Shown here: positions 1 to 47,328 of the stretch, piece by piece
Layout of the letters: every line of letters begins with the position of its first letter
Numbering within the stretch: the first letter of the stretch is position 1
Assembly (NCBI GenBank): GCA_039714795.1
Contig: JBDLIP010000001.1
Coordinates: forward strand, 1 to 47,328
Source: Pseudomonadota bacterium
GTDB lineage: Bacteria; Pseudomonadota; Alphaproteobacteria; JAGOMX01
Direction of reading: 5' to 3'
DNA: 47,328 nt
Made by a program: the position numbers and the translations under genes
Notes under the pieces: model-generated
What the model was told of the DNA's origin: nothing
The model's database searches: none
What the model saw: only the letters and a program-made list of their open reading frames with translations

Positions 1-100
1 GGCGGATAATAATTTCTTGTTGCTCTTTGGCACTGGTCATCCCGGATTATATATAAGATTTTAATTAAATTGTCAACTTTATTTCTCCAGCCTTCCTTAC

Positions 101-148
101 AGAGGGATAGATTTTGAGTAATCTGTCCTTGTGTAGAGGGATAGATTT
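101..148. repeat. Two copies of a 14-bp direct repeat (agagggatagattt), starts 34 bp apart
   Basis: The exact 14-mer occurs at 101-114 and 135-148. It lies in non-coding DNA between a leftward gene start (ATG at 40-38, minus strand, runs off the window) and the 3' end of the ADH gene. Function unknown. Confidence 0.5.
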
Positions 149-180
149 AGATAATGCAAAATTTACTGCCAACATTAAAA

Positions 181-207
181 CCAACAGTTTGATTCAGCTT
201 CAGTATA
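181..207 (+). repeat. Right terminal repeat of a MITE-like element (degenerate copy at window start)
   Basis: 'ccaacagtttgattcagcttcagtata' is the same right end as the copies ending at 2169 and 34398. The upstream core is degenerate. It contains the TGA stop of the ADH gene. Confidence 0.7.
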
Positions 208-1198
208 ACAATCCAGCCCCTTGAAAACCATCATGCTTTAAGGCTTCAAGCGCTTCATTTGCTAGGCTCAAGGGAAAGCCTACCACATGGGTTTTAATTC
301 CCAGCCTTGTCGCTTCTTGCAAAAACTCCTCCCCATCTTGGCGGGTGTTATTAGTCACACTGCGAATAACCCTTTCGCCATAAAGGATCTTATAATCAAA
401 AGAGGGAATGGGGCTCATGTGAATACCAGCAAGCACCAACACACCCGCTTTATCAAGCGCTTTAAGTGCAACCGGTACGATCTCTCCTACAGGCGCAAAA
501 ACAATGGCTGCATCAAGGGGTACTGGAGGCTTAGCCAATGTACCACCAGTCCAAACAGCTCCTAAAGATTCCGCCAACTCCTGATGTTTTTTATCGCGAG
601 TGGCCACGTAGACATCTGCTCCCCAAGCCTGCATTAGTTGAATTGCCACGTGCCCCGCTGCGCCAAACCCATAAATTCCCACCCGAGCGCCGGGCCAATA
701 CTGAATGCCAGTCAACCGAATTGAACGATATCCTATGATTCCGGCACACAATAGCGGTGCTGCTTGAGCGTCAGAAAATGCATCCGGCAATGGGTAAATA
801 TAATTTTCAGGTGCTACAGCATATTCAGCATAACCCCCTTGGGCTGTCCAGCCTGTAAACTTTGCCCTTTCACACAGATTTTCTTGAGATTTACGGCAAT
901 AGACACACGTTCCACAAGTGCTTTGCAACCAAGCCACTCCTACCCGTTGCCCTTTTTTGAATGCGTGAGTTTCACGCCCACACTCAGCAACTGTGCCTAC
1001 AATTTGGTGCCCTGGAATGATTGGCAACTTTGGCAAAGGCAAATCTCCTTCCACGACATGCAAATCCGTACGACAAATTCCGCACACGTTCACTTTGATA
1101 AGAACCTGATCTGGAAGACATGTGGGTTGTTCTACATCGGTATAGACTAAAGGATGGGTTGTTATAGGGGCGGCAGCTTTAAGCAGACAGGCTTTCAT
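200..1198 (-). CDS. Zn-dependent alcohol dehydrogenase (medium-chain dehydrogenase/reductase family)
   Basis: 332-aa ORF. Catalytic-Zn region 'CGICRTDLHVVEGD...GHQIVGTV'. Structural-Zn Cys cluster 'CGTCVYCRKSQENLC'. Rossmann glycine motif 'GIYGFGAAGH'. Confidence 0.9.
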   Translation of the reverse strand: MKACLLKAAAPITTHPLVYTDVEQPTCLPDQVLIKVNVCGICRTDLHVVEGDLPLPKLPIIPGHQIVGTVAECGRETHAFKKGQRVGVAWLQSTCGTCVYCRKSQENLCERAKFTGWTAQGGYAEYAVAPENYIYPLPDAFSDAQAAPLLCAGIIGYRSIRLTGIQYWPGARVGIYGFGAAGHVAIQLMQAWGADVYVATRDKKHQELAESLGAVWTGGTLAKPPVPLDAAIVFAPVGEIVPVALKALDKAGVLVLAGIHMSPIPSFDYKILYGERVIRSVTNNTRQDGEEFLQEATRLGIKTHVVGFPLSLANEALEALKHDGFQGAGLLY

Positions 1199-1349
1199 TG
1201 TTTTGTTATTCTTGAGTGATTCTGGAGTTATTTTAGCATAACGGACAACGAAATCTGTATCCTAAAATATTTCGTATTCCTTGCCAAAAGCAGCAAAAAT
1301 TCTTATAACTACAAGAAGTTTATCAAGACATTAATTATGTGTGAAAATT

Positions 1350-2036
1350 ATGATCATTACCTGCCAAAACTGCCAAAAACGCTACCAAGTTGACGATAAA
1401 GATATTGGTGAAAAGGGCCGAAAAGTCCGATGTGACTCCTGCAAACATGTGTGGACGCAAATCCCAGATCAACCCGTCACCAAGCGCACTGAGATTCGGC
1501 ACCTTGCGGGAAGCAACCCCAAGATCTTTCCAGAAAAACGCCCTAATTCATTCTCTTTTGGCTGGGCGAGTCTTGTTGTTTGCTTGTTGATTACGGTTGG
1601 GTCTCTTTGGGGGGCACGCCAAACGATTGTTAGCAGTTGGCCTGCTACGCGCCCCCTATACCAAGCTCTTGGTATAAGCCTACCTCTTCCAGGTCAGGGG
1701 CTTATTTTGGAAGGGGGAACCCCAATGCACGTCCTAGAAAATGACTCTTCTTATATTGTTGTTAGAGGTGAAATCACCAACAAAACTGATGATGTAATCC
1801 CTCTGCCTCCCTTGCATTTTCAATTGATTGGCTCGTGCAAACAAGCTCCTTGGTGGCAAAAAGCTTGGGGCTATCTACATGACAGTACTGTTGGCAACCA
1901 TAAACAGACATGTACACTTGCACACTGGAGACACAGCTTATCACAAAAGCGTTTACTCGCTGGCGAAAAGATTCAATTTGAAAGCGAACCACACACCACC
2001 ATGGCAAATGCAGATCAAATAAAGGTTCATTTTTGA
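1350..2036 (+). CDS. MJ0042-type zinc-ribbon domain membrane protein (DUF3426-like architecture)
   Basis: N-terminus 'MIITCQNCQKRYQV...KVRCDSCKHVW' has two CxxC pairs. One hydrophobic helix (WASLVVCLLITVGSLW) and a ~130-aa C-terminal domain follow. I prefer the ATG at 1350 over the GTG at 1341 used in the ORF track. Confidence 0.6.
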   Translation: MIITCQNCQKRYQVDDKDIGEKGRKVRCDSCKHVWTQIPDQPVTKRTEIRHLAGSNPKIFPEKRPNSFSFGWASLVVCLLITVGSLWGARQTIVSSWPATRPLYQALGISLPLPGQGLILEGGTPMHVLENDSSYIVVRGEITNKTDDVIPLPPLHFQLIGSCKQAPWWQKAWGYLHDSTVGNHKQTCTLAHWRHSLSQKRLLAGEKIQFESEPHTTMANADQIKVHF

Positions 2037-2049
2037 GTACATACAACCC

Positions 2050-2169
2050 ATGCTGATTCAAAATGTTGAGTTTAATGATAGGCTGCCAGTTTACAGTTTA
2101 CAGTTTACATTGGTAAATGAGCACTTTGAGTGCACCAGAAAATCAACAGTTTGATTCAGCTTCAGTATA
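2050..2169 (+). mobile_element. MITE-like palindromic element, subtype B ends
   Basis: Core 'gagtttaatgata..cagtttaca..ggtaaatgagcactttgagtg' flanked by inverted ends (tgctgattcaaaatgttg / caacagtttgattcagcttcagtata). The internal 'cagttta' is triplicated. It lies between convergent genes. Confidence 0.8.
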
Positions 2170-2230
2170 GCTTCCATAAATTACATTGTTCAGCGGTCTC
2201 ACATCCACTTGTAGGGAGTTATACAAAAGT

Positions 2231-3049
2231 TCATTTTTGCATATTCCAGTATTGGCTAATCCATGGAGATGGACGAATCGTTTTGTAGACGCACTTGAAA
2301 AACGGTAACCCCTCGGGCGACCAAACTCCACAAATGGCATCAGCAATCTTGGGATGCCCATGAAACGCTAAAACTTTTGTACCTTCCGGCAATTTTGGCT
2401 CAACAAAGAAACGTAAATACCACACTGGCAATGCATGAAACTTAAAGCTGCGGCACCACTCTTCAGGCCAAAATTTCAAGCGTCCCCACTTTTCAATCAC
2501 CTTCGCTGAGAGATACTCTTGGCTAGCAGTGTAAAACTGCTTAACGACTTCTTTCGGGTGTGCTTCAAAGTATTCTTTTATGAATCCAAGGGTGCCTACC
2601 CGCCACGAATAGCATGTTGCTTGCCCCACACGCTCACTTTTGACACTCCAGTCATTGATAATAACAAAATCATCGCCCAACGGATAAGAAACGAAGCAAT
2701 CCAGCTCACCGGTAATCACCACATCAAGATCAAAAAACAAAACACGCTGTCCGTTCAACCCACCCAACTCATCATCACAAAGGCCAGCTTCTTTTTGGTA
2801 AGCATACTTCACATCCTCTGGATTGCATTTCATCACAGGCAATGGTTGAGACAAAATCTCTGGGGTCAGTCCTGTTGCATCGTCGGTAAAACAGAAAAAA
2901 CGAAGTTCGTGTTTCTTCATGTTGCGTTTGACCATAGCGTACAAACAGTTGACGTCATGAGCCGTATACACCTGACCCCACTTAATACAAACAACGTTAG
3001 CAACTGGCTTTTTAGTCTGAGTTTTCTCCATGGTGTTTTCCATATTCAC
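2231..3049 (-). CDS. Conserved hypothetical protein, possibly GT-A-like nucleotide-sugar transferase
   Basis: 272-aa ORF. 'VVCIKWGQVYTAHDVNCLYAMVKRN...FFCFTDD' and the DxD-like 'FFDLDVVITG' resemble a small glycosyltransferase-like family. The start is uncertain (GTG 3049, ATG 3043 or ATG 3031). The product call is weak. Confidence 0.45.
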   Translation of the reverse strand: MNMENTMEKTQTKKPVANVVCIKWGQVYTAHDVNCLYAMVKRNMKKHELRFFCFTDDATGLTPEILSQPLPVMKCNPEDVKYAYQKEAGLCDDELGGLNGQRVLFFDLDVVITGELDCFVSYPLGDDFVIINDWSVKSERVGQATCYSWRVGTLGFIKEYFEAHPKEVVKQFYTASQEYLSAKVIEKWGRLKFWPEEWCRSFKFHALPVWYLRFFVEPKLPEGTKVLAFHGHPKIADAICGVWSPEGLPFFKCVYKTIRPSPWISQYWNMQK

Positions 3050-3075
3050 ATAATGCGTGCAAAAGGCTTATTATA

Positions 3076-3194
3076 CATACTCTCGTAAAACCAAAACCTC
3101 TAGTTTAATGATAGCTGCCAGCTTGCAGTTTACAACTGTAAATGAGCACTTCGAGCGTATCTGGAAACATAGGTTTTGATTTCACTTCAGTATA
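3076..3194 (+). mobile_element. MITE-like palindromic element, subtype A ends
   Basis: 'atactctcgtaaaaccaaaacctctagtttaatgatagctgccagcttgcagtttacaactgtaaatgagcacttcgagcgtatc...aggttttgatttcacttcagtata'. It has ~25-bp imperfect terminal inverted repeats. Confidence 0.85.
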
Positions 3195-3230
3195 TACTAA
3201 AAATACTCATGACCGAGCAACTACTTACAC

Positions 3231-4280
3231 CTACGCTGCGATCCTATGATCCTCCGGTTTACCTTCCGTGCTTTTACCATAAGCAGGTCGATTGAATCGA
3301 TCGCCAGAAACATCTAGGGCCTGGCATGCAATGGCCTTAATCTGGTCTGTTGCTTCATCCGTCTTGACCAACAATGTGTTGATAAGAGCCTGTTGTTCCT
3401 TAATTTTAGCTTCAAGCGAAACGGTTTTTTGCTGCATCAGCTTACGCTCCCCTTCTATTTCCTTAGCCCTTAGTTCAGTGTCAAACTTAAATCGGGTTTG
3501 AAGCTCTGAAGTAACCCGTTTTTCTGTCTCCTCTACAGCTTTAGCAATTTCAGCCGGAATAGCATCAACGGTTTTCTTAAACTGAGCCAATTCGCTCTCG
3601 CTTTGTTTCAAGTCAGCTTCTCGCTGCCCAAGCACCCTTTTCTTTTCGGTCATTTCTTTCTCGAGAGCATTCTGTTTGGCCTTATATTCATCTTCGTCTT
3701 TGCGCCTAGACATCTTAAGGCTATACGAATACTCCTCCTCATCACGGCTACGCTTTCTATCAAGTTCGGATTTAAATTCCTTATACTCTTGCTCCAAAGT
3801 TTGCCGTTCTTTGTGCCAGTGTTGTCGCTTTTCAGCCATATCGTTTTCAAAAGCTGCTTGGGACTCTTGTATTTTCAGTTGATGTTTTTTGCTTTCTTCT
3901 TCTTGAGTAATGATGAGGGCAGACAATGTGTGGGCAGTATCTTTAATGCCGTAAAGATTTTGCAAATGCTCTTGCTCGACCGATATAGATTTTTGCAAAT
4001 CACTCAACCGGCTGAACTCACCAACCAGTTGTTCACTTAAATGGTCAAGTTGCTTGGTTAGATTAATTTTAAGCTCCGCCAGATTAGAAATAATTGCGTG
4101 CTCTGAATTTTTGGTAGCTCTGGACAAAGTATCCCGCTGTTCCACTGATTTCTGCTGTTGCTGAGGATTCTTTTCAGATTGATTTTGTAATTGTTTAACG
4201 ACCTGCTCATAGGCTTCCAAAATCTGATTTTTGGTGTTTTTGGCAGAAATATCTGAGGGGATTTGAGTTTTCTCGGGCAT
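3231..4280 (-). CDS. Charged coiled-coil protein of unknown function
   Basis: The ORF is strongly E/K/Q/R-rich with heptad-like character throughout and no recognisable catalytic motif. The ATG at 4280 is preceded by 'aggag' 8 nt upstream. I prefer it over the TTG at 4304 of the ORF track. Confidence 0.6.
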   Translation of the reverse strand: MPEKTQIPSDISAKNTKNQILEAYEQVVKQLQNQSEKNPQQQQKSVEQRDTLSRATKNSEHAIISNLAELKINLTKQLDHLSEQLVGEFSRLSDLQKSISVEQEHLQNLYGIKDTAHTLSALIITQEEESKKHQLKIQESQAAFENDMAEKRQHWHKERQTLEQEYKEFKSELDRKRSRDEEEYSYSLKMSRRKDEDEYKAKQNALEKEMTEKKRVLGQREADLKQSESELAQFKKTVDAIPAEIAKAVEETEKRVTSELQTRFKFDTELRAKEIEGERKLMQQKTVSLEAKIKEQQALINTLLVKTDEATDQIKAIACQALDVSGDRFNRPAYGKSTEGKPEDHRIAA

Positions 4281-4315
4281 TGTCTTTTCTCCTAATTTTT
4301 CCAACTGTAAAGCGG

Positions 4316-4346
4316 CAGTGAAGCTGAATCAAAGTGCTCATTTACC
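4316..4346 (-). repeat. Internally deleted MITE fragment
   Basis: 'cagtgaagctgaatcaaa|gtgctcatttacc' is a terminal repeat joined directly to the core 'gtgctcatttac'. It sits 36 bp upstream of the coiled-coil gene start. Confidence 0.6.
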
Positions 4347-4521
4347 TCCTTACGCGACAACTCATTCATAACTCGTTATTGGCTGTAGAACAAGAGGGCA
4401 AGTGTCCGAGTTTATCTAAGGCAAGTATTTTTACCAAAATTTCTTTGTTTACTGGAGATTAACTTGGTTCTGTCGCATCTGTTGGCACCCCACATAATCC
4501 GTCACAATGGATAACACTTAT

Positions 4522-4542
4522 GTTTGATTCAGCCCGGGTATA
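4522..4542 (+). repeat. Solo MITE terminal repeat
   Basis: 'gtttgattcagcccgggtata' matches the right end 'gtttgattcagcttcagtata'. Confidence 0.5.
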
Positions 4543-4563
4543 TGCAATCTTTAATATGTTGCT

Positions 4564-4986
4564 ATGCACCATATGAATAGTGCTTTTTATATAAAAACAA
4601 CCTATGCCTATGGTGGCTTTTGGAAAAGGGTTGTCGCTGCTTTAATTGATGGACTAATTTTGTTGATTCCTTCGGCATTTTGTGACATTTTTTCACAAGG
4701 TATATTTGGTGGCATGACATTGTTAATAGTCATTGAATGGCTCTACGTTTCTCTTTTAGAATCTTCACGATATCAAGCAACACTTGGCAAACAGATATTT
4801 AGCTTAATTGTTGTCAATGGTGACTATCAAAGATTAACCTGGGCTAATGCAACTTTAAGATATTTCTGTCAATACATTTCAATGATTACTCTAGGGTTTG
4901 GTTATCTCATGGTTGCTTTCACTCCTAGAAAGCGTGGCTTGCACGATTATATAGCCAACACATACGTTGTGTACAAGCAAGAATAG
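4564..4986 (+). CDS. RDD family membrane protein
   Basis: 'YGGFWKRVVAALIDGLIL' N-terminal motif, hydrophobic helices and a C-terminal 'RKRGLHDYIANTYVV' give the typical RDD domain layout. Confidence 0.7.
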   Translation: MHHMNSAFYIKTTYAYGGFWKRVVAALIDGLILLIPSAFCDIFSQGIFGGMTLLIVIEWLYVSLLESSRYQATLGKQIFSLIVVNGDYQRLTWANATLRYFCQYISMITLGFGYLMVAFTPRKRGLHDYIANTYVVYKQE

Positions 4987-5085
4987 CTTCAAAGCTAAAA
5001 AGACATAATTTTTAGCATTTCTTGCTGGACCTAAGGGTGCAGAATATCGTACACATGTACTGAGTCTAAATAATGATTTGCTTAA

Positions 5086-6138
<1,053 letters not shown>

Positions 6139-6170
6139 CTCAAACGCTTTAAGAGGGCAAGGCGGAAAAC

Positions 6171-7034
6171 ATGTATTCACCCCGAACATCTGTTGCAACG
6201 CCAAGCATGCGACTGCACAAAATTCTTGCCTCGCTTTTGCAAGTGAGTACAGCTTTAAAACTTCTCTTTGTGGTGGGGGTTGCAGGGATCTTAGTCTATG
6301 GGGACATGCAGGGCTGGGCATTTACCAAGCATTTTCGCCTGAAAATAATGGACAATACAGTTCCTGTTTGGAGTGTGACACACAACGCAACCCACTGGCT
6401 GCACGAAAAAAGCCAACACATACAACATTATTTTTCAGTAATGCAAGAAAACCAGCGCTTAAGAGAGCAGTTAGAACAACTGTCGCACTGGAAAAATATT
6501 GCCAACCAATTGGCGACTGAAAACGAACACCTGAAGCATTTCTTAAATGTTCCCACATCCTCAGCTTCTACCATGGTGACTGCACGGGTGATTACAACTC
6601 CCTACACTCCTTCCATTCAAACCCTAATGATTAATGCAGGAAACAATCAAGGAATCAGAAAAAATCAGCCCGTAATCGTACCCCAAGGCGTAGTCGGTCG
6701 TATTATTGAAGTAGGCCACAATAGTGCTCAGGTATTATTGATTACAGATCCCAGATCACGTATTCCTGTTAAAGGAGAGTCCTCAGATTTTCAGGCGATC
6801 TTAATTGGTAACCAAACGAATGCCTTGAAAATTTTGCACCATCGCACCGGTGAAAAAGCCCCGTATCCTCAGCGTTTAGTAACCTCCAGCAAAGGTAAGG
6901 TATTTCCCGAAGGTTTAATAGTTGCTTATGTACCAGATGACACATCCCCGGTCATCCAACCAGTTGTGAAATGGCAGGATCTTGATTACGTGCAAGTGAT
7001 TAGCGCTTTTCCTTTGGAAATCACCCATGATTGA
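6171..7034 (+). CDS. mreC: Rod shape-determining protein MreC
   Basis: N-terminal TM helix, coiled-coil segment ('QENQRLREQLEQL') and the beta-barrel region 'GVVGRIIEVGHNSAQVLLITDPRSRIPV'. Its position after mreB supports the call. Confidence 0.9.
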   Translation: MYSPRTSVATPSMRLHKILASLLQVSTALKLLFVVGVAGILVYGDMQGWAFTKHFRLKIMDNTVPVWSVTHNATHWLHEKSQHIQHYFSVMQENQRLREQLEQLSHWKNIANQLATENEHLKHFLNVPTSSASTMVTARVITTPYTPSIQTLMINAGNNQGIRKNQPVIVPQGVVGRIIEVGHNSAQVLLITDPRSRIPVKGESSDFQAILIGNQTNALKILHHRTGEKAPYPQRLVTSSKGKVFPEGLIVAYVPDDTSPVIQPVVKWQDLDYVQVISAFPLEITHD

Positions 7035-7536
7035 AGTTTTTGGGATACCGCAAACTTCCATATTGAAAAATTGCATTCCCAGCCTGACTCTCACATTTGC
7101 TACTATCTTTGATATAGCATTTTCTCCGCCACTTGTAGGCATTGGTTTGCATAGTGAGCATATGGTGTTGTACACCTGGCTTATTTTTTATCCCTCTCTT
7201 GTTCCCCTATCTGTGCTTGTTGCTGTGGGCCTTTTACAAGATTGTACCGCAGGACTTACCCTAGGCGCATCTGTAATCCTGCTTATGGGCTTTTACAGCC
7301 TCACGATCTATAATCGACACCACTTTAACCAACACTCCTTTTGGATTTTATGGCTGGGTTTTGCAGGAATAGAGATTTCTGTTCAATTGCTTGCGTGGTT
7401 GCTTGCATTCATCAAATTTCCAGATTCTTCTGGAGAAATTATGTTTGTTCAGCAAACATTGATTACTGTTGCTTGTTACCCATTGATTGGGTGGATGATC
7501 TTGAAAATTCACTCAAAACTGCACATAAGCAGTTAG
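7027..7536 (+). CDS. mreD: Rod shape-determining protein MreD
   Basis: 169-aa polytopic membrane ORF overlapping the mreC stop by 8 nt. It occupies the canonical position between mreC and mrdA. Confidence 0.8.
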   Translation: MIEVFGIPQTSILKNCIPSLTLTFATIFDIAFSPPLVGIGLHSEHMVLYTWLIFYPSLVPLSVLVAVGLLQDCTAGLTLGASVILLMGFYSLTIYNRHHFNQHSFWILWLGFAGIEISVQLLAWLLAFIKFPDSSGEIMFVQQTLITVACYPLIGWMILKIHSKLHISS

Positions 7537-7552
7537 TATAAGCAGTTAGTAT

Positions 7553-9373
7553 ATGTCCAAGAAGATATCTCTTCAGCAAACGATCACCCGGCGCACTTTA
7601 ATGGTGGGTGCTGGACAAATATTGCTCGGATCTGCCCTCATTGGACGCATGGCTTATTTGCAAATTTGGCAATCAGAACATTATAAGAACCTGGCCCAAG
7701 GTAACAGCATCAAAGTGACTCCCATTCTGCCTGACCGCGGAATTATTACCGACTGTAATGGAGTTATTCTCGCGCAAAATACAAAGCACTTTCGGGCAAT
7801 TTTGGATCTTGATTCCACAAGCGACCTTGAAGCAACCCTGGACACACTTTCCCACCTTATCGAGCTTCCTGAAAATTTTCTTCTCGATATTCAAAATCAG
7901 ACCCAAAATTCACATCCTCATTTCATCATCATCAAAGAAAAACTTTCCTGGAAAGAGGTTGCACGACTCGAAGCTCATGCCATAGATTTGCCCGGCATCC
8001 AAGTCACTGAAGGCTCTGTGCGTTTTTATCCGCATGCCTTGTACATAGCGCATGTGATTGGATATGTACAATCACCTTCTGCCAAAGATCTGCAATCGAG
8101 CAACAAAATTATAAAAATTGCCGGCATGACAATCGGAAAATCTGGATTGGAGAAAACCCAAAATCCGATCCTGCAAGGAGTACCCGGATACCATGAGCAC
8201 GAGGTCAATGCTCGCCGGCAAATTCTGCGCACTTTACAAACAACCCCCAGCAAAGCTGGAGGTAACCTGGGCCTCACACTCAACAGTAAACTGCAAGGCT
8301 TTGTCCACGAACGCCTAGGCAAAGAGCTCAGTGCCAGCGTTGTTGTCATGGATATCCACCAAGGTGACATCCTTGCCCTAAACTCTCATCCTAGTTTTGA
8401 TCCTAACCTTTTTTCCCAAGGCATCTCACAACAAGATTGGCAATCGCTGTTGCACAACCCCTACAAGCCTCTCATCAATAAAGCAATCTCTGGAGAATAC
8501 CCGCCAGGATCACTTTTCAAGCTCGTGGTTGCCATTGCTGCACTTGATCGCGGCCTCATCTCACCCGAACACACGCACCATTGTCCAGGCTTCCTTGAAG
8601 TGAGCAATCACCGGTTTCATTGTGTGCGCTCAAGTGGACACGGCCGTCTTAATCTTACAACGGCAATTGCACAATCCTGTGACGTCTATTTCTACAAGCT
8701 TGCCTTGCAATTGGGAATTGAACGCATCGCACACACTGCACGTTTGCTGGGGTTGGGCACTCAAACCGGGATTGAACTCAGTGATGAAAGAGCCGGACTT
8801 ATCCCCACAAAAAGCTGGAAACGCAAACGATTTGGCAAACCTTGGTTCGTTGGCGAAACCATTATTGCTTCAATTGGCCAAGGGTATGTCTTGGCAACCC
8901 CTCTACAAATGGCCGTGATGATGGCGCAAATATCCAATGGCGGACACACTATTACGCCAAGCCTCATCGCTGGACCTGGACCTGGACCTGGACCTGGACC
9001 TGCATCACCACAAAAAATCTTTTCACCCAAGATATTTGCTCCTATTCTTGAAGGAACCCATATGGCCATCAACAGTAAAATTGGCACAGGATATCGGTCA
9101 CGCATTCTGCAACCAGATATGCGCATGGGCGGTAAGACATCCACATCTCAAGTTCGACGCATTTCCATTGCTGATCGTAAAAGCGGTCAGTATCGAAACG
9201 AAAAATCGTGGAAACAACGGGATCACTCTATTTTTGTTGGCTATGCCCCAGTACACAAACCAAAGTACGTCGCTGCGGTTGTCGTTGAACACGGTGGCTG
9301 GGGCAGCAAAACGGCTGCTCCCATCGCAAGGGATATCTTACTGACAACCCAACAATTTTGTAATAAGGACTGA
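7553..9373 (+). CDS. mrdA: Penicillin-binding protein 2 (elongasome transpeptidase)
   Basis: N-terminal TM helix. SxxK motif 'GSLFKLV', SxD motif 'SCDVYFY' and the KTG-like 'GGKTSTSQV'. It is followed by rodA. It contains a (GP)5 insertion. Confidence 0.95.
   Translation: MSKKISLQQTITRRTLMVGAGQILLGSALIGRMAYLQIWQSEHYKNLAQGNSIKVTPILPDRGIITDCNGVILAQNTKHFRAILDLDSTSDLEATLDTLSHLIELPENFLLDIQNQTQNSHPHFIIIKEKLSWKEVARLEAHAIDLPGIQVTEGSVRFYPHALYIAHVIGYVQSPSAKDLQSSNKIIKIAGMTIGKSGLEKTQNPILQGVPGYHEHEVNARRQILRTLQTTPSKAGGNLGLTLNSKLQGFVHERLGKELSASVVVMDIHQGDILALNSHPSFDPNLFSQGISQQDWQSLLHNPYKPLINKAISGEYPPGSLFKLVVAIAALDRGLISPEHTHHCPGFLEVSNHRFHCVRSSGHGRLNLTTAIAQSCDVYFYKLALQLGIERIAHTARLLGLGTQTGIELSDERAGLIPTKSWKRKRFGKPWFVGETIIASIGQGYVLATPLQMAVMMAQISNGGHTITPSLIAGPGPGPGPGPASPQKIFSPKIFAPILEGTHMAINSKIGTGYRSRILQPDMRMGGKTSTSQVRRISIADRKSGQYRNEKSWKQRDHSIFVGYAPVHKPKYVAAVVVEHGGWGSKTAAPIARDILLTTQQFCNKD
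8972..9001 (+). repeat. Perfect hexanucleotide microsatellite (ggacct)x5 inside mrdA
   Basis: Five exact tandem copies, in frame, encode GPGPGPGPGP within 'LIAGPGPGPGPGPASP'. Confidence 0.95.
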
Positions 9374-9379
9374 ACGCTT

Positions 9380-10507
9380 ATGGCTTTGAACCCTAACAAC
9401 TTTGATTGGCTGCAAAAATTACGCCAGATAAATGTGTTTGTGCTTATTCTCATTGGAATAATGGGTGCGATAAGCGCCATCATGCTCTACTCCGCTGCTG
9501 GGGGAGATGTGTCCCCCTGGGCTCAAAAGCAACTGCTGCGTTTTGCCATGGGAGTCACTATTATGTTGCTTGTAGCCCTGACCCCGCTTCATTTTTGGCT
9601 GCGACAAGCCTACGTACTCTATGGCGTCAGTGTGGTATTGTTAGTGATAGTCGAAATTGCTGGCACCATTGGTATGGGAGCACAAAGATGGATTGATCTT
9701 TATGTCTTTCGTTTGCAACCTTCTGAATTGGTTAAGTTAACCCTTGTGCTTTCTTTAGCCCGGTATTACCACTACGCCAGTCTTGAAAGCGCACGCAAAT
9801 TTATCTTTCATCTGCCGCCTCTGTTGATCACAATTATTCCCGCTGTCCTCGTATTGAAACAACCAGATTTGGGAACAGCTTTACTGTTATTCATGATCAC
9901 AGGGGTTATGATTTTTGTCTCTGGTATTCGTCTATGGAAGGTAGGGCTCATCTTAACCTCAGCAATTGCCTGCATGCCATTGGCCTGGATGTTTTTGCGC
10001 GATTATCAAAAAAATCGCGTGCTTACTTTCTTAAATCCTGAGCGTGATCCGCTGGGCTCTGGCTACCACATCTTGCAATCAAAGATTGCTTTTGGATCTG
10101 GCGGTGTTTGGGGCAAAGGTTTATTGCAAGGCAGCCAAAGTCAACTGAAATTTCTACCAGAAAAACACACCGATTTTATCTTTGCCATGTTATCGGAAGA
10201 ACTAGGAATGGTCGGCGGTATCATCCTGATTGGCTTCTACAGCCTCCTTATTTTCTATGGCTATATGGTCAGCCTGCATTGCCGCAATATTTTTGGCAAA
10301 CTACTGGCCTTTGGTCTGACGACTATTTTGTTTCTTTATATGTTTATCAACATGGCCATGGTCATGGGACTTTTGCCTATTGTGGGCATGCCACTTCCTC
10401 TGATCTCTTACGGCGGGACATCAATGCTGACGCTACTGACAGGGTTTGGCCTTATCTTATGCGTTGATCGGCACCGTCACCTACGCAGGGGATTAAGTGC
10501 TCCTTAG
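9380..10507 (+). CDS. rodA: SEDS-family peptidoglycan glycosyltransferase RodA
   Basis: 375-aa polytopic ORF. It carries 'QPSELVKL', 'KQPDLGTALL' and 'LPEKHTDFIFA', which are FtsW/RodA/SpoVE signatures. It lies downstream of mrdA. Confidence 0.95.
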   Translation: MALNPNNFDWLQKLRQINVFVLILIGIMGAISAIMLYSAAGGDVSPWAQKQLLRFAMGVTIMLLVALTPLHFWLRQAYVLYGVSVVLLVIVEIAGTIGMGAQRWIDLYVFRLQPSELVKLTLVLSLARYYHYASLESARKFIFHLPPLLITIIPAVLVLKQPDLGTALLLFMITGVMIFVSGIRLWKVGLILTSAIACMPLAWMFLRDYQKNRVLTFLNPERDPLGSGYHILQSKIAFGSGGVWGKGLLQGSQSQLKFLPEKHTDFIFAMLSEELGMVGGIILIGFYSLLIFYGYMVSLHCRNIFGKLLAFGLTTILFLYMFINMAMVMGLLPIVGMPLPLISYGGTSMLTLLTGFGLILCVDRHRHLRRGLSAP

Positions 10508-11416
10508 CCAATCATGAATGATGGCAATCTGATTACGAGCCATTAAGGCAGGCGCGTGCCCAACGCCTTTAATTTCCACAACTTCTAACGAAGATGAGTG
10601 CATTGCTAGCATGCGTTCAACCGTCTCAGGCAATAAGATATCTGAGGTTTCTCCCCGCAATAGCAAGACTGGACAACGCACCTGATCCCAGTAATGCCAC
10701 ATTTCGCTTAAGGGAACTGCTTGAGTATGCATGTGCGCCAAACTTTGCCACACGGTTTTTGCCATTTTTGTCATTGCATGCCAGGCAGAAGCACCGTCTG
10801 TTAACCCGGCAAGAACATTTTGGTCATACGCCAATTCATAACGACCATCCTTACCCTTAAAGGTACTATGACGCGTTACATGCTGCCACTGAGTATCAGT
10901 CAACTTGCCAAAAGGCGCAAAAATCTTACGGAAATAGTTTTCAGCTTCTTGAAGATTTGAAAAAGTGGCCCGTTGCTGAACATAGCTCATAATCCGCCTT
11001 GTCCCAGCTAAGGGAATCATCGGCCCCACGTCATTAATGACTAACCTTCGAATCGGTGAATTCTGTTGCGCTGCCATAACCATTCCTATGAGCCCTCCCA
11101 TCGAAGTCCCAATCCAGTCAACCTGCGACACATCAACTCGAGCAATTAATGCTGTCATATCAGAGAGATATTGCGGGAACCCATACCCCTGTCCATGCGG
11201 CAGCCAATCACTTTTGCCGCGCCCAACAATATCCGGGCACACTAAACGGTAATCCTGGGAGAGGACCTTGGCCAGATAATCAAAGTCCCTGGAGTTGCGG
11301 GTAAGGCCGTGCACACACACTATCGTTTTGTCAAAATGCTGCTCGCCCCATTCAACATATGCAAGCCTGTGAAAGCCTGCTGGATTGATTCCAAGATAAT
11401 TCTTTTGTTGCATCAA
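10493..11416 (-). CDS. Alpha/beta-fold hydrolase
   Basis: 'VCVHGLTRNSRDF' oxyanion region, nucleophile elbow 'GTSMGG' and C-terminal 'GHAP'. Its 3' end overlaps the convergent rodA by 15 nt. Confidence 0.85.
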   Translation of the reverse strand: MMQQKNYLGINPAGFHRLAYVEWGEQHFDKTIVCVHGLTRNSRDFDYLAKVLSQDYRLVCPDIVGRGKSDWLPHGQGYGFPQYLSDMTALIARVDVSQVDWIGTSMGGLIGMVMAAQQNSPIRRLVINDVGPMIPLAGTRRIMSYVQQRATFSNLQEAENYFRKIFAPFGKLTDTQWQHVTRHSTFKGKDGRYELAYDQNVLAGLTDGASAWHAMTKMAKTVWQSLAHMHTQAVPLSEMWHYWDQVRCPVLLLRGETSDILLPETVERMLAMHSSSLEVVEIKGVGHAPALMARNQIAIIHDWLRST

Positions 11417-11441
11417 ATTTGCCTCAACTATGGCTTTAGAG

Positions 11442-11512
11442 TATTATAACTGTGCTGAATCGAAATGTTGAGTTTAATGATAGCGAGAAGCAGGCAGTCT
11501 ACAACTATAAAA
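11442..11512 (+). repeat. Left half of a MITE-like element (truncated)
   Basis: 'tattataactgtgctgaatcgaaatgttgagtttaatgatagcgagaagcaggcagtctacaactataaa' matches the left arm and part of the core. The right arm is missing. Confidence 0.65.
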
Positions 11513-11555
11513 GGAGTCCTGTCAACCTTGTGACAATGCACTGAATTGGTTAGAA

Positions 11556-11675
11556 TATACTGAAGTGAAATCAAAACCCTCTGTATCCTGATACGCTCGA
11601 AGTGCTCATTTACAATTGTAAACTGCGCGCTTCTCGCTATCATTAAACTAGAGGTTTTGATTTTACGAGAGTATA
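11556..11675 (-). mobile_element. MITE-like palindromic element (reverse orientation)
   Basis: 'tatactgaagtgaaatcaaaaccctct...gctcgaagtgctcatttacaattgtaaactgcgcgcttctcgctatcattaaactagaggttttgattttacgagagtata'. Full length. Confidence 0.85.
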
Positions 11676-11720
11676 TAGAGAAATTTCAAATAACAAATAA
11701 ATCACAGGAGAGCTTAACCT

Positions 11721-12908
11721 ATGTCCCAAGACCCCATTGTTATCGTCGCTGCTAAGAGAACCCCCGTTGGAGCCTTTCAAAGTGCTCTTAAAAATGTGAA
11801 AGCCACAACTTTAGGAAGTACTGCAATTAAAGGAGCGTTGGACAGCATTTCACTTTCTCCTGAAACAATCGATGATGTCATCATGGGCTGCGTATTGCCT
11901 GCAGGACTTGGACAAGCCCCTGCGCGTCAAGCCTGCATCAACGCTGGCCTTCCTAACTCTACCCGCTGTGTCACAATTAATAAGGTCTGTGGCTCAGGCA
12001 TGAAAGCCCTGATGTGTGGCTTTAACCAACTCCTTCTCAATCAAAGCGATGTTGTGGTTGCTGGTGGTATGGAAAGTATGACCAATGCTCCTTACTTGTT
12101 GCTAAAGGGTCGTGGTGGTTATCGCTTCGGCAACGATCAAATTTTTGACCACATGATGCTGGATGGTTTAGAAGATGCCTACGACGGTGGCGGACGTTCT
12201 ATGGGAATGTTTGGTGAAGACACAGCCCAAAAATATGGTTTCTCGCGCAAAGCACAAGACGCCTACGCCATTGAGACTGGAAAAAGAGCTCTTAATGCTG
12301 TGGAAAAAGGCTACTTTCAAGATGAAATCGTCCCAGTCACCTTCAAGGCACGAGGTAAAGAGGTTGTCATTAACCAGGACGAACCCCCCACCAAAGTAAA
12401 CTTTGAAAAAATTCCAACCCTGCGCCCCGCTTTTCGTAAAGATGGAACGCTGACAGCAGCAACATCCAGCTCATTAACTGATGGCGCTGCAGCTTTAATT
12501 CTTATGCGACAAAGTGATGCTGAAAAACAAGGTGTTACACCGCTTGCCATTTTCCACGGTCACGCCAGTCACTCACAAGAGCCAGAGTGGTTTACCACGG
12601 CTCCAATCGGAGCAATCAAAAAGCTCAGTCAAAGCCTTAACTGGCCACTCGAAGAGGTTGATCTGTTTGAAATCAATGAAGCCTTTGCCGTGGTCACCAT
12701 GGCCGCTATGAAAGATTTGGGCCTACCACAAGAGAAAGTCAATGTAAATGGAGGCGCATGTGCTTTAGGCCATCCCATTGGCGCCACAGGAGCCCGTCTT
12801 GTTGTCACATTGATCCATGCTCTCAAACAACGAAGCCTAAAAAAAGGTATTGCCTCTTTGTGCATCGGCGGCGGAGAAGGAACTGCCGTTGGCATAGAGG
12901 TGCTTTAA
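11721..12908 (+). CDS. Acetyl-CoA C-acetyltransferase (thiolase II)
   Basis: Nucleophile Cys 'NKVCGSGMKAL', 'NGGACALGHPIGATGARL' and 'CIGGGEGTA'. A good SD (aggag) lies upstream. Confidence 0.95.
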   Translation: MSQDPIVIVAAKRTPVGAFQSALKNVKATTLGSTAIKGALDSISLSPETIDDVIMGCVLPAGLGQAPARQACINAGLPNSTRCVTINKVCGSGMKALMCGFNQLLLNQSDVVVAGGMESMTNAPYLLLKGRGGYRFGNDQIFDHMMLDGLEDAYDGGGRSMGMFGEDTAQKYGFSRKAQDAYAIETGKRALNAVEKGYFQDEIVPVTFKARGKEVVINQDEPPTKVNFEKIPTLRPAFRKDGTLTAATSSSLTDGAAALILMRQSDAEKQGVTPLAIFHGHASHSQEPEWFTTAPIGAIKKLSQSLNWPLEEVDLFEINEAFAVVTMAAMKDLGLPQEKVNVNGGACALGHPIGATGARLVVTLIHALKQRSLKKGIASLCIGGGEGTAVGIEVL

Positions 12909-12992
12909 ATACCAAAGCATGCCTCATTCTTCTGTACCCTACTCAAGGATACTGATAGAATCAGGGGGTACGAGAAAAATTGAGACAGACAG

Positions 12993-13568
12993 ATGGCCAT
13001 TGAAGACAAATTGCCTAATTATCTAACTGGACGATTGATTGTTGCTATGCCGCAAATGCAGGATCCTCGGTTTGAGCACGCAGTTATTTTTATTTGCGGG
13101 CATGACGCCAATGGCGCCATGGGATTGGTCGTGAATAAGCTAGCTGATACTCTTACATTAAAGGACATTTTGCATCAGCTTGCGGTACATATTCCCTCTT
13201 TCAAGCGGAACGTTGAAGTACACCTTGGAGGGCCTGTGGAGATGGGACGCGGATTTGTCCTGCATAGCACGGAGTACTTGCAAGACTCAACGATTCGGAT
13301 CAACGAAGACTATGCCTTAACCGCCACAGTTGAGATTTTAAGGGATATTGCCATCAACAAGGGTCCCAAACAATGTGTTATGGCCCTTGGTTACACCAGC
13401 TGGAGCCCTGGTCAATTGGAAGAAGAGATCCAAGCCAACAGCTGGCTAGAACTTGACCCACAAAGTAATTTAGTCTTTTGTGAAGAAGTCAGCACCTGCT
13501 GGAAAAAAGCCATTGCTAGCCTAGGCATCGACCCCGGGATGCTTTCAGGTGATGCAGGTCACGCGTAA
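12993..13568 (+). CDS. YqgE/AlgH family protein (UPF0301)
   Basis: 'LIVAMPQMQDPRFEHAVIFICGHDANGAMGLVVNK' and 'LGGPVEMGRGFVLH' are typical of the family. Confidence 0.85.
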   Translation: MAIEDKLPNYLTGRLIVAMPQMQDPRFEHAVIFICGHDANGAMGLVVNKLADTLTLKDILHQLAVHIPSFKRNVEVHLGGPVEMGRGFVLHSTEYLQDSTIRINEDYALTATVEILRDIAINKGPKQCVMALGYTSWSPGQLEEEIQANSWLELDPQSNLVFCEEVSTCWKKAIASLGIDPGMLSGDAGHA

Positions 13569-13656
13569 ATCATACTCATAAAATATATTTACTGTTTAAT
13601 TACTTTATCGTGCCATTATATAATTGTAAATTTATTTAAATACACAGGAGATTGGC

Positions 13657-14457
13657 ATGAAAAAACTTACTTGGACATTTATACTAGCCGGAGTTTTGCT
13701 TATAGGATACAACCCAGCAAAAGCTACAATCCTAGAAAATCCTATTCAGCAAAGTTCTGAATTAAACAATGCAGACAATGTGAATGGGCTTATCTTAATT
13801 AAAGGAGGCAAAAACGGTGGTGAGGGAGGAAAATCCTTTCGCCAACATAGAAAAGGTAGAGGAGATCACAAAACATTCAGGAAACACAGAAGCAGAGGTG
13901 ACCATAAAGCCTACAGGCACCATAAAAGACAAGGGGGCAAAAAACATTTTAGTCACAGAAGAGGCGGAAAACAGAATTATGCCCACAAAAGGCACCGTGG
14001 AGACCGACATTACTCCCATAAAAGACATCGTGGAGACAGGCATTACGCCCATAAAAGACATCGTGGAGACAGGCATTACTCCCATAAAAGACATCGTGGA
14101 GACAGGCATTACGCCCATAAACGGCATCGTGGTGAGCGTCATTACGCTCGAAGAGGATATCATGGTGAACGTCGTCATGCACGCTGGGAAAAGGGCAATA
14201 AAGAAAAGCACGAGAACTGGAAGAATGGCTACTACCGCAATCATAAAAATGGCTACTACCGGAAGGGCAAAGGTAGCCGTGAGTATGAGGGAGATCCTTC
14301 TGAGTTTGAGGAAACTGAGATATTTGAAGGCGATGAGGTCAGTGATGAGGCAAGTGTTGAGCCTGAGGGAATCATTGAAGAGACCGGTAGAGGCCTGATG
14401 CAAAGAGCTCAAGATCGAGTCGTAGATGAAATGTTAAACCGCGTCCTACCACAATAA
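13657..14457 (+). CDS. Secreted, highly basic H/R/K-rich tandem-repeat protein with six RGD motifs and an acidic C-terminal tail
   Basis: SD 'aggag'. Signal peptide 'MKKLTWTFILAGVLLIGYNPAKA'. Five 11-aa units 'HKRHRGDRHY(S/A)'. Acidic tail 'EYEGDPSEFEETEIFEGDEVSDEASVEPEG'. I recognise no homologue. Confidence 0.75.
   Translation: MKKLTWTFILAGVLLIGYNPAKATILENPIQQSSELNNADNVNGLILIKGGKNGGEGGKSFRQHRKGRGDHKTFRKHRSRGDHKAYRHHKRQGGKKHFSHRRGGKQNYAHKRHRGDRHYSHKRHRGDRHYAHKRHRGDRHYSHKRHRGDRHYAHKRHRGERHYARRGYHGERRHARWEKGNKEKHENWKNGYYRNHKNGYYRKGKGSREYEGDPSEFEETEIFEGDEVSDEASVEPEGIIEETGRGLMQRAQDRVVDEMLNRVLPQ
13984..14148 (+). repeat. 33-bp tandem repeat x5 inside the CDS
   Basis: Units start at 13984, 14017, 14050, 14083 and 14116. 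Units 2-4 are identical except for one g/t (Ala/Ser). Unit 5 diverges (RGE). Confidence 0.95.
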
Positions 14458-14476
14458 TTATTGATTCGGTTTGCAA

Positions 14477-14595
14477 TATACTGAAGTGAAACCAAAACCT
14501 CTGTTTTCTGATAAGCTCGAAGTGCTCATTTACAATTGTAAACTGCGCGCTTCTCGCTATCATTAAACTAGAGGTTTTGATTTCACGAGAGTATA
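14477..14595 (-). mobile_element. MITE-like palindromic element (reverse orientation)
   Basis: Nearly identical to the 11556-11675 copy and full length. It begins 20 bp after the stop of the repeat-protein gene. Confidence 0.85.
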
Positions 14596-14720
14596 TACCA
14601 AGAGCCACCAAAAAGGAAAACTCCTTTCCTACCGGTGGCTCTTTGGTTTTTATGAATTGACAAATTGTTGCATAACAATACACTGGAAATCTAAGCAGTT
14701 CCCTGAAATATGGTAAAATT

Positions 14721-16349
14721 ATGATCAGTATTAATGATTTGTCTATGCATTATGGCGCCAAACTCTTGTTTGACGGCGTTAATCTAAACCTCAACTCTGG
14801 TGAGCGTTATGGTGTTGTAGGTGCCAACGGTACAGGAAAATCAACTTTCTTAAGGCTGCTGGCAGGTCAAGAAGACGCTAGCCTTGGTGATATTACCATT
14901 GCCAAATCAGCAAGTCTTGGGTGGCTGCACCAAGATCACTTTCAATACGAAAAAAATACTGTTATTGAAACCGTGCTACAGGGTCGCCCTGTTCTTTGGA
15001 GTGCACTACAGGAAAAAGAGCATCTGTTTGCCCAAGAAAACTGGACTGATGCCATGGGGTACCGCGTTGCCGAACTAGAAGAAGTGGTGGCCCAACAGGA
15101 TGGATACAGCGCAGAATCATTTGCCCAAACGCTCCTAACTGGTCTTGGCCTGGCCCAAAGCAAACATTTCCGGCCTATGTCAGAATTGTCAGGCGGCTAC
15201 AAACTGCGTGTCTTGCTTGCACAAGCTTTGTTTAATGACCCGGATATTCTTATTCTGGATGAGCCCACCAACCACTTGGATATCATGACCATTGCATGGC
15301 TGGAGTCATACTTGAAAAGAGATTTTCAAGGGTTGCTTATTTTTATCTCCCACGACCAGGACTTCCTCAATAATCTGGCAACCCAAATCCTGGATATTGA
15401 TTATGGCGAAATTCGTGCCTATACCGGTAACTACGACTATTTTCAAAAAGAGAAGCACGCGGTTGTGGAGCAAAAACTGCACATAAAGCAAAGTATGGAA
15501 AAGAAGATCGCACATATGCAACGCTTTGTTGACCGATTTCGCGCCAGCGCCAGCCGATCGAAACAAGCATTATCAAAACAACGTATGATTGAGCGCATGG
15601 AGCTGCCAGACATCAAAAAATCGTCTCGCATACATCCGAATCTTCAATTTAATATCAAGCGCCCATCTGGAAAAACCGTGCTGAAAGTAGAGAAAATCTG
15701 CAAGCGCTACAGCGACAAAGATGTCCTCAAAAATGTCAGTTTTGAAATCAACCGTGGAGAAAAAGTTGCCTTCATCGGCCACAATGGAATTGGTAAATCG
15801 ACCTTACTCAAATCCCTACTCAATCTCGTTTCCTTAGATTCGGGCACATTTATCTGGGGCCACGAAGCGTACTGTTCTTACTTTTCACAAAATCCAGACG
15901 AACTACTGCAAGATGATCATAGTATTTTGTCTTGGCTAAGCGCACAAAACCCCAAGGCAACCGATAGTGAAATTCGCGGCACACTTGGAATGGTTCTGTT
16001 CACTCAAGATGATGTGCACAAGAACATCCAAACCCTTAGTGGCGGGGAAGCCTCTCGCTTAGTGCTTGCCAAAGTCATGCTGGAGAAAAGCAACGTGCTG
16101 ATCTTGGATGAACCAACAAACCATCTTGACCTTGAAGCCATTGAATCTTTGAGCCGCGCTCTAAAAAAATTTGCGGGAACACTGCTACTGGTCAGCCATG
16201 ACAGACATTTTGTAACAAAAATCCCCAATAGGATCGTGTCTCTTACAGAATCTGGCTACAAGGATTTCAAGGGCAGCTACCATGAATATCTGGATTACTA
16301 TGGTGAAGATTATCTAAGCCGGACCTGGCTTAAGGTAAAAAAACAATAG
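14721..16349 (+). CDS. ABC-F family ATPase (translation-factor type, no TM domain)
   Basis: Two cassettes are present. Walker A motifs 'GANGTGKST' and 'GHNGIGKST'. Signature motifs 'LSGGYKLRVLLA' and 'LSGGEASRLVLA'. Walker B motifs 'ILILDEPTNHLD' and 'VLILDEPTNHLD'. A charged linker joins them. Confidence 0.93.
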   Translation: MISINDLSMHYGAKLLFDGVNLNLNSGERYGVVGANGTGKSTFLRLLAGQEDASLGDITIAKSASLGWLHQDHFQYEKNTVIETVLQGRPVLWSALQEKEHLFAQENWTDAMGYRVAELEEVVAQQDGYSAESFAQTLLTGLGLAQSKHFRPMSELSGGYKLRVLLAQALFNDPDILILDEPTNHLDIMTIAWLESYLKRDFQGLLIFISHDQDFLNNLATQILDIDYGEIRAYTGNYDYFQKEKHAVVEQKLHIKQSMEKKIAHMQRFVDRFRASASRSKQALSKQRMIERMELPDIKKSSRIHPNLQFNIKRPSGKTVLKVEKICKRYSDKDVLKNVSFEINRGEKVAFIGHNGIGKSTLLKSLLNLVSLDSGTFIWGHEAYCSYFSQNPDELLQDDHSILSWLSAQNPKATDSEIRGTLGMVLFTQDDVHKNIQTLSGGEASRLVLAKVMLEKSNVLILDEPTNHLDLEAIESLSRALKKFAGTLLLVSHDRHFVTKIPNRIVSLTESGYKDFKGSYHEYLDYYGEDYLSRTWLKVKKQ

Positions 16350-16370
16350 GAAACGTTGGACAAAATCGAC

Positions 16371-16432
16371 ATCCGGTATGATGGCCTGGAAGAATCAAAG
16401 TGCTTCTTATCCAAAACTCAGATTAACTTAGC
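16371..16432 (-). repeat. Second short dispersed repeat family (copy 1)
   Basis: The reverse complement 'gctaagttaatctgagttttggataagaagc...aggccatcataccggatg' aligns with 45362-45427. The first 27 nt match at 24 positions. It lies ~22 bp after the ABC-F stop. Confidence 0.55.
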
Positions 16433-16537
16433 TATTTTCTTATTCTTAAGCGAAGGAAAGTGCTTGAATGTAAAATCACAACATTGCATAATTAACTGTA
16501 AAATAAACTATAAGATCAAACAAGGGAAGTAAGAAAC

Positions 16538-16927
16538 TTGAGAGAACTCAATCATGCTTTGTGGCTTAGAATAGGCTTTGGAATTTTTCTGGGCGTATGG
16601 GGTACTGACCGGATTATCAGGGTAGACATGTGGGCAAGTGAGTCCTTGATGGGTCATTTTTATGGGAATCTGGGATTAATGCATGTCTTTGTCATATCGC
16701 TAGGAATTGCACAGTTGCTTATTGCACTCTCTTTTTTCACCAATTGTATGGTCAAGTACACTTCATTGCTATTGCTTGCGATGCTAACGGTTAGCACCGT
16801 TGTGACGATTTCTCCTTTGTGTCACTATTTGTTCCAGGGAGGAAATCCGATACCTGCCATCATTTTTGTTGACCATTTCCCATTATTGGCAGGTGGTTGG
16901 GCTATATTTGCCCATTCTAAATCCTAA
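16538..16927 (+). CDS. Small integral membrane protein (four predicted helices; DoxX-like is only a guess)
   Basis: 129-aa hydrophobic ORF with a TTG start preceded by 'gggaag'. No diagnostic motif. Its end overlaps the convergent atpF by 4 nt. Confidence 0.45.
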   Translation: MRELNHALWLRIGFGIFLGVWGTDRIIRVDMWASESLMGHFYGNLGLMHVFVISLGIAQLLIALSFFTNCMVKYTSLLLLAMLTVSTVVTISPLCHYLFQGGNPIPAIIFVDHFPLLAGGWAIFAHSKS

Positions 16928-17427
16928 GTCACAAGCAAATCCTTCTGGGAGCCTCCTGGCTTTAAATCTGCGATCGCTTGATCTATCAATTCTGTGTGCT
17001 GCTGGTCTCCAACCCCATCTTTCAAAATATCCTGACAGGCTTGTGTGGACACAAAAATTGCCTGACGCCTTATATCCTGTAGGGCCTGAGTTTCTGCATG
17101 CTGTATACGGTCATGTGCTAGGCGCTCACGACTTTTGAGAAAATGCTCGAGTTCTTGTTGTGATTCTTTACGAAAATTTTCTACCTGCAAGCGGGCGTGC
17201 TCGATGATTTCGTCAGCTTGCTTTTGCGCATCCATATGCTTTTTACGCACTTCTCCCAACAAAGCTTGTGCTTCCTCGCGCATGCGAATCGCGTCCTTGA
17301 TTTTCTCTTCAATCTTCAATCCGTGCTGGTCGAGGTAACCTGAAATAAATTTCCAAAACTTTTTCCCAACACCGAAAATGAAGATCAAAAAGGCCACAAG
17401 AAACCAAAACGTAGGATCGTGAAACAT
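16924..17427 (-). CDS. atpF: F0F1 ATP synthase subunit b
   Basis: N-terminal TM helix 'FWFLVAFLIFIFGV' followed by a long charged helix. It is the last gene of atpB-E-F'-F. Confidence 0.9.
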   Translation of the reverse strand: MFHDPTFWFLVAFLIFIFGVGKKFWKFISGYLDQHGLKIEEKIKDAIRMREEAQALLGEVRKKHMDAQKQADEIIEHARLQVENFRKESQQELEHFLKSRERLAHDRIQHAETQALQDIRRQAIFVSTQACQDILKDGVGDQQHTELIDQAIADLKPGGSQKDLLVT

Positions 17428-17432
17428 TGTGC

Positions 17433-17927
17433 TTAAAGGCCCCTTTCTTGCAAAGTCACGCCCACCGCTTTACTCACAACCAGATCAGAACTTTTTTCAT
17501 GCAACAAACGCTCAATGATTGTGTGAGTCATTTCTTGAGCCGCTTGGCTGAGTTCCTGATCTGCTGCACGTTTTTTCTCATCAATGCTTGCTTCTGCTGT
17601 TTTAATGCGAGATAACACCTCATCAGCAATGTCTTTTTTGCGGTGGGCTGTATCGAGACTCATTTCTTGCAATGAATTTAATGTAGAATAACTGGCATGC
17701 TGACGTGCACCTTGCAGGGTTTCTTCATACTCCTGGCGCAAGTTTTCAACATCCTTTTTGAACTCATCAGCTCGCAATTGGTTGCCTTCAACATTTTGCC
17801 AGCGAAGCTCTAGCAGTACCTCAATTCGCGGCACTGTAACCATCGAGACATATAGATACAGAATCGAAAAGCACACAAAGAGCCAAAACAGTTGAGAGCT
17901 ATAAGTACTGACATCAAGTTGGGGCAT
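17433..17927 (-). CDS. atpF2: F0F1 ATP synthase subunit b'
   Basis: 'MPQLDVSTYSSQLFWLFVCFSILYLYV' is a typical b' N-terminus, followed by a charged helix. The b/b' pair is typical of alphaproteobacteria. Confidence 0.88.
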   Translation of the reverse strand: MPQLDVSTYSSQLFWLFVCFSILYLYVSMVTVPRIEVLLELRWQNVEGNQLRADEFKKDVENLRQEYEETLQGARQHASYSTLNSLQEMSLDTAHRKKDIADEVLSRIKTAEASIDEKKRAADQELSQAAQEMTHTIIERLLHEKSSDLVVSKAVGVTLQERGL

Positions 17928-17930
17928 TTA

Positions 17931-18155
17931 TCACCCATAAAGGATCAGTACACCAATCACGAACGCAAACAACGCGATGGCTTCGGTAAAGGCGACACCA
18001 ATCAAGCTCATGAGGAACATCTCTGGCCTTGCTGATGGATTGCGGGCAATAGAGCTGACAAATGTGGCAAAAATATGTCCCACACCAAGTCCTGCTCCAA
18101 TGAGTCCTAACATAGCAAGACCCGCACCAATCATTTTCGCTGCACCAACTTCCAT
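17931..18155 (-). CDS. atpE: F0F1 ATP synthase subunit c
   Basis: 74-aa hairpin with 'ARNPSARPEM' as the loop and the proton-carrying Glu in 'AFTEAIALFAF'. Confidence 0.95.
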   Translation of the reverse strand: MEVGAAKMIGAGLAMLGLIGAGLGVGHIFATFVSSIARNPSARPEMFLMSLIGVAFTEAIALFAFVIGVLILYG

Positions 18156-18218
18156 CTTATCTTCTCCTTAGTTTGTCCTTACTCGATAAAAATTTCATAG
18201 TGAGATTGTGGCCTGGTT

Positions 18219-18941
18219 TCAATGCAAATGCAAGGCATCATGCAAATACAAACAGGTCAGCACCGTAAAAATAAATGCTTGGATACCGGCAACAAAAAAC
18301 TCAAAGCCTGTAAACACAACATTCAGCGCCAACGGGCCAATCCCCCACAAACCCAATGCAAAAGTAAATCCGCCAAAAATTTTTAAGATTACGTGGCCAG
18401 CAAGCATATTTGCAAAAAGGCGAACTGCTAATGTAACAGGCCGCGTGAAATAAGCCAATATTTCAATGGGAACCAAAATAGGCGTTACAGCCAAGGGAAT
18501 CCCTTCAGGACAAAACAGTCGCAAAAAACGCCAGCCATGTTTGACAAACCCAATGATGGTCACCAAAATAAAGACCATTAAGGCCAAAGCAAAGGTCACA
18601 ATTATGTGACTGGTGAAAGTAAAACTATAGGGCACCATACCAAGCAGATTGCCCATCAGCACAAACATGAAGAGGGAGAAAACAAAGGGAAAATACACCA
18701 GCCCTTCTCGCCCAGCATTTTCCTGGACCATCTGGGCTATGAACTCATAGCTCACCTCAACCAAGGATTGCCGGCGCGACGGAACTAAGGTTTTTTTAGC
18801 TAAACCAAAATGCAGCATGCCAATTACAAGTGCCGTACCTAAGACCATAAACAACGCTGAGTTGGTAAACGATATGTCAATACCAGCAAGCGAAAGCGCA
18901 ACGATAGGCTGAATTACGAATTGGTGCAGAGGATCATGCAT
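18219..18941 (-). CDS. atpB: F0F1 ATP synthase subunit a
   Basis: 'RPVTLAVRLFANMLAGH' contains the essential Arg. Polytopic, 240 aa. Confidence 0.95.
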   Translation of the reverse strand: MHDPLHQFVIQPIVALSLAGIDISFTNSALFMVLGTALVIGMLHFGLAKKTLVPSRRQSLVEVSYEFIAQMVQENAGREGLVYFPFVFSLFMFVLMGNLLGMVPYSFTFTSHIIVTFALALMVFILVTIIGFVKHGWRFLRLFCPEGIPLAVTPILVPIEILAYFTRPVTLAVRLFANMLAGHVILKIFGGFTFALGLWGIGPLALNVVFTGFEFFVAGIQAFIFTVLTCLYLHDALHLH

Positions 18942-19091
18942 AAAATAAAAGACAGTTGGTTGTTCATCATGGCTACCATTCTAACAAATTGATTGCAAAG
19001 CTCATAGTCTCAAGGAACCCTGTTCATGATTGTTCAGCAAAAATCACCAGATTATTATACCGGAAAGCGGGTGGTCTGAGGCCTTGCCTTG

Positions 19092-19946
19092 CTAGATATA
19101 CATCTCGTTATCTTCAGAGATAAACTTTTTGTCGTAACCTTCAAACATACAGCGCTCAACCACGTAGGCTTGGGAAAATTCCGTTTTAATACTCTGAAAC
19201 ACGACAGGAAACGGAACTGATATCGGCTGATCACCAGAAAAAGCAAGGCGTTTTTCGAGAGCCTCTCGCTGGCCGCCAATCCAATCAACCCTTTTCTCAT
19301 AAGGTGTACTGGGGTGTATTTTGTGGCTCCGCATACGATAAAGTCCAATGGCGTGCATATAGAGCTCTTTAAGGGCGCCCTGTTCAGCTTGAACCTCGTG
19401 CTCGTTTGCAGCCGCTGCACAGACAAGACCTTCTTCGATTTGCGCATAAAAGATAACAAGCTTTACATTCTTATCCGCTAACTTAGGCCAAATCGCATAA
19501 AAACTGGAAAAACAAAATTCCTTGTCAATTCCTTGAAAAAAGCTTTTGTTTTCTTCATTAACCGCCTCTCTGACTTTGTAGGCGATGTCTTTATTTTCAA
19601 ACCATTCGGGCCATGCATACCTCTCCAACATTTCCCTGTAGGCAATGCTTTTTGCTTTGCGTTGGGCTTTTGCTTTCTGAAAAATAAAAGGATAAGCTGC
19701 AAAACCAGTCGAAGAATTAGCCGTTGAGGATTGATATGCTTTCCGTTCAACGTATTCTGACTGGGCTTTCATAACCGCCTTATACCAAGAAAAATCAGCA
19801 CCACACGCAATACGAGTAAAAATATTGCCAGCTCTTCCCGATTGATCATTAAGGCTACAAATGTACGCCTCCCCCACTTTCAGCTTTTGCAGCGAGAAAG
19901 TCGGAAGAAATTTAGAAAGGTAATTAAAACGAACTTTTTCCAGCAT
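19092..19946 (-). CDS. Hypothetical protein with YcaO-like motif pattern (short 'mini-YcaO' candidate)
   Basis: 284-aa ORF. Three motifs occur in YcaO order. 'KAQSEYVERKAY' resembles E. coli YcaO 'SALGEYFERLS' (recalled from memory). 'SSTGFAAY...AYREMLERYAW' resembles 'VSNGMSAGN...LSEVFERYV'. 'AAAANEHEVQAEQGALKELY' resembles 'FGAHPDFGVALERTVTELL'. A proline motif 'SVPFPVV' lies near the C-terminus. Spacing between motifs 1 and 2 is far shorter than in canonical YcaO. The gene is likely real, but the function is tentative. Confidence 0.45.
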   Translation of the reverse strand: MLEKVRFNYLSKFLPTFSLQKLKVGEAYICSLNDQSGRAGNIFTRIACGADFSWYKAVMKAQSEYVERKAYQSSTANSSTGFAAYPFIFQKAKAQRKAKSIAYREMLERYAWPEWFENKDIAYKVREAVNEENKSFFQGIDKEFCFSSFYAIWPKLADKNVKLVIFYAQIEEGLVCAAAANEHEVQAEQGALKELYMHAIGLYRMRSHKIHPSTPYEKRVDWIGGQREALEKRLAFSGDQPISVPFPVVFQSIKTEFSQAYVVERCMFEGYDKKFISEDNEMYI

Positions 19947-20169
19947 TATTAACCTCCGCTAGTCTTTACAATCAAACAAAATACCCAGCCACTGTACCAA
20001 ATCTCCATCTCAATTGATACTTTTTTTAACTCACTAACATTAATTATATATATTCTTTTTCAATCTTTGACATGATGTTTCTGACGTCAAAAAACTCGAC
20101 TCCTAGCCACAATGACTGGCCATCCGAAACTAGAATGAGCTAATAACCCTAGAAAGAATTATCAACAAG

Positions 20170-20298
20170 CTACAAAATATCTCTCCCAAGTTCCGTCTGT
20201 TCAGAAAGGTTTTCTGCATTCGCGCGATAATTTTCCGCCACAAAACAAAACACCTGCGCCACCAAAATCGCCGATAATAATAGGCAAAATCTTTTCAT
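20170..20298 (-). CDS. Small exported or membrane-anchored peptide, paralogue 2 (42 aa)
   Basis: 'MKRFCLLLSAILVAQVFCFVAENYRANAENLSEQTELGRDIL'. SD 'ggag' lies 10 nt upstream of the ATG at 20298. TAG replaces the CAG of paralogue 1. The ORF track misses it because another frame is longer. Confidence 0.5.
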   Translation of the reverse strand: MKRFCLLLSAILVAQVFCFVAENYRANAENLSEQTELGRDIL

Positions 20299-20529
20299 TT
20301 TCTATCTTCTCCACAAATTGGGGGTACACACCCCTCACTTGCGAGCATCCTAATATTTGCCAGCTAGAAAGGCAAGAAAATATGATAACCAAGTTTGAGA
20401 GATTTTTCTAACTCACTGACATTGGCGGGAGATGTATCTTCTTTTTCAAGTTCTGATACGATCTTTCTCAAAAAAAAACCAACCCCCCAACCAAAATAAT
20501 CGGCCATACAAAACAATAATTAGCTAATG

Positions 20530-20676
20530 TTAGTTAGTATTATCAACAAGCTGCAAAATATCTCTCCCAAGTTCCATCCGCTCAGAAAGGTTCTCTGCAT
20601 TTGCGCGACAATTTTCCGCCACAAAACAAAACACCTGCGCTACTAAAATTGCTGATAGCAGATAAAATCTTTTCAT
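20530..20676 (-). CDS. Small exported or membrane-anchored peptide, paralogue 1 (48 aa)
   Basis: 'MKRFYLLSAILVAQVFCFVAENCRANAENLSERMELGRDILQLVDNTN'. SD 'ggagg' lies 9 nt upstream of the internal ATG at 20676. It has a positively charged n-region plus a 17-aa hydrophobic stretch. It begins 61 nt after the STAND stop. Confidence 0.55.
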   Translation of the reverse strand: MKRFYLLSAILVAQVFCFVAENCRANAENLSERMELGRDILQLVDNTN

Positions 20677-20737
20677 TTTCCACTTCCTCCATAATTGGGC
20701 CTCAAACACCACTCCCGGGCATCCTAATCTCTGACAG

Positions 20738-23700
20738 TTAGAAAGGCAAGAAAATATGATAACCAAAACTAAGAGAGTTTTCTAACTCACTGACATTAGC
20801 AGTAGATGTATCTTCGTTTTCAAGTGCTGATGCGATCTTCTCAATATTTATATGCTGGGGGAGGTAAAAATCCTTGAAAACTCTCAAGGATTTTTTCAAT
20901 AATTCTTTTTTTTCCGTGTTTTCTAGGGTTAGTGCCAGATTGGCCATGGCCATGGCAGTGGTGGGATGATTTTTGCCATAAGAATGGCGGATTGTTTTAA
21001 GTGATTGCTGCAAAAGTTTTCTGGCATTCTGGACATCTCCAAGCAAACGGTAGACATTTCCTAAGTTTGCAGAAACTATGGCCGCTAAGAGATGACCTTC
21101 TCCATATTTCTCGTTAAGCTTTTCAATAGATTTTATGAGCAGTTTTTTACTTTGCAAATAATCTCCTAAAATGCAATGAACAATTCCCATACGCGCAATT
21201 AGAATGGAAATCCATGCATTGGTTGTATTATCATCCTTTTCAACAAATTTGAACGCTTCAGCCAAAAGCTGTTTGCTTTCAGAAGTCTTGTGTGTTGCAG
21301 CACAAGCCAGGGCTAGATTTACCATTGAAAGCGCGGTCCAAATGTGACTGTCTCCATGCAATTTTCTGCGTATTTTTAGGGCATTTCGAAAATATGTTTC
21401 GCTTTTTTGTAAATGACCTAAATCATAATAAACAAATCCCAACAGGATCTGATTGTACGCTAGACTAGAAATTGATGTGGGACTTTGAGAGTTTATGTAA
21501 AGAGCATCATCCAGTATCGTCTTTCCCTCTATCCTTAGACCCAACACATAATTAATCCACCCTAGCATATATAACACCTGAGCCGTTTCGGCATGATTGT
21601 TACCATAATGTTTCTGGTAGAGCACTAGTGTTTGGGCAAGCACGTTTTTGACCGTACGAAACTCCCCTAACAACATGTGTGCTGTACCATACCGGAAAAG
21701 TGCGAGTGCTGTTTTAGGGTGCTCTTTCCCATAGGTTTTTTCACTAATTGCGGCAATTTTTTTAAAAGCGTCTCGCTTTTTAAAGCTTTTGCCCAAATGG
21801 TGATAAACGGAACCCAATAAAGTTAAAATATGCAAGTTGGTTGGATGATTTTCACCATACAGAGATTCATTAATCTTCAAGGCTTCTTCTAAGATATGTT
21901 CTGCTTTATGGGGCTCATTTAAAACACGATAGGTAAGAGTGTAGATAGAAACCTGAGTTTCATCCGAGGTAAAGGAGCTGACCTCTTTTAGAAACTCTTC
22001 CAACCGAGGGATTGTTTGATCTATTAAATGACGTTCTTTGTTAGAAAGATCCGTATTCTTTGTCCTTCCGGGATATATTTCATCAATAACAACTTTCATC
22101 CCTTTCAAATAGGTCAGTCTTTGTTCCTGATCTAATTTATTCCTGAGCCAGCTAGAGACCAAGCGGTGAACCGAGATATCGTCACCTGAGATTTTTATCA
22201 AAGAGTATTGCCGCAAAATACCGAGCAACCTATTCAATTCGCATTCTGATTTATTATTATTGCCTTCAGATAAGTACCGCACCAAAAGCGATTTGGGAAT
22301 GCTTGCTGGCTGACAAAAAGAGATAAAATTCAGCAAATCAAGCGCCTTCTCACCGTCTTTTGTTTTCTTAATAGAGTTTAAACTAAGTTCCCATGTCGCA
22401 TAGACCGGGTCATGTGTAATATTCAAAGGTGTATTGCTATCGGATAACAGATGTTCTCTTTCAGTTTCATACAATTTTAGATAGTTCGAAATTGAAATGG
22501 CGTTTTCTGTGATATAACCTGCGGCTTGAGATATAGCTAAAGGGGTATAATGCAACTCGTTTAATAGTTTGGCAGCTCTTTGTTTATAGAGCGGTCCTTT
22601 CTGAAAGTTAGAAGGAAGTTGCGCTTCGAGCAAGGCAAAAGATTCCTTTTTTGTCATCACGTCAACCTCAACTGCATTTTTTAGCTTATGGTTGCTTGAG
22701 GTTACGATGATGTGAGCATTATTGGGTAGGTAGTCGTATAGCATAACCATATTTGGTGCATTATCATAGACTAGTAGGGTGCTCCCCTTATTTTCAATCC
22801 AAGTTTTTACTTCCCTAATTTTTTGCGCATCAGACATATTATCGGAAAACAGCTTCAGTTTGTTCCCTATCTCAAAATAATCCACCTTTAATGACGATTC
22901 ATTTTCTGCATTAAGCCATGCTCTAAATTTATAGGATTGCCTAGGATAGTGAATGGCATACATCGCTAAAAAAGTCTTACCGATGCCTCCCAATCCAACC
23001 ACCCCTATGATCTTTGTTGATTGTTTTGCTTGATCTTTGTCCTCAAATTGACTCCATATAGAATCCAGCAGTTCGGTTCGCTTAATATAAGGGTCTGGCA
23101 GCAAAGGGAGGTTCCACTTGAGCATTGAAGCACCCTGCTCTTTTGCAGAAGGTGCTGGCGATGATGGTAATGTTGCATGTACAGAAGAGCTATTGTTTTG
23201 CTTGTCTGTATCCCAATATTTTATATTTAAAGTTAAGAGTACTACACAGATTACTCCAAAAAAAGTTACACTAGTCGCAATGAATTTTAAATAAAAATCT
23301 CTGTTTAGTTCTAGCCTTGCTGCTTGTCTTGGCGTATCTGGCTCCGGCATTTTAGCTATGTTTTGTGTTTTAAATTCATCAAAAGATTCACTGATTTTTG
23401 CTTTTGGCAATAGCGTAGCTAAAAGATTCAAGACAAACAGGTAGTAGTTATCAAAATCTCCCAGGGCAAAGCACCCTAAGCACGAGTCAGATTTTTGCAC
23501 GTCTTTGAAAGAGGTTACTGGATCAAGCGAGAGAAAAATTGTTTGCATTCCCTCCTTTTGATGTTCTGGATTGCTAAGTTCTGACGTATCAGCACCAATG
23601 ATGACAACATAAAAATCTGGGAAGGTGCTTGGTGAGATTTCTATCAGCTGGATTCCCGACAGCTCAAGATGCCTTTTCAAACGTTTTATGTTCTCTGAAC

Positions 23701-24124
23701 TAGATTTCACCTTTGTAGAATCGTAATGAATGTGACAGGCAAGTTTTTTTTCGTTCGTCAGACGAGCGATTTCCTTCAGTTCTTTTTCGAAATTTACTTG
23801 CACAGTCAACTGCTTATAATGCTGCCTGAGCAGATCATCTTTTCCAGATCGTTCGATAAATTTGCGGATACTATGACGGCCACTTGATCCTATTTTTTGC
23901 CCGACCGTATTAATATGCGTTTCCACCGTACTTGGCGCAATTGCAAGTCGTGCAGCCACAGATTTTACATCCCACCCGCTTACGATACAGGCCATAACGT
24001 CGATTTGCCGTCGGGTAAATTCTATTCCCTGTATTACATTTAAATGTTTGGAATATAAATCTTCAAAAACTCTATCTTTTCTATTTAACATAATTTTCAT
24101 CTTCATCTTTGCATTGATAGGCAT
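20738..24124 (-). CDS. STAND-class protein: N-terminal LuxR/GerE HTH, hydrophobic helix, NB-ARC NTPase, C-terminal TPR array
   Basis: 1128 aa. HTH 'FTRRQIDVMACIVSGWDVKSVAARLAIAPSTVETHINTVGQKIG' (aa ~35-80). Hydrophobic helix 'YLKFIATSVTFFGVICVVLLTLN' (aa 278-300, nt 23225-23293). Walker A 'GVVGLGGIGKT' (nt 22973-23002). Walker B 'LLVYDNA', then 'IIVTSSN' and the GLPLA-like 'TPLAISQAAGY'. The last ~400 aa are kinesin-light-chain-type TPRs with a recurring 'YG.xHPxTA....LG' pattern. Confidence 0.85.
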   Translation of the reverse strand: MPINAKMKMKIMLNRKDRVFEDLYSKHLNVIQGIEFTRRQIDVMACIVSGWDVKSVAARLAIAPSTVETHINTVGQKIGSSGRHSIRKFIERSGKDDLLRQHYKQLTVQVNFEKELKEIARLTNEKKLACHIHYDSTKVKSSSENIKRLKRHLELSGIQLIEISPSTFPDFYVVIIGADTSELSNPEHQKEGMQTIFLSLDPVTSFKDVQKSDSCLGCFALGDFDNYYLFVLNLLATLLPKAKISESFDEFKTQNIAKMPEPDTPRQAARLELNRDFYLKFIATSVTFFGVICVVLLTLNIKYWDTDKQNNSSSVHATLPSSPAPSAKEQGASMLKWNLPLLPDPYIKRTELLDSIWSQFEDKDQAKQSTKIIGVVGLGGIGKTFLAMYAIHYPRQSYKFRAWLNAENESSLKVDYFEIGNKLKLFSDNMSDAQKIREVKTWIENKGSTLLVYDNAPNMVMLYDYLPNNAHIIVTSSNHKLKNAVEVDVMTKKESFALLEAQLPSNFQKGPLYKQRAAKLLNELHYTPLAISQAAGYITENAISISNYLKLYETEREHLLSDSNTPLNITHDPVYATWELSLNSIKKTKDGEKALDLLNFISFCQPASIPKSLLVRYLSEGNNNKSECELNRLLGILRQYSLIKISGDDISVHRLVSSWLRNKLDQEQRLTYLKGMKVVIDEIYPGRTKNTDLSNKERHLIDQTIPRLEEFLKEVSSFTSDETQVSIYTLTYRVLNEPHKAEHILEEALKINESLYGENHPTNLHILTLLGSVYHHLGKSFKKRDAFKKIAAISEKTYGKEHPKTALALFRYGTAHMLLGEFRTVKNVLAQTLVLYQKHYGNNHAETAQVLYMLGWINYVLGLRIEGKTILDDALYINSQSPTSISSLAYNQILLGFVYYDLGHLQKSETYFRNALKIRRKLHGDSHIWTALSMVNLALACAATHKTSESKQLLAEAFKFVEKDDNTTNAWISILIARMGIVHCILGDYLQSKKLLIKSIEKLNEKYGEGHLLAAIVSANLGNVYRLLGDVQNARKLLQQSLKTIRHSYGKNHPTTAMAMANLALTLENTEKKELLKKSLRVFKDFYLPQHINIEKIASALENEDTSTANVSELENSLSFGYHIFLPF

Positions 24125-24184
24125 TGATTTACTTTAAGATCAGAATCTATACTTAAAGAAAAATGAACTCCCTATTTTCTGTTA

Positions 24185-24260
24185 CGCTCAAAGCTCAAAG
24201 TGCCTACTTACCAGTGCAAACTCTACGCTTGCAGAATATCATTAAGCTAGAGATTTTCAT
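24185..24260 (-). repeat. Degenerate MITE remnant in the STAND-gene upstream region
   Basis: 'gctcaaagtgcctacttaccagtgcaaactctacgcttgcagaatatcattaagctagagattttcatc' aligns with the core and right arm of the reverse-oriented element. The left arm is absent. Confidence 0.55.
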
Positions 24261-24474
24261 CTGTCATTGGTACGTATCAACAGCACATTTCCTTTTAACA
24301 TAAGTGTTGGGTTCACCGCAAATTTTTACAACAACCAACTAGCGGTATCATCAGGACCGCGGTTTTTGTCCAAATGATTTTTGAGTTTTACTTGTAAAAT
24401 TCAAAATCGTTTGGTAACAAAAACGTATATTTTTGAACCACGCATAAAATTGGAAGTTGTTTCGCTCACATTAC

Positions 24475-24924
24475 TTAGTTATAGTGAGTATTGCTGTGGT
24501 TGATGTTGAAGGCGGTGCCATCTTTAACAAATCCCTGTTCCAATTTTGGAACTGGAGCTTCATCTAACCGCCGGATGTTACCATAAAAAGGAGTGATGAC
24601 AATTTCGGCACTGATGGTGTGAGGGCACTTGCTATGAGGGCATTGGTGACAGGATCCATAACGAACGTACTCCAGCTGACCTTCGATAAAAACCCCATCC
24701 CTTTTTTTGAGGTGCAAGTCAATATACTCTCTGGCCATAAAGTCGGTAACTGTAACCGTGTGCCGCCGGCATCTGATGTAGGTAAACCCGGTGGGCTCTT
24801 CACCAAAATCCCGGGTGATCACACTGAGAATGGTTTGAGCGTGGGTGGTTTTATCCCCCAAAGTATAGGGTGCAGCATCAATATAGCCAAGAAGGGTTAC
24901 TCGGTTGATTGAGTTTGTTTGCAT
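24475..24924 (-). CDS. Divergent SSB-like OB-fold protein without the acidic C-terminal tip
   Basis: 'INRVTLLGYIDAAP', 'EYIDLHLKKRDGVFIEGQLEY.RY' and 'ISAEIVIT' align with E. coli SSB 'VNKVILVGNLGQDP', '[20 protein letters not shown]' and 'YTTEVVVN' (recalled from memory). A Cys/His-rich insert 'SCHQCPHSKCPH' is present (nt 24619-24651). The C-terminus 'NINHSNTHYN' lacks a DDDIPF-like tail. Confidence 0.6.
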   Translation of the reverse strand: MQTNSINRVTLLGYIDAAPYTLGDKTTHAQTILSVITRDFGEEPTGFTYIRCRRHTVTVTDFMAREYIDLHLKKRDGVFIEGQLEYVRYGSCHQCPHSKCPHTISAEIVITPFYGNIRRLDEAPVPKLEQGFVKDGTAFNINHSNTHYN

Positions 24925-25328
24925 GGGAAATTCCTTTTTGTTTTACGTCGCTTGAGTTTATGAAATACCTCAGAGCATTCTTGCCAAGGCATAAACGCGC
25001 GACAACCCACCACTGCAAAAAGAACAGGTGTCTTTTTTCTGACACAATTCTCCATCTCGCCGACCCACCAATGACCAACACAAAGTAGGCTGTTGATCTA
25101 CAGGGCCCCAAAACAAAGGGGATCTGCATAAAATGGTGGTGCCGGGGGTAGGGATGAGATAGAGTAGCGTCAGCCACGGTGTCGATCTCCTATGATCACA
25201 TTGCGGTTAGCGGTAACGTGAGTGTTGTTCTCACTCGGTTGCCGCGCTCATTTTTGATGCTACTCCGGTTGGGTGGCAAAAGCAACCCCCTATTTGTCAA
25301 AGTTGCTCAGTGAAAATGGGCTACCTAC

Positions 25329-25376
25329 GGATCGCCATCCCGGACTTGATCTGGGACAGGATCCAATTATTTTTTT
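25329..25376 (+). terminator. Hairpin plus T-run, candidate intrinsic terminator
   Basis: 'ggatcgccatccc ggacttgatc tgggacaggatcc' is followed by 'aattattttttt'. The T-tract is on the plus strand. On the minus strand it lies 24 nt after the alaS stop but has only a weak T-tract, so the strand assignment is ambiguous. Confidence 0.4.
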
Positions 25377-25399
25377 GCACTTAAACAATTGTCCCAGGC

Positions 25400-28057
25400 T
25401 TATTTGCGCAAAGCTGCAATCACTGCCGCAACAGCCGCTTCAATCTTACTGGCATCCATGCCACCGGCCTGGGCAAAGTCAGCGCGTCCGCCACCACCTT
25501 TACCGCCCAGCACTTTAGAAGCTATTCGCACCAAAACCACAGCATCAAAGCGATCCACAAGGTCTGATGTGACACCTGCAACAATTCCTACTTTTCCATC
25601 ATTTTCGGTTGTGATCATCACAATACCAGAACCTAAATCTTTCTTGATTTGGTCAACACTGGAGCGCAGGTCTTTGCTGGCCATATCCTTAACATGACGA
25701 TGCAAAAATTTGACGCCATCAATGTCTTGTATTGTATCCGATTTGCTATCGCCGCCAGTTGCCAGAGTTTGCTTGAGGCTTCTGATCTGTTGCTCAAATG
25801 CTTTGCGCTCTTGTATCAGAGTCTCAACTCGCTCCAGTAATTGCCGCGGCGCCACTTTGAGCTCAGCTGCTGTTTGCTGTAGCAATTCTTCGCGATCATT
25901 TATGTAATCAATTGCTGCCTGGCCTGTCAAAGCTTCAATGCGCCTGATTCCTGACGCAATGCTGGTTTCATTGATGATTTTGAATGTGCCGATATCGCCG
26001 GTACGGCGCACATGCGTGCCGCCACACAGCTCCATTGAATAGGTTTGCTCGCCTGTGTCTTGCCCCATGGAAACCACTCGAACCTGGGTGTCATACTTTT
26101 CACCAAACAGGGCCATGGCTCCCATTTCTTGTGCTTGGTCAGGCGACATCAAACGTGTGTCCACGCCTGTATTATCTCGAACTCGCTTGTTGACTTCATC
26201 TTCAATGCTTCTTTTTTCATCCGTTGTAAGCGGGCGTTGGAAGCTAAAATCAAAGCGCAAGCGATCCGGTGCCACGAGCGATCCTTTTTGGATCACCTGT
26301 TCACCGAGTTGTTTCCTTAAAGCTGCATGCAGTAAGTGCGTGGCCGAGTGATTGGCTCGCAGCCGATCTCTGCGGTTGATGTCAACGTGCATGGTGACGA
26401 CATCGTCTATAGCGATACTGCCGTTGGTGACCTTGGCAATATGCGCGTGCAGGCGTCCAAATTTTTGCACACAATCTTCAATTTCAACCACAGCACCTTG
26501 CTCGGTTTCGAATACCCCGGTGTCACCCATCTGCCCGCCAGATTCGGCGTAGAAAGGGGTTTGATTGGCCAGCAGTATTAGGCGATCTCCAACCTGGGCG
26601 CTTTTAACTTCCTCACCTTCTTTGATGAGGGCAATCACATTACCCTCTGCTGAAACACAGTCATAGCCAAGAAATTCTGTCGAACCTAAACGCTCATGCA
26701 GGTCAAACCAAATTTTTTCTTGTTCTTGTGCACCAGAACCAGACCAAGCAGCCCGAGCTTCTTCGCGTTGACGGGTCATGGATTTGTCAAAACCTTCCAG
26801 GTCAACTTGGCGTCCCTGATTTTTGAGAACATCCTGAGTCAAATCTAGCGGAAAACCATAGGTATCATATAATTTGAAAGCAACTGACCCGGGAAGTTCG
26901 GCATCTGACGAGAGTTTTTCGGTGGCTTCCTGCAAAAGCTTAAGGCCTCGCCCCAGGGTTTGCCGGAATTTTTCCTCCTCAAGTTGTAATAGCTCTTTGA
27001 TGAGGGCTTCAGCGCGAGTTAGCCCTGGATAAGCCGTTCCCATTTTGCTAATCAACACGGGAACCAGTTGCCACATCAAAGGCTGCTTAGTCCCTAACAA
27101 ATAGGCATGACGCATGGCCCGACGCATAATACGGCGCAGCACATAACCTCGTCCCTCATTCGAGGGCATAACGCCGTCAGCAATGAGGAAACTTGCAGCA
27201 CGTAAATGGTCTGCAATAACCCGATGCGACACAGCATGTTGCCCCTTGGCAGTTTGCCCACTGCATTCGACGCTGGCGTGAATCAGTGCCTGAAATAGAT
27301 CTATGTCGTAGTTGTCATGCACACCTTGCAGGACAGTTGCTAGACGCTCAAGGCTCATCCCAGTATCAATTGAAGGCTTTGGCAAATTCACACGCCTTCC
27401 TGGAGTATCATCCACCCCAGCAAGCTGTTCGTATTGCATAAAAACCAGGTTCCAGATCTCAACAAAACGGTCACCGTCTTCATCTGGACTTCCGGGGGGA
27501 CCGCCGGGAATGTCTTCGCCGTGATCGTAGAAAATTTCTGTACAAGGACCACAAGGGCCAGTATCACCCATCGACCAAAAGTTATCACTGGTGGCAATGC
27601 GGATGATGCGATCATCGGAAAAACCGGCAATCTTTTTCCAAAAACGGGCTGCTTCTTCATCTTCAGCGTATACTGATACCAGCAAACGATCTTTGGCAAT
27701 TCCGAGTTCCTTATCAAACAGATCCCAAGCCAATTTGATAGCTTGCTCTTTGAAATAGTCGCCAAAGGAAAAATTACCCAGCATTTCAAAAAATGTGTGG
27801 TGTCTTGCTGTACGCCCAACATTTTCTAAATCATTGTGTTTGCCACCGGCACGAACACATTTTTGACTTGATGCAGCCCGGGTATATTCCCGCTTCTCTT
27901 TGCCAGTAAAGACATTTTTAAACGGCACCATTCCAGCATTGACAAACAACAGAGTTGGATCCTGGTAGGGCACCAAAGGCGCCGACGCCACAACCGTGTG
28001 ATCGTAGCGGGCAAAATAATCCAGAAAGAGGGAACGGATATCGGAAGTTGTCTGCAT
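25400..28057 (-). CDS. alaS: Alanine--tRNA ligase
   Basis: 885 aa. Class II motifs '[18 protein letters not shown]'. Editing domain '[11 protein letters not shown]' and 'CGGTH'. C-terminal DHHA1 '[16 protein letters not shown]'. Confidence 0.98.
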
Positions 28058-28084
28058 TGGCTCTTATACTTTAGCTCTTACACT

Positions 28085-29125
28085 TTAGGCCACCTCAGCT
28101 GGAGGATGTTCCTCCTTCTTTGTTTTTGCTGGTTTTTTACTTTCAACCAATCCTGATTTTTGCCGAATTGTTTCTTCAATGGTGGCGGCAATCTCAGGGT
28201 TTTCTGCCAGAAATGTGCGAACACTTTCCTTACCCTGACCGATGCGTTGGCCGTTGAACGCGTACCATGAACCTGATTTTTCGACAGCTTCGCAGGCCAC
28301 ACCCAAATCAATCAACTCACCGAGTTTTGAAATGCCTTTGCCGTACATGATATCAAATTCTACCACTTTGAAAGGAGGGGCAACTTTGTTTTTGACGACT
28401 TTAATTCGAGTCTGGTTGCCAGTCACTGCATCGCGATCTTTAATAGCTCCAATGCGCCGGATGTCCAAGCGAACCGATGAGTAAAATTTGAGTGCATTCC
28501 CGCCCGTTGTTGTTTCAGGATTCCCAAACATCACACCAATTTTCTGGCGAATTTGGTTGATAAAAATCACTGTGCATTGGGTTTTTGAGATAGATCCAGC
28601 AAGCTTACGCAATGCTTGACTCATCAAGCGAGCTTGAAGCCCCATGTGTGAATCACCCATTTCACCTTCAATTTCAGCTTTAGGGACAAGGGCTGCAACG
28701 CTGTCGATCACCAGGATATCAACGCCGCCGGAACGCACAAGGGTGTCGGTAATTTCAAGTGCTTGTTCTCCAGTGTCAGGCTGAGAAATAAGCAAATCAT
28801 CAATGCTGACACCCAGCTTTGTGGCGTAGGTAGAGTCTAAAGCGTGTTCGGCATCAACAAAGGCAGCCACTCCACCTAACTTCTGGGCTTCGGCAACAAT
28901 ATGCAGTGCCAAGGTGGTTTTACCTGAGCTTTCTGGTCCATAGACCTCAATAATACGGCCTCTGGGAACGCCTCCTACACCTAGGGCAATGTCCAGACCC
29001 AGTGATCCTGTAGGGATGGTTTCTATCTCCACGTTTTCTTGTTGGCCCAACTTCATAATTGAACCCTTACCAAAAGCCTTTTCAATTTGGCTGAGCGCTG
29101 CGTCTAATGCCTTTTGTCGATCCAT
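28085..29125 (-). CDS. recA: Recombinase RecA
   Basis: '[12 protein letters not shown]' P-loop and '[28 protein letters not shown]'. It lies 27 nt upstream of alaS. Confidence 0.98.
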
Positions 29126-29345
29126 GATGTCTTTAACCCTTTAAAAAAATTCAATCACCTTCTCCTTCAGTTATTCCACAGCTTAGACCACAATGCAATC
29201 TACAATGCAGGGCAAGGTGTATGCATAATTTAAAGGGTGGTTTTTGGGGGAATTGATCGCTCCTGCGATCTTGCGCTACAACTCACGTCCGTGCTATAAA
29301 TTATGGAGTATTTATGCAAATTCACAATAGACGGATCCCGCGCAC

Positions 29346-29894
29346 GTGCGAGCACAAACTGCCATTGCTAGACGATACGCCAAAGCCCTGTTTGAAACAG
29401 CGCTGGAGGCAGATGCACTACAAGAGGTCGACCTGGATTTGATTCACCTGCATGAGCTGATTGAGGGCTCTCCGGACCTACGGCATTTTCTCTATTCCAA
29501 AGTGGTTTCTACTGATTCCTTGGAAAAAATTGTAGCAGAGCTTTGCAATAAATTGTCCTGTCACAAGGTGACAAAAGGATTTTTAGGCTTGTTAGCGCAA
29601 AAGCGACGCCTTGAGCATTTGGCAGGGGTTTTTGTCCGTTATCCGCAACTGTTAGCGCTACAGCGCAAGGAAATGACCGCGCAAGCTATTACCGCCGTTG
29701 AGATGAACCAAGACCAGCAAAATAAACTTAAGCAGGTTCTGGAAGCTCGCACTGGTTTTCAGGTGGCGGTGATTAATGAAATTGATCCTGAAATTCTAGG
29801 GGGCATGGTTTTACGCCTGGGTGGTTTTGAAGCAGACTCCTCCCTTAAAACGCAATTACACAACTTAAGACTTTCACTTCAAGAGGTTAGATAA
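29346..29894 (+). CDS. atpH: F0F1 ATP synthase subunit delta (OSCP)
   Basis: 'IARRYAKALFE' N-terminus and 'ILGGMVLRLG' near the C-terminus. GTG start. It directly abuts atpA. Confidence 0.88.
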   Translation: MRAQTAIARRYAKALFETALEADALQEVDLDLIHLHELIEGSPDLRHFLYSKVVSTDSLEKIVAELCNKLSCHKVTKGFLGLLAQKRRLEHLAGVFVRYPQLLALQRKEMTAQAITAVEMNQDQQNKLKQVLEARTGFQVAVINEIDPEILGGMVLRLGGFEADSSLKTQLHNLRLSLQEVR

Positions 29895-31424
29895 ATGAAA
29901 CTGCGCGCAGCAGAAATTTCTTCAGTTTTAAAAAAGCACATTGTCGATTTTGACACCAAGGCCAAGCTATCTGAGGTTGGCCATGTTTTGGAAGTTGGTG
30001 ATGGAATCGCTCGTGCTTATGGTCTTAACCAGGTCCAAGCTGGCGAAATGGTTGAATTTTCTGATGGCACTAAGGGTATGGCGCTTAACCTTGAAGTCGA
30101 CAATGTTGGTATCGTGATCTTTGGTGAAGATCGCAACATCAAAGAAGGGGACTTAGTTAAACGGACAGAGCGCATTGTTGAAGTGCCCGTTGGTAAAGAG
30201 TTACTGGGTCGTGTGGTTGATGGACTCGGTAATCCTATTGATGAGCGAGGCCCGATTAAAACCAAAGCCATGTCTCGGGTTGAACTTAAGGCTCCTGGTA
30301 TCATTGCACGTGAATCAGTCAGTGAACCAATGCAAACTGGAATTAAAGCCATTGATGCGTTAGTGCCTGTTGGTCGCGGCCAGCGCGAATTGATTATTGG
30401 CGACCGGCAAACGGGTAAGACTGCTATTGCTATCGATGCAATTCTAAATCAAAAGAAAATTAATGAAGGCAAAGATGAAAGCGAAAAACTTTACTGTGTC
30501 TACGTTGCCATCGGCCAAAAACAATCAACCGTTGCCCAAATTGTCAAAACCTTGGAAGAGCACGGAGCCATGGACTACACCATTGTGGTTTCAGCAACGG
30601 CAGCTCAACCAGCCCCGTTGCAGTTTTTAGCTCCCTACACAGGGTGCACCATGGGTGAATATTTCCGTGATAATGGCATGCACGCTTTAATCATTTATGA
30701 TGATCTTTCAAAGCAAGCAGCAGCCTACCGGCAGATGTCGTTATTGTTGCGTCGCCCACCCGGTCGTGAGGCGTATCCGGGTGATGTTTTTTATTTGCAC
30801 TCACGTTTGCTTGAGCGTGCATCCAAGTTGAATAAGGAAAGTGGAGGAGGATCACTGACTGCCCTGCCAATTATCGAAACGCAAGCAGGAGATGTCTCTG
30901 CCTATATTCCCACCAACGTGATTTCCATTACCGATGGACAGATTTTTCTTGAAACAGATTTGTTCTACAAGGGAATACGTCCTGCAATTTCTGTGGGACT
31001 GTCAGTGAGTCGTGTGGGATCGGCTGCGCAATCAAAGGCTATGAAAAAGGTTGCAGGGACAATCAAACTTGAGCTGGCGCAGTACCGTGAGATGGCGGCA
31101 TTTGCCCAGTTTGCATCTGATCTGGACAAGGCCACCCAGCAATTGCTGGCACGAGGTGAGCGGCTAACAACACTACTGAAGCAACCGCAATACGTTCCCT
31201 ATCCAGCAGAAGAGCAGATCGTCAGCATATTTGCAGGAGTTAAAGGGTATTTGGATAAAGTTGATCTGACTGATATTCGGCGGTTTGAAAGTGATCTGCT
31301 AGCAACGGTTCGAAGAGACCATGCAGATTTGCTGACTCGTATCCGGACACAAAAAGATTTGACTCCAGAAATTGAAAAGGAGCTGACTCAGGTGTTAGAG
31401 CGGTTTGTTAGTCTGTATGCCTAA
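29895..31424 (+). CDS. atpA: F0F1 ATP synthase subunit alpha
   Basis: '[13 protein letters not shown]' P-loop and '[16 protein letters not shown]'. Confidence 0.98.
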
Positions 31425-31453
31425 ACATATGAGATTAGGAGCCCTTTAGCCTT

Positions 31454-32356
31454 ATGTCTAGCTTGAAAGAAATTCGTAACCGGCGCAATAGCGTGCAGTC
31501 GACCCAGAAAATTACGGCGGCGATGAAGATGATTGCCGCTGCCAAGTTGCGAAAATCTCAAGCACAGGTTCATGCCTCAAGGCCTTATTCGATCCTCATG
31601 GGCCAGATGTTGGGCCAGTTGGTTGAAAAGGGGCGAACCTTTGAAGAGTCTCCCAAACTTTTGGTGGGAACGGGCAAAGAGCACCGGCATATTGTGGTAC
31701 TTGTGACTGCTGATCGTGGTTTGTGTGGCAGTTTTAATGCCAATATCGCTCGGCGGTGCGCTGAATATTTACGAATATTAGAACTAGAAAATGCTTTTTT
31801 TGAGATCGTTTGCATTGGCCGCAAGGGACGAGATTTATTGAAAAGCGCTGGCTTTGGCCAACAGATTTTCCAAAGCTTTGCCAACGTTGACAAGCCCTCT
31901 TTCATTCACGCCAAGCGAGTAGCAAAATCATTGTTGGAGCGCTTTGAGCACGGCGGATTTGACGTGTGCACAATTTTCTATAATCGTTTCGTTTCTGCTA
32001 TTTCACAAGAAATTACTTCACACCGTTTGATTCCCTATTCACCCATTACCAGTTTAGAACCTATTGAGGAGCAAGAAGAAGAGGACATATTAGCTCTGGC
32101 CTCGCTTTATGAGTATGAGCCTTCAGAAAAACAAGTGTTGACTGATTTACTTCCGAAGAATTTTGCAGTACAGATTTTCCAAGCGTTGCTTGAAAATGCG
32201 GCTAGTGAACATGGCGCACGGATGGCGGCGATGGACTCAGCAACCCGCAATGCGCAAGATATGATTAAGGGATTGAATTTAACCTACAACCGTACGCGCC
32301 AAGCAGTGGTGACACGAGAATTGATTGAAATTATTTCAGGGGCTGAAGCCCTGTAA
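31454..32356 (+). CDS. atpG: F0F1 ATP synthase subunit gamma
   Basis: 'LKEIRNRRNSVQSTQKITAAMKMIAAAKL' N-terminus and C-terminal 'RQAVVTRELIEIISGAEAL'. Confidence 0.97.
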   Translation: MSSLKEIRNRRNSVQSTQKITAAMKMIAAAKLRKSQAQVHASRPYSILMGQMLGQLVEKGRTFEESPKLLVGTGKEHRHIVVLVTADRGLCGSFNANIARRCAEYLRILELENAFFEIVCIGRKGRDLLKSAGFGQQIFQSFANVDKPSFIHAKRVAKSLLERFEHGGFDVCTIFYNRFVSAISQEITSHRLIPYSPITSLEPIEEQEEEDILALASLYEYEPSEKQVLTDLLPKNFAVQIFQALLENAASEHGARMAAMDSATRNAQDMIKGLNLTYNRTRQAVVTRELIEIISGAEAL

Positions 32357-33799
<1,443 letters not shown>

Positions 33800-33804
33800 A
33801 TCCC

Positions 33805-34221
33805 ATGAGTTTGCTGCGCTTTCAACTGGTCTCTCCTGAAAAAATGCTGTACGCAGATGATGTTTCTATGGTGACCATTCCAGCCAGTAAAGGGGAGATG
33901 GGAATTCTTCCAAACCATGCCCCAATGGTTGTAACCCTAATCCCTGGAATTATCAATATTTATCAAGAGCATACGATTGAAGAAAAGATTTTCATTGGTG
34001 GTGGCTTTGCTAACATCAACGAAAAGGGATGCCAGGTGATGGCGGATGAGGGTATCCATGTAGCCGACATCTACCCGGAAGAAGTCGAAGCACATATTGA
34101 AGAAGTAATGCATGACTTGGAAGCAGACCAAGAAGAAGATGTGCGATTGTCCTTGGAAGAACACTTGTCGATTGAACGTGCCAAGATGGAACTATGGAAA
34201 AAACTGAAGAAAGGGAATTGA
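33805..34221 (+). CDS. atpC: F0F1 ATP synthase subunit epsilon
   Basis: 'LVSPEKMLY...GEMGILPNHAPMVV' is the beta-sandwich N-terminus. It is the last gene of atpHAGDC. Confidence 0.93.
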   Translation: MSLLRFQLVSPEKMLYADDVSMVTIPASKGEMGILPNHAPMVVTLIPGIINIYQEHTIEEKIFIGGGFANINEKGCQVMADEGIHVADIYPEEVEAHIEEVMHDLEADQEEDVRLSLEEHLSIERAKMELWKKLKKGN

Positions 34222-34279
34222 GGTCAACGGCAGCAAAACTTAAGTGAAAAAGGATTGCCCCTACCACGGCCGCCATATA

Positions 34280-34398
34280 TATACCCGTGCTGAATGAAAC
34301 TGTTGAGTTTTATGATAACAAAAAGCGCGCAGTTTACATGGGTAAATGAGCATTTTGAGTGTGTCAGAAAACCAACAGTTTCATTCAGCTTCAGTATA
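34280..34398 (+). mobile_element. MITE-like palindromic element, subtype B ends
   Basis: 'tatacccgtgctgaatgaaactgttgagttttatgata...gcagtttacatgggtaaatgagcattttgagtg...caacagtttcattcagcttcagtata'. It lies between the convergent atpC and the SPFH gene. Confidence 0.85.
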
Positions 34399-34427
34399 TG
34401 ACAGCCACGGCGTGTAGTTACCACACA

Positions 34428-35192
34428 CTACTTTCCCTTATCTGGGCTAGAGAAAAAACCCTTCAACAACTCAATGGGCAATGGGAAAACAATGGTTGAG
34501 TTCTTTTCACCAGCGATATCATGCAGGGCACTGAGATAACGCAATTGCATAGCCTGAGGAACAGTGGATAAAATCTTAGCAGCATCTTTCAATTGATCTG
34601 CCGCCTGTAGCTCACCCTGGGCGTTAATGATTTTGGCACGCCGGACACGTTCGGCTTCAGCCTGTTTGGCAATAGCGCGAATCATACTTTCGTCCAAATC
34701 GATATGCTTGATTTCAACGACCGAGACCTTGATGCCCCAGGCATCGGTTTGTTCATCCAATAACTTTTGAATGTCATCGTTAAGCTTATCGCGCTCTGCA
34801 AGCATTTCGTCCAATTCATGCTGGCCTAAAACAGAGCGCAGCGTTGTTTGTGCAAGCTGACTGGTGGCATATTGGAAATCTTGAACTTGAATGATAGCTT
34901 TTTCTGGATCCATCACTCGGTAATAAACAACTGCATTCACTTTCACCGAAACGTTATCGCGCGAAATCACATCTTGGGTAGGCACATCTAGCACCATAGT
35001 GCGCAAATCAACCCGAACGATTTGTTGCAAAACCGGAATGACGATGATCAGTCCAGGTCCTTTTACTTTCCAAAAACGACCCAACATAAAGATAACGCCC
35101 CGTTCATACTCACGCAGAACATTGACCGAATGAATCAAGATTCCCAAGATCACAAACGCTATGACGGCGTAGGTATATATATCTAAAATCAT
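34428..35192 (-). CDS. SPFH/band-7 (stomatin-like) membrane protein
   Basis: N-terminal TM helix followed by '[14 protein letters not shown]...GPGLIIVIP'. An A/E-rich coiled segment '[17 protein letters not shown]' follows. It overlaps the upstream nfeD by 4 nt. Confidence 0.92.
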
Positions 35193-36592
35193 TGTTTTTT
35201 CTCCTCCTTCTTTATCTTTATCTTCAAAGGCTCAACTTTGAGTATAAGCCCTTTGATCGAAACCACCTGCACTTGTTTGATATCTGCCGCAAGCGTTTGA
35301 TCAGACTCGGCCGCCCAACGCTCTCCCATCACGTGGATGCGCCCTACGGTTCCCTTCCATTCGATCACATTTCCAACACTGCCAATCATGCGGCGCATAC
35401 CGCTTACAATAGGACGTTTTTGTGATCGTACCACTAAGGTTAGCACAGAAATAAAGATAAGTCCCGTCGTGCCCCCAAGGGCTGCAATCACTTGCCAGGA
35501 CACACCAAAACCAGGAATATCTGTATCCAACAACATAATAGCACCCACAATGAAGGCGATCAGTCCTCCAATACCTAAAATCCCAAATGAAGGAATAAAG
35601 GCCTCAGCCACCATAAAGGCTATGCCTAAAATGATTAGACCCAAACCTGCATAATTGACTGGCAACACGTGAAATGCAAAAAGAGCTAGCAGGAGGCAAA
35701 TGGCTCCCACTACCCCAGGCACCACAGTTCCGGGATGCGTAAATTCAAAGATCAAACCATAAAACCCAATCAGCAGCAGGATATAAGCCACATAGGGATT
35801 GGTAATGACTGCCAATAATTGTGTGCGCCAGTCTGGCTCAATTGGCTTAAGACTGAGGTCTTTTGAGTCAATTTTGCGATATTGATCCAGTACTTTTACC
35901 CGGCGCCCATGAGATTTTTTCAGGACTTCAGAGAGGTCCTTGGCGATGAAATCAATCACATTTTCCTTAAGGGCTTGATTGGCCGGTAAACTGGCGGCCT
36001 CCAATACTGCTTTCTTTGCCCATTTTTTGTTGCGCCCATGCAGTTCGGCTAAACCTTCCATAAAGGCGACAGCATCACTGACAGCTTTGTCCGCCATGGT
36101 TGGCTTTGGGGATTTGAGCTTTTCATCCCCGCCTTCCTTTGGGGTGGGCAAAGGACCTCCACCTCCAATCTGAACAGGCGTTGCAGCACCTAAAGTCGTT
36201 GCCGGCGCCATAGCAGCAATATGAGATGCATATAAAATATAGGTGCCTGCACTAGCTGCTCGGGCTCCAGATGGTGAGACATAAGATGCCACAGGAATAG
36301 GTGAATCTAAGATATCTTTAATAATAGATCGCATCGAGGCATCCAATCCCCCAGGTGTGTCTACCTTAAGGATAATCATGGCGGCACGGTCAAGGCGTGC
36401 CTTTTCAAATCCACGATGAATATAATCGCTGGTGGCTGGACCAATGGGTCCTTTGATATCTAAGACAACAGCCATCTTATTCGGTTGAACCAAGTTTGAA
36501 CTCAAAACTGGTATGATATAAAGGCTTGAAAGTGCCAACAAAAACATCCCGACTAGGAAATAATCTCTCTGATTTCGATTGGAAAGTTTCAT
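35189..36592 (-). CDS. Long-form NfeD membrane-bound ClpP-class serine protease
   Basis: Signal/TM helix, a protease domain ('[14 protein letters not shown]', '[15 protein letters not shown]'), 4-5 TM helices and a C-terminal OB-fold ('[12 protein letters not shown]'). I take the start at ATG 36592 (MKLSNRNQ...). ATG 36622 is also possible. The ORF-track extension to 36754 is MITE-derived. Confidence 0.85.
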
Positions 36593-36670
36593 GAATTTAG
36601 GCCTTTTGATTGTGTCCTCCATTACAGCATGGATGTGGTAAAGGGAAGGTAAATTTACAGTTTTTCTCTC

Positions 36671-36783
36671 TATGCTAAAGCTGAATTGTTGGTTTTCTGA
36701 TAGCTCGAAGTGCTCATTGACACTTGTAAACTGCATGTTTCTCGCTATCATCAAACTAGAGGTTTTGATTTCACGAGAGTATA
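36671..36783 (-). mobile_element. MITE-like palindromic element (reverse orientation, hybrid ends)
   Basis: 'tatgctaaagctgaattgttgg...gctcgaagtgctcattgacacttgtaaactgcatgtttctcgctatcatcaaactagaggttttgatttcacgagagtata'. It ends 7 nt before the coaE ATG. Confidence 0.8.
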
Positions 36784-36790
36784 GAACACC

Positions 36791-37372
36791 ATGCAGGTTA
36801 TAGGACTCACCGGATCCATTGGCACAGGCAAGTCGGCTGTTGCCACAATGCTAAAGGACAAAGGTATTCCTGTGCATGACGCCGATGCGACTGTCCACCA
36901 ATTACTCGAATCCGATGCAGCAACTATCCAACAACTTGAAAAGTACTTTCCCGAAGCTATAGAAAGCCAACAGGTGAATAGAAAGGCCTTGCGAAAAATT
37001 GCACTCGGTGACCTTAAAAAAATGAAAATTCTTGAAGGGATTTTACACCCTAAAGTTAAAACCTCGCAACAGGAGTTCCTGGCAAAACATCGAGAACGAC
37101 AAATACCGTTGGTGGTCCTGGAGATTCCCCTCCTCTATGAGAAAGGCTACCAAAGGCTTTGTGACTATGTCATAGTTGTCACTTGCTCTGCAAAGGCTCA
37201 ACAACAACGCTTGTACAAGCGCCCAAACTTGACACATTCTGAAATCGATGCAATCTTGTCCTTGCAATGGTCAAGTGAAAAGAAAGTTTCTCTTGCTGAC
37301 TATGTGATAAACACAACGGGCCCAAAATCTAACACGCTCGAGCAGCTTGAAAAAATCATGAAAGGAATCTAA
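36791..37372 (+). CDS. coaE: Dephospho-CoA kinase
   Basis: 'IGLTGSIGTGKS' P-loop and 'LEIPLLYE'. It is followed by dnaQ after a 2-nt gap. Confidence 0.93.
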   Translation: MQVIGLTGSIGTGKSAVATMLKDKGIPVHDADATVHQLLESDAATIQQLEKYFPEAIESQQVNRKALRKIALGDLKKMKILEGILHPKVKTSQQEFLAKHRERQIPLVVLEIPLLYEKGYQRLCDYVIVVTCSAKAQQQRLYKRPNLTHSEIDAILSLQWSSEKKVSLADYVINTTGPKSNTLEQLEKIMKGI

Positions 37373-37374
37373 CA

Positions 37375-38067
37375 ATGTCACGACAAGTCGTTCTGGACAC
37401 AGAAACAACAGGTCTTAGCCCCAAAGACGGACATCGTATTGTTGAGATCGGTTGCTTGGAAACAATCAATCGTATTCCCACTGGCAAAACCTTTCATGTG
37501 TACATCAATCCCAAACGCGACATGCCACAAGGCGCTTATGATGTCCACGGACTTTCGATAGACTTTCTAGAGAAACATCCGCCATTTGAGGATATCGTCA
37601 GTGATTTTTTGAGCTTCGTTCAAGATACACCATTGGTGATCCATAATGTTCCTTTTGATATGAAATTTATTAATCACGAACTACAAATATTGGGACACCC
37701 AACGATTCCCGCTAACCGGACAATTTGTACTCTAAAAATGGCACGTAAGAAATTTCCGGGATCTCCTGCAAGCCTTGATGCCTTGTGTAAGCGTTTTAAG
37801 GTAGATAATACGGGCAGACAAAAACACGGAGCATTAATCGATGCTGAACTCCTCGCCAAAGTTTACATTGAGCTTACTGGAGGACGTCAGACCAGTATGG
37901 ACTTCGGCGCAGCAGCAAACCAAAGCACAGCGCAACAAGCCCCAACACCGCAAAATCGGACGTTAAGAGCCTCTAGGAACTTTCGACCAAAGCAAGAAGA
38001 GCTGACGAAGCATCGCCAGCTCTTAAGCGGATTAAAAAATCCAATTTGGAACAAGTTTACTAATTAG
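37375..38067 (+). CDS. dnaQ: DNA polymerase III subunit epsilon (3'-5' exonuclease)
   Basis: Exo I 'VVLDTETTGL', Exo II 'LVIHNVPFDMKFI' and Exo III 'HGALIDAELLAKVY'. Confidence 0.95.
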   Translation: MSRQVVLDTETTGLSPKDGHRIVEIGCLETINRIPTGKTFHVYINPKRDMPQGAYDVHGLSIDFLEKHPPFEDIVSDFLSFVQDTPLVIHNVPFDMKFINHELQILGHPTIPANRTICTLKMARKKFPGSPASLDALCKRFKVDNTGRQKHGALIDAELLAKVYIELTGGRQTSMDFGAAANQSTAQQAPTPQNRTLRASRNFRPKQEELTKHRQLLSGLKNPIWNKFTN

Positions 38068-38070
38068 CCC

Positions 38071-38181
38071 CGCGAGAAATGAAGACCTCTAGTTTAATGA
38101 TAGCTGCCAGCTTGCAGTTTACTTGGGTAAATGAGCACTTCGAGCGTATCAGGAAAGAGGTTTTGATTTCACTTCAGTATA
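38071..38181 (+). mobile_element. MITE-like palindromic element, subtype A (left end slightly eroded)
   Basis: 'cgcgagaaatgaagacctctagtttaatgatagctgccagcttgcagtttacttgggtaaatgagcacttcgagcgtatcagg...ggttttgatttcacttcagtata'. It fills almost the whole dnaQ/secB convergent spacer. Confidence 0.85.
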
Positions 38182-38192
38182 GCCCTATTAAA

Positions 38193-38735
38193 TTAGCCTT
38201 GGGCCGCCTGTTGCTGCATTTGCTGAACTTGTTGGCGATAAATCGCAGCAAAATCAACTGGGGACAGGGCAAGAGGCGGAAAACCACCATCGCGGGTCAC
38301 ATCAGCAACAATATTGCGTGCAAATGGGAACAGCAAACGTGGGCATTCGATCAGTAGAATTGGTGGGATGTTCTGATCTTCGATACCTGTCAATGTGAAA
38401 ACACCAGAATAAGTTAGATCCATAACAAAAACCTTCTCTGTTTCTGTTTCTGACTTACTGGCATTGGCGATAATGTGCAAGGACACTTCATACTGAGTCT
38501 CTTGCAATTTGTTTGCACTCACTTCAATGTTTAGATTAATCGAAGGCGCAGTCCTTTCTTTACCCATGGACTGCAAAGGTCCAGAAGTTTCAAAAGAAAG
38601 ATCCTTGATGAACTGAGCATTAACAGCTACAGGCAAAACAGGAATTTGTCCTGCAGTTTGGTCTGCCTGTGCCTTTGTTGTTGTTTTAGTATTTTTTTTA
38701 GATGTGGTGTTCTTAGGTGTTGTCTTCTTAGCCAT
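38193..38735 (-). CDS. secB: Protein-export chaperone SecB (with K/T-rich N-terminal extension)
   Basis: 'AQFIKDLSFE' resembles E. coli 'IYTKDISFEAP', and 'LLIECPRLLFPFARNIVADVTRDGGFPPL' is present. ATG 38735 is preceded by 'gaggag'. Confidence 0.92.
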   Translation of the reverse strand: MAKKTTPKNTTSKKNTKTTTKAQADQTAGQIPVLPVAVNAQFIKDLSFETSGPLQSMGKERTAPSINLNIEVSANKLQETQYEVSLHIIANASKSETETEKVFVMDLTYSGVFTLTGIEDQNIPPILLIECPRLLFPFARNIVADVTRDGGFPPLALSPVDFAAIYRQQVQQMQQQAAQG

Positions 38736-38901
38736 TGTTTCTCTCCTCAAATTATGGTTATCATCCTACCATGGTGGAATGGTACACGATATGCCGCGCG
38801 TTGGCTATATCTCTTTATAGTTGCACTCTTCCCGTGATGTGCTTAAATAGTAAGAGAAGAACCTTACTTTTTCGTTGAGCAAATAAATAAAGTTATAACA
38901 C

Positions 38902-39537
38902 ATGAACACACATTTCGATCTGATACTACTGGCAGCACTGGCTGGTTTTTTAATCTTTAGGCTTTTCAGTATACTGGGAAAATACAATCACCCCACTGAC
39001 AAACCATTGGCAAAGGATAATGCTGACCGCGCCCAGAATAAAATGATGCAGGATATTCCTACTGCACGAAAGCAAGTTGATAGAAATACACAAACATACA
39101 CAGACAACCTTAGAAAACTCCAGCAAGCCGATTCCCAGTTTAGCGAGCAGAGCTTCTTGCAAGGGGCGTACATCGCATATGAATCGCTTTTTGCAGCTCT
39201 TCGTGACGCTGATCAAAAGACCATAAAGTCGTTGTGCAGTCCAAAAATGCAACAAGTCTACCAAGACATGCTGGCCACACGTCATTCACGCCAATGGATT
39301 AGCAAGAACGAATTGCTACGCATCCTTTCTGCATATATCAGAGATATCCACCTCAGTGGCAAAACAGCAAAAATTACGGTTGAGTTTAAAGCAGAACAAG
39401 TTTTAGAAACTCGAGACGTTAAAAACCGCCTCGTCGAAGGAGACCCTGACCAAATCGAAATTATCGAGGAATGCTGGACTTTTTCCCGGACCATGTCCTC
39501 AAAAAACCTAAACTGGCGGCTGGTAGATGTCACGTAA
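38902..39537 (+). CDS. Tim44-like domain protein
   Basis: N-terminal TM helix 'LILLAALAGFLIFRLFSIL' plus a C-terminal Tim44-like fold region. It occupies the typical alphaproteobacterial position between secB and mltA. Confidence 0.75.
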   Translation: MNTHFDLILLAALAGFLIFRLFSILGKYNHPTDKPLAKDNADRAQNKMMQDIPTARKQVDRNTQTYTDNLRKLQQADSQFSEQSFLQGAYIAYESLFAALRDADQKTIKSLCSPKMQQVYQDMLATRHSRQWISKNELLRILSAYIRDIHLSGKTAKITVEFKAEQVLETRDVKNRLVEGDPDQIEIIEECWTFSRTMSSKNLNWRLVDVT

Positions 39538-40567
39538 TGCTCCAGCGCAAAATCTCAATTTACAACCAATTGAATGGCAGGACCTAACTGGCTGGCAGCA
39601 GGACCCTTTACTGGATATTTGGCCTGGTATCGTTGAATCGATGCAATGGTCAAATCATGCCATTGAGAATCCCAATACCATCAATGCAAATGATACTCAT
39701 GCCATACGCACATATCTAGAAACATACTTTCAGCCCCATCGCATCAATTTGGATTACCCCACACCAGGGCTCTTTACCGGCTACTTTGAACCTGAGTTCC
39801 AGGCTTCCTATCATCAAACTGACGTTTTTTCTGTTCCTATATATCGTAGACCAAAAAATCTGATTTTGATTGAGGACCTTGGGATCTTTCGCGATGAGTT
39901 TACTGGAACCCGAATTGCAGGTAGACAAATCGGGGGCGATTTACAACCCTATTTTACTCGCAAAGAGATTGACTTGGGCGCACTTGTCGGCCAAGGTCTT
40001 GAAATTGCTTGGTTGCAAAATCCCATTGACGCCTTTTTCATGAGCGTACAAGGATCAGGTCGCATTCAGTTTGCAGATGGAAAAACCATGGTCCTCACTT
40101 ACGACGCTGCCAATGGCTTCCCCTACACGGCAATTGGCCAAGTGCTCATTCAGCAAGGTAAGATACCCAAAGGGGCGGTAACTATGCAAAGTATTTACCA
40201 ATGGTTTGCAGAGCATCCTGACCAGATCAATGAAATTCTCTGGCACAACCAGTCATATATCTTTTTTCGTGAGATTGAGGAAGGATATCAGATTGGAGCC
40301 TCTGGCATGCAATTAATCCCTGAAAGAAGCTTAGCTATTGACCCTGCATTTATTCCCTTTGGAACGCTGTTGTGGGTTGATATCGAAAATCCTCACCATA
40401 GGAAACAGAGATGGCAAAAACTCATGCTTGCCCAAGATAAAGGAAGTGCAATCAAGGGCCCAGTCCGAGGTGATGTTTATTGGGGGAAAGGAGCTGCTGC
40501 TGGCAAAATAGCCGGGCAGATGCAATCAATCGGAAGCTATGATGTGGTGTTGCCCCGTGAAAAATAA
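39527..40567 (+). CDS. mltA: Murein transglycosylase A homologue
   Basis: 'FFMSVQGSGRIQFADG' (MltA domain) and 'DKGSAIKGPVRGDVYWG' (3D domain). No N-terminal signal peptide is visible, and an in-frame TAG lies directly upstream. Confidence 0.85.
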   Translation: MSRNAPAQNLNLQPIEWQDLTGWQQDPLLDIWPGIVESMQWSNHAIENPNTINANDTHAIRTYLETYFQPHRINLDYPTPGLFTGYFEPEFQASYHQTDVFSVPIYRRPKNLILIEDLGIFRDEFTGTRIAGRQIGGDLQPYFTRKEIDLGALVGQGLEIAWLQNPIDAFFMSVQGSGRIQFADGKTMVLTYDAANGFPYTAIGQVLIQQGKIPKGAVTMQSIYQWFAEHPDQINEILWHNQSYIFFREIEEGYQIGASGMQLIPERSLAIDPAFIPFGTLLWVDIENPHHRKQRWQKLMLAQDKGSAIKGPVRGDVYWGKGAAAGKIAGQMQSIGSYDVVLPREK

Positions 40568-41045
40568 CAAACACCCCTCCCCTTCTGAAACTGATTTGGA
40601 CCTATGGCAGCGCTTTGTAAAAGGGGTTGCACCAATACCTAGGGCATACACCACCGTGACTATCAAAACTCAAAAGTCGCAACCGACCAAACCATCAAAG
40701 CTTCCAGCTTTTCAGCTGCAAAAGTGCCGCCGCCCGAAAAAGGGCGAAGTTCGCGTCGAAGCGACTCTTGATTTACACGGATTGACTCAAGAGCAAGCGC
40801 ATCAAAGCATCAACTCGTTTTTACAAACTGCCCATTACACACGCAAGCGTTGCGTTTTGATCGTTACTGGCAAGGGTGCTGTTGATCCTGAAGATCGATC
40901 CTGGTGGGAAGAGCGAGGGGTACTACGCACCATCGTCCCCCATTGGCTTGAATCCGGAATAAACCGAGATCGTGTGCGGTCATATTCTGTTGCACACCTC
41001 AAGCACGGCGGTCAGGGAGCCCTTTATGTTTTCTTAACCCATTGA
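40539..41045 (+). CDS. Smr domain protein
   Basis: 'LDLHGLTQEQAHQSINSFL', 'VLIVTGKG' and 'GGQGALYVFL'. The true start may be the GTG at 40557. Confidence 0.8.
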   Translation: MMWCCPVKNNKHPSPSETDLDLWQRFVKGVAPIPRAYTTVTIKTQKSQPTKPSKLPAFQLQKCRRPKKGEVRVEATLDLHGLTQEQAHQSINSFLQTAHYTRKRCVLIVTGKGAVDPEDRSWWEERGVLRTIVPHWLESGINRDRVRSYSVAHLKHGGQGALYVFLTH

Positions 41046-41062
41046 GCATTGAGTGAGACAAA

Positions 41063-41181
41063 TATACTCTCGTGAAATCAAAACCTCTAGTTTAATGATA
41101 GCTGCCAGCTTGCAGTTTACTTGGGTAAATGAGCACTTCGAGCGTATCAGGAGACAGAGGTTTTGATTTCACTTCGGTATA
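41063..41181 (+). mobile_element. MITE-like palindromic element, subtype A (best-preserved copy)
   Basis: Left end 'tatactctcgtgaaatcaaaacctct' and right end 'agaggttttgatttcacttcggtata' form a ~26-bp imperfect TIR. The core is identical to the 38071-38181 copy. Confidence 0.9.
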
Positions 41182-41273
41182 TGCCCAAACCTGTGGCTTT
41201 CTTACCTATTTACATAAATTAATCTAAAAATTTTCTAATCATTTGGTGACAAATGATATCGAAATACGCTAGA

Positions 41274-41291
41274 TATACTCTCGTGAAATCA
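41274..41291 (+). repeat. Solo MITE terminal repeat
   Basis: 'tatactctcgtgaaatca' equals the left TIR, with no core behind it. It lies 50 bp upstream of the LysR-type gene. Confidence 0.6.
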
Positions 41292-41340
41292 GTATGCTCG
41301 GTTGCAGGCTGAATAATAAGCTAACGTAAGAGGAGGTTTT

Positions 41341-42276
41341 ATGCGTATTAGATCCCTAAAAACAATCATCGCTCTTGGAGAGAACAACGGTGATTTCAGC
41401 ATATACAAGATACTTGGAATCCCACGCTCAAGTATGTGGGCCCATATTGATGAAATTGAACGTGACACAGGACTGACTCTGGTTAACAGGAAAAAACAAA
41501 ATACCACGTTAACTGACGATGGGTGGGATTTCATTCCATACGCAAAAAAGATATGCCGTGTGCTGGATGAGGGAGTGCACACTATTAAAGGACCAGAGCA
41601 AACAATTGGTCTCGGTGAGGTTTTTATCTCGACGACAGAGGCAGTTTGTGCCAGCTGGCTGATGCCAAGTATCAAGGCATTTCACGCCCAACACCCCAGA
41701 CTGAAAGTACATATCATCGCCAACAATGAATTTAATAAAGAAACGGCAAAAATTGTTGATATTCTACTTAGACCTGTAGGAGATCTAGAGAAATTCGATA
41801 AAAAGTGGTTTATCTCTTACCATCATGCCCTATTTGCTAGTAAAAAATACTTGAACAAAGCCGGCACACCAGAAACACCCGAAGATCTTATACGCCATAG
41901 CATTATAGGTTACGGAGAGCATAAATTCAGTTATTTTGATGAAGTAAACTGGCATCTGAAAGGTAATAAATACGGACTTCCCAAGTTAACCCCAACTCTT
42001 ACAGTAAATTCTACTAAATCGATTTTTTTAGCAGCGCAAGAAGGGATAGGAATATGCTCAGCCCCCATTGAATCAAACACATTTTATAAGTCAAAGTTGC
42101 AACGAGTTTTGCCGCAGATCGAAGGTCCGCGAGTTGACACATATTTTTGCATGAGACGTAATGCAAGTGAAGCAAAAAGGAGAAACATGGATATCTTCAA
42201 CAAGTTTTTTAAGAATTACATGAATAAAATAAAAGTAGTCATACATGAAAATAAATTAATGACAAATGCTGCGTAA
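41341..42276 (+). CDS. LysR-family transcriptional regulator (divergent)
   Basis: SD 'ggagg'. An N-terminal wHTH-like region ('IYKILGIPRSSMWAHIDEIERDTGLTLVNR') is followed by a ~200-aa substrate-binding-type domain. It is adjacent to a transporter. Confidence 0.7.
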   Translation: MRIRSLKTIIALGENNGDFSIYKILGIPRSSMWAHIDEIERDTGLTLVNRKKQNTTLTDDGWDFIPYAKKICRVLDEGVHTIKGPEQTIGLGEVFISTTEAVCASWLMPSIKAFHAQHPRLKVHIIANNEFNKETAKIVDILLRPVGDLEKFDKKWFISYHHALFASKKYLNKAGTPETPEDLIRHSIIGYGEHKFSYFDEVNWHLKGNKYGLPKLTPTLTVNSTKSIFLAAQEGIGICSAPIESNTFYKSKLQRVLPQIEGPRVDTYFCMRRNASEAKRRNMDIFNKFFKNYMNKIKVVIHENKLMTNAA

Positions 42277-44020
42277 GAATTTAAATTATTTCATCTATGT
42301 TGCACATTTTCTTGAATGTTTCAACAATGTACTTTATGGCTTTTTTGCTGTTATGCTAGCTCCAGTTTTTTTCTCTACAAATGTACAGATCGCCTCTTTT
42401 GGCGCCTTTGCAGCTGGCTTTTTTGCTCGCCCAATTGGAGCGATCCTGTTTGGAATGCTGGGAGATAAATATGGTCGAAGACTTCCTCTTATCTACAGCA
42501 TGACCTTGATTGGAATTCCAACCATTTTGATTGGGCTTATCCCTGATTATCATGGGATTGGCATCCTAGCTCCCTGCATATTGATTGTTTGCAGAACATT
42601 ACAAGGATTTTTTAATGGAGGGGAGTTTGCCGGCATCACCCTTTTAATCGCAGAAAGTGAAAATAAAATAAACATGGGAGCAAGAGCCGGCCTTTTGGTT
42701 GCAGCAGGAGTCTTTGGCGCTGTTTTTGCTGCCCTCATCGGAGCAATCGCAGCTTTAGATATCCTGCCTACGGGAATCTGGAGATTACCTTTTATCCTGG
42801 GAGGCCTTGCAAGCCTATCCTTTGTTTTTGCCACAAAACACTTTCAAGAAACAAAAGCATTCAATAAACATCAGCAACAAACTTCCAACACACTCCCTTC
42901 TCCATGGCGCACTCTTATAGATCAATACAAACTTTCCCTTGTATGTGCTATCCTTTTGAGTGGTTTTACCCTTGTTCCCATCTACCTTGCCACAATCTTT
43001 GGCAACCAGATATTTAAGGATCTAGGATATACCCATTCTGAAAGTATGACCTTAAACGCTATTGCAATGGCTATCGATGGTTTGGCAATGATTTTATTCG
43101 GAAAACTGTCTGATAAAATCGGTTTTCACAGACAAATTACTTTGGCCCTGAGCCTTGCTATGATTGTGGCATTTCCAGCCTTTTATAGCATCAGTATGGA
43201 AAAATCGACACTTTTTCACGCGTTTTTATTTATCATACCTCTTGTGCTCACAGGAGGTATGGCGACGAGTTGTGCCTTCATTCATATATCAAGATTATTC
43301 CCTGTCAATTGCCGGTATTCAGCCCTTGCCTTTAGTGTCACTCTAGGTCAAGCGGTCTTTGGTGGCACAACCCCAATGATCGCTGCCTATATGGTTGAAA
43401 TCTGGGAGACAAAATTGGCCCCTGCTCTAGGGTTGATCGTTCTTTCAGCATTTGCCTTACTTGCCCTTGAGCTAACGAAACGACAAAGGCAACGAATCCA
43501 AAGCAAAGTACAGAAAGGGCAATACTTTGAAAACAAAATCCCTGCCACCACCGTAGCTGGTTTTATGGTAGCAGTAGCGTGCATGTTGGCACCACCTGTA
43601 TCAGCAAAGTTGCCTCTGCCACGTTTTGTCTCCCTGCGCGCGAATCAAGCAAATGTCCGGGTCGGACCTGGAAGGCAGTATCCCATACAATGGGTTTTAG
43701 TGCGCCGACACTTACCACTTGAAATCATCGCTGAGTTTGATACATGGCGCAAAGTCAAAGATCCAGAGGGAGAAGTTATGGGCTGGATTCATCAAGGTCT
43801 CTTATCCGGCCTTAGAACAGCAGTGGTTCTTGATGGAGAGCAAACCGTTTATCGAAAACCTGCATTGGAATCCTTTGCTGTAGCAAAACTCGAGCCTGGA
43901 GTGATTACCAAGATTCTCAAGTGCCGACAAGGGTGGTGCAGAGTCCAGGTGGATTCTATCGATGGGTGGATAGAGCCTAAATATTTGTGGGGAGTTTATC
44001 CGGCAGAAACGATCAAATAG
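42266..44020 (+). CDS. MFS transporter (metabolite:H+ symporter type) fused in frame to a C-terminal tandem SH3-like (DUF1058-type) domain
   Basis: MFS motif A 'GMLGDKYGRR' and ~12 helices up to ~aa 430. From the internal ATG at 43565 the sequence 'MVAVACMLAPPVSAKLPLPRFVSLRANQANVRVGPG...WRKVKDPEGEVMGWIH...' looks like a complete signal peptide plus SH3b protein. That protein type is normally a stand-alone gene. Confidence 0.75.
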   Translation: MLRKNLNYFIYVAHFLECFNNVLYGFFAVMLAPVFFSTNVQIASFGAFAAGFFARPIGAILFGMLGDKYGRRLPLIYSMTLIGIPTILIGLIPDYHGIGILAPCILIVCRTLQGFFNGGEFAGITLLIAESENKINMGARAGLLVAAGVFGAVFAALIGAIAALDILPTGIWRLPFILGGLASLSFVFATKHFQETKAFNKHQQQTSNTLPSPWRTLIDQYKLSLVCAILLSGFTLVPIYLATIFGNQIFKDLGYTHSESMTLNAIAMAIDGLAMILFGKLSDKIGFHRQITLALSLAMIVAFPAFYSISMEKSTLFHAFLFIIPLVLTGGMATSCAFIHISRLFPVNCRYSALAFSVTLGQAVFGGTTPMIAAYMVEIWETKLAPALGLIVLSAFALLALELTKRQRQRIQSKVQKGQYFENKIPATTVAGFMVAVACMLAPPVSAKLPLPRFVSLRANQANVRVGPGRQYPIQWVLVRRHLPLEIIAEFDTWRKVKDPEGEVMGWIHQGLLSGLRTAVVLDGEQTVYRKPALESFAVAKLEPGVITKILKCRQGWCRVQVDSIDGWIEPKYLWGVYPAETIK

Positions 44021-44102
44021 TTGGCCATTTATGTTATGAGTGACTATATTTGATAAGTAGAATCTCGTACAGGGGTATTTTTAAATAAATCAGGATCGAA
44101 CA

Positions 44103-45335
44103 TTGACTCTTTCAAAGAATTTTTTAACTTCGACGCATTTTTTGATTTTTGTAGCCCTTGGGATGGGTATTGCTGCTGGTCTAATGGGAGGTGAGGCAAC
44201 CCATGCGGTTTGTGAAAATATTTCGACCATATACATCAATTTTTTAAAACTGGTGAGTACACCGCTTATTTTTCTCTCCATCTGCTCGACCTTGAGTGGA
44301 ATTTCAGGGTTTAGGGAAGTGCGTACTTTAGGAACGCGTGTGATGAGCTACACTGTTGTCACCACACTGATAGCAGCAGCTATTGGTTTGCTACTATTTT
44401 TACTTATTCATCCCGTTTTGCCCGTAGGAGTAGGAAATGTGCCTGAGAGTGTGGCAATTCCTGCCCAAGCAAGCTACCAAAGTTTTTTAATGGGTTTGTT
44501 TCCCTCTAATTTTGTAGAAGCCTTTCTCAAAAATAACGTCATTGCGATTATGCTGATTGCTTTTTTGACGGGGTTTGCCACTTTGGCGCTCGAAGGCGAG
44601 CAGAGAATATTTCTTAAAAATCTTTTCTCCAGCTTGTTCGATGTTGTCATCAAAATGACAGAATACATTCTCAAATTTATCCCACTGGCAGTATTTGCCT
44701 TTGTTGCCCTCTTTGTCAAAGATCAAGTTGAGGGATTCGAACTTGGTGCTCTAGGGGCATATTTTATCACGATTTTAAGTGCGAACTTGATTCAAGCAGC
44801 CATTGTATTGCCGCTCCTGTTGAAACTCAAAGGGTATTCGCCGCTAAGGGTTATGAAAGGCTATATGCCGGCACTGACTCTGGCCTTTTTCTCGAAATCA
44901 TCCAATGCCGCATTGCCGACCACACTGCGTTGCGCTCAACAAAATTTAGGGGTTTCAAAACGCGTGTCAAACTTTAGCTTGCCTCTTTGTGTGACCTGTA
45001 ACATGAATGCCTGCGCTGCATTTATTTTAATCACGGTTTTGTTCGTCGCCACCAGCAATGGCATGACATTTTCGGCCACAGAACTTCTGGCCTGGATTTT
45101 CTTAGCCACTCTTGCTGCCATTGGCAACGCAGGCGTTCCCATGGGATGCTATTTTCTGGCAACGGCTTTTCTCACAGCCTTGGATGTTCCTTTAAATATT
45201 ATGGGACTTATTTTACCGCTATATGCTTTTTTGGATATGGTAGAAACAGCGGTAAATGTTTGGTCGGATGGTGTAATTACCGTGGTGGCTGAAAAGGATT
45301 TGCAAAGTGAAAGACCTGTGCTAAAGGCGGCGTAA
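44103..45335 (+). CDS. Dicarboxylate/amino acid:cation symporter (DAACS/SLC1 family)
   Basis: 410-aa polytopic ORF. 'FSKSSNAALPTT' is the re-entrant loop motif. The family layout is conserved. TTG start. Confidence 0.85.
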   Translation: MTLSKNFLTSTHFLIFVALGMGIAAGLMGGEATHAVCENISTIYINFLKLVSTPLIFLSICSTLSGISGFREVRTLGTRVMSYTVVTTLIAAAIGLLLFLLIHPVLPVGVGNVPESVAIPAQASYQSFLMGLFPSNFVEAFLKNNVIAIMLIAFLTGFATLALEGEQRIFLKNLFSSLFDVVIKMTEYILKFIPLAVFAFVALFVKDQVEGFELGALGAYFITILSANLIQAAIVLPLLLKLKGYSPLRVMKGYMPALTLAFFSKSSNAALPTTLRCAQQNLGVSKRVSNFSLPLCVTCNMNACAAFILITVLFVATSNGMTFSATELLAWIFLATLAAIGNAGVPMGCYFLATAFLTALDVPLNIMGLILPLYAFLDMVETAVNVWSDGVITVVAEKDLQSERPVLKAA

Positions 45336-45361
45336 CCATTTGGTTTATCCCCCCAATGACA

Positions 45362-45427
45362 CTAACTTAACCTGAGTTTTGGATAAGGGAAGAATTTGCT
45401 TATCCTCCACGGGCCGTCATCCTGAAT
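45362..45427 (+). repeat. Second short dispersed repeat family (copy 2)
   Basis: 'ctaacttaacctgagttttggataagggaagaatttgcttatcctccacgggccgtcatcctgaat' contains the hairpin ggataag/cttatcc. It lies 27 bp after the symporter stop and is homologous to 16371-16432 (reverse complement). Confidence 0.55.
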
Positions 45428-45597
45428 CGCAATTTGTCCATCGTGACAATTATATTTAATCAAAAAGAAATATCAATATTTTATTTTTACTCAAATTAAC
45501 AAACAATTAACTGTTAAATGATTTAATTAATATTAGTTATAGTAGTATTTACTACTTATTTGTTTAACTATTGTTTGATTAATAAAAGGAGATAGTC

Positions 45598-47328
45598 ATG
45601 GCTAAGAAAATCACAGGTGATACAGAACTTACTGATATGGAAGGAACAACTGTTGACAGCGGGAGTGAGACAACGAGCACTGATACAAGTAGTGAGGAGC
45701 TTTTACTGCAATCGAGCAAAAAAGTCGGTGGCGGTAAGCCAGGAGATGATGGCGGAGGTTCAGATGGCGGATCTGGTGACGATCCAGAACCCAATTGGTC
45801 CCCGTACCATGGTGTAGCCGAAGGCAATATGCCTACTTCACAATTTGTTGCGCACGGTGATGACTGTAATGTCAATATTGTAGCAAAAGATAATGGTGAT
45901 GGAACAGTTACGTTCCATTTTAGTATAGATTTTCCAGATGGTCAGACTGGAGATCTGCGCGGAGTCTTTTTGGATTTTCCTGGTGCAGATGATGGCGAGA
46001 CAAGTACTTTTCCAGATGGACTTAAGGTGGTCTCAGGTAGTTTTGTAGCAAAAGGCTTACCCCCCCAAGCAAATGGAGCAAAAAACGTCGATGAAGATGG
46101 CAACACATTGATAACAGATGATCCCTCTTTTGTGTCAGATGAGGAAAACGTACTTTCTGTTGGTCAAGGTGAAGATGGTGCTAACATACATGGTGATTTT
46201 ATGGGGGATGCTGAATCTCCTAATGACCCGTTTGATTTTGGAGTGGCTATTGGAACCCAAGGTATTGCCAAAGATGATGTTCAAGAGGTTTGGTTTACCG
46301 TAATGGCAGATGACGATCTGCACCTTTCGAGTTTTAGCAACGTTGAATTCGGATTTAGAGTGAATTCAGTTGGTGCAATAGATGACCCTGAAGGCAGAGA
46401 AGATTCTAAGAAAATTCTTGAGATAAACAGACCACCTGAGCTTGAAAAACCAGATGTAAAGTGGGTTACCGAGCCGATGGAAGGCAGTGGCATGGGTGAT
46501 TATGCGCCCATTATTGATGGCAATCTTTTGGAAAATTCATCTGATCCAGATACTGCAATAGAAAATCTGTTCATTGTGAGCGTTTCCGGCGTGATGGATG
46601 GCGGTGCCGGAGATCTAGACATGATGGCCAATGGCTATATTGTTGTTATGGACTCTGAAGGACTAGGCACGCTTACGGTCAAGACGATGTCTATTGATAT
46701 GCCCATGGATCCTGAAGATTTCAGTGGTTACTATGAATATGATCTGGATGAAGCTGCTGCGAATCACCTGCCTGCGGGTGCTGAAGTAATGGTCAATTTT
46801 GAATGGTCTGCATCTGATGGTATGACAGAGGTTGCCTCTGGTACAGATAAGGGACTGATGATTACAATTCATGGGGCGAATGATCAATTTGACCTAGTAC
46901 CCAATGTAGAGATTCATTTGACAGATATCATGAACACGCCAGAGCAGCAAGGACAGGGCACTCAAGACCAGTGGGGCGTCGGCAATATACTAGAAGGGAT
47001 TGAGGATCCTGATGACGGAGACATGGTCTACATTATTAAAGCCGATGGTCAACTTCCAGATGATTACGGTAACTTTACGATGACAACCGACAGTGGAGCT
47101 TTAACTGTCATCATCAATCAAGATGGAACTTATACGTGGGAAATTAAAGGAGATCTAGCAGATCCATTGGGTCCACATGACTTTGAAGGGATTTGGAAGA
47201 AATTAACAATTTCCGATCGACCAGCGGATCATTATCCAGAGAAACCTGAAGATGCTGCCAAGATGCAGGATGTGGACTTCCATATTAAGCTGAAAGGTAC
47301 TAATGATGGGTTTGATGAAGTTCCTGAC
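45598..47328 (+). CDS. Very large acidic surface/secreted protein, 5' part only (adhesin-like; probable T1SS-type substrate)
   Basis: The frame stays open from ATG 45598 (SD 'aaaggag') to the window end (577 codons). The ORF track omits it because there is no stop. It is D/E/G/T-rich with no N-terminal signal peptide. Recurrent '...ITIHGANDQF' and 'HIKLKGTNDGF' resemble the 'xGxND' ends of VCBS/T1SS-143-type repeats. Confidence 0.7.
   Translation, partial: MAKKITGDTELTDMEGTTVDSGSETTSTDTSSEELLLQSSKKVGGGKPGDDGGGSDGGSGDDPEPNWSPYHGVAEGNMPTSQFVAHGDDCNVNIVAKDNGDGTVTFHFSIDFPDGQTGDLRGVFLDFPGADDGETSTFPDGLKVVSGSFVAKGLPPQANGAKNVDEDGNTLITDDPSFVSDEENVLSVGQGEDGANIHGDFMGDAESPNDPFDFGVAIGTQGIAKDDVQEVWFTVMADDDLHLSSFSNVEFGFRVNSVGAIDDPEGREDSKKILEINRPPELEKPDVKWVTEPMEGSGMGDYAPIIDGNLLENSSDPDTAIENLFIVSVSGVMDGGAGDLDMMANGYIVVMDSEGLGTLTVKTMSIDMPMDPEDFSGYYEYDLDEAAANHLPAGAEVMVNFEWSASDGMTEVASGTDKGLMITIHGANDQFDLVPNVEIHLTDIMNTPEQQGQGTQDQWGVGNILEGIEDPDDGDMVYIIKADGQLPDDYGNFTMTTDSGALTVIINQDGTYTWEIKGDLADPLGPHDFEGIWKKLTISDRPADHYPEKPEDAAKMQDVDFHIKLKGTNDGFDEVPD

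Follow-up and report, generated by a model that had tools for sequence, protein, structure and literature searches.

The closest described counterparts of the repeats analysed here are the ERIC/IRU/RU-1 elements of Enterobacteriaceae and Vibrionaceae, imperfect palindromes of 127 bp that begin and end with TA, duplicate TA on insertion and lie between genes in both orientations, with no known transposase (PMC2229807; PMC10969869). Other families share some of these traits. RUP of Streptococcus pneumoniae is, like other IS630-derived MITEs, a palindromic MITE of ~100 bp with a TA target; an IS630-family transposase has been proposed to mobilise it in trans (PMC2229807), and its terminal repeats clearly match IS630-Spn1. 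The Correia elements (NEMIS) of Neisseria are palindromic, TA-duplicating MITEs that are dense in a small genome and include subtypes and hybrid ends (PMC2229807; PMC10969869). QMITE2 of Coxiella burnetii, a long-hairpin MITE of 150-190 bp, makes up ~1% of the genome and lies mostly in 3' UTRs and spacers (PMC5896051). The REPINs associated with RAYT genes are hairpin-forming intergenic repeats with hundreds of copies. Finally, the Rickettsia palindromic elements (RPEs), dense palindromic repeats of a reduced alphaproteobacterial genome, are often inserted in frame within genes.

The window, that is, the whole stretch of 47,328 nt that was analysed, carries a non-coding repeat whose unit is a 119-bp imperfect palindrome, palindromic over almost its full length (TA-TAC...GTA-TA). 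In architecture the family is the same as ERIC/IRU: it shares the TA duplication, the terminal TA dinucleotides, the first seven bases (TATACTC), the central hairpin AG-YTTAC-N4-GTAAR-TGA at 15 of 17 positions, one pair being compensatory, and GAGCG at an equal offset after the apex. The arms, however, are unrelated, the host is an alphaproteobacterium, and the AAGGC and AACGCAG boxes of ERIC are missing from the window family. Profile searches do not join the two: an HMM built from eight ERIC copies of E. coli found nothing in the host genome (best E 1.7), and the window-family model, R1, found nothing in an E. coli chromosome. Correia elements are set apart by their description, with terminal repeats of 24-26 bp starting with TATAG and an IHF box, while the variable 7-11-nt direct repeats, GTAG REP core and IS1111 target of QMITE2 do not apply here. 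We consider it highly probable that the repeats form a non-autonomous MITE family of TA-inserting 119-bp palindromes that spread recently.

Repeat copies in the window and across the genome

The window contains eight near-complete copies, one degenerate copy, one half copy and four end remnants. The near-complete copies were delimited with R1, a covariance model, and the degenerate one with nhmmer.

178-208, plus strand: solo right end with type B arm (...CAACAGTTTGATTCAGCTTCAGTATA); nhmmer model positions 100-130, E 2e-4 in the window
2043-2169, plus strand: near-complete copy with B/B arms (R1 92.3 bits, alignment, subtype), left terminus degenerate, CAGTTTA triplicated in the core; convergent spacer between a zinc-ribbon/DUF3426 gene and an unnamed ORF
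3076-3194, plus strand: complete copy of 119 bp between tandem genes (minus/minus), A/A arms; R1 118.1 bits
4316-4346, minus strand: internally deleted remnant, GTAAATGAGCACTTTGA fused to TTCAGCTTCA
4522-4546, minus strand: solo left end, type B (TATACCCGGGCTGAATCAAAC)
11444-11511, plus strand: half copy, type B left arm up to the apex, ending after the loop; nhmmer model 10-77, 36 bits
11556-11675, minus strand: complete 120-bp copy with A/A arms; R1 130 bits; divergent spacer between a hydrolase and a thiolase gene
14477-14595, minus strand: complete copy with A/A arms; R1 142 bits, R2 48.9 bits; hairpin of -55.5 kcal/mol; tandem spacer before an ABC-F gene
24146-24278, minus strand: old degenerate copy upstream of a STAND gene; nhmmer 49.4 bits, model 7-131
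34280-34398, plus strand: complete copy with B/B arms; R1 135.6 bits, R2 47.3 bits; fold -50.5 kcal/mol; convergent spacer between atpC and an SPFH gene
36671-36783, minus strand: hybrid copy (113 bp, small deletion) with a type A left arm and a right arm read from the sequence as B-like (R1 70.6 bits; subtype call 'A?'); divergent NfeD/coaE spacer
38065-38181, plus strand: hybrid copy with a type C left and a type A right arm (R1 104 bits; subtype CA), left terminus degenerate; convergent spacer between a dnaQ-like gene and secB
41063-41181, plus strand: complete copy with A/A arms in the tandem spacer from smr to LysR; R1 137.8 bits; fold -50.5 kcal/mol (z -7.3); 96-98% identical to ~20 copies outside the window (BLAST)
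41269-41295, plus strand: type A left-end remnant of 20 nt (TATACTCTCGTGAAATCA), then GTATG

The nine copies that a sequence-only reading of the window had listed are thus present, displaced by a few bases at most from where it had placed them, its five fragments or solo ends are all real, and both orientations occur as it had stated. It had also seen no transposase, and the 40 window ORFs that we scanned indeed contain no transposase domain.

Genome-wide, ~171 loci were found on 85 contigs of the 1.86-Mb genome, a 183-contig MAG, amounting to ~1% of its DNA (R1 hits 140). The family is therefore not confined to the window, and the proposal of a dispersed, non-autonomous MITE-like family, in either orientation and with subtypes and hybrids, was borne out by this genome-wide search. 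The density of one copy per 4.7 kb in the window is about twice the genome mean of one per 10.9 kb; the comparison that the sequence-only reading had made with RPEs and Correia elements was apt, and ERIC can be added. Many copies are 93-98% identical to each other. At the same time, BLAST of the family against 40 relatives gave no hits, the covariance model did not detect it in any of the order's remaining five genomes, and the contig of a relative with an 85%-identical AlaRS contained no copies. The spread of the family is recent and specific to this uncultured alphaproteobacterium with its small genome.

Alignment of 104 genomic copies showed that conservation drops to zero exactly at the outer edges of TATAC...GTATA. 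At C89:105, the filled site could be compared with empty paralogues on C167, C139 and C40 (97.8% identity over 92 nt), whose junction has a single TA. Set against C19 and C92, the copy near C12:20991 likewise represents a precise insertion with TA duplication, as does a copy nested in another at position 1123 of C126, and tandem copies share a GTA-TA-TAC junction. The element thus inserts precisely at TA dinucleotides and duplicates them.

As initially proposed, the predicted structure of the copies is a single long hairpin, with folding energies from -50 to -55 kcal/mol and z-scores of -7 to -11 relative to shuffled sequences. Genome-wide counts confirm both end subtypes and the hybrids first seen in the window: 49 A/A copies, 27 B/B copies, a rarer type C and ~7 hybrids. 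The changes that distinguish subfamily A from subfamily B are compensatory between the arms, with double changes in 14 of 31 pairs, and every mixed-arm hybrid is single-copy. Both arms of the subfamilies have changed together, and mixed-arm recombinants failed to multiply.

Placement relative to genes

Only 15 of the 171 copies lie inside ORFs in a genome that is 82% coding (p = 5e-98), which separates them from RPEs as described. The sequence-only reading had placed the copies preferentially just downstream of stop codons or in convergent spacers; their density instead follows spacer length, with 0.55, 0.75 and 0.66 copies per kb of tandem, convergent and divergent spacer, respectively (chi-square p = 0.34). 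Orientation showed no bias relative to co-directional flanking genes (23/42), local GC skew (p = 0.21) or the gene-strand majority (p = 0.68). Copies persist where they are harmless, in intergenic spacers of every kind and in either orientation.

The same reading had suggested that the copies may be terminators or RNA-stability elements; as such host-serving RNA elements, the hairpins would be kept for terminating transcription or for stabilising or destabilising mRNAs. The hairpins are very stable, several window copies directly follow stop codons, and Yersinia ERIC copies provide a precedent by altering mRNA decay in an orientation-dependent manner (PMC2229807; PMC10969869). However, density tracks spacer length, orientation is independent of the genes, and a run of four or more T follows only 13 of 81 copies, so that the terminator reading is not supported. 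Furthermore, the order's other five genomes all lack the family, and nested and tandem self-insertions as well as decayed remnants exist. We therefore judge a host-serving role improbable.

A shared apex at the tip of unrelated arms

The apex of the element, GCG-CAGTTTAC-N4-GTAAATGAGCA, is asymmetric. Its motif CAGTTTAC-N4-GTAAATGAGCA also caps long hairpins in 12 of 301 genomes from the host's class and in Gammaproteobacteria, Bacteroidota and Desulfobacterota. Exact matches numbered at least 120, where ~4 were expected. The arms of these carriers are unrelated between lineages, yet self-complementary. An apex model, R2, built without any window sequences, retrieved the window copies with an E-value of 1e-10. 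The element is shown to be a member of a wider set of hairpin repeats that combine one asymmetric apex with lineage-specific arms. Even though the sequence had initially seemed unfamiliar, it matches ERIC/IRU in termini, size, apex layout and TA duplication, and its apex recurs verbatim in hairpin repeats of many phyla. The link to ERIC is indirect: R2 scored only 14.7 bits on the ERIC locus, and ERIC matched the superfamily member L169 in both halves (z 4.9 and 4.4) and the window consensus in the left half only (z 3.3).

Between lineages, 19 of 27 stem pairs covary. The apical stem itself covaries (TTTAC/GTAAA, TGTAC/GTACA and CTTAC/GTAAG, the last in ERIC), and the conserved loops are asymmetric (GCGCAG versus TGAGCA; AAGGC versus AACGC). 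Covarying stems with conserved loops could also denote a structured small-RNA gene family or another known RNA family in place of mobile DNA. However, neither the window nor seven superfamily loci contained any Rfam 15 family at gathering score, and a relaxed search returned only a spurious plant miRNA hairpin (E 0.45). Together with ~170 copies that include insertion/empty-site pairs, and flanks that carry no information and hence no conserved promoter, this makes such a gene family barely credible.

Across the superfamily, the apex-sense strand is predicted to fold 7 kcal/mol better than its complement (37 of 49 representatives, p = 1e-6). The excess persisted with the apex masked (p = 7e-6), even though orientation relative to genes is random (18 versus 19; 39 versus 38). 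It is not predicted by double-strand cut-and-paste, and hints that mobility across the superfamily may include a single-stranded step. An element of this kind would be recognised by its asymmetric tip and moved or copied as a sense-strand ssDNA or RNA hairpin by a hypothetical enzyme, its arms needing only to pair, as opposed to an IS-derived MITE known by its terminal repeats. An apex preserved nearly letter for letter above unrelated arms, the covariation, the asymmetric loops and the singleton hybrids would all fit this reading. Against it, the window family itself shows a weak strand asymmetry (-0.7 kcal/mol, not significant; p = 0.016 for the arms alone), and orientation is unbiased with respect to GC skew. 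Moreover, exact TA duplication is, to our knowledge, the signature of DDE transposition of the Tc1/IS630 type and not of known single-strand transposons. We regard apex-defined, single-strand mobility as rather unlikely.

Candidate mobilisers

A classical deletion-derivative MITE is expected to keep its ends rather than its middle, and the conservation of the middle across phyla counts against such an origin here. For the MITE family we nevertheless favour, tentatively, catalysis in trans by a DDE transposase of the TA-specific IS630/Tc1 type, which has several copies in the genome. An IS630/Tc1-like element lies at C39:99-1168, with the end TA followed by TAGGCACCTGCAGATGAAAAGG and eight matching ends in the assembly; insertion sequences that carry 422-aa homologues of its transposase have perfect terminal repeats of 25 bp and duplicate TA. 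In contrast to the clear match between RUP and IS630-Spn1, this resident end and the MITE arms match weakly (~14 of 24 positions), sharing only TATA and a RAATSAAAA motif at an equal distance from the end. The sole assembled copy of the transposase is cut at residue ~327 by another repeat. The insertion sequence with matching terminal repeats that the sequence-only reading had proposed to look for (TATAC...GTGAAATCAAAACC) was not found in the assembly, in which, as a 183-contig MAG, multi-copy insertion sequences are under-assembled. The complete genome G041, with about nine superfamily copies, contained no IS-sized pair of the same ends. That no parent insertion sequence was found in G000 or G041 fits single-strand mobility.

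Among the 301 genomes of the class, DDE_3 was weakly enriched in those with the apex (7/12 versus 89/289, p = 0.058), no better than Y1 transposases (5/12 versus 54/289, p = 0.063), and no candidate enzyme emerged from this co-occurrence test, which also weighs against the single-strand reading. The Y1 (HUH) transposases are relevant to a further possibility, that the repeats are REPIN/RAYT-type or IS200/IS605-derived palindromes. The host genome indeed holds four Y1_Tnp genes or fragments, and the elements are palindromic and intergenic. However, these genes form ordinary IS200-like units that have CGCCTTTAGGCG-type hairpins of their own and unrelated ends, which also counts against the single-strand reading, and the repeat does not flank them. 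The elements duplicate TA, lack the GTAG or CGTC heads of REP sequences and a flanked RAYT gene, and show no replication-strand bias; neither a single-copy Y1 gene between inverted copies nor new insertions without duplication were seen. Y1-driven movement is consequently very improbable.

Under the MITE reading, the conserved apex and the complementarity of the arms would serve mobility rather than a host function, and any effects of single copies on neighbouring mRNAs may be by-products.

Copies, spread and placement of the family

Repeat detection in the window picked up the family through 100-130-nt matches, both direct and inverted, and the copies, once oriented alike, line up along their full length. 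A covariance model trained on 34 genomic copies placed the near-complete ones, and the degenerate copy, the half copy and the end remnants were located with nhmmer. The copy coordinates and details of the sequence-only reading are accurate.

Copies and remnants of the family in the window
2043-2169, plus strand, near-complete copy (covariance model)
3076-3194, plus strand, near-complete copy (covariance model)
11556-11675, minus strand, near-complete copy (covariance model)
14477-14595, minus strand, near-complete copy (covariance model)
34280-34398, plus strand, near-complete copy (covariance model)
36671-36783, minus strand, near-complete copy (covariance model)
38065-38181, plus strand, near-complete copy (covariance model)
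41063-41181, plus strand, near-complete copy (covariance model)
24146-24278, degenerate copy (nhmmer)
11444-11511, half copy (nhmmer)
178-208, end remnant (nhmmer)
4316-4346, end remnant (nhmmer)
4522-4546, end remnant (nhmmer)
41269-41295, end remnant (nhmmer)

In an alignment of 104 genomic copies, the information content falls to zero directly beyond TATAC...GTATA. Since conservation ends exactly at these termini, the unit is 119 bp long, and it reads TATAC TCTC GTGAAATCAAAACCTCTAGTTTAATGATAGCGAGAAGCGCG CAGTTTAC TTGG GTAAATGAGCA CTTCGAGCGTATCAGGAAACAGAGGTTTTGATTTCAC TTCA GTATA. Its terminal inverted repeats comprise TATAC...GTATA and complementary arms of 17-19 bp, and the entire unit is nearly palindromic. 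As had been expected from the sequence, single copies each fold into one long hairpin, with energies between -50 and -55 kcal/mol (z from -7 to -11 relative to dinucleotide shuffles) and an asymmetric tip that we call the apex. In the copy at 2043-2169, CAGTTTA is locally triplicated ahead of the apex (2089-2108), which looks like slippage within the conserved core.

The window also contains tandem repeats. Five to six 33-bp units (11-residue repeats, 71-91% identical) at 13976-14173 lie in a 266-aa ORF (13657-14457) with no Pfam match, and a tandem duplication of ~375-381 bp (20012-20842, 86-89% identity) lies downstream of, and overlaps, the 3' end of a 1128-aa HTH/NB-ARC/TPR STAND gene.

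A search of the whole source assembly (1.86 Mb, 183 contigs, 95.7% complete, 43.5% G+C, with the window as contig 1) gave 238 nhmmer matches representing 171 loci on 85 contigs, which confirms a dispersed MITE-like family. At least 100 model positions are covered in 118 of the loci; 81 are on the plus strand and 90 on the minus strand. The covariance model gave 140 matches in the assembly, and the family totals 18 kb, or about 1% of the genome. Being 119 bp long and present at about 171 loci, it is shorter than 300 bp, non-coding, multi-copy and dispersed, the generic properties of a MITE. The family is a bacterial MITE, and the sequence-only reading was right to call it one; it was also right that the window holds no transposase, as none of 40 scanned ORFs has a transposase domain. 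With about 20 other copies, the one at 41063 shares 93-98% identity, pointing to recent activity.

The alanyl-tRNA synthetase of the host is 62-64% identical to its closest named proteins (Holosporales-like and other Alphaproteobacteria). BLAST of the family against 40 relatives gave no match, nor did the covariance model in the five other genomes of the same family and order. The contig of an 85%-identical relative was not syntenic and had no element copy, and a search for insertion polymorphism found no contig with an identical neighbouring protein in other assemblies. Taken alone, the family is another bacterial MITE, though an unusually clean one, with a recent burst in a reduced 1.86-Mb genome.

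The end subtypes and hybrid copies described from the window recur genome-wide. Type A arms (GTGAAATCAAAACCTCTAG / CAGAGGTTTTGATTTCAC) occur in 49 copies and type B arms (GCTGAATCAAAATGTTGAG / CAACAGTTTGATTCAGC) in 27, while the type C arm (GCGAGAAATGAAAACC) is rarer than both. About seven copies are mixed-arm hybrids, including those at 36671 and 38065 in the window, and all are singletons; only matched-arm copies have multiplied. Two versions of the inner left segment, GCGAGAAGCGCG and GCTRCCAGCTTG, are each found with A and with B arms, which indicates that copies recombine. Pairing is kept through two-sided changes in 14 of 31 predicted pairs of the window-family alignment.

Placement relative to genes was assessed with roughly defined genes (all ORFs reaching 100 aa, which cover 82% of the genome), and the locus midpoint falls within an ORF in 15 of 171 cases (p 5e-98). 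Of the nine window copies, three are in convergent, four in tandem and two in divergent spacers, in a setting of housekeeping genes (mreBCD-pbp2-rodA, thiolase, ABC-F, both atp operons, alaS, recA, coaE, secB, mltA and smr). From these, the sequence-only reading had proposed that copies favour positions after stop codons or between convergent genes and may act as terminators. With element bases removed, density is even across spacer classes (tandem spacers have 0.55 copies per kb, convergent ones 0.75 and divergent ones 0.66; chi-square p 0.34), and the preference is a small-sample impression. The terminator reading is not supported: the 50-bp stem is A+T-rich, orientation agrees with the genes in 23 of 42 co-directional spacers, and only 13 of 81 copies have at least four consecutive T behind them. 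Copy orientation is independent of the local gene-strand majority (p 0.68), and no replication-strand bias was found using local GC skew, a weak proxy (p 0.21).

Insertion at TA and candidate mobilisers

To find empty sites, both flanks of each copy were rejoined with a single TA and then sought in the genome. The reconstructed empty site of the copy at C89:105 (contig 89, position 105) matches three paralogues, C167:2742-2833, C139:158-67 and C40:244-153, with 97.8% identity across all 92 nt, no gaps and exactly one TA where the flanks meet. For the copy near C12:20991, empty paralogues were identified on both C19 and C92. A further copy, at C126:1123, sits inside a type B element, and excising it together with one TA regenerates that element's TTTTATGAT. 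Several tandem pairs, finally, have the junction GTA-TA-TAC in common. The genome thus holds its own filled and empty sites, and these, together with the nested copy and the tandem junctions, demonstrate at the sequence level that the elements insert at TA and duplicate it.

The paralogues of the C89 site are part of a further repeat family of at least five copies (C89:~60-320, C167:2742-2833, C139:67-158, C40:153-244 and C125:1-84), ~98% identical over the 92 nt examined, with one copy MITE-filled and the rest empty.

Selfish, non-autonomous insertion at TA is the best-supported mechanism, with an IS630/Tc1-type transposase as the leading candidate mobiliser. An IS630/Tc1-like element lies at C39:99-1168 (locus L152), where a 335-aa ORF gives weak DDE_3 and HTH_32 matches. 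Full-length homologues of this transposase on metagenome contigs are 422 aa long (66-73% identity) and lie between perfect 25-bp terminal repeats (TAGTGGTTTGCAAATGAATTGATAG) with TA on both sides; their insertion sequences likewise duplicate TA. The sole transposase of this type in the assembly is truncated at about residue 327 of 422, adjoining the end of a repeat termed 'X'. The assembly contains eight occurrences of the end of the resident element, TA followed by TAGGCACCTGCAGATGAAAAGG; five are at contig ends (C142, C26, C57, C110 and C162), which indicates that the element is multi-copy. Given in the form TA followed by TAGGCACCTGCAGATGARAAGGTAAAATTCG, ends lie at C78, C142, C26, C57, C110, C162 and C36. 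The 5' region has two sequence variants, and the other end was not recovered in the assembly because the copies break it.

Repeat 'X' is a high-copy repeat (at least nine copies) whose end forms the first ~96 nt of C39, C78, C179 and C10 and the last ~96 nt of C172, C125, C25, C114 and C104. This end, ...CCCTGACATTTGGAGAAGATAC, is followed by unique flanks, and the interior of the repeat is missing from the bin. On C39 and C78 the repeat adjoins the IS630-like element, each time at a different point within it, and it has no Rfam match, group II intron models included.

The MITE arms and the resident IS630/Tc1-like end are alike at ~14 of 24 positions, and only TATA and RAATSAAAA, at nearly the same distance from the terminus, are common to both. 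A 59-bp TA-flanked mini-element at C36:3158-3218 (locus L154) fuses an IS630-like end (TATAGGCACCTGCAGGTCAGAAGGTAAAATTCGAC) to a MITE-like end (TATACTCGTGGCTCGAAT), the latter also starting the MITE copy at C101:5448; this chimera may hint at a single enzyme acting on both end types. From the TA target and the presence of the enzyme in the genome, we infer that an IS630/Tc1-like enzyme may mobilise the family. The sequence-only reading had suggested a search for an insertion sequence with matching terminal repeats. None was present in this fragmented MAG, where end scans returned MITE copies only and partial nhmmer matches formed no IS-sized pair of ends, and the end of the IS630-like element differs.

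A Y1/RAYT mobiliser was also considered and rejected, as the four IS200-type units carry their own hairpins, unrelated to the MITE. Membership of the REPIN/RAYT class was likewise rejected, there being no GTAG/CGTC REP head and no Y1 gene flanked by repeats.

IS200-type Y1 transposase genes and fragments in the assembly, with end hairpins of the CGCCTTTAGGCG type
C114:154-585, gene or fragment
C55:9107-9508, gene or fragment
C14:334-720, gene or fragment
C115:~830-930, gene or fragment

The apex in other lineages

Searching one genome per species for exact matches to the core CAGTTTAC-N4-GTAAATGAGCA gave at least 120 stretches, against ~4 expected by chance. Hosts among the matches listed include Thiotrichaceae, Methylococcales, Pseudomonas, Stutzerimonas, Shewanella, Halomonas, Coxiellaceae, Prevotellaceae, other Bacteroidota, Desulfobacterales, Geopsychrobacteraceae and one alphaproteobacterium. 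Among these matches, the core always tips a long imperfect palindrome of 119-190 nt, a range taken from clean cases only, as the fold-based estimate is too long owing to spurious outer pairs. The arms of this superfamily, again among the matches listed, are unrelated across lineages yet self-complementary, and several MAGs are multi-copy. Many gammaproteobacterial types are TA-bounded (CTAG...CTAG or TAAC...GTTA). Conserved shoulders lie ahead of the apex (AAGCG) and behind it (TTTTGAG), together with conserved non-complementary boxes to the left (CAAGGC) and right (TAACGCAG). The window family has the same build, with GCG-CAGTTTAC-N4-GTAAATGAGCA tipping a long hairpin on lineage-specific arms.

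Across the superfamily loci L016-L135 and L165-L172, Pseudomonas, Stutzerimonas and Shewanella often have a single, apparently fixed member; in Thiotrichaceae, Methylococcales, Prevotellaceae and Bacteroidales MAGs the elements are multi-copy, often at contig ends.

We aligned 32 foreign representatives (<80% identity), in which 19 of 27 stem pairs show compensatory changes, and built from them a model (R2) that excluded window sequences. R2 matched the window copies at E 7.7e-11 to 7.4e-10. In a class-wide sample of 301 genomes it matched 12, most of them 0.9-2.5 Mb in size; in these matches the apical stem covaries (TGTAC/GTACA, TGTAT/ATACA), and here too the arms differ. In the source assembly, the generic apex AGYTTAC-N4-GTAARTGA occurs 74 times, always within MITE loci, and its reversed control not once. 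The apex was found in none of 2.9 million viral contigs and in only four plasmids.

We found no description of the apex module in Rfam 15 or the searchable literature, and the apex string occurs in no searched paper. A known RNA family was rejected, as window, superfamily and ERIC loci gave no Rfam 15 match at gathering score and none at relaxed E-value. Integron attC sites were rejected as well, since the copies do not form co-oriented cassette arrays and are conserved at the tip, not the base.

It is the middle of these elements, rather than the ends, that is conserved across phyla, and this middle fits the ERIC core layout. A MITE is, in the standard model, an internally deleted insertion sequence, under which a covarying, strand-specific apex on unrelated arms is unexpected. 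The main rival to IS630/Tc1-type mobilisation is that a single-strand mechanism recognising the tip moves the elements. In 49 superfamily representatives, the fold of the strand with CAGTTTAC...GTAAATGAGCA is more stable than that of its complement by 7.35 kcal/mol (37 vs 12, p 1e-6), and the asymmetry persists with the apex masked (p 7e-6). Orientation to genes is random (18 vs 19 in tandem spacers, 39 vs 38 beside gene 3' ends). Such strand-specific pairing, which has no link with host transcription, points to propagation of the element itself rather than a host function, and it is not a prediction of double-strand cut-and-paste. The asymmetry is weak in the window family itself (-0.7 kcal/mol, not significant; p 0.016 for the arms only).

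Co-occurrence across the 301 genomes does not nominate an enzyme: DDE_3 (7 of 12 apex-positive vs 89 of 289 apex-negative genomes, p 0.058) and Y1_Tnp (5 of 12 vs 54 of 289, p 0.063) are enriched weakly and equally. G041, a complete genome, carries about nine superfamily copies; every pair of ends there is spaced by 147 nt and none is IS-sized. The apex can be mutated, which makes it a concrete starting point in the search for the mobilising enzyme.

Relation to ERIC

ERIC repeats were described 35 years ago and have been used in typing for decades; we know of no transposase or origin for them. The ERIC core, which we take to be the sequence given by primers ERIC1R and ERIC2, has a 100%-identical match in 5,424 of 5,426 E. 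coli genomes; the copies examined read TATACTCTAAATAATTCGAGTTGCAGGAAGGCGACAAGTGAGTGAATCCCCAGG AGCTTAC ATAA GTAAGTGA CTGGGGTGAGCGAACGCAGACGCAGCACATGCAACTTGAAGTATGACGAGTATA. ERIC and the window family begin with the same seven bases (TATACTC) and are both imperfect palindromes with TA ends and similar size (~127 vs 119 bp). They also have in common the apex AG-YTTAC-N4-GTAAR-TGA, with one compensatory pair, and GAGCG at equal offset, and ERIC shares AAGGC and AACGCAG with the superfamily at equal distances, within two bases. ERIC duplicates TA on insertion (PMC2229807), as does the window family. However, the central ERIC core GTGAATCCCCAGGAGCTTACATAAGTAAGTGACTGGGGTGAGCG is not detectable in the window family, and only the 19-nt apex layout is common to both.

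Neither the window-family covariance model (R1) nor R2 matched an E. coli chromosome, and R2 scored an ERIC locus at 14.7 bits, on the apex alone. An HMM of eight ERIC copies found nothing in the source assembly (best E 1.7) or in 128 superfamily loci. In local alignments against shuffles, ERIC reached z 4.9 and 4.4, half by half, with the superfamily locus L169, which R2 matches at E 9e-11; with the window consensus it reached z 3.3, in the left half only. Because profile methods do not connect the two and pairwise support is modest, we file the window family as ERIC-like in architecture rather than as a member of ERIC. It is probably related to ERIC through the apex module.

Locus L169 (G088:C10:910-1175), from an alphaproteobacterial MAG, is the superfamily member closest to E. 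coli ERIC (GTGAAT..AGGAG-TTTAC..TGACT..GTGAGCGTAACGCAG). It has Bacteroidales-type arms (AGTGCTTGTCCATAATGTC...) and lies on a 2.8-kb contig, so bin contamination is possible.

A 2024 review of MITEs credits ERIC only to Enterobacteriaceae and Vibrionaceae (PMC10969869), whereas the host of the window family is an alphaproteobacterium. A conserved, covarying and strand-specific apex, common to ERIC-like repeats far beyond ERIC's credited groups, lifts the finding above a routine MITE. On a wider reading, which we put forward tentatively and consider rather unlikely, the family would be one branch of a pan-bacterial set of hairpin elements in which the apex, with its GCG/GCA shoulders, is inherited and recognised instead of the termini. 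Such elements would move or act as a single-stranded hairpin of the sense strand via a widely distributed enzyme, with ERIC as their enterobacterial branch. If true, this pan-bacterial apex class would give ERIC an origin and a testable mechanism of mobilisation.

Follow-up and report, generated by a model that had tools for sequence, protein, structure and literature searches.

Comparison of loci indicates that a large STAND regulator, a small peptide with a signal-like N-terminus, and a very compact YcaO enzyme (mini-YcaO) travel together as one cassette in Holosporales-like, protist-symbiont-like Alphaproteobacteria. We tentatively propose that this cassette may well be a self-contained peptide-signalling unit, which would both make and sense a modified peptide.

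In the window, by which we mean the whole analyzed stretch of 47,328 nucleotides, the cassette is flanked by atpB/alaS. The four minus-strand genes listed in a row in the preliminary description of this DNA were all present at the same coordinates, as follows.

20738–24124, minus strand: STAND regulator gene (1128 aa; from the ORF list; NCBI label 'tetratricopeptide repeat protein')
20530–20676, minus strand: small ORF A (48 aa; own Shine-Dalgarno (SD) sequence GGAGGAAG; start 61 nt past the STAND stop)
20170–20298, minus strand: small ORF B (42 aa; SD sequence GGAGAAG)
19092–19946, minus strand: mini-YcaO gene (284 aa; cytoplasmic product without signal peptide)

Both small ORFs carry strong SD sequences, in agreement with that description. 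The terminator scan yielded no intrinsic terminator between the STAND gene, the small ORFs, and the mini-YcaO gene, and the promoter and terminator scans of the window remained at chance level. Rfam and tRNA scans of the whole window returned no matches, and therefore no tRNA-linked integration site is present in it. The GC content of the region is low and island-like.

Thirteen loci, approached from the YcaO side, had enough flanking DNA to be informative. In 12 of them, a STAND gene was followed by a signal-peptide ORF of 45–73 aa and then by a mini-YcaO gene, and the flanking genes differed (LptD/CarD in L002, NMO/PGK in L003, and integrase/APH in L001). The gene order was rearranged in L006 and L021, with all three genes still adjacent, and the YcaO gene of L010 had neither STAND nor peptide within 2.6 kb. 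The three gene types thus co-occur outside this genome, in differing contexts and even in rearranged order. No published description of a STAND/peptide/mini-YcaO cassette was found in literature searches. These two results, together with the YcaO fold of the 284-aa protein described next, support the earlier proposal of a previously undescribed, functionally linked module.

The 284-aa protein, in which three motifs in YcaO order had been noticed, proved to be a genuine, very compact YcaO in comparisons of fold and motifs. Its AF2 model had a pLDDT of 92.8 and a pTM of 0.91, and the top 15 PDB matches obtained with Foldseek were all YcaOs. The matches 6ci7/6cib, 6gri/6gos chain D, and 4q84/4q85 had a probability of 1.0 and query-normalised TM-scores of 0.48–0.61, and the closest fold match was the TfuA-independent YcaO of M. 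kandleri. The candidate ATP-site residues are K60, E64, E67, R68, G81, E105, E108, R109, and E194, of which E64, E67, G81, E108, and E194 were 100% invariant among 153 full-length relatives, and K60, R68, E105, and R109 were at least 93% conserved in the same set. By hhalign, K60, E64, E67, and R68 fell on S71, E75, E78, and R79 of E. coli YcaO, respectively. STGFAAYP...EMLERY parallels SNGMSAGN...EVFERY of the E. coli enzyme, and ALKELY parallels TVTELL; apart from E202, the aligned E. coli residues are presumed ATP-site residues. EMLERY corresponds to EVFERY, which holds E202, and E202A has been used as an ATP-site variant of E. coli YcaO (PMC13063428). The three conserved ATP/Mg2+-binding motifs of the YcaO superfamily (Dunbar et al. 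2014, as summarised in PMC8120280) are present in the mini-YcaO. Judged from its sequence and model, the enzyme looks active.

The mini-YcaO of the window scored 11.6 bits against Pfam YcaO (PF02624; cut-off, 25.7), and the same model matched 23 of 28 close relatives, six of them above the cut-off at 27–34 bits. The family profile matched no solved YcaO among the PDB sequences; the YcaO identity relative to the PDB was thus established by fold comparison, which worked where the sequence profile did not. No E1-like/Ocin-ThiF, TfuA, dehydrogenase, or RRE partner was detected by Pfam in any of the loci read, and the match to SagD (TIGR03604) reached only E~0.004, far under the cut-off. Assignment to the azoline/TOMM pathways is not supported, with their partner families absent and a core that is not Cys/Ser/Thr-rich, and assignment to the YcaO-TfuA thioamide type is not supported either, with tfuA absent from all loci read. 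Thioamide chemistry is still possible because TfuA-independent thioamidation occurs in M. kandleri (PMC5589413).

In ORF A (sequence MKRFYLLSAILVAQVFCFVAENCRA/NAENLSERMELGRDILQLVDNTN), a signal-like N-terminus of Sec type and a C-x-A site precede an acidic mature part that carries a conserved G-x3-L-x4-N motif. The small ORFs are homologous clade-wide. All copies have MK(K/R), a hydrophobic core of ~13–18 residues, and an A-x-A-like site, and their mature regions are short and acidic with 0–2 Cys. The motif that they share reads, in a fixed register, G-x3-L-x4 and then N at +9 or C at +10. The conserved position is Cys in L001, L006, and L021 and Asn in the majority of copies; this N/C motif is weak and is missing from ORF B of the window and from one SBP-type small protein. 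The precursor of L003/L012 is multi-core-like with three PAGNHDE(R) repeats, and precursor duplication is recurrent (window, L001, and L005). The small ORFs were not recognised by the family databases Pfam and NCBIfam, and no dedicated exporter or peptidase gene was found near the cassette in the loci read. A lipoprotein reading was ruled out, as neither Cys is preceded by a lipobox. At 12 other loci, both the position and the sequence of the small ORF are conserved, and dN/dS among six close copies was 0.13–0.6; these comparisons indicate that it is a real gene under purifying selection.

Of the two paralogous peptide ORFs described previously, both exist, but they are not independent paralogues: they are products of a ~378-nt tandem duplication. 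The tandem copies (20531–20839 and 20150–20465) are 86–89% identical, and the repeat unit spans the final ~100–130 nt of the STAND gene; the duplication is recent and local and included the STAND 3′ end. Because the repeat unit contains this end, a relic of the STAND C-terminus lies between ORFs A and B, and a further copy was detected.

20336–20516, minus strand: STAND 3′-end relic in repeat unit 2 (...SELEKEDTSPANVSELEKSLKLGYHIFLPF and stop; ORF 20364–20516 ending GYHIFLPF; repeat family D1, 86% identity)
20021–20082, minus strand: third, incomplete copy of the STAND 3′ end, shortly ahead of the YcaO gene (repeat families D4 and D7; alignment)

The relic is 74% identical to STAND residues 1094–1128 by tblastn. 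In ORF B, a TAG takes the place of a CAG codon of ORF A, so that the last six residues, including the tail with the conserved Asn, are missing. Between ORFs A and B, dS was 0.47 and dN was 0.06.

Searches at the cassette found no conserved operator or RNA element. The 20-nt element AATGTCAGTGAGTTAGAAAA was rejected as a conserved operator: it has three copies in the window, but in relatives every occurrence lay within the 3′ end of the STAND gene and none upstream of YcaO. Since they are missing upstream of YcaO in close relatives, AATGTCAGTGAGTTAGAAAA and the copy at 20021–20082 are duplication relics. The palindrome TTGCC-N9-GGCAA across the STAND stop codon was unenriched in the window (4 matches versus 2.8 expected) and was also rejected; it partly encodes the conserved LPF tail of the STAND protein. 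The idea of a conserved RNA fold ahead of the small ORF was discarded, as the consensus reached only -8.7 kcal/mol with negligible covariation.

The STAND protein consists, in order, of a GerE/LuxR HTH, an alpha/beta domain, one transmembrane (TM) helix, NB-ARC, DUF7779, a TPR_12/10 array, and a conserved ...FLPF-COOH tail.

23846–24058, minus strand: LuxR/GerE-type HTH (residues ~23–93; Pfam GerE E=1.6e-9, residues 36–83)
23357–23743, minus strand: uncharacterised alpha/beta domain in the HTH-to-TM interval (residues ~128–256; AF2, pLDDT 60–89)
23228–23284, minus strand: predicted TM helix (residues 281–299, FIATSVTFFGVICVVLLTL; Kyte-Doolittle 19-residue mean (KD19) 2.45)
22502–23065, minus strand: NB-ARC NTPase (residues 354–541; Pfam 29.4 bits versus a cut-off of 23.5)
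22121–22354, minus strand: DUF7779, a winged-helix-like STAND module after NB-ARC (residues 591–668; Pfam 28.9 bits versus a cut-off of 27)
20870–21853, minus strand: TPR_12/TPR_10 array, putative ligand sensor (residues ~758–1085; Pfam TPR_12 E=1.4e-45, TPR_10 E=1.2e-31, TPR_MalT)

The HTH was modelled by AF2 with a pLDDT of 83–93 and matched GerE (1fse) and NarL (1je8) in Foldseek with a probability of 1.0, a target-normalised TM-score of ~0.8, and an rmsd of ~1 Å. The alpha/beta domain had no Pfam match and no significant PDB fold match in Foldseek; a TIR-like or receiver-like identity was thus unsupported. The TM helix, which is followed by a disordered S/P/N-rich linker, falls within a long AF2 helix (266–309), and a single hydrophobic segment ~75–100 residues N-terminal to Walker A was found in all nine homologues examined, down to 22% identity. 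In the NB-ARC, Walker A (GLGGIGKT at 377) and Walker B (LLVYDNA) are intact and are kept in homologues, Walker A in all of them. With this P-loop, the winged-helix module, and the C-terminal repeat sensor, the protein belongs to the STAND (NB-ARC) NTPases. Its orthologues are 68–74% identical. Distant homologues with 24–31% identity were found without YcaO or peptide, and the STAND scaffold therefore needs neither. The excess of K/R on the N-terminal side of the lone TM helix predicts a periplasmic location for NB-ARC-TPR. Such a location would suit the sensing of an exported peptide, yet it would place an intact Walker-A NTPase in the periplasm, which normally contains no ATP.

The cassette YcaOs are a 26-member offshoot of a larger, unannotated mini-YcaO family comprising 433 or more clusters at 50% identity. 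Within the SBP-type diversity, the YcaOs linked to a STAND gene branch as a single clade (26 of 153), which implies a receptor swap around a constant core of enzyme and peptide. All five distant members sampled had an SBP_bac_5 gene (OppA-type peptide-binding fold) directly upstream, usually overlapping, together with an adjacent histidine kinase gene, and in four of the five an exported protein of 66–118 aa was encoded just upstream. A sigma54 response regulator was present at L018 and L025, and the tail SVRPSAMKNGTQD of L019 resembles the STAND-type tails SVRPAGNHDE and SLKPACNGTQD. That two unrelated types of receptor occur around one enzyme speaks more for modified-peptide signalling than for an antibiotic cluster or a defence gene. 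The plasmid collection gave no match for either YcaO type. The SBP/histidine-kinase branch was beyond the reach of the single sequence on which the preliminary description was based.

This family-wide evidence tilts toward signalling, and both a peptide-sensing switch and a RiPP cluster with its regulator, as put forward earlier, are retained as readings. In a signalling unit, the small ORF would give a pro-peptide with a Sec-type signal sequence, and the cytoplasmic mini-YcaO would use ATP to activate a backbone amide of this pro-peptide. The likeliest modification site would be the sole conserved position of the mature part, near its C-terminus, at which a small residue precedes Asn or, in some lineages, Cys; to our knowledge, Asn has not been described as a nucleophile for YcaO enzymes. 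The pro-peptide would be exported, its signal sequence would be cleaved, and the membrane-anchored STAND protein would sense the mature peptide through its TPR array. Ligand binding would flip the NB-ARC nucleotide switch and cause oligomerisation, whereupon the N-terminal LuxR-type HTHs would assemble on DNA and alter the transcription of target genes, among them probably the cassette's own. We infer the peptide as YcaO substrate, its export, its binding by the TPRs, and the genes under HTH control, whereas the gene set, the folds, the ATP-site conservation, the synteny, the purifying selection on the peptide, and the parallel SBP/histidine-kinase architecture of the sister clades are observed.

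Among known systems, RRNPP quorum sensing (Rap-Phr, PlcR-PapR, NprR-NprX, and AimR-AimP) shares with the cassette an HTH output, a TPR regulator, and a directly adjoining pro-peptide gene. The likeness drawn earlier holds for the TPR regulator followed by a signal-bearing pro-peptide gene, whereas by domains and host the cassette does not belong to the RRNPP family. RRNPP receptors are soluble cytoplasmic TPR proteins of Firmicutes or phages without NTPase or TM helix and with an N-terminal XRE-type HTH or phosphatase; the cassette receptor, in contrast, has NB-ARC, a TM helix, and a LuxR-type HTH, and its hosts are Gram-negative Alphaproteobacteria. Moreover, the cassette includes a modifying enzyme, implies no Opp-type re-import, and may sense its ligand extracytoplasmically. 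The combination of DNA-binding domain, STAND NTPase, and TPR sensor is shared with AfsR/SARP and MalT/LAL, and the order head-NB-ARC-TPR is that of AfsR. However, the head is GerE/LuxR and not SARP/BTAD, the LuxR HTH of MalT/LAL is C-terminal whereas that of the cassette (residues 23–93) is N-terminal to NB-ARC, and only the cassette STAND has a TM helix between head and NTPase. NCBIfam matches to AfsR and MalT were weak, the MalT model covering the HTH only.

A small, fast-diverging precursor, a more conserved C-terminal peptide, and a link to NB-ARC-TPR are also known from FxSxx-COOH/FxsT (NF040586) and NTPase-coupled peptide-processing modules (Kaur et al. 2020, PMC7159879, where YcaO is not mentioned). 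Unlike the FxsT system of Actinobacteria, the alphaproteobacterial cassette lacks the FxSxx tail, the radical SAM/SPASM enzyme, and the zincin peptidase. The STAND protein scored 278.5 bits against NCBIfam FxSxx_TPR, under the cut-off of 300, and FxsT membership, defined by at least 300 bits together with an FxSxx-COOH precursor and FxsB, does not apply to it. The pairing of SBP and membrane histidine kinase in the sister mini-YcaO clades follows LuxP-LuxQ logic, and the order of cytoplasmic DNA-binding head, one TM helix, and large C-terminal sensor in the window STAND is that of ToxR/CadC-type proteins. We know of no SBP/histidine kinase or ToxR/CadC-type system with a YcaO, and of no ToxR-like protein with an NB-ARC NTPase in its C-terminal part.

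A broader version of the signalling reading, quite improbable in our estimate, is that the mini-YcaO family constitutes a class of peptide pheromone systems of Gram-negative bacteria that has gone unrecognised. A partner-free minimal YcaO would modify the backbone of a Sec-exported peptide, whose small-residue-Asn/Cys site might then carry a thioamide or an Asn-/Cys-derived heterocycle or amidine, and the Holosporales-type receptor would be a ToxR-like tethered LuxR regulator with NB-ARC-TPR outside the cytoplasmic membrane. Under this version, the extracytoplasmic NTPase would be workable only because host ATP would reach the periplasm of an intracellular bacterium. The topology puzzle of the STAND protein is well defined and within reach of simple reporter fusions, and the SBP/histidine-kinase branch offers organisms and constructs for a direct test of the signalling idea. 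Modified-peptide quorum sensing is textbook knowledge for Gram-positive bacteria and, as far as we know, almost unknown in Proteobacteria, and YcaO enzymes have been studied for their part in making antibiotics or in modifying housekeeping proteins, whereas signal-transduction operons have not been the setting of such work. Should the proposed mechanism hold, the enzyme would be the smallest self-sufficient YcaO known, of use in enzymology and engineering, and the chemistry of its peptide signal would be new. The receptor would be of a new type, with a LuxR head joined to a membrane anchor and an NB-ARC/TPR switch, and obligate protist symbionts (Holosporales-like), which cannot be grown alone, would have a system for communication or host sensing.

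The cassette could also be a RiPP-type cluster, a somewhat unlikely reading in which the YcaO-modified, Sec-exported peptide would be an effector (toxin, metallophore, or host-directed factor) and the STAND protein a pathway-specific activator that senses another cue via its TPRs. The YcaO fold, the ATP/Mg2+ motifs, and the adjacent short precursor-like gene are common to the cassette, YcaO RiPP pathways (McbD/microcin B17 azol(in)es, thioamitides, and bottromycin-/streptamidine-type amidines), and standalone YcaOs, and a YcaO beside a conserved short precursor is a RiPP signature. The multi-core-like precursor with its three repeats in L003/L012, the precursor duplications in the window, L001, and L005, which are common for RiPP precursors, and the 278.5-bit score of the NB-ARC-TPR region against the FxsT model of another RiPP-like system point the same way. 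However, the mini-YcaO differs from known YcaOs in having only ~284 aa and no E1-like/Ocin-ThiF, TfuA, dehydrogenase, or RRE, and the cassette differs from YcaO RiPPs in that its precursor has a Sec-type signal sequence instead of a classical leader and Asn/Cys at the conserved position, and in that its enzyme is linked to receptors/transducers and not to exporters/immunity genes. Immunity gene, exporter, protease, dehydrogenase, and RRE partner are absent from every locus read, the mature peptides are short, acidic, and Cys-poor, and the sister-family enzyme is flanked by a peptide-binding SBP on one side and a histidine kinase on the other, in overlapping frames, a setting that is hard to explain for a pure effector.

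It is unlikely that the mini-YcaO instead modifies a protein, such as the receptor, or partners the transducer non-catalytically, with the exported peptide as an unmodified ligand. Precedents are the thioamidation of uL16 by E. coli YcaO (PMC13063428) and the TfuA-independent thioamidation of McrA in M. kandleri (PMC5589413), whose YcaO is the best fold match. The lack of an RRE or partner, the overlap of the sister-clade frames with SBP and histidine kinase, and the low dN/dS of ORF B, which lacks the putative modification site, also agree with this possibility. Against it, the exported small protein is the only partner common to both receptor contexts, the STAND scaffold also exists without YcaO, and the SBP and TPR receptors are unrelated, so that a shared protein substrate is not evident.

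The preliminary description had also considered an Avs-like STAND gene that merely sits beside the others. NB-ARC and TPR STANDs are common in conflict systems (PMC7159879), related matches (P0188 and P0192) have OTU or CHAT N-termini, and the regional GC is low and island-like. A defence NTPase of the Avs or conflict-system type with peptide and YcaO as unrelated neighbours is nevertheless very improbable, because the N-terminal 'effector' is a canonical GerE HTH and not a killing domain, PADLOC returned no Avs or other STAND defence match but only generic TPR and weak HTH, and the peptide/YcaO synteny survives different flanks and rearrangement. That the small ORFs are untranslated chance frames in duplicated intergenic DNA, as their tandem-repeat location, the truncation of ORF B, and the lack of family-database recognition might suggest, is hardly credible in view of the strong SD sequences of both copies, the dN/dS of 0.13–0.6, and the homologous ORFs with the same signal-like N-terminus and position at 12 other loci.

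The cassette occupies the minus strand of a complete 47,328-bp contig from a MAG labelled 'Pseudomonadota bacterium', and the coordinates of its four ORFs in the preliminary description proved exact. The features are as follows:

20738–24124, minus strand: STAND gene, ORF of 1128 aa
20530–20676, minus strand: small ORF A, 48 aa
20364–20516, minus strand: relic of the STAND C-terminus between ORF A and ORF B, an ORF ending in ...GYHIFLPF and a stop codon
20170–20298, minus strand: small ORF B, 42 aa
19092–19946, minus strand: mini-YcaO ORF, 284 aa

The start of ORF A lies 61 nt beyond the stop codon of the STAND gene, and ORFs A and B alike have strong Shine-Dalgarno sequences. Housekeeping genes lie on both flanks: the F0 ATP synthase operon (a, c, b', b) on one, and a weak SSB-like ORF, alaS, and recA on the other. 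The G+C content was 38–40% over window positions 20001–25000 and 43–50% in the flanking housekeeping genes, which is consistent with the cassette having been inserted there, with the atp F0 operon on one side and alaS-recA on the other. The window contains neither a tRNA nor an integrase gene. A 149-aa ORF (24475–24924, minus strand) adjoins the STAND gene in the same low-GC stretch; its sole match was a weak one to OB-fold/SSB proteins (E~0.02), it contains a Cys/His-rich stretch, CHQCPHSKCPH, and it does not accompany the cassette in other loci. ORFs of 357 aa (3231–4304, minus strand) and 266 aa (13657–14457, plus strand) had no Pfam match at E<=1e-5.

ORFs A and B had been described as tandem small genes, each with its own Shine-Dalgarno sequence. 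Both are present in that form; their anatomy required correction, as they are copies within a tandem duplication of ~378 nt that includes the 3' end of the STAND gene. The copies (20531–20839 and 20150–20465) are 86–89% identical; a third, incomplete copy is located at 20021–20082. Because each repeat unit begins inside the STAND 3' end, a relic of the STAND tail is found between the two ORFs. A TAG codon in ORF B corresponds to CAG in ORF A, leaving ORF B without the final six residues. Similar duplications of STAND tail and peptide gene originated independently in two loci around homologues, L001, with a 78-nt STAND-tail relic before YcaO, and L005, with an 807-nt tandem unit that holds a relic of the YcaO 5' end and another peptide gene, differing from the first in the last residues only (DSDDD versus DAQSD). 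A 20-nt element occurring three times in the window was considered as an operator and rejected; it is absent upstream of YcaO in close relatives and was read as a relic.

The 284-aa protein is a miniature YcaO. It scored 11.6 bits against Pfam YcaO, below the cut-off of 25.7, and had no match in NCBIfam or PADLOC, nor in the PDB by sequence, even with the family profile; 23 of its 28 close relatives matched Pfam YcaO, six of them above the curated cut-off. The AF2 model, built on its close relatives, had a pLDDT of 92.8 and a pTM of 0.91, and its best 15 Foldseek matches in the PDB were all YcaOs with a probability of 1.0 (M. kandleri YcaO, McbD, and E. coli YcaO). By hhalign, K60, E64, E67, and R68 fell on S71, E75, E78, and R79 of E. 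coli YcaO, respectively; the roles of the E. coli residues other than E202 are presumed by us. The segments STGFAAYP...EMLERY and ALKELY parallel SNGMSAGN...EVFERY and TVTELL of the E. coli protein. Among 153 full-length relatives, five positions (E64, E67, G81, E108, and E194) are invariant, and K60, R68, E105, and R109 are each retained by at least 93%. The fold and the three motif regions thus bear out the YcaO reading of the preliminary description. Three ATP-binding motifs are common to YcaO proteins (PMC8120280), and E202A of E. coli YcaO is in use as an ATP-site variant (PMC13063428). Because it lacks a signal peptide, the mini-YcaO is cytoplasmic.

In the STAND protein, Pfam identified a GerE/LuxR HTH (residues 36–83), NB-ARC (354–541), and DUF7779 (591–668), followed by a long TPR_12/TPR_10 array. 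The AF2 model of residues 1–345 (pLDDT 71.7) comprised an HTH (23–93), a long helix, an alpha/beta domain (128–256), a helix (266–309), and a disordered linker. The GerE-type HTH matched GerE and NarL in Foldseek with a probability of 1.0 and an rmsd of about 1 A, and the alpha/beta domain had no PDB match. Helix 266–309 encloses the single strong transmembrane-type segment detected by hydropathy (residues 281–299; window 23228–23284). Exactly one such segment, ~75–100 residues before an intact Walker A motif, was found in all nine homologues compared (from the window, L001–L003, L006, and L026–L028), down to 22% identity, and Lys/Arg are more numerous on its N-terminal side in most of them. 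Read plainly, this charge bias predicts a ToxR-like topology, with the HTH in the cytoplasm and NB-ARC-TPR outside, which would suit sensing of an exported peptide. The same prediction would place an apparently functional NTPase in the periplasm, normally devoid of ATP, which is the main conflict in this reading. The C-termini carry a conserved hydrophobic tail (window 20738–20770 and L001, L002, L003, L005, and L026; variants GYHIFLPF, GYYILLPL, NYNLILPL, IQYPF, YILLLPF, and GYSIIVLP), which might imitate a peptide in the TPR groove and so be autoinhibitory. A homologue without YcaO also has this tail, which is therefore not specific to the cassette.

Loci were gathered from assemblies, GTDB genomes, and metagenomes starting from YcaO, giving about fourteen loci of the STAND type. 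A STAND homologue was detected by tblastn directly upstream of YcaO in all loci with sufficient upstream DNA but one, with a 45–73-aa ORF, beginning MK(K/R) and continuing with a hydrophobic stretch, between them. The flanks vary by locus, even where the YcaOs are 79% identical, and two loci, L006 and L021, have a rearranged order, peptide (minus), YcaO (plus), and STAND (minus), in which the three genes are still adjacent. The three gene types thus occur together outside this genome. The single exception is L010 (1–4237), where the genes in front of an intact 284-aa mini-YcaO encode an isochorismatase-like protein and a 134-aa HTH protein, and where neither a STAND gene nor a peptide gene lies less than 2.6 kb away. 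The named host is Candidatus Finniella (Holosporales, Paracaedibacteraceae); further hosts are MAGs labelled Alphaproteobacteria, Rickettsiales, and, in one case, Gammaproteobacteria. Distant GerE-TM-NB-ARC-TPR proteins (24–31% identity) from Rickettsiales and Alphaproteobacteria MAGs have neither YcaO nor a peptide gene beside them; therefore, the STAND scaffold is a general type of regulator, and its recruitment to the enzyme-peptide pair occurred in one lineage.

The small peptides can be aligned over the whole STAND-linked clade. Common features are a basic N-terminus, a hydrophobic core of ~13–18 residues, a small-x-small site (C-x-A, A-A-A, A-S-A, V-K-A, S-I-A, or V-F-A), and an acidic mature part of ~16–50 residues with the motif G-x3-L-x4 in fixed register, then Asn at +9 or Cys at +10; this short Asn/Cys motif could be over-read. 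From these features we infer that the small ORF encodes an exported, cleaved peptide. No dedicated exporter or peptidase gene was found near it. A 73-aa precursor at L003 9676–9897 (= L012 6745–6966) has three tandem PAGNHDE(R) repeats with a DNA period of 39 nt, an arrangement that resembles a pro-peptide with several cores or several signals.

A far larger mini-YcaO family exists, and the cassette represents one of its side branches. A profile search of 1.84 billion representatives yielded 433 clusters (50% identity) at E<=1e-3 and 123 at E<=1e-30. Almost all members are 290–320 aa, all named ones are labelled 'hypothetical protein', and none is covered by an NCBIfam model. A neighbour-joining tree of 153 enzymes groups the 26 STAND-linked ones in a single clade within the diversity of a second type. 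Five distant mini-YcaOs of this second type were sampled (P0040, P0033, P0056, P0166, and P0175; loci L017, L018, L019/L020, L023/L024, and L025). Most of the loci of the two types are metagenomic contigs without taxonomy. All five have an SBP_bac_5 gene (OppA-type oligopeptide-binding fold) immediately upstream, usually overlapping the YcaO start, and an adjoining histidine kinase gene; a 66–118-aa protein with a signal sequence is encoded just upstream of the SBP in four, and L018 and L025 contain a sigma54 response regulator. Overlapping reading frames are frequent in these operons. One of the small proteins has the tail SVRPSAMKNGTQD, similar to SVRPAGNHDE and SLKPACNGTQD, which are tails of the STAND type. 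In L025, a trypsin-like protease gene lies just upstream.

The core that stays constant is the mini-YcaO and an exported small protein. Two unrelated receptor/transducer sets are exchanged around it, one made up of SBP, histidine kinase, and response regulator and the other of a TM-anchored TPR-NB-ARC-HTH protein, a pattern to be expected of a system of signal and receptor. The best explanation, which we favor tentatively, is a YcaO-modified, exported peptide sensed by the TPR, with output via the LuxR heads; its chemistry, export, ligand binding, DNA targets, and topology are all inferred. Modification of the pro-peptide by YcaO would take place in the cytoplasm, the conserved small-residue-Asn/Cys site being its most plausible target, and the product would depart through Sec. 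The TPR array, or the SBP in sister clades, may bind the mature peptide, and binding would switch the NB-ARC module, leading to assembly of the LuxR heads on DNA.

A RiPP effector with its pathway regulator is a doubtful but serious candidate. However, immunity, export, and tailoring genes were present in none of the loci, and an antibiotic cluster would for this reason not be expected to show the pattern above; nor is the cassette of the TOMM/azoline or YcaO-TfuA type, because the partner genes are absent. It is rather unlikely that YcaO modifies a protein, or partners the transducer, with the peptide as an unmodified ligand. That the STAND protein serves defence beside unrelated neighbours is very improbable: it is not an Avs protein, because no killing effector and no Avs or STAND defence-system match in PADLOC were found. 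Non-coding small ORFs deserve hardly any credence, with dN/dS of 0.13–0.6 among six close copies and of 0.13 (dS 0.47) between ORFs A and B of the window.

The NB-ARC, TM helix, LuxR head, and Gram-negative hosts distinguish the cassette from RRNPP systems. The STAND protein is not FxsT, because its NB-ARC-TPR part scored 278.5 bits against the NCBIfam model (cut-off 300) and the FxSxx peptide and radical SAM enzyme are absent, and it is not MalT/LAL, in which the domains follow the opposite order. In the arrangement of its domains it is like AfsR, and in being tethered to the membrane it is like ToxR. In the literature, nothing relevant was found on YcaO combined with NB-ARC/TPR, signal peptides, histidine kinases, or Holosporales. 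The paper of Kaur et al. 2020 (PMC7159879), which describes NTPase conflict systems coupled to small peptides that are processed, does not mention YcaO.

Several loci showed further variation. L027 (1–9330) and L028 (9877–10947), both from Alphaproteobacteria MAGs, hold several distant GerE-TM-NB-ARC-TPR paralogues per neighbourhood, adjoining AAA/Sel1, Imm39, and DUF7716 genes and no YcaO. In L005 (3324–8063), STAND is split into 384-aa and 735-aa ORFs by a frameshift, pseudogenization, or assembly error. L001 (2537–9504) has two tandem STAND paralogues of 1083 and 1082 aa before a single peptide and YcaO pair, and the integrase, APH, and acetyltransferase genes just upstream suggest that this region is a mobile island.

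Follow-up and report, generated by a model that had tools for sequence, protein, structure and literature searches.

The window analyzed here is a 47,328-nucleotide stretch of DNA from a Pseudomonadota bacterium (GCA_039714795.1 JBDLIP010000001.1:1-47328). One strand carries, in this order, a gene for a large regulator, two small peptide genes, and a gene for a 284-residue protein, here called mini-YcaO, so that the peptide genes lie upstream of the mini-YcaO gene (Table 1). The first-pass annotation of this ORF quoted stretches that follow the order and character of YcaO motifs. All of the quoted strings are present in the translation: CGADFSWYKAVMKAQSEYVERKAY at residues 48-71, SSTGFAAY at residues 78-85, YREMLERYAWPEW at residues 103-115, and LVCAAAANEHEVQAEQGALKELY at residues 174-196. 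SSTGFAAY is indeed followed by YREMLER, but across a spacer of 17 rather than 19 residues, and the distance between motifs 1 and 2, first put at about 45 residues, is 41 when counted from E64 to E105. Purifying selection acts on the gene, with dN/dS values of 0.11-0.21 against four orthologues at 76-81% identity. A search of mini-YcaO for a signal peptide, a membrane helix, or a hydrophobic segment found none, and the protein is predicted to be cytoplasmic.

The short peptide genes that were noticed beside the ORF are two paralogous ORFs with homologues in related loci and dN/dS values of 0.10-0.61 overall. For copy 1, which has homologues in L010-L012, the range is 0.10-0.43. Copy 1 is shortened by a TAG codon in place of a CAG codon of copy 2, and copy 2 has an Arg where copy 1 has a Gln. 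The tandem duplication unit carries the peptide gene together with the 3' end of the regulator gene. Lipoprotein-type peptides were considered and rejected, as a lipobox ([LVI][ASTVI][GAS]C) was sought in the peptides and is present in none of them.

The regulator consists of a GerE/LuxR HTH (residues 36-83), a hydrophobic helix (residues 281-299), an NB-ARC domain, and a TPR array. Its Walker A sequence, GLGGIGKT, is at residue 377, and the protein ends in GYHIFLPF. In all six of the regulators examined, a single strongly hydrophobic helix lies between HTH and Walker A. PADLOC returned no defense-system match for mini-YcaO and only generic TPR/HTH matches for the regulator.

Table 1. Coordinates of genes and features at the mini-YcaO locus, counted from the first nucleotide of the window
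Feature	Position	Strand	Remarks
mini-YcaO gene, 284 aa	19092..19946	-	Intact ORF
Codons G190-A-L-K193-E194, third long helix	19365..19379	-	E194 equivalent to E. coli E290
Codons E105-M-L-E108-R109, second long helix	19620..19634	-	Equivalent to E. coli E199/E202/R203
Codons E64-Y-V-E67-R68, first long helix	19743..19757	-	Equivalent to E. coli E75/E78/R79
Shine-Dalgarno GGAGG, 6 nt 5' of the mini-YcaO ATG	19953..19957	-	Direct sequence reading
Additional degenerate remnant of the duplication unit	20013-20082		
Tandem duplication, unit ~374-381 bp, 86-89% identity	20150..20842	-	Repeat finding, families D1-D4
Peptide gene copy 1, 42 aa, MKRFCLLLSAILVAQVFCFVA/ENYRANAENLSEQTELGRDIL	20170..20298	-	Sec-type N-terminus
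Peptide gene copy 2, 48 aa, MKRFYLLSAILVAQVFCFVA/ENCRANAENLSERMELGRDILQLVDNTN	20530..20676	-	Paralogue of copy 1
Regulator gene, 1128 aa	20738..24124	-	Pfam: GerE/LuxR HTH, NB-ARC, TPR

Fold and ATP site of mini-YcaO

The 284-residue gene product is a truncated YcaO-fold protein and belongs to a family of ~300-residue proteins that has no name. An AlphaFold2 model built on the homologue alignment (pLDDT 92.8, pTM 0.91) was compared with the PDB by Foldseek. The best 15 matches are all YcaO structures (probability 1.0, TMq 0.48-0.60), namely M. kandleri YcaO (6ci7/6cib), McbD (6gri/6gos), and E. coli YcaO (4q84/4q85), and the matches that come after these 15 fall to a TM of ~0.16.

The sequence relationship becomes visible with homologues. 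A search of 5.8 billion proteins yielded 28 relatives of ~284-290 residues. When cluster representatives (50% identity) were searched exhaustively, 161 clusters were found at E<=1e-3, nearly all of them with lengths of 290-315 residues. The window protein by itself scores 11.6 bits (E 0.18) against the Pfam YcaO domain (PF02624), below the curated threshold of 25.7 bits; the domain model has 325 positions, more than the whole of mini-YcaO. Among the 28 close homologues, however, 23 match PF02624 at E<=1 (best 2e-8, 34 bits), and several exceed the Pfam threshold (27-34 bits). An hhalign comparison of the 144-sequence family profile with a canonical YcaO alignment (18 sequences, comprising E. 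coli YcaO and 17 alphaproteobacterial YcaOs) aligns query residues 92-198 to E. coli YcaO residues 186-294 with 94% probability and an E value of 1e-7. Searches of the sequences of PDB chains with mini-YcaO and with the 28-sequence profile found no YcaO. With the 144-sequence profile, MJ1094 was matched only piecemeal, as its three helices are similar to one another. No NCBIfam family was found for mini-YcaO, and the score against the TIGR03604 SagD model is far under the cut-off.

Taken together, the fold search, the profile-profile alignment, and the PF02624 matches of the homologues bear out the original proposal of a minimal YcaO member: profile searches do lead to YcaO, and the predicted fold is that of the YcaO domain. 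Two other options raised in the first-pass annotation fare poorly. A degenerate member is unlikely because the Mg/ATP glutamates are invariant and the gene is under purifying selection. Chance or convergence of an ExxER pattern on a fold unrelated to YcaO, which could appeal to the E value of 0.18 for the window protein alone, is refuted by the Foldseek search and the hhalign alignment and keeps next to no probability in the face of threshold-passing homologues and family-wide invariance.

The three long helices of the model span residues 54-73, 91-117, and 184-207. The Mg2+/ATP residues of E. coli YcaO, which we take to be E75, E78, E199, E202, R203, R286, and E290, were reportedly listed by Dunbar et al. 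in 2014. By hhalign, E105, E108, R109, and E194 of mini-YcaO map to E. coli E199, E202, R203, and E290, and E64 and E67 align to E75 and E78 within an alignment (to E. coli residues 58-81) of low probability and consistent register. Eight residues are invariant in the 28 close homologues (E64, E67, R68, G81, E105, E108, R109, and E194). Across the 144 family sequences, which have 21-30% identity, E64, E67, G81, E108, and E194 are invariant, E105 is present in 142 and replaced by Asp in two, and R68 and R109 are retained in 139 and 141 sequences, respectively. Conservation of the Glu and Arg residues that had been marked as ATP-Mg ligands thus extends to the whole family, with the glutamates invariant or nearly so. 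In McbD, three long helices likewise form the ATP coordination sphere (PMC6395948), and the E202A variant of E. coli YcaO serves as an inactive control (PMC13063428).

The third of the proposed motifs is matched incompletely, as the Arg equivalent to E. coli R286 is absent from the window protein and its position is occupied by G190. This position is Arg in 106 of 126 members of the wider family but in none of the 18 sequences of the window's clade, all of which have Asn, Gly, or Ser. Three residues further on, K193 shows the reverse: Lys in 18 of 18 clade members and Ser, Gly, or Ala in the wider family. Loss at the R286 position and gain of K193 look like the relocation of a needed positive charge, and this correlated Arg-to-Lys swap would argue for a working nucleotide site.

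Compared with the smallest archaeal YcaOs of solved structure, mini-YcaO lacks ~50 residues after helix 1, between the first two ATP helices. The gap is placed there because successive helices are ~90 residues apart in MJ1094 (385 aa), whereas the spacings in mini-YcaO are 41 and 89. In the YcaO fold, alpha/beta subdomains surround a central cavity that binds nucleotide, and the missing residues are part of the first of these (subdomain 1). About 20 residues at the N-terminus and 30 at the C-terminus are absent as well. A PFP sequence, first likened to the Pro-rich C-terminal motif of YcaOs, does not correspond to it: PFP is internal (residues 245-247, 37 residues before the C-terminus), only P245 is conserved (133 of 144 sequences; P247 is Leu in the wider family), and there is no terminal PxPxP. 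The C-terminal Pro of azoline-forming YcaOs inserts into the active site (PMC6395948); the conserved Pro of mini-YcaO, in contrast, lies 39 residues from the end.

Cassettes that contain mini-YcaO

The tie to short peptide genes suspected at the window's locus is conserved across loci, as in RiPP biosynthetic clusters in general, where a small precursor gene adjoins that of the modifying enzyme. A peptide gene lies beside the mini-YcaO gene in the window and at 11 other loci (L001, L002, L004-L006, L010-L012, and L014-L016), and the complete trio of regulator, signal-bearing peptide, and mini-YcaO is found together at 10 loci (the window, L001, L002, L005, L006, L010, L011, L012, L014, and L016). 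L015 is a second assembly of the L002 locus, with identical regulator, peptide, and enzyme, and L004, from a Candidatus Finniella MAG, has peptide and enzyme on a short contig. The trio is rearranged in L006, a gammaproteobacterial MAG, where the peptide gene is divergent and the regulator gene convergent. The close homologue in L013 has neither regulator nor peptide gene within 1.3 kb upstream and 0.7 kb downstream.

Genes flanking the trio are unrelated between loci: an ATP synthase operon lies just downstream in the window, and hexapeptide transferase, alternative oxidase, PGK, and other genes are found elsewhere. Because the flanks vary in every related locus, the trio is, on gene order, a portable unit that is not tied to the atp operon, and a functional link to the adjacent ATP synthase operon was rejected for the same reason.

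Peptides of all loci start with MKK or MKR and a hydrophobic stretch, which is followed in most of them by an AxA-type cleavage site and an acidic, variable part 20-50 residues long. The predicted cleavage site is atypical in the window subclade, with Phe at -3, and peptides of this subclade share the sequence ...E[DN][LI]S[EK][QR]x[EKR][LF]G[KR][DE]IL.... The L002 peptide contains three PAGNHDE repeats. L005 has its own tandem duplication of peptide gene and regulator tail, independent of that in the window. Ser, Thr, or Cys residues are present in all peptides, and no residue or motif is common to all peptide cores of the window's clade.

Searches for genes that accompany other YcaOs were negative in these neighborhoods. 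An E1-like/RRE protein, a dehydrogenase, a protease, an exporter, and an immunity gene were not found in the cassette at the 10 loci, and no nitroreductase gene was found in the window cassette. The window's own genome (95.7% complete) contains no match to TfuA (PF07812) and no canonical YcaO. As some archaeal YcaOs function without TfuA, mini-YcaO may still be a thioamidating enzyme.

The wider family occurs in a second type of operon. All seven of the wider-family loci examined (L003, L008, L009, L020, L021, L022, and the P0200 place) encode a sigma54 response regulator, an exported ~115-aa protein, an SBP_bac_5 protein, mini-YcaO, and a membrane histidine kinase. In these operons, neighboring genes overlap at their stop and start codons, and the mini-YcaO gene overlaps the kinase gene. 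All the SBP_bac_5 proteins have an N-terminal hydrophobic signal, and each kinase has an H-box in addition to two membrane helices; the wider-family mini-YcaOs have neither signals nor membrane helices. The ~115-aa exported proteins have a common C-terminal [ST]-Q-D-x-G(G) motif, which an AF2 model places on a disordered C-terminal tail attached to a small folded core. When this core was used for a fold search, no match was significant, and winged-helix structures came up only as weak look-alikes (E>0.4). Motifs of the [ST]-Q-D-x-G type also end the peptides of L005 (..CNGTQDSDDD) and L006 (..AAQDGCGIEVGG; ..AAQDGCG..).

A maximum-likelihood tree groups the STAND-linked proteins in a single clade (23 rows, SH-aLRT 100) that is nested among the kinase-linked members. 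The mini-YcaO family is very sporadic: when 401 alphaproteobacterial and 401 Pseudomonadota genomes were searched with the family profile, one genome of each set had it, each time the window's own, and an order-level profile search of six genomes found only the window's own gene. By tblastn against plasmids, mini-YcaO had no match, nor did an approximate TfxA sequence.

Possible roles and known systems

The best explanation for these features, to which we give an even chance, is that mini-YcaO is a miniature, catalytically competent YcaO that would modify the neighboring peptide for signaling. Its three long helices keep the Mg2+/ATP-binding Glu and Arg residues of YcaO, and the enzyme would most likely use ATP to phosphorylate a peptide backbone amide oxygen and so allow attack by a nucleophile. 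The most likely substrate would be the small peptide encoded just upstream, of which the window has two copies. An azoline, a thioamide, an amidine, or something new are candidate products. After modification in the cytoplasm, the peptide would leave through Sec by way of its signal-type N-terminus and act as a signal once outside, with the adjacent LuxR-TM-NB-ARC-TPR regulator as candidate receiver.

This order of events is suggested by what the two cassette types share. Both pair a mini-YcaO in the cytoplasm with a small protein or peptide that is exported and whose C-terminal part is accessible. Both also have a receptor, and its domain of a peptide-binding type, TPR or SBP5, is predicted to be outside the cytoplasm. 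On the cytoplasmic side the receptors share nothing, with a GerE HTH in one type and HisKA/HATPase in the other. The simplest way to read the common features is that the peptide is modified before export and that the product is the signal.

Several observations sit uneasily with peptide modification: there is no leader-recognition partner, the peptides have no universal core motif, and the L013 copy is an orphan. RiPP precursors with Sec-type signals are unusual, and mini-YcaO would have to act before export. Furthermore, the NB-ARC ATPase, whose Walker A is intact, is predicted to lie outside the cytoplasm; this is awkward in biochemical terms and makes the sensing step less convincing.

A more specific version of the signaling proposal is a Gram-negative peptide pheromone system, in which the mini-YcaO-modified peptide would be exported by Sec and read outside the cytoplasm by the TPR arm of the regulator. 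This version is tentative and more probably wrong than right. The further details that the regulator would be a single-pass, ToxR-like protein and that sister cassettes of other phyla would use SBP_bac_5 and a kinase instead are held with the same doubt. Functional analogies exist in RRNPP systems, where a small peptide exported by Sec (Phr type) is likewise encoded beside a repeat-domain receptor with TPRs, and in agr, where a dedicated enzyme modifies a peptide that is sensed through a kinase. Neither has any sequence relationship to the mini-YcaO cassette, which differs from both in its membrane-spanning LuxR-NB-ARC-TPR protein or SBP5 and kinase, its YcaO enzyme, and its Gram-negative hosts.

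An active mini-YcaO might instead have another protein as substrate, with candidates in housekeeping proteins and in the cytoplasmic portions of the regulator and the kinase. Archaeal stand-alone YcaOs thioamidate McrA, and these McrA-type enzymes (M. kandleri 6ci7/6cib and M. jannaschii MJ1094, 6pe3) are the best structural matches of mini-YcaO (TMq 0.57-0.59, probability 1.0). Like it, they are single-domain, partner-less proteins with three ExxER-type helices, at 14-15% identity. They have 360-385 residues and helices ~90 residues apart, whereas mini-YcaO is ~100 residues shorter and has helices 1 and 2 only 41 residues apart, and they act on the large folded McrA, whereas the mini-YcaO gene is linked to a small peptide that is exported. 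The thioamidase of uL16 Met82, E. coli YcaO, provides a second parallel, as it acts on a folded protein and has no peptide gene nearby (PMC13063428). [quoted passage not shown] Overlap of the mini-YcaO and kinase genes in the wider family and the orphan copy in L013 would also suit a substrate other than the peptide. Nevertheless, such a substrate is unlikely, given that the two receptor types are without a common cytoplasmic domain and that the exported peptide or protein is what both cassette types have in common. A housekeeping target is also hard to reconcile with so sporadic a family, and TfuA for sulfur delivery is absent.

Catalysis itself could be questioned. As a pseudo-enzyme or scaffold without ATP turnover, mini-YcaO might bind the pre-peptide, as a chaperone or in the timing of export, or bind a nucleotide as sensory input. 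The loss of ~50 residues from subdomain 1, of the R286-equivalent Arg in the window's clade, and of a partner protein and terminal PxPxP would all fit, as would the constant location of the gene within signal-transduction operons. However, binding-only relatives usually lose their metal/ATP-binding residues, and mini-YcaO proteins keep the corresponding glutamates, four of them strictly invariant and E105 changed to Asp in only two of 144 sequences. Such strictness is expected of catalysis. Together with the correlated R-to-K relocation, it makes a non-catalytic role rather improbable.

Still less credit is due to the proposal that mini-YcaO is the maturase of an antibacterial, bacteriocin-like RiPP and that the regulator does no more than control its production, as happens in many clusters for antibiotics. 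Every characterized peptide-modifying YcaO does yield an antibiotic-type product, and the peptide gene of the cassette duplicates repeatedly and diverges fast. The azoline-forming enzymes McbD, LynD, TruD, and BalhD have the fold of mini-YcaO (6gri_D/6gos_D, TMq 0.60) and perform ATP-dependent activation of backbone amides on a ribosomal peptide encoded nearby, but they need an E1-like/RRE partner and usually a dehydrogenase, neither of which is in the mini-YcaO cassette. A published precedent for short YcaO-like proteins is the alphaproteobacterial trifolitoxin (tiarin) cluster of Rhizobium anhuiense T24, which encodes TfxE, a 28.04-kDa protein with a YcaO-like domain (10.64898/2025.12.02.691738). 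TfxE resembles mini-YcaO, in a comparison by size and domain description only, in being short, partner-less, alphaproteobacterial, and encoded beside a small precursor gene. At 28 kDa it also shows that the window protein, contrary to the initial impression, is not the shortest YcaO-like protein known. The site at which trifolitoxin is modified, R-Q-G-C (PMC8816728), bears a loose resemblance to the Q-D-G-C/G motif of mini-YcaO-linked peptides.

The differences from the tfx cluster are nonetheless extensive. It encodes nitroreductase-like dehydrogenases (TfxB/C), a MATE exporter, and a precursor with a leader instead of a Sec signal, and it is without a STAND regulator, binding protein, or kinase. 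The three-gene cassette, in turn, has no immunity gene, exporter, or leader protease, and in the wider family mini-YcaO is hard-wired to a binding protein and a two-component system with no transporter. The mature peptides are, moreover, acidic and hydrophilic, which is also at odds with an antibacterial product.

Searches of the literature found no description of mini, short, or truncated YcaOs, or of a YcaO with NB-ARC/TPR proteins, kinases, or quorum sensing. What is new here is a YcaO lineage that is truncated, has no partner, and occurs in a new genetic setting; small size alone has a precedent in TfxE. YcaO enzymes have been known as makers of antibiotic-type peptides and as modifiers that tune a small number of essential proteins. 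If the signaling proposal is true, YcaO chemistry would, beyond these uses, be a signaling device. Peptide signaling is, to our knowledge, barely known in Gram-negative bacteria, and the fixed ties of mini-YcaO to exported peptides and two kinds of receptor point to modified-peptide signaling in them. The family has no NCBIfam model and is only marginal in Pfam. Its ~300-residue members show how far the YcaO fold can shrink with its ATP site kept, and a compact stand-alone YcaO would suit structural and engineering work. Hosts of the family include protist-endosymbiont-like alphaproteobacteria.

Divergence and duplication of the peptide genes

The tandem peptide genes in the window have diverged. 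Copy 1 is six residues shorter than copy 2 because a TAG stop closes it where copy 2 has CAG (Gln). Mature position 3 is Tyr in copy 1 and Cys in copy 2 and three orthologues, and the Arg-Met of copy 2 is Gln-Thr in copy 1. With the early stop and these substitutions, the two copies are thus not equivalent any more. A degenerate third remnant of the repeat unit, detected by repeat search (family D3), lies immediately upstream of the mini-YcaO gene, and the array formerly contained, or began, one more copy.

As in the window, the peptide gene is tandemly duplicated together with a regulator-tail remnant in L005, an alphaproteobacterial MAG whose mini-YcaO is 51% identical to the window's. The L002 peptide carries three tandem PAGNHDE(R) units C-terminal to its signal sequence, a layout resembling that of a multi-core precursor, and an identical copy is present in L015. 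Elsewhere in the window, an ORF with a signal-like N-terminus contains repeated HKRHRGDRHY(S/A) units and is extremely basic and has an acidic tail.

Coordinates of repeats, peptide genes and associated features
Feature	Location	Extent or detail
Peptide copy 1	window 20170-20298 (-)	42 aa
Peptide copy 2	window 20530-20676 (-)	48 aa
Third repeat-unit remnant	window 20013-20082	regulator-tail part
Tandem duplication	L005:4787-5746	~807 bp; peptide gene and remnant of regulator C-terminal tail
Repeat-bearing peptide	L002:5676-5897	
Regulator C-terminal tail	window 20738-20761	GYHIFLPF
Split regulator gene	L005:1324-4740	384 + 735 aa
Split regulator gene	L010:2-979	238 + 70 aa
Orphan mini-YcaO locus	L013:1403-1807 and 2661-3515	
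Basic ORF	window 13657-14457 (+)	266 aa

Regulator tails and split genes

Alphaproteobacterial regulators in the window and six related loci (L001, L002, L005, L011, L012 and L014) share a similar hydrophobic C-terminal tail; besides the window's GYHIFLPF, its forms are GYHILLPF, GYYILLPF, DYILLLPF, MIQYPF, VLQYPF and NLILPL. This tail is absent from the L006 and L016 regulators. The regulator genes of L005 and L010 are each divided into two ORFs, reflecting either frameshifted pseudogenes or assembly errors.

Orphan and kinase-linked mini-YcaO genes

The L013 mini-YcaO, 77% identical to the window's, is an orphan with neither regulator nor peptide in the 1.3 kb before it or the 0.7 kb after it. 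Two other genes lie upstream of it, one encoding an XRE-type HTH protein and the other an isochorismatase-like protein. In the wider family, two kinase-linked cassettes, those of L021 and the P0200 place, have conjugation genes (TrbC, TraC/TraG-like ATPase) as neighbors on the downstream side of the kinase gene, and a CBASS-like pair (CD_NTase_C, Cap15) also adjoins one of the two. These neighbors suggest that both cassettes are carried on mobile elements.

Follow-up and report, generated by a model that had tools for sequence, protein, structure and literature searches.

A tandem-duplicated regulator tail and peptide gene beside a YcaO-fold enzyme gene: a candidate precursor- or signal-peptide cassette in an uncultured alphaproteobacterium

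Why should the last codons of a large regulator gene recur downstream of that gene, each time ahead of a small open reading frame (ORF)? The question is raised by a 47,328-nucleotide stretch of DNA from an uncultured alphaproteobacterium (contig JBDLIP010000001.1 of assembly GCA_039714795.1; hereafter the window), in which genes for a STAND regulator, a short peptide and a small YcaO-fold enzyme (‘mini-YcaO’) follow one another on the minus strand. A preliminary description of the window had recognized the repeat and the small ORFs and had overlooked that the neighbouring gene encodes a YcaO-fold enzyme, which changes the most likely nature of the peptide. The segment comprising the STAND tail and the peptide gene has been duplicated in tandem here and, with a probability of about one half, we propose that the three genes form a cassette in which a precursor or signal peptide is regulated by the STAND protein.

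Running from 20842 to 20012 on the minus strand, to which all features below belong, the array consists of ∼2.2 head-to-tail units of 374–381 bp, each made up of the terminal 105 bp of the STAND gene, a spacer with a Shine-Dalgarno (SD) sequence, a small ORF and ∼60 bp of further sequence. A direct-repeat search bore out the ∼375-bp tandem array proposed at 20012–20842, returning three pairs at a spacing of 374–381 bp: 20336–20465 with 20710–20839 (130 nt, 86%, ungapped), 20150–20276 with 20531–20657 (127 nt, 89%) and 20277–20336 with 20655–20714 (60 nt, 72%). The low copy number (2.2), the divergence between copies and their indels explain why Tandem Repeats Finder did not call the array. Unit 1 opens with the live STAND 3′ end (copy A1, 20738–20842), which encodes EKIASALENEDTSTANVSELENSLSFGYHIFLPF and the stop; there follow a spacer (20677–20737) in which a TGGCAAAGATTAAGAT-like motif, conserved in relatives, precedes a GGAGG SD, the full-length 48-aa gene pep1 (20530–20676; MKRFYLLSAILVAQVFCFVAENCRANAENLSERMELGRDILQLVDNTN) and a post-ORF segment (20469–20529) ending in ...GGTTTTTTTTT at the junction with unit 2, which begins with GAGAAAGATCG. 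Unit 2 comprises a displaced STAND 3′ end that keeps both reading frame and stop (copy A2, 20364–20468; RKIVSELEKEDTSPANVSELEKSLKLGYHIFLPF), a spacer with a GGAG SD that is 73% identical to the first (20299–20363), and pep2 (20170–20298; 42 aa, annotated as ABFQ95_00110), in which CAG has become TAG and Cys23 has become Tyr. The leftover codons past the premature TAG (20149–20169; LVDNSF and a stop) correspond to the cut-off Asn core, and a post-ORF segment 64% identical to that of unit 1 (20086–20148) leads to the second junction (...GAGTTTTTT, then GACGTCAGAAAC), beyond which the STAND 3′ end recurs once more as a degenerate relic that stops after ...GTGAGTTAAAAAA (copy A3, 20012–20085).

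The two small ORFs with their GGAG(G) SD sequences, the peptide sequences and the CAG-to-TAG change all match the preliminary description, and the degenerate copy that it placed at ∼20012–20085 is real (local alignment score of 45, compared to 16.4 ± 2.2 for shuffled sequences, of which 0/1000 reached 45). For the copy that it gave as 20364–20469, the position of the stop and the 1-nt indel (an extra A at the extreme 5′ edge) stand, but ‘almost identical’ was too strong, as 15 substitutions separate A2 from the 105-nt end of the STAND gene (20738–20842; 86–87% identity). Between units, ORF and tail are 85–89% identical, compared to 64–73% for the non-coding parts.

Comparative sequence evidence marks the small ORF as a genuine gene, undisrupted in every relative and with a pN/pS of 0.22–0.67. 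In line with its earlier reading as a peptide gene, the ORF is retained downstream of STAND homologues: 11 of 11 related loci have it in intact form, and it lies between the STAND and mini-YcaO genes in L003–L007, L009, L010/L015, L011, L014 and L018/L019. The ratio is 0.25–0.67 among orthologues and 0.22 between pep1 and pep2, at a pS of 0.345; the latter value gives no support to the diversifying selection that had been suspected between the two copies, and implies that, after the duplication, pep2 stayed under constraint over most of its existence. The pep1 product combines a signal-like N-terminus with a C-terminal L-V-D-N motif. Judged by eye, peptides of the family begin with an MKK/MKR n-region, a 15–17-residue hydrophobic stretch and AxA-type sites (candidate cleavage sites ASA/K, VKA/G, SIA/E and ANA/E), so that the N-terminus, earlier considered as a possible Sec signal, does look Sec-like, with canonical AxA-type sites in the more distant orthologues. 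The signal peptidase position first considered for the window peptides had been judged poor, but a CxA/AxA site is found 5–7 residues further on. At the other end, the family shares an Asn motif, [L/I/P]-[A/V/S/C]-x-N, whose Asn is invariant (13/13 full-length peptides) and downstream of which the residues are hypervariable; a conserved Cys/Ser/Thr run in the core is absent from the family alignment. The best explanation is that pep1 is the working copy of the gene. On its sequence, pep2 is probably a decaying, now inactive copy, because the TAG removed the family-invariant Asn motif and the conserved Cys23 is also gone; pep2-derived changes are more non-synonymous than pep1-derived ones.

The displaced tail A2 has acquired 4–5 derived changes in 105 nt, compared to 14–19 expected neutrally (P ≤ 0.005), a degree of conservation that could also be the outcome of gene conversion. 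It had been suggested that the peptide promoter resides in the STAND 3′ end, and this idea fits the conservation of A2, the conserved sites described here and an independent duplication in L014 that includes the STAND 3′ end; with a spacer of just 61–65 bp, a promoter would have to sit there. One promoter-like site, Pa (TAGAAA-17-TATCAT), lies within the STAND coding tail in unit 1 (20756–20784) and recurs with identical hexamers in unit 2 (20382–20410). A second, Pb (TTGCCT-17-TAGGAT, 8/12 matches), is located at 20721–20749 in unit 1, with its −35 element in the last STAND codons and its −10 element right after the stop, and at 20347–20375 in unit 2, and occupies the same position in L003, L004, L006 and L007. 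Both sites are placed alike in the two units and in relatives; their matches are weak (8–9/12) and overlap conserved codons. Each unit probably has its own promoter-like control, provided by the STAND 3′ end.

The STAND gene itself (20738–24124; 1128 aa) encodes an N-terminal LuxR/GerE helix-turn-helix (HTH; residues 36–83), one transmembrane (TM)-like segment, an NB-ARC domain (354–541) with an intact Walker A motif (GLGGIGKT), a DUF7779 domain and a TPR array (TPR_12/TPR_10), the domains being assigned by Pfam. The TM segment between HTH and NB-ARC is conserved, and the C-terminus (...Y-x-I/L-L/F-L-P-F/L) is kept down to 34% overall identity. Matches to the NCBIfam models FxSxx_TPR (NF040586; 278.5 bits, cut-off 300) and HaaT both fall below cut-off. 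Assignment to the LAL/MalT-type LuxR regulators was rejected, the domain order being reversed (HTH N-terminal, ATPase after). We note that the single TM segment splits the HTH from the NB-ARC domain with its intact P-loop, such that no topology puts both in the cytoplasm, and that the positive-inside rule is ambiguous.

Next to the array lies the mini-YcaO gene (19092–19946; 284 aa, ABFQ95_00105), preceded by its own GGAGG SD. The AlphaFold (AF2) model of the enzyme (pLDDT 92.8, pTM 0.91) was compared with the PDB by Foldseek, and the top 15 matches were all YcaO-domain structures (probability 1.0, TMq 0.48–0.61), with entries 6ci7, 6cib, 6gri, 6gos, 4q84 and 4q85 representing Methanopyrus kandleri YcaO, the microcin synthetase McbBCD and Escherichia coli YcaO; as modelled, the product of 19092–19946 has a YcaO fold. 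At the sequence level, it scores 11.6 bits with Pfam YcaO (PF02624; gathering cut-off 25.7), matches are weak in 23 of 28 family members, and the cut-off is passed by P0008, P0012, P0016, P0020 and P0023 (27–34 bits). K60, E64, V66-E67-R68, E105 and E108-R109 are invariant in the 28 sequences, and the regions with these putative ExxER-type motifs align to profile positions 115–142. The family (∼290–320 aa, 433 clusters) is covered by no NCBIfam model. In locus L008, a mini-YcaO gene occurs without STAND or peptide gene upstream.

In 11 other loci the same gene order (STAND, small peptide, mini-YcaO) is kept, with the peptide gene directly upstream of the mini-YcaO gene in all of them. The cassette contains no exporter, immunity or protease gene (window neighbourhood, L003, L014, L015 and L018), and no E1/ThiF-like, TfuA or dehydrogenase partner was found nearby (window neighbourhood and gene tables of the same four loci); zincin metallopeptidases and radical-SAM/SPASM maturases were absent from the window neighbourhood and the related loci. 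As no paper naming both YcaO and NB-ARC turned up in the literature searched, this conserved cassette is apparently undescribed. The tandem amplification in the window proved to be lineage-specific, five close relatives having a single copy and no relic. In L014, a duplication of 807–831 bp with different boundaries arose independently, and in L010/L015 the Asn core was triplicated within the gene (unit PAGNHDE(R) three times, via 39-nt repeats), so that gains of peptide or core copy number have three independent origins in the family.

How might such an arrangement have come about, and what could it do? The duplicated segment extends from 105 bp before the STAND stop to ∼60 bp past the peptide gene. 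Most likely, the live STAND tail recombined unequally with a displaced tail of older date, today's relic, yielding the order tail-pep1, tail-pep2, tail relic and then the mini-YcaO gene, each unit being equipped with a ribosome-binding site and, probably, a promoter of its own. pep2 remained under purifying selection through most of its existence and later lost Cys23 and, through the TAG, the Asn motif. Beyond the observed repeat anatomy, coding constraint, conserved gene order and YcaO fold, we infer that the peptide is modified, exported and sensed, and that the promoter is active: a pre-peptide of ∼48 aa would be produced; the cytoplasmic mini-YcaO, with ATP, would modify or process the backbone at the Asn-containing C-terminal core; the peptide would be exported through its Sec-type N-terminus; and the product would act as a signal for the membrane-anchored STAND protein, which would perceive it through its TPR array and whose LuxR-type HTH would control transcription, plausibly including that of the peptide promoter itself. 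The leaning towards signalling is favoured by the operons of distant mini-YcaO members, with binding proteins and kinases, and by the lack of exporter, immunity and protease genes in the cassette. On the other side of the balance, no E1/ThiF-like or TfuA partner is encoded nearby, the core is without the Cys/Ser/Thr-rich pattern of azoline precursors, a Sec signal is unusual on the substrate of a cytoplasmic enzyme, L008 has its mini-YcaO without the other two genes, no terminator and no known RNA were found, and the Pfam score of the window enzyme is low; the STAND topology and the weak promoter matches noted above count here too.

Several other explanations have to be weighed against the proposed cassette. 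It is highly improbable that the repeat is a metagenome-assembly artefact (a strain chimera) or a repeat of a non-coding or regulatory RNA. In favour of such a reading are the origin of the window from a MAG contig, the break of a k=31 assembly within the repeat, and a third paralogue, found in the same bin on its own contig of 1.9 kb; however, the unit junctions have only ∼10 nt in common with the STAND gene, too short for a k-mer mis-join, and L001, a Logan assembly made independently from run SRR27843388, agrees with the window from the middle of pep2, TAG included, across the relic and as far as the YcaO gene, ending exactly at the longest word common to both units (31 nt). Because of these two observations, a chimeric assembly is an unlikely source of the array. 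The analogous duplication in L014 comes from an unrelated assembly, the substitution pattern is clearly coding, and there were zero Rfam matches. Neutral decay of a segmental duplication, with pep2, tail 2 and relic being junk and the repeated STAND tail functionless, would account for the premature stop and lost Cys23 of pep2, for the non-synonymous excess of its changes and for a third unit that is a mere relic, but we regard it as quite unlikely given that the low pN/pS indicates long maintenance of pep2, that tail 2 is significantly better conserved than the flanking non-coding DNA, and that copy number rose three times independently.

The remaining alternatives concern the peptide and its enzyme. 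An ordinary RiPP cluster, in which a YcaO-modified antibiotic or metallophore-like product is secreted, the STAND/LuxR protein is a pathway regulator sensing something else and the duplication reflects dosage or is neutral, is a possible reading that we nonetheless doubt. A YcaO-fold enzyme does adjoin a short precursor-like ORF, the repeated core of L010/L015 resembles multi-core RiPPs, and NB-ARC/TPR proteins recur in curated peptide-maturation systems (PMC7159879), with the FxSxx_TPR and HaaT matches here being sub-cut-off; yet immunity, exporter, protease and partner genes (E1/ThiF/TfuA, dehydrogenase) are not conserved in the cassette, the core has no Cys/Ser/Thr pattern, and distant mini-YcaO relatives reside in sensor-kinase/SBP operons rather than biosynthetic clusters. 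Unlikely, in our view, is a small ORF encoding an unmodified secreted or membrane-anchored protein (a periplasmic ligand or anti-regulator of STAND), with the mini-YcaO acting on another substrate, possibly the STAND C-terminal tail. The signal- or anchor-like peptide N-terminus, the conserved STAND TM segment and the deeply conserved STAND C-terminus agree with this, as does a precedent for protein modification by a YcaO, in which ribosomal protein uL16 of E. coli is described as bearing a backbone thioamide (PMC13063428). Against it, a short Asn motif followed by hypervariable residues, and triplicated once, is the pattern of a processed core and not of a folded protein, and the peptide gene is in every case flanked directly by the STAND gene on one side and the mini-YcaO gene on the other.

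The proposed cassette can be set beside several known systems. As in RiPP loci in general, a short precursor gene adjoins the enzyme, with a conserved N-terminus, a C-terminal Asn motif and, in one lineage, a triplicated core. Akin to the stand-alone YcaO clusters in which amidines are formed, such as those for bottromycin and streptamidine (PMC8442711), a precursor-like ORF stands beside a YcaO-fold, presumably ATP-dependent amide-activating enzyme without fused partner domain, a short conserved motif lies near the peptide C-terminus, and one lineage has a multi-core precursor. Unlike in those clusters, the enzyme (284 aa) belongs to a ∼290–320-aa family without curated model, E1/ThiF/TfuA, dehydrogenase and protease genes are missing from the cassette, the precursor begins with a Sec-like signal and not a cytoplasmic leader, the core is one invariant Asn and not Cys/Ser/Thr or an N-terminal amine, and the hosts are uncultured Alphaproteobacteria in which the peptide is always paired with an HTH-TM-NB-ARC-TPR protein. 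An azoline (TOMM) or thioamide YcaO cluster was rejected, there being no E1-like/Ocin-ThiF-like/TfuA partner in the window neighbourhood or the gene tables of L003, L014, L015 and L018, and no Cys/Ser/Thr-rich core. The FxSxx-COOH systems, in which AP-ATPase (NB-ARC)-TPR proteins are coupled to peptide processing (Kaur, Burroughs, Iyer and Aravind, 2020; PMC7159879; NF040586) and whose product was predicted by the authors to be a toxin or signal, likewise combine a TPR-tailed STAND NTPase with a fast-diverging precursor conserved in its C-terminal peptide and a peptide-modifying enzyme. That enzyme is a YcaO here and a zincin peptidase with a radical-SAM/SPASM protein there, the STAND protein has an N-terminal LuxR HTH and TM segment here as opposed to TIR or vWA contexts, its NF040586 score remains below the cut-off, and the hosts are Alphaproteobacteria as opposed to Actinobacteria.

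An HTH-bearing TPR regulator with a putative Sec-signal pro-peptide gene immediately downstream, conserved or active in its C-terminal part, is also reminiscent of RRNPP quorum sensing. RRNPP systems (Rap/Phr, PlcR/PapR, NprR/NprX, AimR/AimP) are found in Firmicutes and their phages, whereas the host here is Gram-negative, the receptor has an NB-ARC ATPase, a TM segment and a LuxR/GerE-type HTH, the cassette includes a YcaO enzyme and the locus has no Opp importer; the STAND protein gave zero matches to RRNPP families (Rap/NprR/PlcR/PrgX/AimR) in Pfam and NCBIfam scans. Orphan arrays of C-terminal tips and immunity genes lie downstream of polymorphic toxin genes in Rhs/cdiA loci. Here too, a full-length large gene is trailed by displaced copies of its 3′ end, with a small ORF after each, but the tail is a conserved 34-aa sequence and not a variable toxin domain, and the ORF encodes a conserved signal-bearing peptide and not a diverse immunity protein; Pfam found no toxin or defence domain on the STAND tail, and PADLOC returned none. 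Multi-precursor or multi-core RiPPs include cyanobactins, prochlorosins and multi-precursor lanthipeptide loci. As in these, precursor or core copy number was raised by local duplication, but the unit here also takes in the end of the adjacent regulator gene, and the core is gone from one of the two copies. Cyanobactins are mentioned in PMC8442711.

Tandem duplication of a precursor gene is unremarkable alone; here it exposes an apparently undescribed compact cassette. If the proposed function holds, the mini-YcaO would represent a new YcaO clade, probably with new chemistry (an Asn-centred core, no partner protein, a Sec-type leader), a bacterial STAND/NB-ARC-TPR protein, of a class with few known ligands, would gain a candidate one in the peptide, and the cassette would be a rare Gram-negative instance of signalling by genetically encoded peptides; its three genes span ∼5 kb, which suits direct testing by heterologous expression. 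A more far-reaching version, which we hold to be rather doubtful, is a self-contained peptide autoinducer circuit in Gram-negative Alphaproteobacteria, with a Sec-exported peptide that a mini-YcaO modifies or processes at the invariant Asn, a membrane-anchored STAND-LuxR receptor that senses it by its TPR array, a promoter in the receptor's 3′ end and a ∼300-aa enzyme family devoted to signal maturation. Were it true, every duplication of the signal gene would bring its own receptor-controlled promoter, and the mini-YcaO family (433 clusters) would pair with STAND receptors or with SBP/histidine-kinase/sigma54 systems. In L016, L017 and L020, distant members of the family share their operons with genes for a histidine kinase and an SBP_bac_5 protein, to which L016 and L017 add genes for a sigma54 response regulator and for a protein of 118 aa whose N-terminus resembles a signal.

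The duplication of a peptide gene downstream of the STAND gene is in itself an ordinary evolutionary event, and the more interesting result is the cassette in which it occurred. This consists of the gene for the 1128-aa HTH/NB-ARC/TPR regulator (STAND, 20738-24124), the small peptide gene (pep1, 20530-20676, and its copy pep2, 20170-20298) and the next gene (19092-19946), which the preliminary description had overlooked, leaving its account of the context incomplete; all the relevant genes of cassette and array lie on the minus strand. The 284-aa product of 19092-19946 has no Pfam or NCBIfam match of its own. Its homologues (n = 27, 32-81% identity) include some with a precomputed match to PF02624 (YcaO), and the top 15 PDB fold matches of an AlphaFold2 model computed from the family alignment (pLDDT 92.8, pTM 0.91) are all YcaO-domain proteins, among them M. 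kandleri YcaO, the microcin synthetase McbBCD and E. coli YcaO (probability 1.0, TMq 0.48-0.61). Sequence searches of the PDB with the single protein or a profile returned nothing useful, fold comparison alone being informative. The Pfam YcaO model is weakly matched by 23 of the 28 members, five of which exceed the gathering score, and the window protein reaches only 11.6 bits; K60, E64, V66-E67-R68, E105 and E108-R109 are invariant in the alignment. The predicted structure shows 19092-19946 to encode a YcaO-fold protein. Searching 1.84 billion representative proteins with a profile gave 433 clusters (123 at E <= 1e-30), nearly all of 290-320 aa, and no NCBIfam model covers the members of this ~290-320-aa family, for which we use our own name, mini-YcaO.

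Contigs encoding mini-YcaO relatives were compared by tblastn and ORF listing. The order STAND, small ORF, mini-YcaO recurs in loci L003-L007, L009, L010/L015, L011, L014 and L018/L019, where peptides were indeed found downstream of the STAND homologues, as had been envisaged; identity to the window STAND protein is 64-69% in L003-L007 and 30-41% in L009, L010 and L011. In L003 the cassette is flanked by an HSP20 gene and carD, in L015/L018 by an NMO gene and a Fer4_20-domain gene, and in the window by an unannotated 149-aa ORF (beside alaS) and the atpB operon; the G+C content of the window over STAND and array (20001-25000) is 0.38-0.40 compared with ~0.44-0.49 in the flanks (alaS, recA, ATP synthase). 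Given these differing flanks and the low G+C content, the cassette behaves as a movable module, which suggests horizontal movement. Distant mini-YcaO genes (~32% identity in L016) instead share an operon with genes for an SBP_bac_5 protein and a histidine kinase (L016, L017 and L020). In L016 (2654-8630) and L017 (2652-8282) the order is sigma54 response regulator, 118-aa protein with a signal-like N-terminus, SBP_bac_5, mini-YcaO and histidine kinase, with some start and stop codons overlapping, and on the short contig L020 (3-3204) only the SBP homologue, mini-YcaO and the kinase are visible. The enzyme adjoins sensor or regulator genes in every context seen except L008 (1-2660), in which a close orthologue (77% identical) has neither STAND nor peptide gene upstream. 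Reading the L008 translations, we noted an isochorismatase-like ORF and an HTH ORF upstream of mini-YcaO, and this locus retains the conserved sequence just 5' of the YcaO start. In L014, L015 and L018, which belong to a more distant subclade, a gene for an NMO-family (PF03060) FMN oxidoreductase lies directly upstream of STAND, and one of the three has different downstream genes; the NMO gene may belong to the cassette in that subclade, as its fourth gene, or reflect mere synteny. The 149-aa ORF between alaS and STAND (24475-24924, minus strand) has no Pfam, NCBIfam or PADLOC match, and by eye it may resemble OB-fold proteins of the SSB type, with an insert rich in Cys and His (CHQCPHSKCPH).

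The 14 peptides that we aligned begin with MKK or MKR, followed by a 15-17-residue hydrophobic stretch, a small residue and then an acidic segment. Near the C-terminus is the motif [L/I/P]-[A/V/S/C]-x-N, in which the Asn is invariant and after which come 1-6 hypervariable residues (LVDN-TN in the window; LSGN-GDH, LADN-WGSD, PANN-DSD, LASN-HG, PACN-GTQD and PADN-SDHD elsewhere). In L010 (5843-5963) and L015 (5774-5894), the peptide gene contains a 39-nt sequence in three tandem copies, so that (R/Y)PAGNHDE(R) occurs three times in the product, which on its sequence reads as a multi-core precursor. In distant orthologues the signal-peptidase site is, by eye, a classic one (ASA↓K, VKA↓G, SIA↓E), and the Sec-like N-terminus proposed earlier remains plausible; in the window peptides a candidate site, likewise read by eye, lies 5-7 residues beyond the cleavage position that had been judged poor (ANA↓E or C-R-A↓N). 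Coding constraint on the ORF is clear, with pN/pS of 0.25-0.67 among orthologues and 0.22 between pep1 and pep2 (at pS 0.345). This constraint, together with the conserved position downstream of STAND homologues, establishes the small ORF as a real gene; the peptide sequences, the Shine-Dalgarno sequences and the CAG-to-TAG change are all as first described, and the value of only 0.22 speaks against the diversifying selection suggested between the copies.

When changes were polarised with five outgroups, pep1 and pep2 each had nine derived ones; those of pep2 include Y5C with a Leu added, the loss of Cys23, which is conserved elsewhere, and the TAG, which removes the whole Asn core. For most of its history, then, pep2 was kept, but it now seems to be disabled, and the copy is probably dead. 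As a whole, the interpretation in the preliminary description keeps its peptide gene, its mechanism of duplication, the Sec-like N-terminus and, as plausible, the promoter, and loses diversifying selection and, probably, a working second copy. A third paralogue from the same MAG, MKRFYLLSAILVAQVFCLIGTGDFSERPELGRDILGIVENSI (P0002, MEN8237553.1, ABFQ95_08495), is encoded on a separate 1872-bp contig; it is 62% identical to pep1 and lacks the ENCRANAEN segment, with both ends and the C-terminal Asn kept. It could be part of an extended array, of another cassette or of another strain within the bin. Exact look-ups with pep1, P0002 and the STAND protein matched no contig.

The STAND protein comprises a LuxR/GerE HTH (residues 36-83), an NB-ARC domain (354-541) with an intact Walker A motif (GLGGIGKT), DUF7779 and a long TPR_12/TPR_10 array, and in NCBIfam it scores best against the FxSxx-COOH-system TPR protein (278.5 bits, cut-off 300). 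Between HTH and NB-ARC there is a strongly hydrophobic 19-residue segment, FIATSVTFFGVICVVLLTL (residues 281-299; 23228-23284, minus strand), whose position is kept in all five full-length homologues examined and whose sequence is not. With a single transmembrane span here, the domains that bind DNA and ATP would face different sides of the membrane; flanking charges are ambiguous, and the positive-inside rule did not settle the orientation. When genome contigs were scanned with the whole protein, the sole match was a TPR protein, unrelated to it, of a Saprospiraceae MAG (L002). An Avs-like defence function was considered and dropped, PADLOC giving no defence-system match.

The data demonstrate the make-up of the repeats, constraint on the peptide's coding sequence, a gene order kept among the loci, the YcaO fold of the enzyme and recurrent gains in copy number; beyond these we propose that mini-YcaO would use ATP to modify or process the pre-peptide at its Asn core, that the Sec-like N-terminus would export the peptide, that the TPR array of STAND would sense the product and that STAND would then regulate transcription through its HTH. 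We lean towards a signal rather than an antibiotic as the product, because the cassette contains no exporter, immunity, protease or partner genes and because distant members of the enzyme family are wired into two-component systems. The cassette resembles RRNPP systems, which are receptor/pro-peptide pairs, but fails their defining features. A natural-product function is a serious rival to signalling. There is a similar resemblance to the stand-alone-YcaO RiPP clusters (streptamidine, PMC8442711), but again the defining features fail. We found neither a Cys/Ser/Thr core nor an E1/ThiF/TfuA partner. Closest in concept are the AP-ATPase-TPR proteins coupled to peptide-processing systems (Kaur et al., PMC7159879), whose defining features the cassette also fails. 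In the literature searched, we found no paper naming both YcaO and NB-ARC and nothing else relevant.

As to the duplication itself, a direct-repeat search and alignment confirmed the array of tandem units reported downstream of STAND, with direct repeats spaced 374-381 bp apart: 20336-20465 with 20710-20839 (130 nt, 86%, ungapped), 20150-20276 with 20531-20657 (127 nt, 89%) and 20277-20336 with 20655-20714 (60 nt, 72%). Tandem Repeats Finder detected no array at a 375-bp period. In a three-way alignment the units run head-to-tail, each consisting of the last 105 nt of STAND (the tail), a 61-65-nt spacer ending in GGAG(G), the small ORF and ~60 nt. The second, displaced tail copy (20364-20468) had been called almost identical, which overstates an identity of 86-87% (15 substitutions), although the 1-nt indel is there, as the sole one and at the extreme 5' edge. 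A third unit survives only as a degenerate tail copy at ~20012-20085, and this claim was upheld by shuffling: the relic has a Smith-Waterman score of 45 against 16.4 +/- 2.2 for shuffles, none of 1000 reaching 45, and is no chance match. The contig comes from a MAG labelled 'Pseudomonadota bacterium' (locus tags ABFQ95_), with an AtpD 82-85% identical to those of Rhodospirillales, Stellaceae and other alphaproteobacterial MAGs; on this ground we regard the source as an uncultured alphaproteobacterium. The array is very unlikely to be an assembly artefact. Run SRR27843388, assembled independently at k=31 (L001), matches the window from mid-pep2, including the TAG, through the relic to the next gene, and the match starts at the longest exact word common to both units (31 nt), the place at which an assembler using k=31 would be expected to stop; the unit junctions and the STAND gene have only ~10 nt in common, not enough for the graph to be mis-joined.

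In each of five close relatives the peptide gene is single and no remnant of that relative's STAND tail lies downstream, which makes the duplication specific to the window lineage. Units 1 and 2 are unevenly similar along their length, with an identity of 87% in the STAND tail, 73% in the spacer, 85% in the peptide ORF by gapped global alignment (89% ungapped over 127 nt) and 64% in the post-ORF segment, and the relic is far more diverged than the second tail copy. Both junctions have the same form, ...GTTTTTT followed by (G)AGAAA(G/C)ATC..., and therefore descend from one original junction. The simplest history would have two steps, in which an early event put a tail copy downstream of the peptide gene, and this copy and the live tail later crossed over unequally to give tail-pep-tail-pep-tail; triplication followed by deletion is an alternative. 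An independent tandem duplication is present in L014 (GCA_024279475.1, JAJRRM010000117.1, 4532-6100), whose 807-831-bp unit takes in 200 bp or more from the 3' end of STAND, the peptide gene, the intergenic region in full and ~100 bp at the start of mini-YcaO. Neither of the two 50-aa peptides there is disrupted, their DNA being 94% identical outside the last four codons, in which changes are dense (SDDD versus AQSD after ...NGTQD); the L014 STAND gene is called as two ORFs (384 and 735 aa), possibly by a frameshift. The peptide or its core has thus gained copies in three independent cases (the window, L014 and L010/L015).

The suggestion that the STAND 3' end carries the peptide promoter remains plausible. 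By polarity, nine of the 14 differences between the tail copies are derived in the live gene (six at codon positions 1-2) and only four in the displaced tail, a rate difference that is not significant (P = 0.17); the 4-5 changes per 105 nt of the displaced tail compare with 14-19 expected from flanking non-coding divergence or pS (P <= 0.005), so that this copy would be either constrained by something or refreshed by gene conversion. The tail region of both units contains two sigma70-like sites, which occur at matching positions in relatives (L003-L007): TAGAAA-17-TATCAT, ending ~80 nt before the peptide ATG, its hexamers in blocks identical between units and its 17-nt spacer differing at five positions, and TTGCCT-17-TAGGAT, with the -35 in the last STAND codons and the -10 just past the stop. 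Since the matches are weak (8-9/12) and overlap conserved codons, these sites are only suggestive of a putative promoter. The independent duplication in L014 likewise starts inside the STAND 3' end. Rfam detected no RNA family at gathering or permissive thresholds, a scan of the array found no minus-strand terminator, and no significant structure was predicted when spacers and post-ORF segments were folded, the hairpin in the spacer consensus having 3 bp only.

An orphan toxin-tip/immunity array was rejected in view of the conserved tail, which has no toxin domain. The first ~22 nt past the STAND stop, (A/G)TGGCAAA(G/T)ATTA(A/G)GAT, are conserved across the close clade (L003-L007) and could be an operator or a -10 region. 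The last STAND codons are bracketed by a 21-nt inverted repeat (20724-20744 and 20779-20799, 81% complementary, 34 nt apart), which is only partly conserved in relatives. The displaced tail lies within an open 47-50-aa ORF (20364-20516, minus strand), MADYFGWGVGFFLRKIVSELEKEDTSPANVSELEKSLKLGYHIFLPF, that has no Shine-Dalgarno sequence; this ORF may be translated, but the evidence is thin, three of the four derived changes being at third positions (P = 0.11). The displaced tail keeps the ancestral RKIVSELEK, as in L006, which is changed in the live STAND tail.

Follow-up and report, generated by a model that had tools for sequence, protein, structure and literature searches.

A family of LuxR-type helix-turn-helix STAND proteins with a predicted transmembrane helix, some of them encoded beside a small signal-like ORF and a compact YcaO-fold protein

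The window analyzed here, 47,328 nucleotides from a MAG named "Pseudomonadota bacterium," encodes a STAND protein in which a LuxR/GerE-type helix-turn-helix (HTH), an unassigned alpha/beta domain, a transmembrane (TM)-grade helix, an NB-ARC NTPase and a TPR array follow one another. The protein belongs to a large, undescribed and uncharacterized family. In the reading that we prefer, with a probability of about 0.45, it is a single-pass, one-component transcription regulator resembling ToxR and CadC, with the NB-ARC-TPR part outside, that probably senses an exported peptide and activates its own cassette. It may then be an NLR-type switch working outside the cytoplasm. The other genes of the window are housekeeping genes only.

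Domain organization of the STAND protein

Positions 20738 to 24124 of the minus strand form one uninterrupted ORF of 1128 aa. The NCBI gene model starts at M9 and has 1120 aa (P0001), and the alignment of homologues suggests that the true start lies at M9 to M12 (M9 at 24100 or M12 at 24091). The features of this region, with their evidence, are as follows.

24125..24332, minus strand: region upstream of the STAND gene, presumed promoter/operator
20738..24124, minus strand: HTH-TM-NB-ARC-TPR STAND gene (longest ORF, 1128 aa)
23876..24019, minus strand: GerE/LuxR-type HTH, aa 36-83 (Pfam GerE, AF2, Foldseek)
23357..23740, minus strand: alpha/beta (Rossmann/flavodoxin-like) domain without family assignment, aa 129-256 (AF2, Foldseek, alignments)
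23222..23290, minus strand: single predicted transmembrane helix, aa 279-301 (KD19, Hessa sum)
22502..23065, minus strand: NB-ARC NTPase, aa 354-541 (Pfam, PDB profile search, alignment)
22121..22354, minus strand: DUF7779 region, aa 591-668 (Pfam), with an invariant MHD-type His653 (VHR)
20870..21877, minus strand: kinesin-light-chain-type TPR array (TPR_12/TPR_10), aa ~750-1085 (Pfam, PDB profile search)

This order of HTH, unassigned region, TM, NB-ARC and TPR, proposed in a preliminary description of the window, was borne out by Pfam, AlphaFold and hydrophobicity. The HTH matched Pfam GerE with 37.7 bits (cutoff, 23.5; 1.6e-9), was modeled with a pLDDT above 90, and aligned in Foldseek to GerE (1fse) with a TM-score of ~0.8 and an rmsd of 1.3 A. 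At its residues T66, V67, H70, and K77 there is little or no variation. Pfam and NCBIfam gave zero matches over aa ~95 to 270, where the AlphaFold model has a long linker helix (aa 96 to 122) and then the alpha/beta domain (pLDDT, ~75 to 90), which carries a conserved NYY motif (Y227, Y228) and is missing from some family members (P0009, P0018). The NB-ARC match was 29.4 bits (cutoff, 23.5), and in the PDB profile search the NTPase region matched plant NLR NB-ARC domains (Roq1; E, 1.4e-15). Walker A (G377-T384), Walker B (D454-N455), and a GLPL-type P528-L529 are present. The sensor-1 position is Ser (TSS), with TSR or TTR in relatives; we list this missing Arg against the preferred reading. 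Pfam TPR_12 and TPR_10 scored 153.8 and 108.1 bits, and the PDB profile search confirmed the kinesin-light-chain type that had been proposed for the array (E, 3e-40). A C-terminal tail (...GYHIFLPF) is conserved within the subclade. The region upstream of the gene is 76% identical in nucleotides to that of the related locus L001 and is co-conserved with the module; a specific operator was not identified in it.

At 50% identity, at least 906 clusters contain the HTH + alpha/beta + TM module. Homologues of identical architecture, which the preliminary description had thought would count against it if they were many and already characterized, are thus abundant, and none is characterized. Source records name them only "tetratricopeptide repeat protein," "hypothetical," or "CsgD family regulator." The Walker A Lys, Walker B Asp, GLPL Pro, and MHD His are invariant across the family, and Walker B DN (108/113) and sensor-1 T[TS]R (87/106) are conserved to the same degree as in cytoplasmic relatives that lack the TM segment.

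A single hydrophobic helix precedes the NTPase

The helix at aa 279 to 301, LKFIATSVTFFGVICVVLLTLNI, is strongly hydrophobic over 21 to 23 residues and includes Gly, Ser, and Thr. Its 19-residue Kyte-Doolittle (KD) mean was 2.45 and its summed Hessa biological-scale dG was -1.93; the runner-up segment elsewhere in the protein reached 1.59 and +6.05. Four K/R residues lie in the preceding 15 residues and two lie after the helix. These values agree with the earlier description of a 23-residue hydrophobic segment with basic residues on its N-terminal side, and neither the hydrophobicity nor the charge-bias measures rejected the helix.

Exactly one segment with a KD of at least 1.9 was found in 121 of 148 family representatives, and two segments were found in one; most of the remainder showed a KD of 1.7 to 1.88 at the equivalent place or were fragments. 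The segment starts 66 to 101 aa (median, 75) before the P-loop. Its uncharged run has a median length of 21 aa (IQR, 19 to 23) with K/R right at the N-terminal edge, and K+R was higher upstream than downstream in 94 proteins, tied in 19, and lower in 9. The K/R bias, the single TM segment, and its placement before the P-loop are family-wide. The HTH and the TM segment strictly co-occur: the HTH is never present in the TM-less relatives, which reach a maximum KD of 1.1 to 1.7 and have no equivalent segment. The position of the helix is kept across the family but its sequence is not, and a single segment at the equivalent site in proteins only 20 to 35% identical is more than chance. Judged from sequence, the TM-grade helix is real.

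We infer that the helix spans the inner membrane with its N terminus in and its C terminus out. Membrane-protein biogenesis makes a large, folded, K/R-rich N-terminal module an implausible export substrate, and the N-terminal 270 aa form such a module, so that a helix crossing the membrane would be expected to take this orientation. The cysteine content falls from 1.61% N-terminal to the TM segment to 0.71% C-terminal to it, compared with 1.32% in the equivalent C-terminal region of TM-less Gram-negative relatives (p, 1e-4). TM-less Actinobacteria have 0.75%, like the C-terminal part of the TM family; the depletion is therefore confounded and favors an outer-side location only weakly. Ser/Thr kinases from the same search (P0034, P0040-45) carry homologous TPR_12/TPR_10 arrays C-terminal to a TM helix, a precedent for this type of TPR outside the cytoplasm.

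It is unlikely, though well worth weighing, that the HTH and the NB-ARC-TPR part are both cytoplasmic and that the helix acts as an anchor, either non-spanning (monotopic or peripheral) or conditional. The protein would then be an AfsR-like STAND tethered at the membrane, for example near a peptide exporter, with its TPR array sensing a cytoplasmic ligand such as an unexported precursor or a modified peptide. The helix itself speaks against this. A charge-free helix of 19 to 23 residues, hydrophobic on all faces, with a negative insertion free energy and a K/R flank, has the signature of a spanning segment, and a re-entrant hairpin would need a longer uncharged run. Co-translational capture followed by insertion is the normal course for such segments, and packing into a protein core predicts a conserved helix sequence, whereas this one is unconserved.

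Regulated proteolysis, in which the outer module would sense the ligand and a cut in or near the TM helix would free the HTH + alpha/beta module, appears improbable. The N-terminal 260 aa resemble, in the AF2 model, an HTH plus Rossmann-like regulator of a complete soluble one-component type. Foldseek gave full-length matches to NanR, an HTH+SIS regulator (E, 3e-4), and to regulators of the LysR type, but at a low TM-score (~0.2). Gly, Ser, and Thr within the helix would suit cleavage, but neither a site-1 nor a site-2 protease gene was found in the cassette, and known ToxR-like regulators are active while membrane-bound (PMC10269533).

A conserved cassette lies downstream of the STAND gene

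Downstream of the STAND gene lie a conserved small ORF with features of an exported peptide and a YcaO-like gene, both of which the preliminary description had omitted.

20150..20839, no strand assigned: tandem duplication with a unit of ~375-381 bp (STAND 3' tail + small ORF)
20530..20676, minus strand: small ORF copy A, 48 aa, MKRFYLLSAILVAQVFCFVAENCRANAENLSERMELGRDILQLVDNTN (positional homologues)
20364..20516, minus strand: duplicated remnant of the STAND 3' end (...VSELEKSLKLGYHIFLPF), part of the tandem duplication
20170..20298, minus strand: small ORF copy B, 42 aa, MKRFCLLLSAILVAQVFCFVAENYRANAENLSEQTELGRDIL, tandem duplicate
19092..19946, minus strand: compact YcaO-fold protein, 284 aa, conserved STAND partner (AF2, Foldseek, Pfam in relatives)

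The gene order STAND, ORF of 42 to 50 aa, YcaO-like gene is present in five genomes (the window, L001, L007, L030, and L031), with STAND proteins that are only 35 to 70% identical. The small ORFs begin with M-K-[KR] and a hydrophobic run of ~15 residues resembling a Sec signal. Copy A has such a signal- or anchor-like N terminus and a short, acidic, Cys-containing tail, and its positional homologues occur at the other four loci, with two copies in L007. The duplicated stretches, 20531-20839 and 20150-20465, are 86 to 89% identical; 20021-20082 holds part of a third copy, and L007 shows an analogous duplication. A similar signal-like ORF of 59 aa lies downstream of the STAND gene in L011. In the copies from the window and L001, cleavage is predicted at a non-canonical site (FVA|EN), and their product may be membrane-anchored rather than secreted.

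The YcaO-like partner has 79% amino acid identity with its L001 counterpart and 51% with that of L007, and L030 and L031 have it in the adjacent position. Pfam YcaO matched 15 of 23 members of the partner family; the window copy fell below the Pfam threshold, and no PDB match was found at the sequence level. Its AF2 model (pLDDT, 89.5) matched YcaO (6ci7), McbD (6gri), and 4q86 in Foldseek with a probability of 1.0 and a TMq of ~0.6. The fold matches that of known YcaO enzymes (the McrA-thioamidation YcaO of M. kandleri and M. jannaschii, McbD, and E. coli YcaO), but these have ~360 to 580 aa, compared with 284 aa here. Invariant ExxER-type acidic motifs (E64/E67/R68 and E105/E108/R109) are consistent with a putative ATP/Mg site. 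No TfuA, E1-like, or dehydrogenase partner was found near the gene. The hydrophobic N terminus of the small ORF is atypical of a YcaO substrate leader, which counts against its being the YcaO substrate.

In the preferred reading, the HTH and alpha/beta domain would lie in the cytoplasm and the NB-ARC-TPR part in the periplasm. A ligand bound by the TPR array would trigger the NB-ARC switch and oligomerization, bringing the HTH domains together in the cytoplasm. LuxR-type HTHs are dimeric when they bind DNA, and their assembly would lead to transcription of the adjacent cassette. The most likely ligand would be the product of the small ORF immediately downstream, either exported or anchored in the membrane with the tail outside, and perhaps modified by the compact YcaO enzyme. 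Such a circuit would be one of autoinduction or peptide signaling, with the logic of RiPP autoinduction or RRNPP systems without peptide re-import. Besides the conserved gene order, other export-related neighbors speak for this reading. Megaera copies sit among Pal, porin, BON, RND, and ABC genes, and the gene of a distant paralogue (P0012) faces, in divergent orientation, a lasso-peptide cluster that has three precursors and an ABC exporter.

Nucleotide supply and carriers of the family

We know of no extracytoplasmic NB-ARC or STAND NTPase; all characterized STANDs work in ATP-containing compartments. The invariant NTPase motifs point to nucleotide binding and, in a free-living bacterium, would point to a cytoplasmic location, against an outer NB-ARC. 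The tension between the predicted topology and the intact NTPase is genuine. In favor of a cytoplasmic protein on a non-spanning anchor, the motifs are conserved as in the cytoplasmic TM-less relatives, the known STANDs are all cytoplasmic, and AfsR shows ATP-dependent relief of inhibition. The YcaO enzyme is likewise cytoplasmic and ATP-requiring, which places its substrate in the cytoplasm at some stage.

The only named carriers, "Ca. Megaera polyxenophila" and "Ca. Paracaedimonas/Caedibacter acanthamoebae," are obligate protist endosymbionts; Rickettsiales and Rickettsiaceae MAGs also carry the family. In "Ca. Megaera," which dwells inside the cytoplasm of its host, five tlc nucleotide translocases are expressed (PMC13134042). 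"Ca. Caedibacter/Paracaedimonas" belongs to the amoeba symbionts that live as energy parasites, of which the ATP/ADP translocase is a hallmark (PMC4198247). These carriers import host ATP across the periplasm, so that the earlier objection that the periplasm holds no ATP is weakened for their lineages. The NB-ARC domain could be served by host ATP and ADP permeating the periplasm of cytosol-dwelling, tlc-bearing endosymbionts, a lifestyle that the window's organism may share.

The same hosts raise the prospect of a eukaryote-like effector, exported into a host membrane with its ATPase facing the ATP-rich host cytosol and its HTH in a non-bacterial or moonlighting role, which we hold to be very improbable. 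The family is present in protist endosymbionts, some members have LRR, Sel1, and U-box proteins and TraD as neighbors, and the second NB-ARC+Sel1 proteins adjoining paralogues have N-terminal hydrophobic segments. TPR proteins of Megaera are regarded as putative effectors (PMC13134042). The invariant recognition-helix residues T66, V67, and H70, however, argue for bacterial DNA binding, and a regulatory unit of the bacterium is what the conserved cassette, with its cytoplasmic YcaO and its small ORF, points to. The very high hydrophobicity of the TM segment also counts against export to the host; it favors SRP targeting to the bacterial inner membrane, and secreted TM effectors are moderately hydrophobic.

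An Avs-type antiphage role had also been suggested. As an abortive-infection STAND, the protein would disrupt the membrane through its oligomerized hydrophobic helices, with or without a transcriptional output; of the readings weighed here we give this one the least credence. Many conflict systems are built on an NB-ARC-TPR scaffold, the closest TM-less relatives (P0020-27) have TIR and ParA-like N termini, and the several paralogues per genome with frequent pseudogenization suggest rapid turnover. However, PADLOC gave generic TPR and HTH matches and nothing specific, defence-island neighbors were absent at the loci examined, and obligate intracellular symbionts meet few phages. Nor is a DNA-binding domain at the N terminus, with its recognition residues conserved, a killing effector, and the helix lies between two large domains, not at a free terminus.

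Comparison with known regulators

The preliminary description had presented the protein as an inverted MalT/LAL. It shares with that group a STAND NTPase, a LuxR-type HTH, and TPR-like repeats (Pfam TPR_MalT matched weakly, with 46.8 bits), but its domains come in the reverse order, its NTPase is of the NB-ARC rather than the MalT type, and MalT is soluble. The NCBIfam MalT model matched the HTH alone, with 27.5 bits against a cutoff of 537 bits. The standard STAND order is effector, NOD, sensor, and a DNA-binding domain followed by NOD and TPR is already known from AfsR; with an NTPase that is nearest to FxsT-like proteins, the inverted-MalT framing is weak.

Transmembrane transcription regulators (TTRs) such as ToxR, CadC, TcpP, and VtrA have, like the predicted STAND topology, a cytoplasmic N-terminal DNA-binding domain joined through one TM helix to a C-terminal sensor across the membrane. 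ToxS, TcpH, and VtrC are encoded by small downstream genes with an N-terminal hydrophobic segment, as here (PMC9214523, PMC10269533), although the downstream ORF in our family has just 42 to 50 aa. ToxR-type TTRs differ further in their OmpR-type winged helix, where the STAND family has a LuxR/GerE HTH, and in a small periplasmic fold in place of an 830-aa NB-ARC-TPR NTPase. GerE, LuxR, TPR, and NB-ARC go unmentioned in the TTR survey.

The likeness to RRNPP regulators and RiPP autoinduction is one of logic only, a TPR sensor and an HTH beside a small exported peptide gene. RRNPP regulators (PlcR, NprR, PrgX, Rap) are cytoplasmic, need peptide re-import, and have XRE-type HTHs and no NTPase; NisRK, of the RiPP autoinduction circuit for nisin, is a two-component system. 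The best NCBIfam matches were RiPP-associated TPR models, FxsT and then HaaT. FxsT of the FxSxx-COOH system (NF040586) was the closest model for aa 346 to 1082 (E, 1.4e-82), with a score of 278.5 bits that is below the model cutoff of 300 bits. The Walker B "LLVYDN" and "TSRN" motifs and a link to a RiPP-like peptide system are held in common, but FxsT proteins have a ParA/TIR or no N-terminal domain and neither HTH nor TM. No radical-SAM FxsB/FxsC context was found within the window. Peptide-maturation genes were absent near five family members (L002, L033, L036, L039, and L040), which counts against the preferred reading.

AfsR of Streptomyces coelicolor, in which ATP binding relieves the DNA-binding domain of inhibition by NOD and TPR (PMC10936776), has an N-terminal DNA-binding effector, an NB-ARC-type NOD, and a C-terminal TPR, as here, and controls secondary-metabolite biosynthesis. 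Our family profile matched its TPR region (8k60; E, 1.3e-19). AfsR, a large SARP-family STAND, differs in its OmpR-type winged-helix + BTA domain, and it is soluble and actinobacterial, with neither TM helix nor alpha/beta insert. GutR, cited in PMC13581612 as a STAND regulator, likewise has its DNA-binding domain N-terminal to NOD-TPR. AfsR thus provides a precedent for a DNA-binding domain + NOD + TPR protein controlling peptide or secondary-metabolite loci.

Domain order and relation to known STAND regulators

The STAND protein is encoded by a single ORF of 1,128 amino acids on the minus strand of the window, at positions 20738 to 24124. The NCBI model of the same protein from the same MAG starts at M9, and the alignment of homologues points to a start between M9 and M12. 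The preliminary description had an HTH at the N terminus followed by NB-ARC and then TPRs, and Pfam bore out that order, with the following domains on the protein.

aa 36 to 83: GerE/LuxR HTH (Pfam GerE, 37.7 bits, cutoff 23.5)
aa 354 to 541: NB-ARC (Pfam, 29.4 bits, cutoff 23.5)
aa 591 to 668: DUF7779 (Pfam)
aa about 750 to 1085: strong TPR_12/TPR_10 array (Pfam)

The solved structures in the PDB matched by the family profile were kinesin-light-chain TPRs, the TPR region of AfsR, and plant NLR NB-ARC domains. No family model matched aa 95 to 270. An AlphaFold2 model built from a 12-sequence alignment showed a confident HTH, a long linker helix (96 to 122), an alpha/beta domain (129 to 256), and a 43-residue helix that holds the hydrophobic segment, followed by a disordered linker rich in Ser, Pro, and Asn. 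In Foldseek comparisons, the modelled HTH matched GerE (1fse) with a TM-score of 0.80 to 0.84 and an rmsd of about 1.3 Å, pointing to the four-helix GerE type. The modelled alpha/beta domain gave only generic Rossmann-like, SIS, LysR, and REC matches of low TM-score. A TIR identity for aa 120 to 250, an idea taken from a CHIHYDS motif, was rejected when AlphaFold2 and Foldseek returned no TIR match.

The protein had been described at first as an inverted MalT/LAL regulator. MalT and the LAL proteins have an N-terminal MalT-type NTPase and a C-terminal LuxR HTH, whereas the HTH here is N-terminal, and the MalT NCBIfam model scored 27.5 bits against a cutoff of 537, over aa 31 to 85 only. That framing gave way to a comparison with AfsR, which has the same order of DNA-binding domain, NOD, and TPRs. 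The closest relative of the NTPase-TPR body is FxsT (NF040586, 278.5 bits, under the cutoff of 300), but the FxsT context of an FxsA precursor and radical-SAM FxsB/FxsC does not occur at the window, which instead has a YcaO-like gene, a small ORF, atp, alaS, and recA. The membrane layout is shared with the ToxR-like transmembrane transcription regulators, although these use an OmpR-type winged helix and the domain here is of the GerE/LuxR type. The survey of those regulators makes no mention of GerE, LuxR, TPR, or NB-ARC, the surveys of STAND proteins list MalT, GutR, and AfsR as the only regulators, and our literature search found no paper describing an HTH-TM-STAND protein. It fits better as a so far undescribed form of STAND transcription regulator, one that is predicted to span the membrane and whose gene belongs to a peptide cassette.

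A conserved hydrophobic helix ahead of an intact NTPase

The segment at aa 279 to 301 (LKFIATSVTFFGVICVVLLTLNI) has the highest hydrophobicity in the protein by a wide margin, with a 19-residue Kyte-Doolittle (KD) mean of 2.45 and a summed Hessa score of -1.93; the second-best segment reaches 1.59 and +6.05, respectively. Lys and Arg are commoner before it than after it. These values agree with the preliminary account of a strongly hydrophobic stretch between HTH and NB-ARC with basic residues on its N-terminal side. A DNA-binding domain is followed by exactly one predicted transmembrane (TM) helix, which is the ToxR-like layout.

A first homology search yielded about 15 proteins of 1,000 to 1,200 amino acids with GerE, NB-ARC, and TPR domains and 21 to 74% identity, all with a single TM-grade segment 65 to 90 residues before the P-loop. 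Relatives with a ParA domain, a TIR domain, or no N-terminal domain were without such a segment. When only the N-terminal module (HTH, alpha/beta, TM) was used as the profile in an exhaustive search, at least 906 representative clusters carrying it were retrieved at E ≤ 1e-30, mostly of 1,100 to 1,200 amino acids. HTH-TM-NB-ARC-TPR is a large, conserved, undescribed family and not a one-off fusion. Segments with KD ≥ 1.9 were counted in the 148 newly listed representatives: 121 proteins have just one, and one more has two; the remainder mostly reach 1.7 to 1.88 at the same spot or are fragments. A P-loop is present in 93 of the 94 long proteins in that list, and the segment starts 66 to 101 residues (median, 75) before it. 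The count of Lys plus Arg favours the upstream side of the segment in 94 proteins and the downstream side in 9, with 19 ties. The charge-free run has a median of 21 residues (interquartile range, 19 to 23), with Lys or Arg at its N-terminal boundary. The sequence of the helix is not conserved across the family, a pattern that fits a membrane anchor and not a buried core helix. Cys is less frequent C-terminal to the helix within the family, yet its level there equals that of Actinobacterial TM-less relatives, so that Cys depletion is weak support for an outside location.

The nucleotide-binding motifs are kept along with the helix. Walker A (GLGGIGKT, G377 to T384), Walker B (LLVYDN, D454), the GLPL-type P528-L529 (TPLAI), and the MHD-type H653 (VHR) are invariant, and in the alignment G377, G380, G382, K383, D454-N455, T475, P528, and H653 are all invariant or nearly so. 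Walker B reads "DN" in 108 of 113 sequences and sensor-1 reads T[TS]R in 87 of 106; the motifs of TM-less relatives are of this type too. The puzzle posed by the preliminary description, a TM-grade helix and an intact NTPase in one protein, therefore stands as a real and conserved feature. The chief rival to a spanning topology is that the whole protein is cytoplasmic and the helix is a non-spanning anchor; this would explain the intact NTPase but leaves the features of the helix unexplained.

The window copy has itself lost the sensor-1 Arg (RNBS-B "TTR"), with Ser at aa 477 (window positions 22694 to 22696) giving TSS in place of TSR or TTR. The homologue P0004 shares this Ser, and the loss is not family-wide. 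From the altered residue, nucleotide sensing by this particular copy may differ.

Carriers of the family

The scan of GTDB genomes used the tighter family alignment A2, the 16-sequence alignment A1 being too divergent, and its recall is limited to two peptide patterns. Full-length matches in representative genomes came from a Rickettsiales MAG, a Rickettsiaceae MAG, several Alphaproteobacteria MAGs, and "Ca. Caedibacter (Paracaedimonas) acanthamoebae," which carries the family on both chromosome and plasmid. HTH and TM helix strictly co-occur in the GTDB loci. The full architecture was also found on PLSDB plasmids of "Ca. Megaera polyxenophila" and "Ca. Paracaedimonas," where the copies are labelled only as "tetratricopeptide domain-containing protein" or "HTH and tetratricopeptide repeat-containing protein." Megaera, which dwells in the cytoplasm of its host, has five expressed tlc translocases for nucleotides, and its TPR proteins have been treated as putative effectors (PMC13134042). 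A host-targeted effector role is less well supported for the present family, and the "TPR effectors" of Rickettsiales and Holosporales genomes would, on reannotation, become transcription regulators.

Paralogues are common, with two within 10 kb at one locus (L003), a tandem pair at L030, and two at L039. Some copies, in endosymbiont genomes and MAGs, are disrupted, split into at least two ORFs (L007, 6013 to 9429; L011, 5998 to 8871; L038, 5971 to 9173); the splits reflect pseudogenisation or assembly errors and suggest rapid paralogue turnover. Eukaryote-like U-box/LRR proteins adjoin family members at L040 (172 to 1152), L002 (3046 to 3834), and L036 (725 to 2125), consistent with host-associated carriers.

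A three-gene cassette with a compact YcaO

DNA comparison with L001, where the orthologue is 69 to 70% identical, showed homology only over window positions 24332 to 20539 and 19991 to 19093, with different flanks. The second block encodes a protein of 284 amino acids that shares 79% identity with the one at L001, and this partner also lies, at 51% identity, downstream of a 35%-identical STAND homologue in L007. At L030 and L031, too, homologues of the partner come immediately after HTH-NB-ARC-TPR genes. Searches of PDB sequences with the partner gave no match, and its likeness to YcaO came from fold comparison: the AlphaFold2 model (pLDDT 89.5) matched the YcaOs of M. kandleri and M. jannaschii, McbD, and E. 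coli YcaO with a Foldseek probability of 1.0. Pfam YcaO (PF02624) matches 15 of the 23 family members, at best with an E value of 8.7e-8, and the window copy itself does not reach the threshold of E 0.01. ExxER-type acidic motifs are invariant in the family. The partner is a compact YcaO-fold protein and a putative ATP-dependent activator of the backbone of a peptide substrate.

In five of five loci, a small ORF of 42 to 50 amino acids separates the STAND gene from the YcaO-like one; it consists of M-K-[KR], about 15 hydrophobic residues, and a short acidic tail that usually has a Cys. In the window it reads MKRFYLLSAILVAQVFCFVA-ENCRANAENLSERMELGRDILQLVDNTN, of which ENCRANAENLSERMELGRDILQLVDNTN is the putative mature peptide. 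A similar signal-like ORF of 59 amino acids lies 3' of the STAND gene of the "Ca. Caedibacter" homologue (L011). The small ORF has been duplicated together with the end of the STAND gene, as found by a repeat search; TRF missed this long-period duplication.

Window 19092 to 19946, minus strand: partner gene, compact YcaO
Window 20150 to 20839: tandem duplication, unit of about 378 bp, comprising the 3'-terminal ~100 bp of the STAND gene plus the small ORF, 86 to 89% identity
Window 20021 to 20082: partial third copy of the duplication
L007, 9476 to 9628 and 10283 to 10435: analogous duplication, with a STAND-tail remnant at 10138 to 10236

Upstream regions aligned across the cassettes were conserved only in the closest pair, with no shared palindrome and no operator identified. 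Promoter and terminator scans did not rise above shuffled expectation, and neither an Rfam family nor a tRNA was found.

The YcaO-linked STAND proteins (window positions 20738 to 20770, L001, L007, L030, and L031) have a conserved hydrophobic/aromatic C-terminal tail, in the variants GYHIFLPF, GYYILLPL, DYILLLPF, MIQYPF, and TIQFPF, that is absent from more distant paralogues. It could be a TPR self-docking peptide or a sorting signal.

Neighbourhoods of other paralogues

Next to the distant paralogue P0012 (26% identical), in divergent orientation, lies a lasso-peptide cluster of textbook form. Its three precursors of 53 to 55 amino acids have a leader ending in SLLTQ, then a core with G1 and E8 (...LLTQ/G......E8), and Pro/Lys-rich tails. 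They are accompanied by a B-type transglutaminase (Transglut_core3), an Asn-synthase-like cyclase (Asn_synthase), and an ABC exporter. No lasso cluster lies alongside the related P0013, and adjacency to a peptide locus is therefore subclade-specific and not universal. Other paralogues are without peptide genes nearby; they are followed by a second NB-ARC protein with Sel1 repeats or surrounded by exported Sel1, LRR, and U-box proteins.

L035, 1 to 4524 (identical in L034), Alphaproteobacteria bacterium 16-39-46: complete-looking lasso cluster, divergent to the HTH-TM-STAND paralogue
L036, 6725 to 10456, and L040, 5512 to 10110: second large NB-ARC and Sel1-repeat gene directly 3' of the HTH-TM-STAND gene

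These second proteins have an N-terminal hydrophobic segment that resembles a signal or an anchor, with uncertain start codons. They may be another NB-ARC predicted outside the cytoplasm, or one half of a sensor/helper pair.

A possible transmembrane receptor

We favour a ToxR-like N-in/C-out regulator, with the NB-ARC-TPR part predicted on the periplasmic side, because of the physical features of the helix, an N-terminal module of 270 amino acids that is not plausibly exportable, and the export-related neighbours. For a periplasmic sensor there are the Lys/Arg bias (94 versus 9), the TM length, and those neighbours; against it are the intact NTPase motifs and, above all, the lack of ATP in the compartment where the NTPase would lie. 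For cytosol-dwelling endosymbionts we infer that this last objection is weakened, because the Tlc transporters of their inner membrane must take host ATP from the periplasm; the organism of the window is itself labelled only "Pseudomonadota bacterium."

STAND proteins are activated by oligomerisation, and LuxR HTHs bind DNA as dimers. Oligomerisation on the outer side would cluster the HTHs across the membrane, a simple form of transmembrane signalling. The small exported or anchored peptide would be the obvious candidate ligand for the TPR sensor, and the YcaO may modify it before export. In its fullest form, to which we give roughly a one-in-four chance, the proposal is that this is the first STAND/NLR-type NTPase outside the cytoplasm: a periplasmic receptor of cytosol-dwelling endosymbionts, fuelled by host ATP through the outer membrane and signalling across the inner membrane to its LuxR HTH on its own exported YcaO-modified (or lasso-type) peptide. 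Regulated proteolysis is a less well supported alternative. So is the antiphage function raised at the outset by analogy with Avs proteins, for which PADLOC returned only generic TPR (2.5e-9) and HTH-region matches, and the N-terminal domain is an HTH.

No STAND/NLR switch is known to work in a compartment that lacks ATP. The present family, with at least 906 clusters, combines fully intact nucleotide-binding motifs with what is predicted to be a canonical single-pass TM helix of N-in bias. Either the NB-ARC lies outside the cytoplasm or a TM-grade helix is kept from entering the bilayer in some new manner, and both answers are unusual. If the full proposal were true, a transmembrane peptide-signalling system made of one protein would exist in energy-parasite lineages alone. 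The occurrence of the family in tlc-bearing protist endosymbionts suggests that periplasmic host ATP may have opened a niche for ATP-dependent extracytoplasmic signalling. The family is also a guide to peptide loci (compact YcaO, lasso) of obligate intracellular bacteria, in which, as far as we know, peptide signalling and peptide natural products are hardly explored.

Genomic setting of the window

The neighbours in the window are housekeeping genes, including atp, alaS, and recA, with the split F0/F1 atp arrangement of Alphaproteobacteria. GC content dips to 0.385 to 0.40 at the STAND gene, compared with 0.43 to 0.49 in the flanks. The dip, taken with the differing distance of the cassette from the atp genes in the window and at L031, suggests an inserted island near the atp locus.

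Window 24475 to 24924, minus strand: 149-aa ORF directly upstream of the STAND gene, faintly SSB-like (NCBIfam E = 0.015) and Cys/His-rich (CHQCPHSKCPH)

This ORF was considered as a member of the module and set aside, since it lies outside the stretch shared with L001. Three orphan ORFs of 266 to 357 amino acids without a Pfam match lie elsewhere in the window, at 2231 to 3049 and 3231 to 4304 on the minus strand and at 13657 to 14457 on the plus strand, the last without an NCBIfam match either.

At L031 (8014 to 14279), a stretch of about 6.5 kb that includes genes for a phage-type integrase and a Fic protein separates the cassette from atpF/atpE; the cassette of the window abuts the same F0 atp genes directly.
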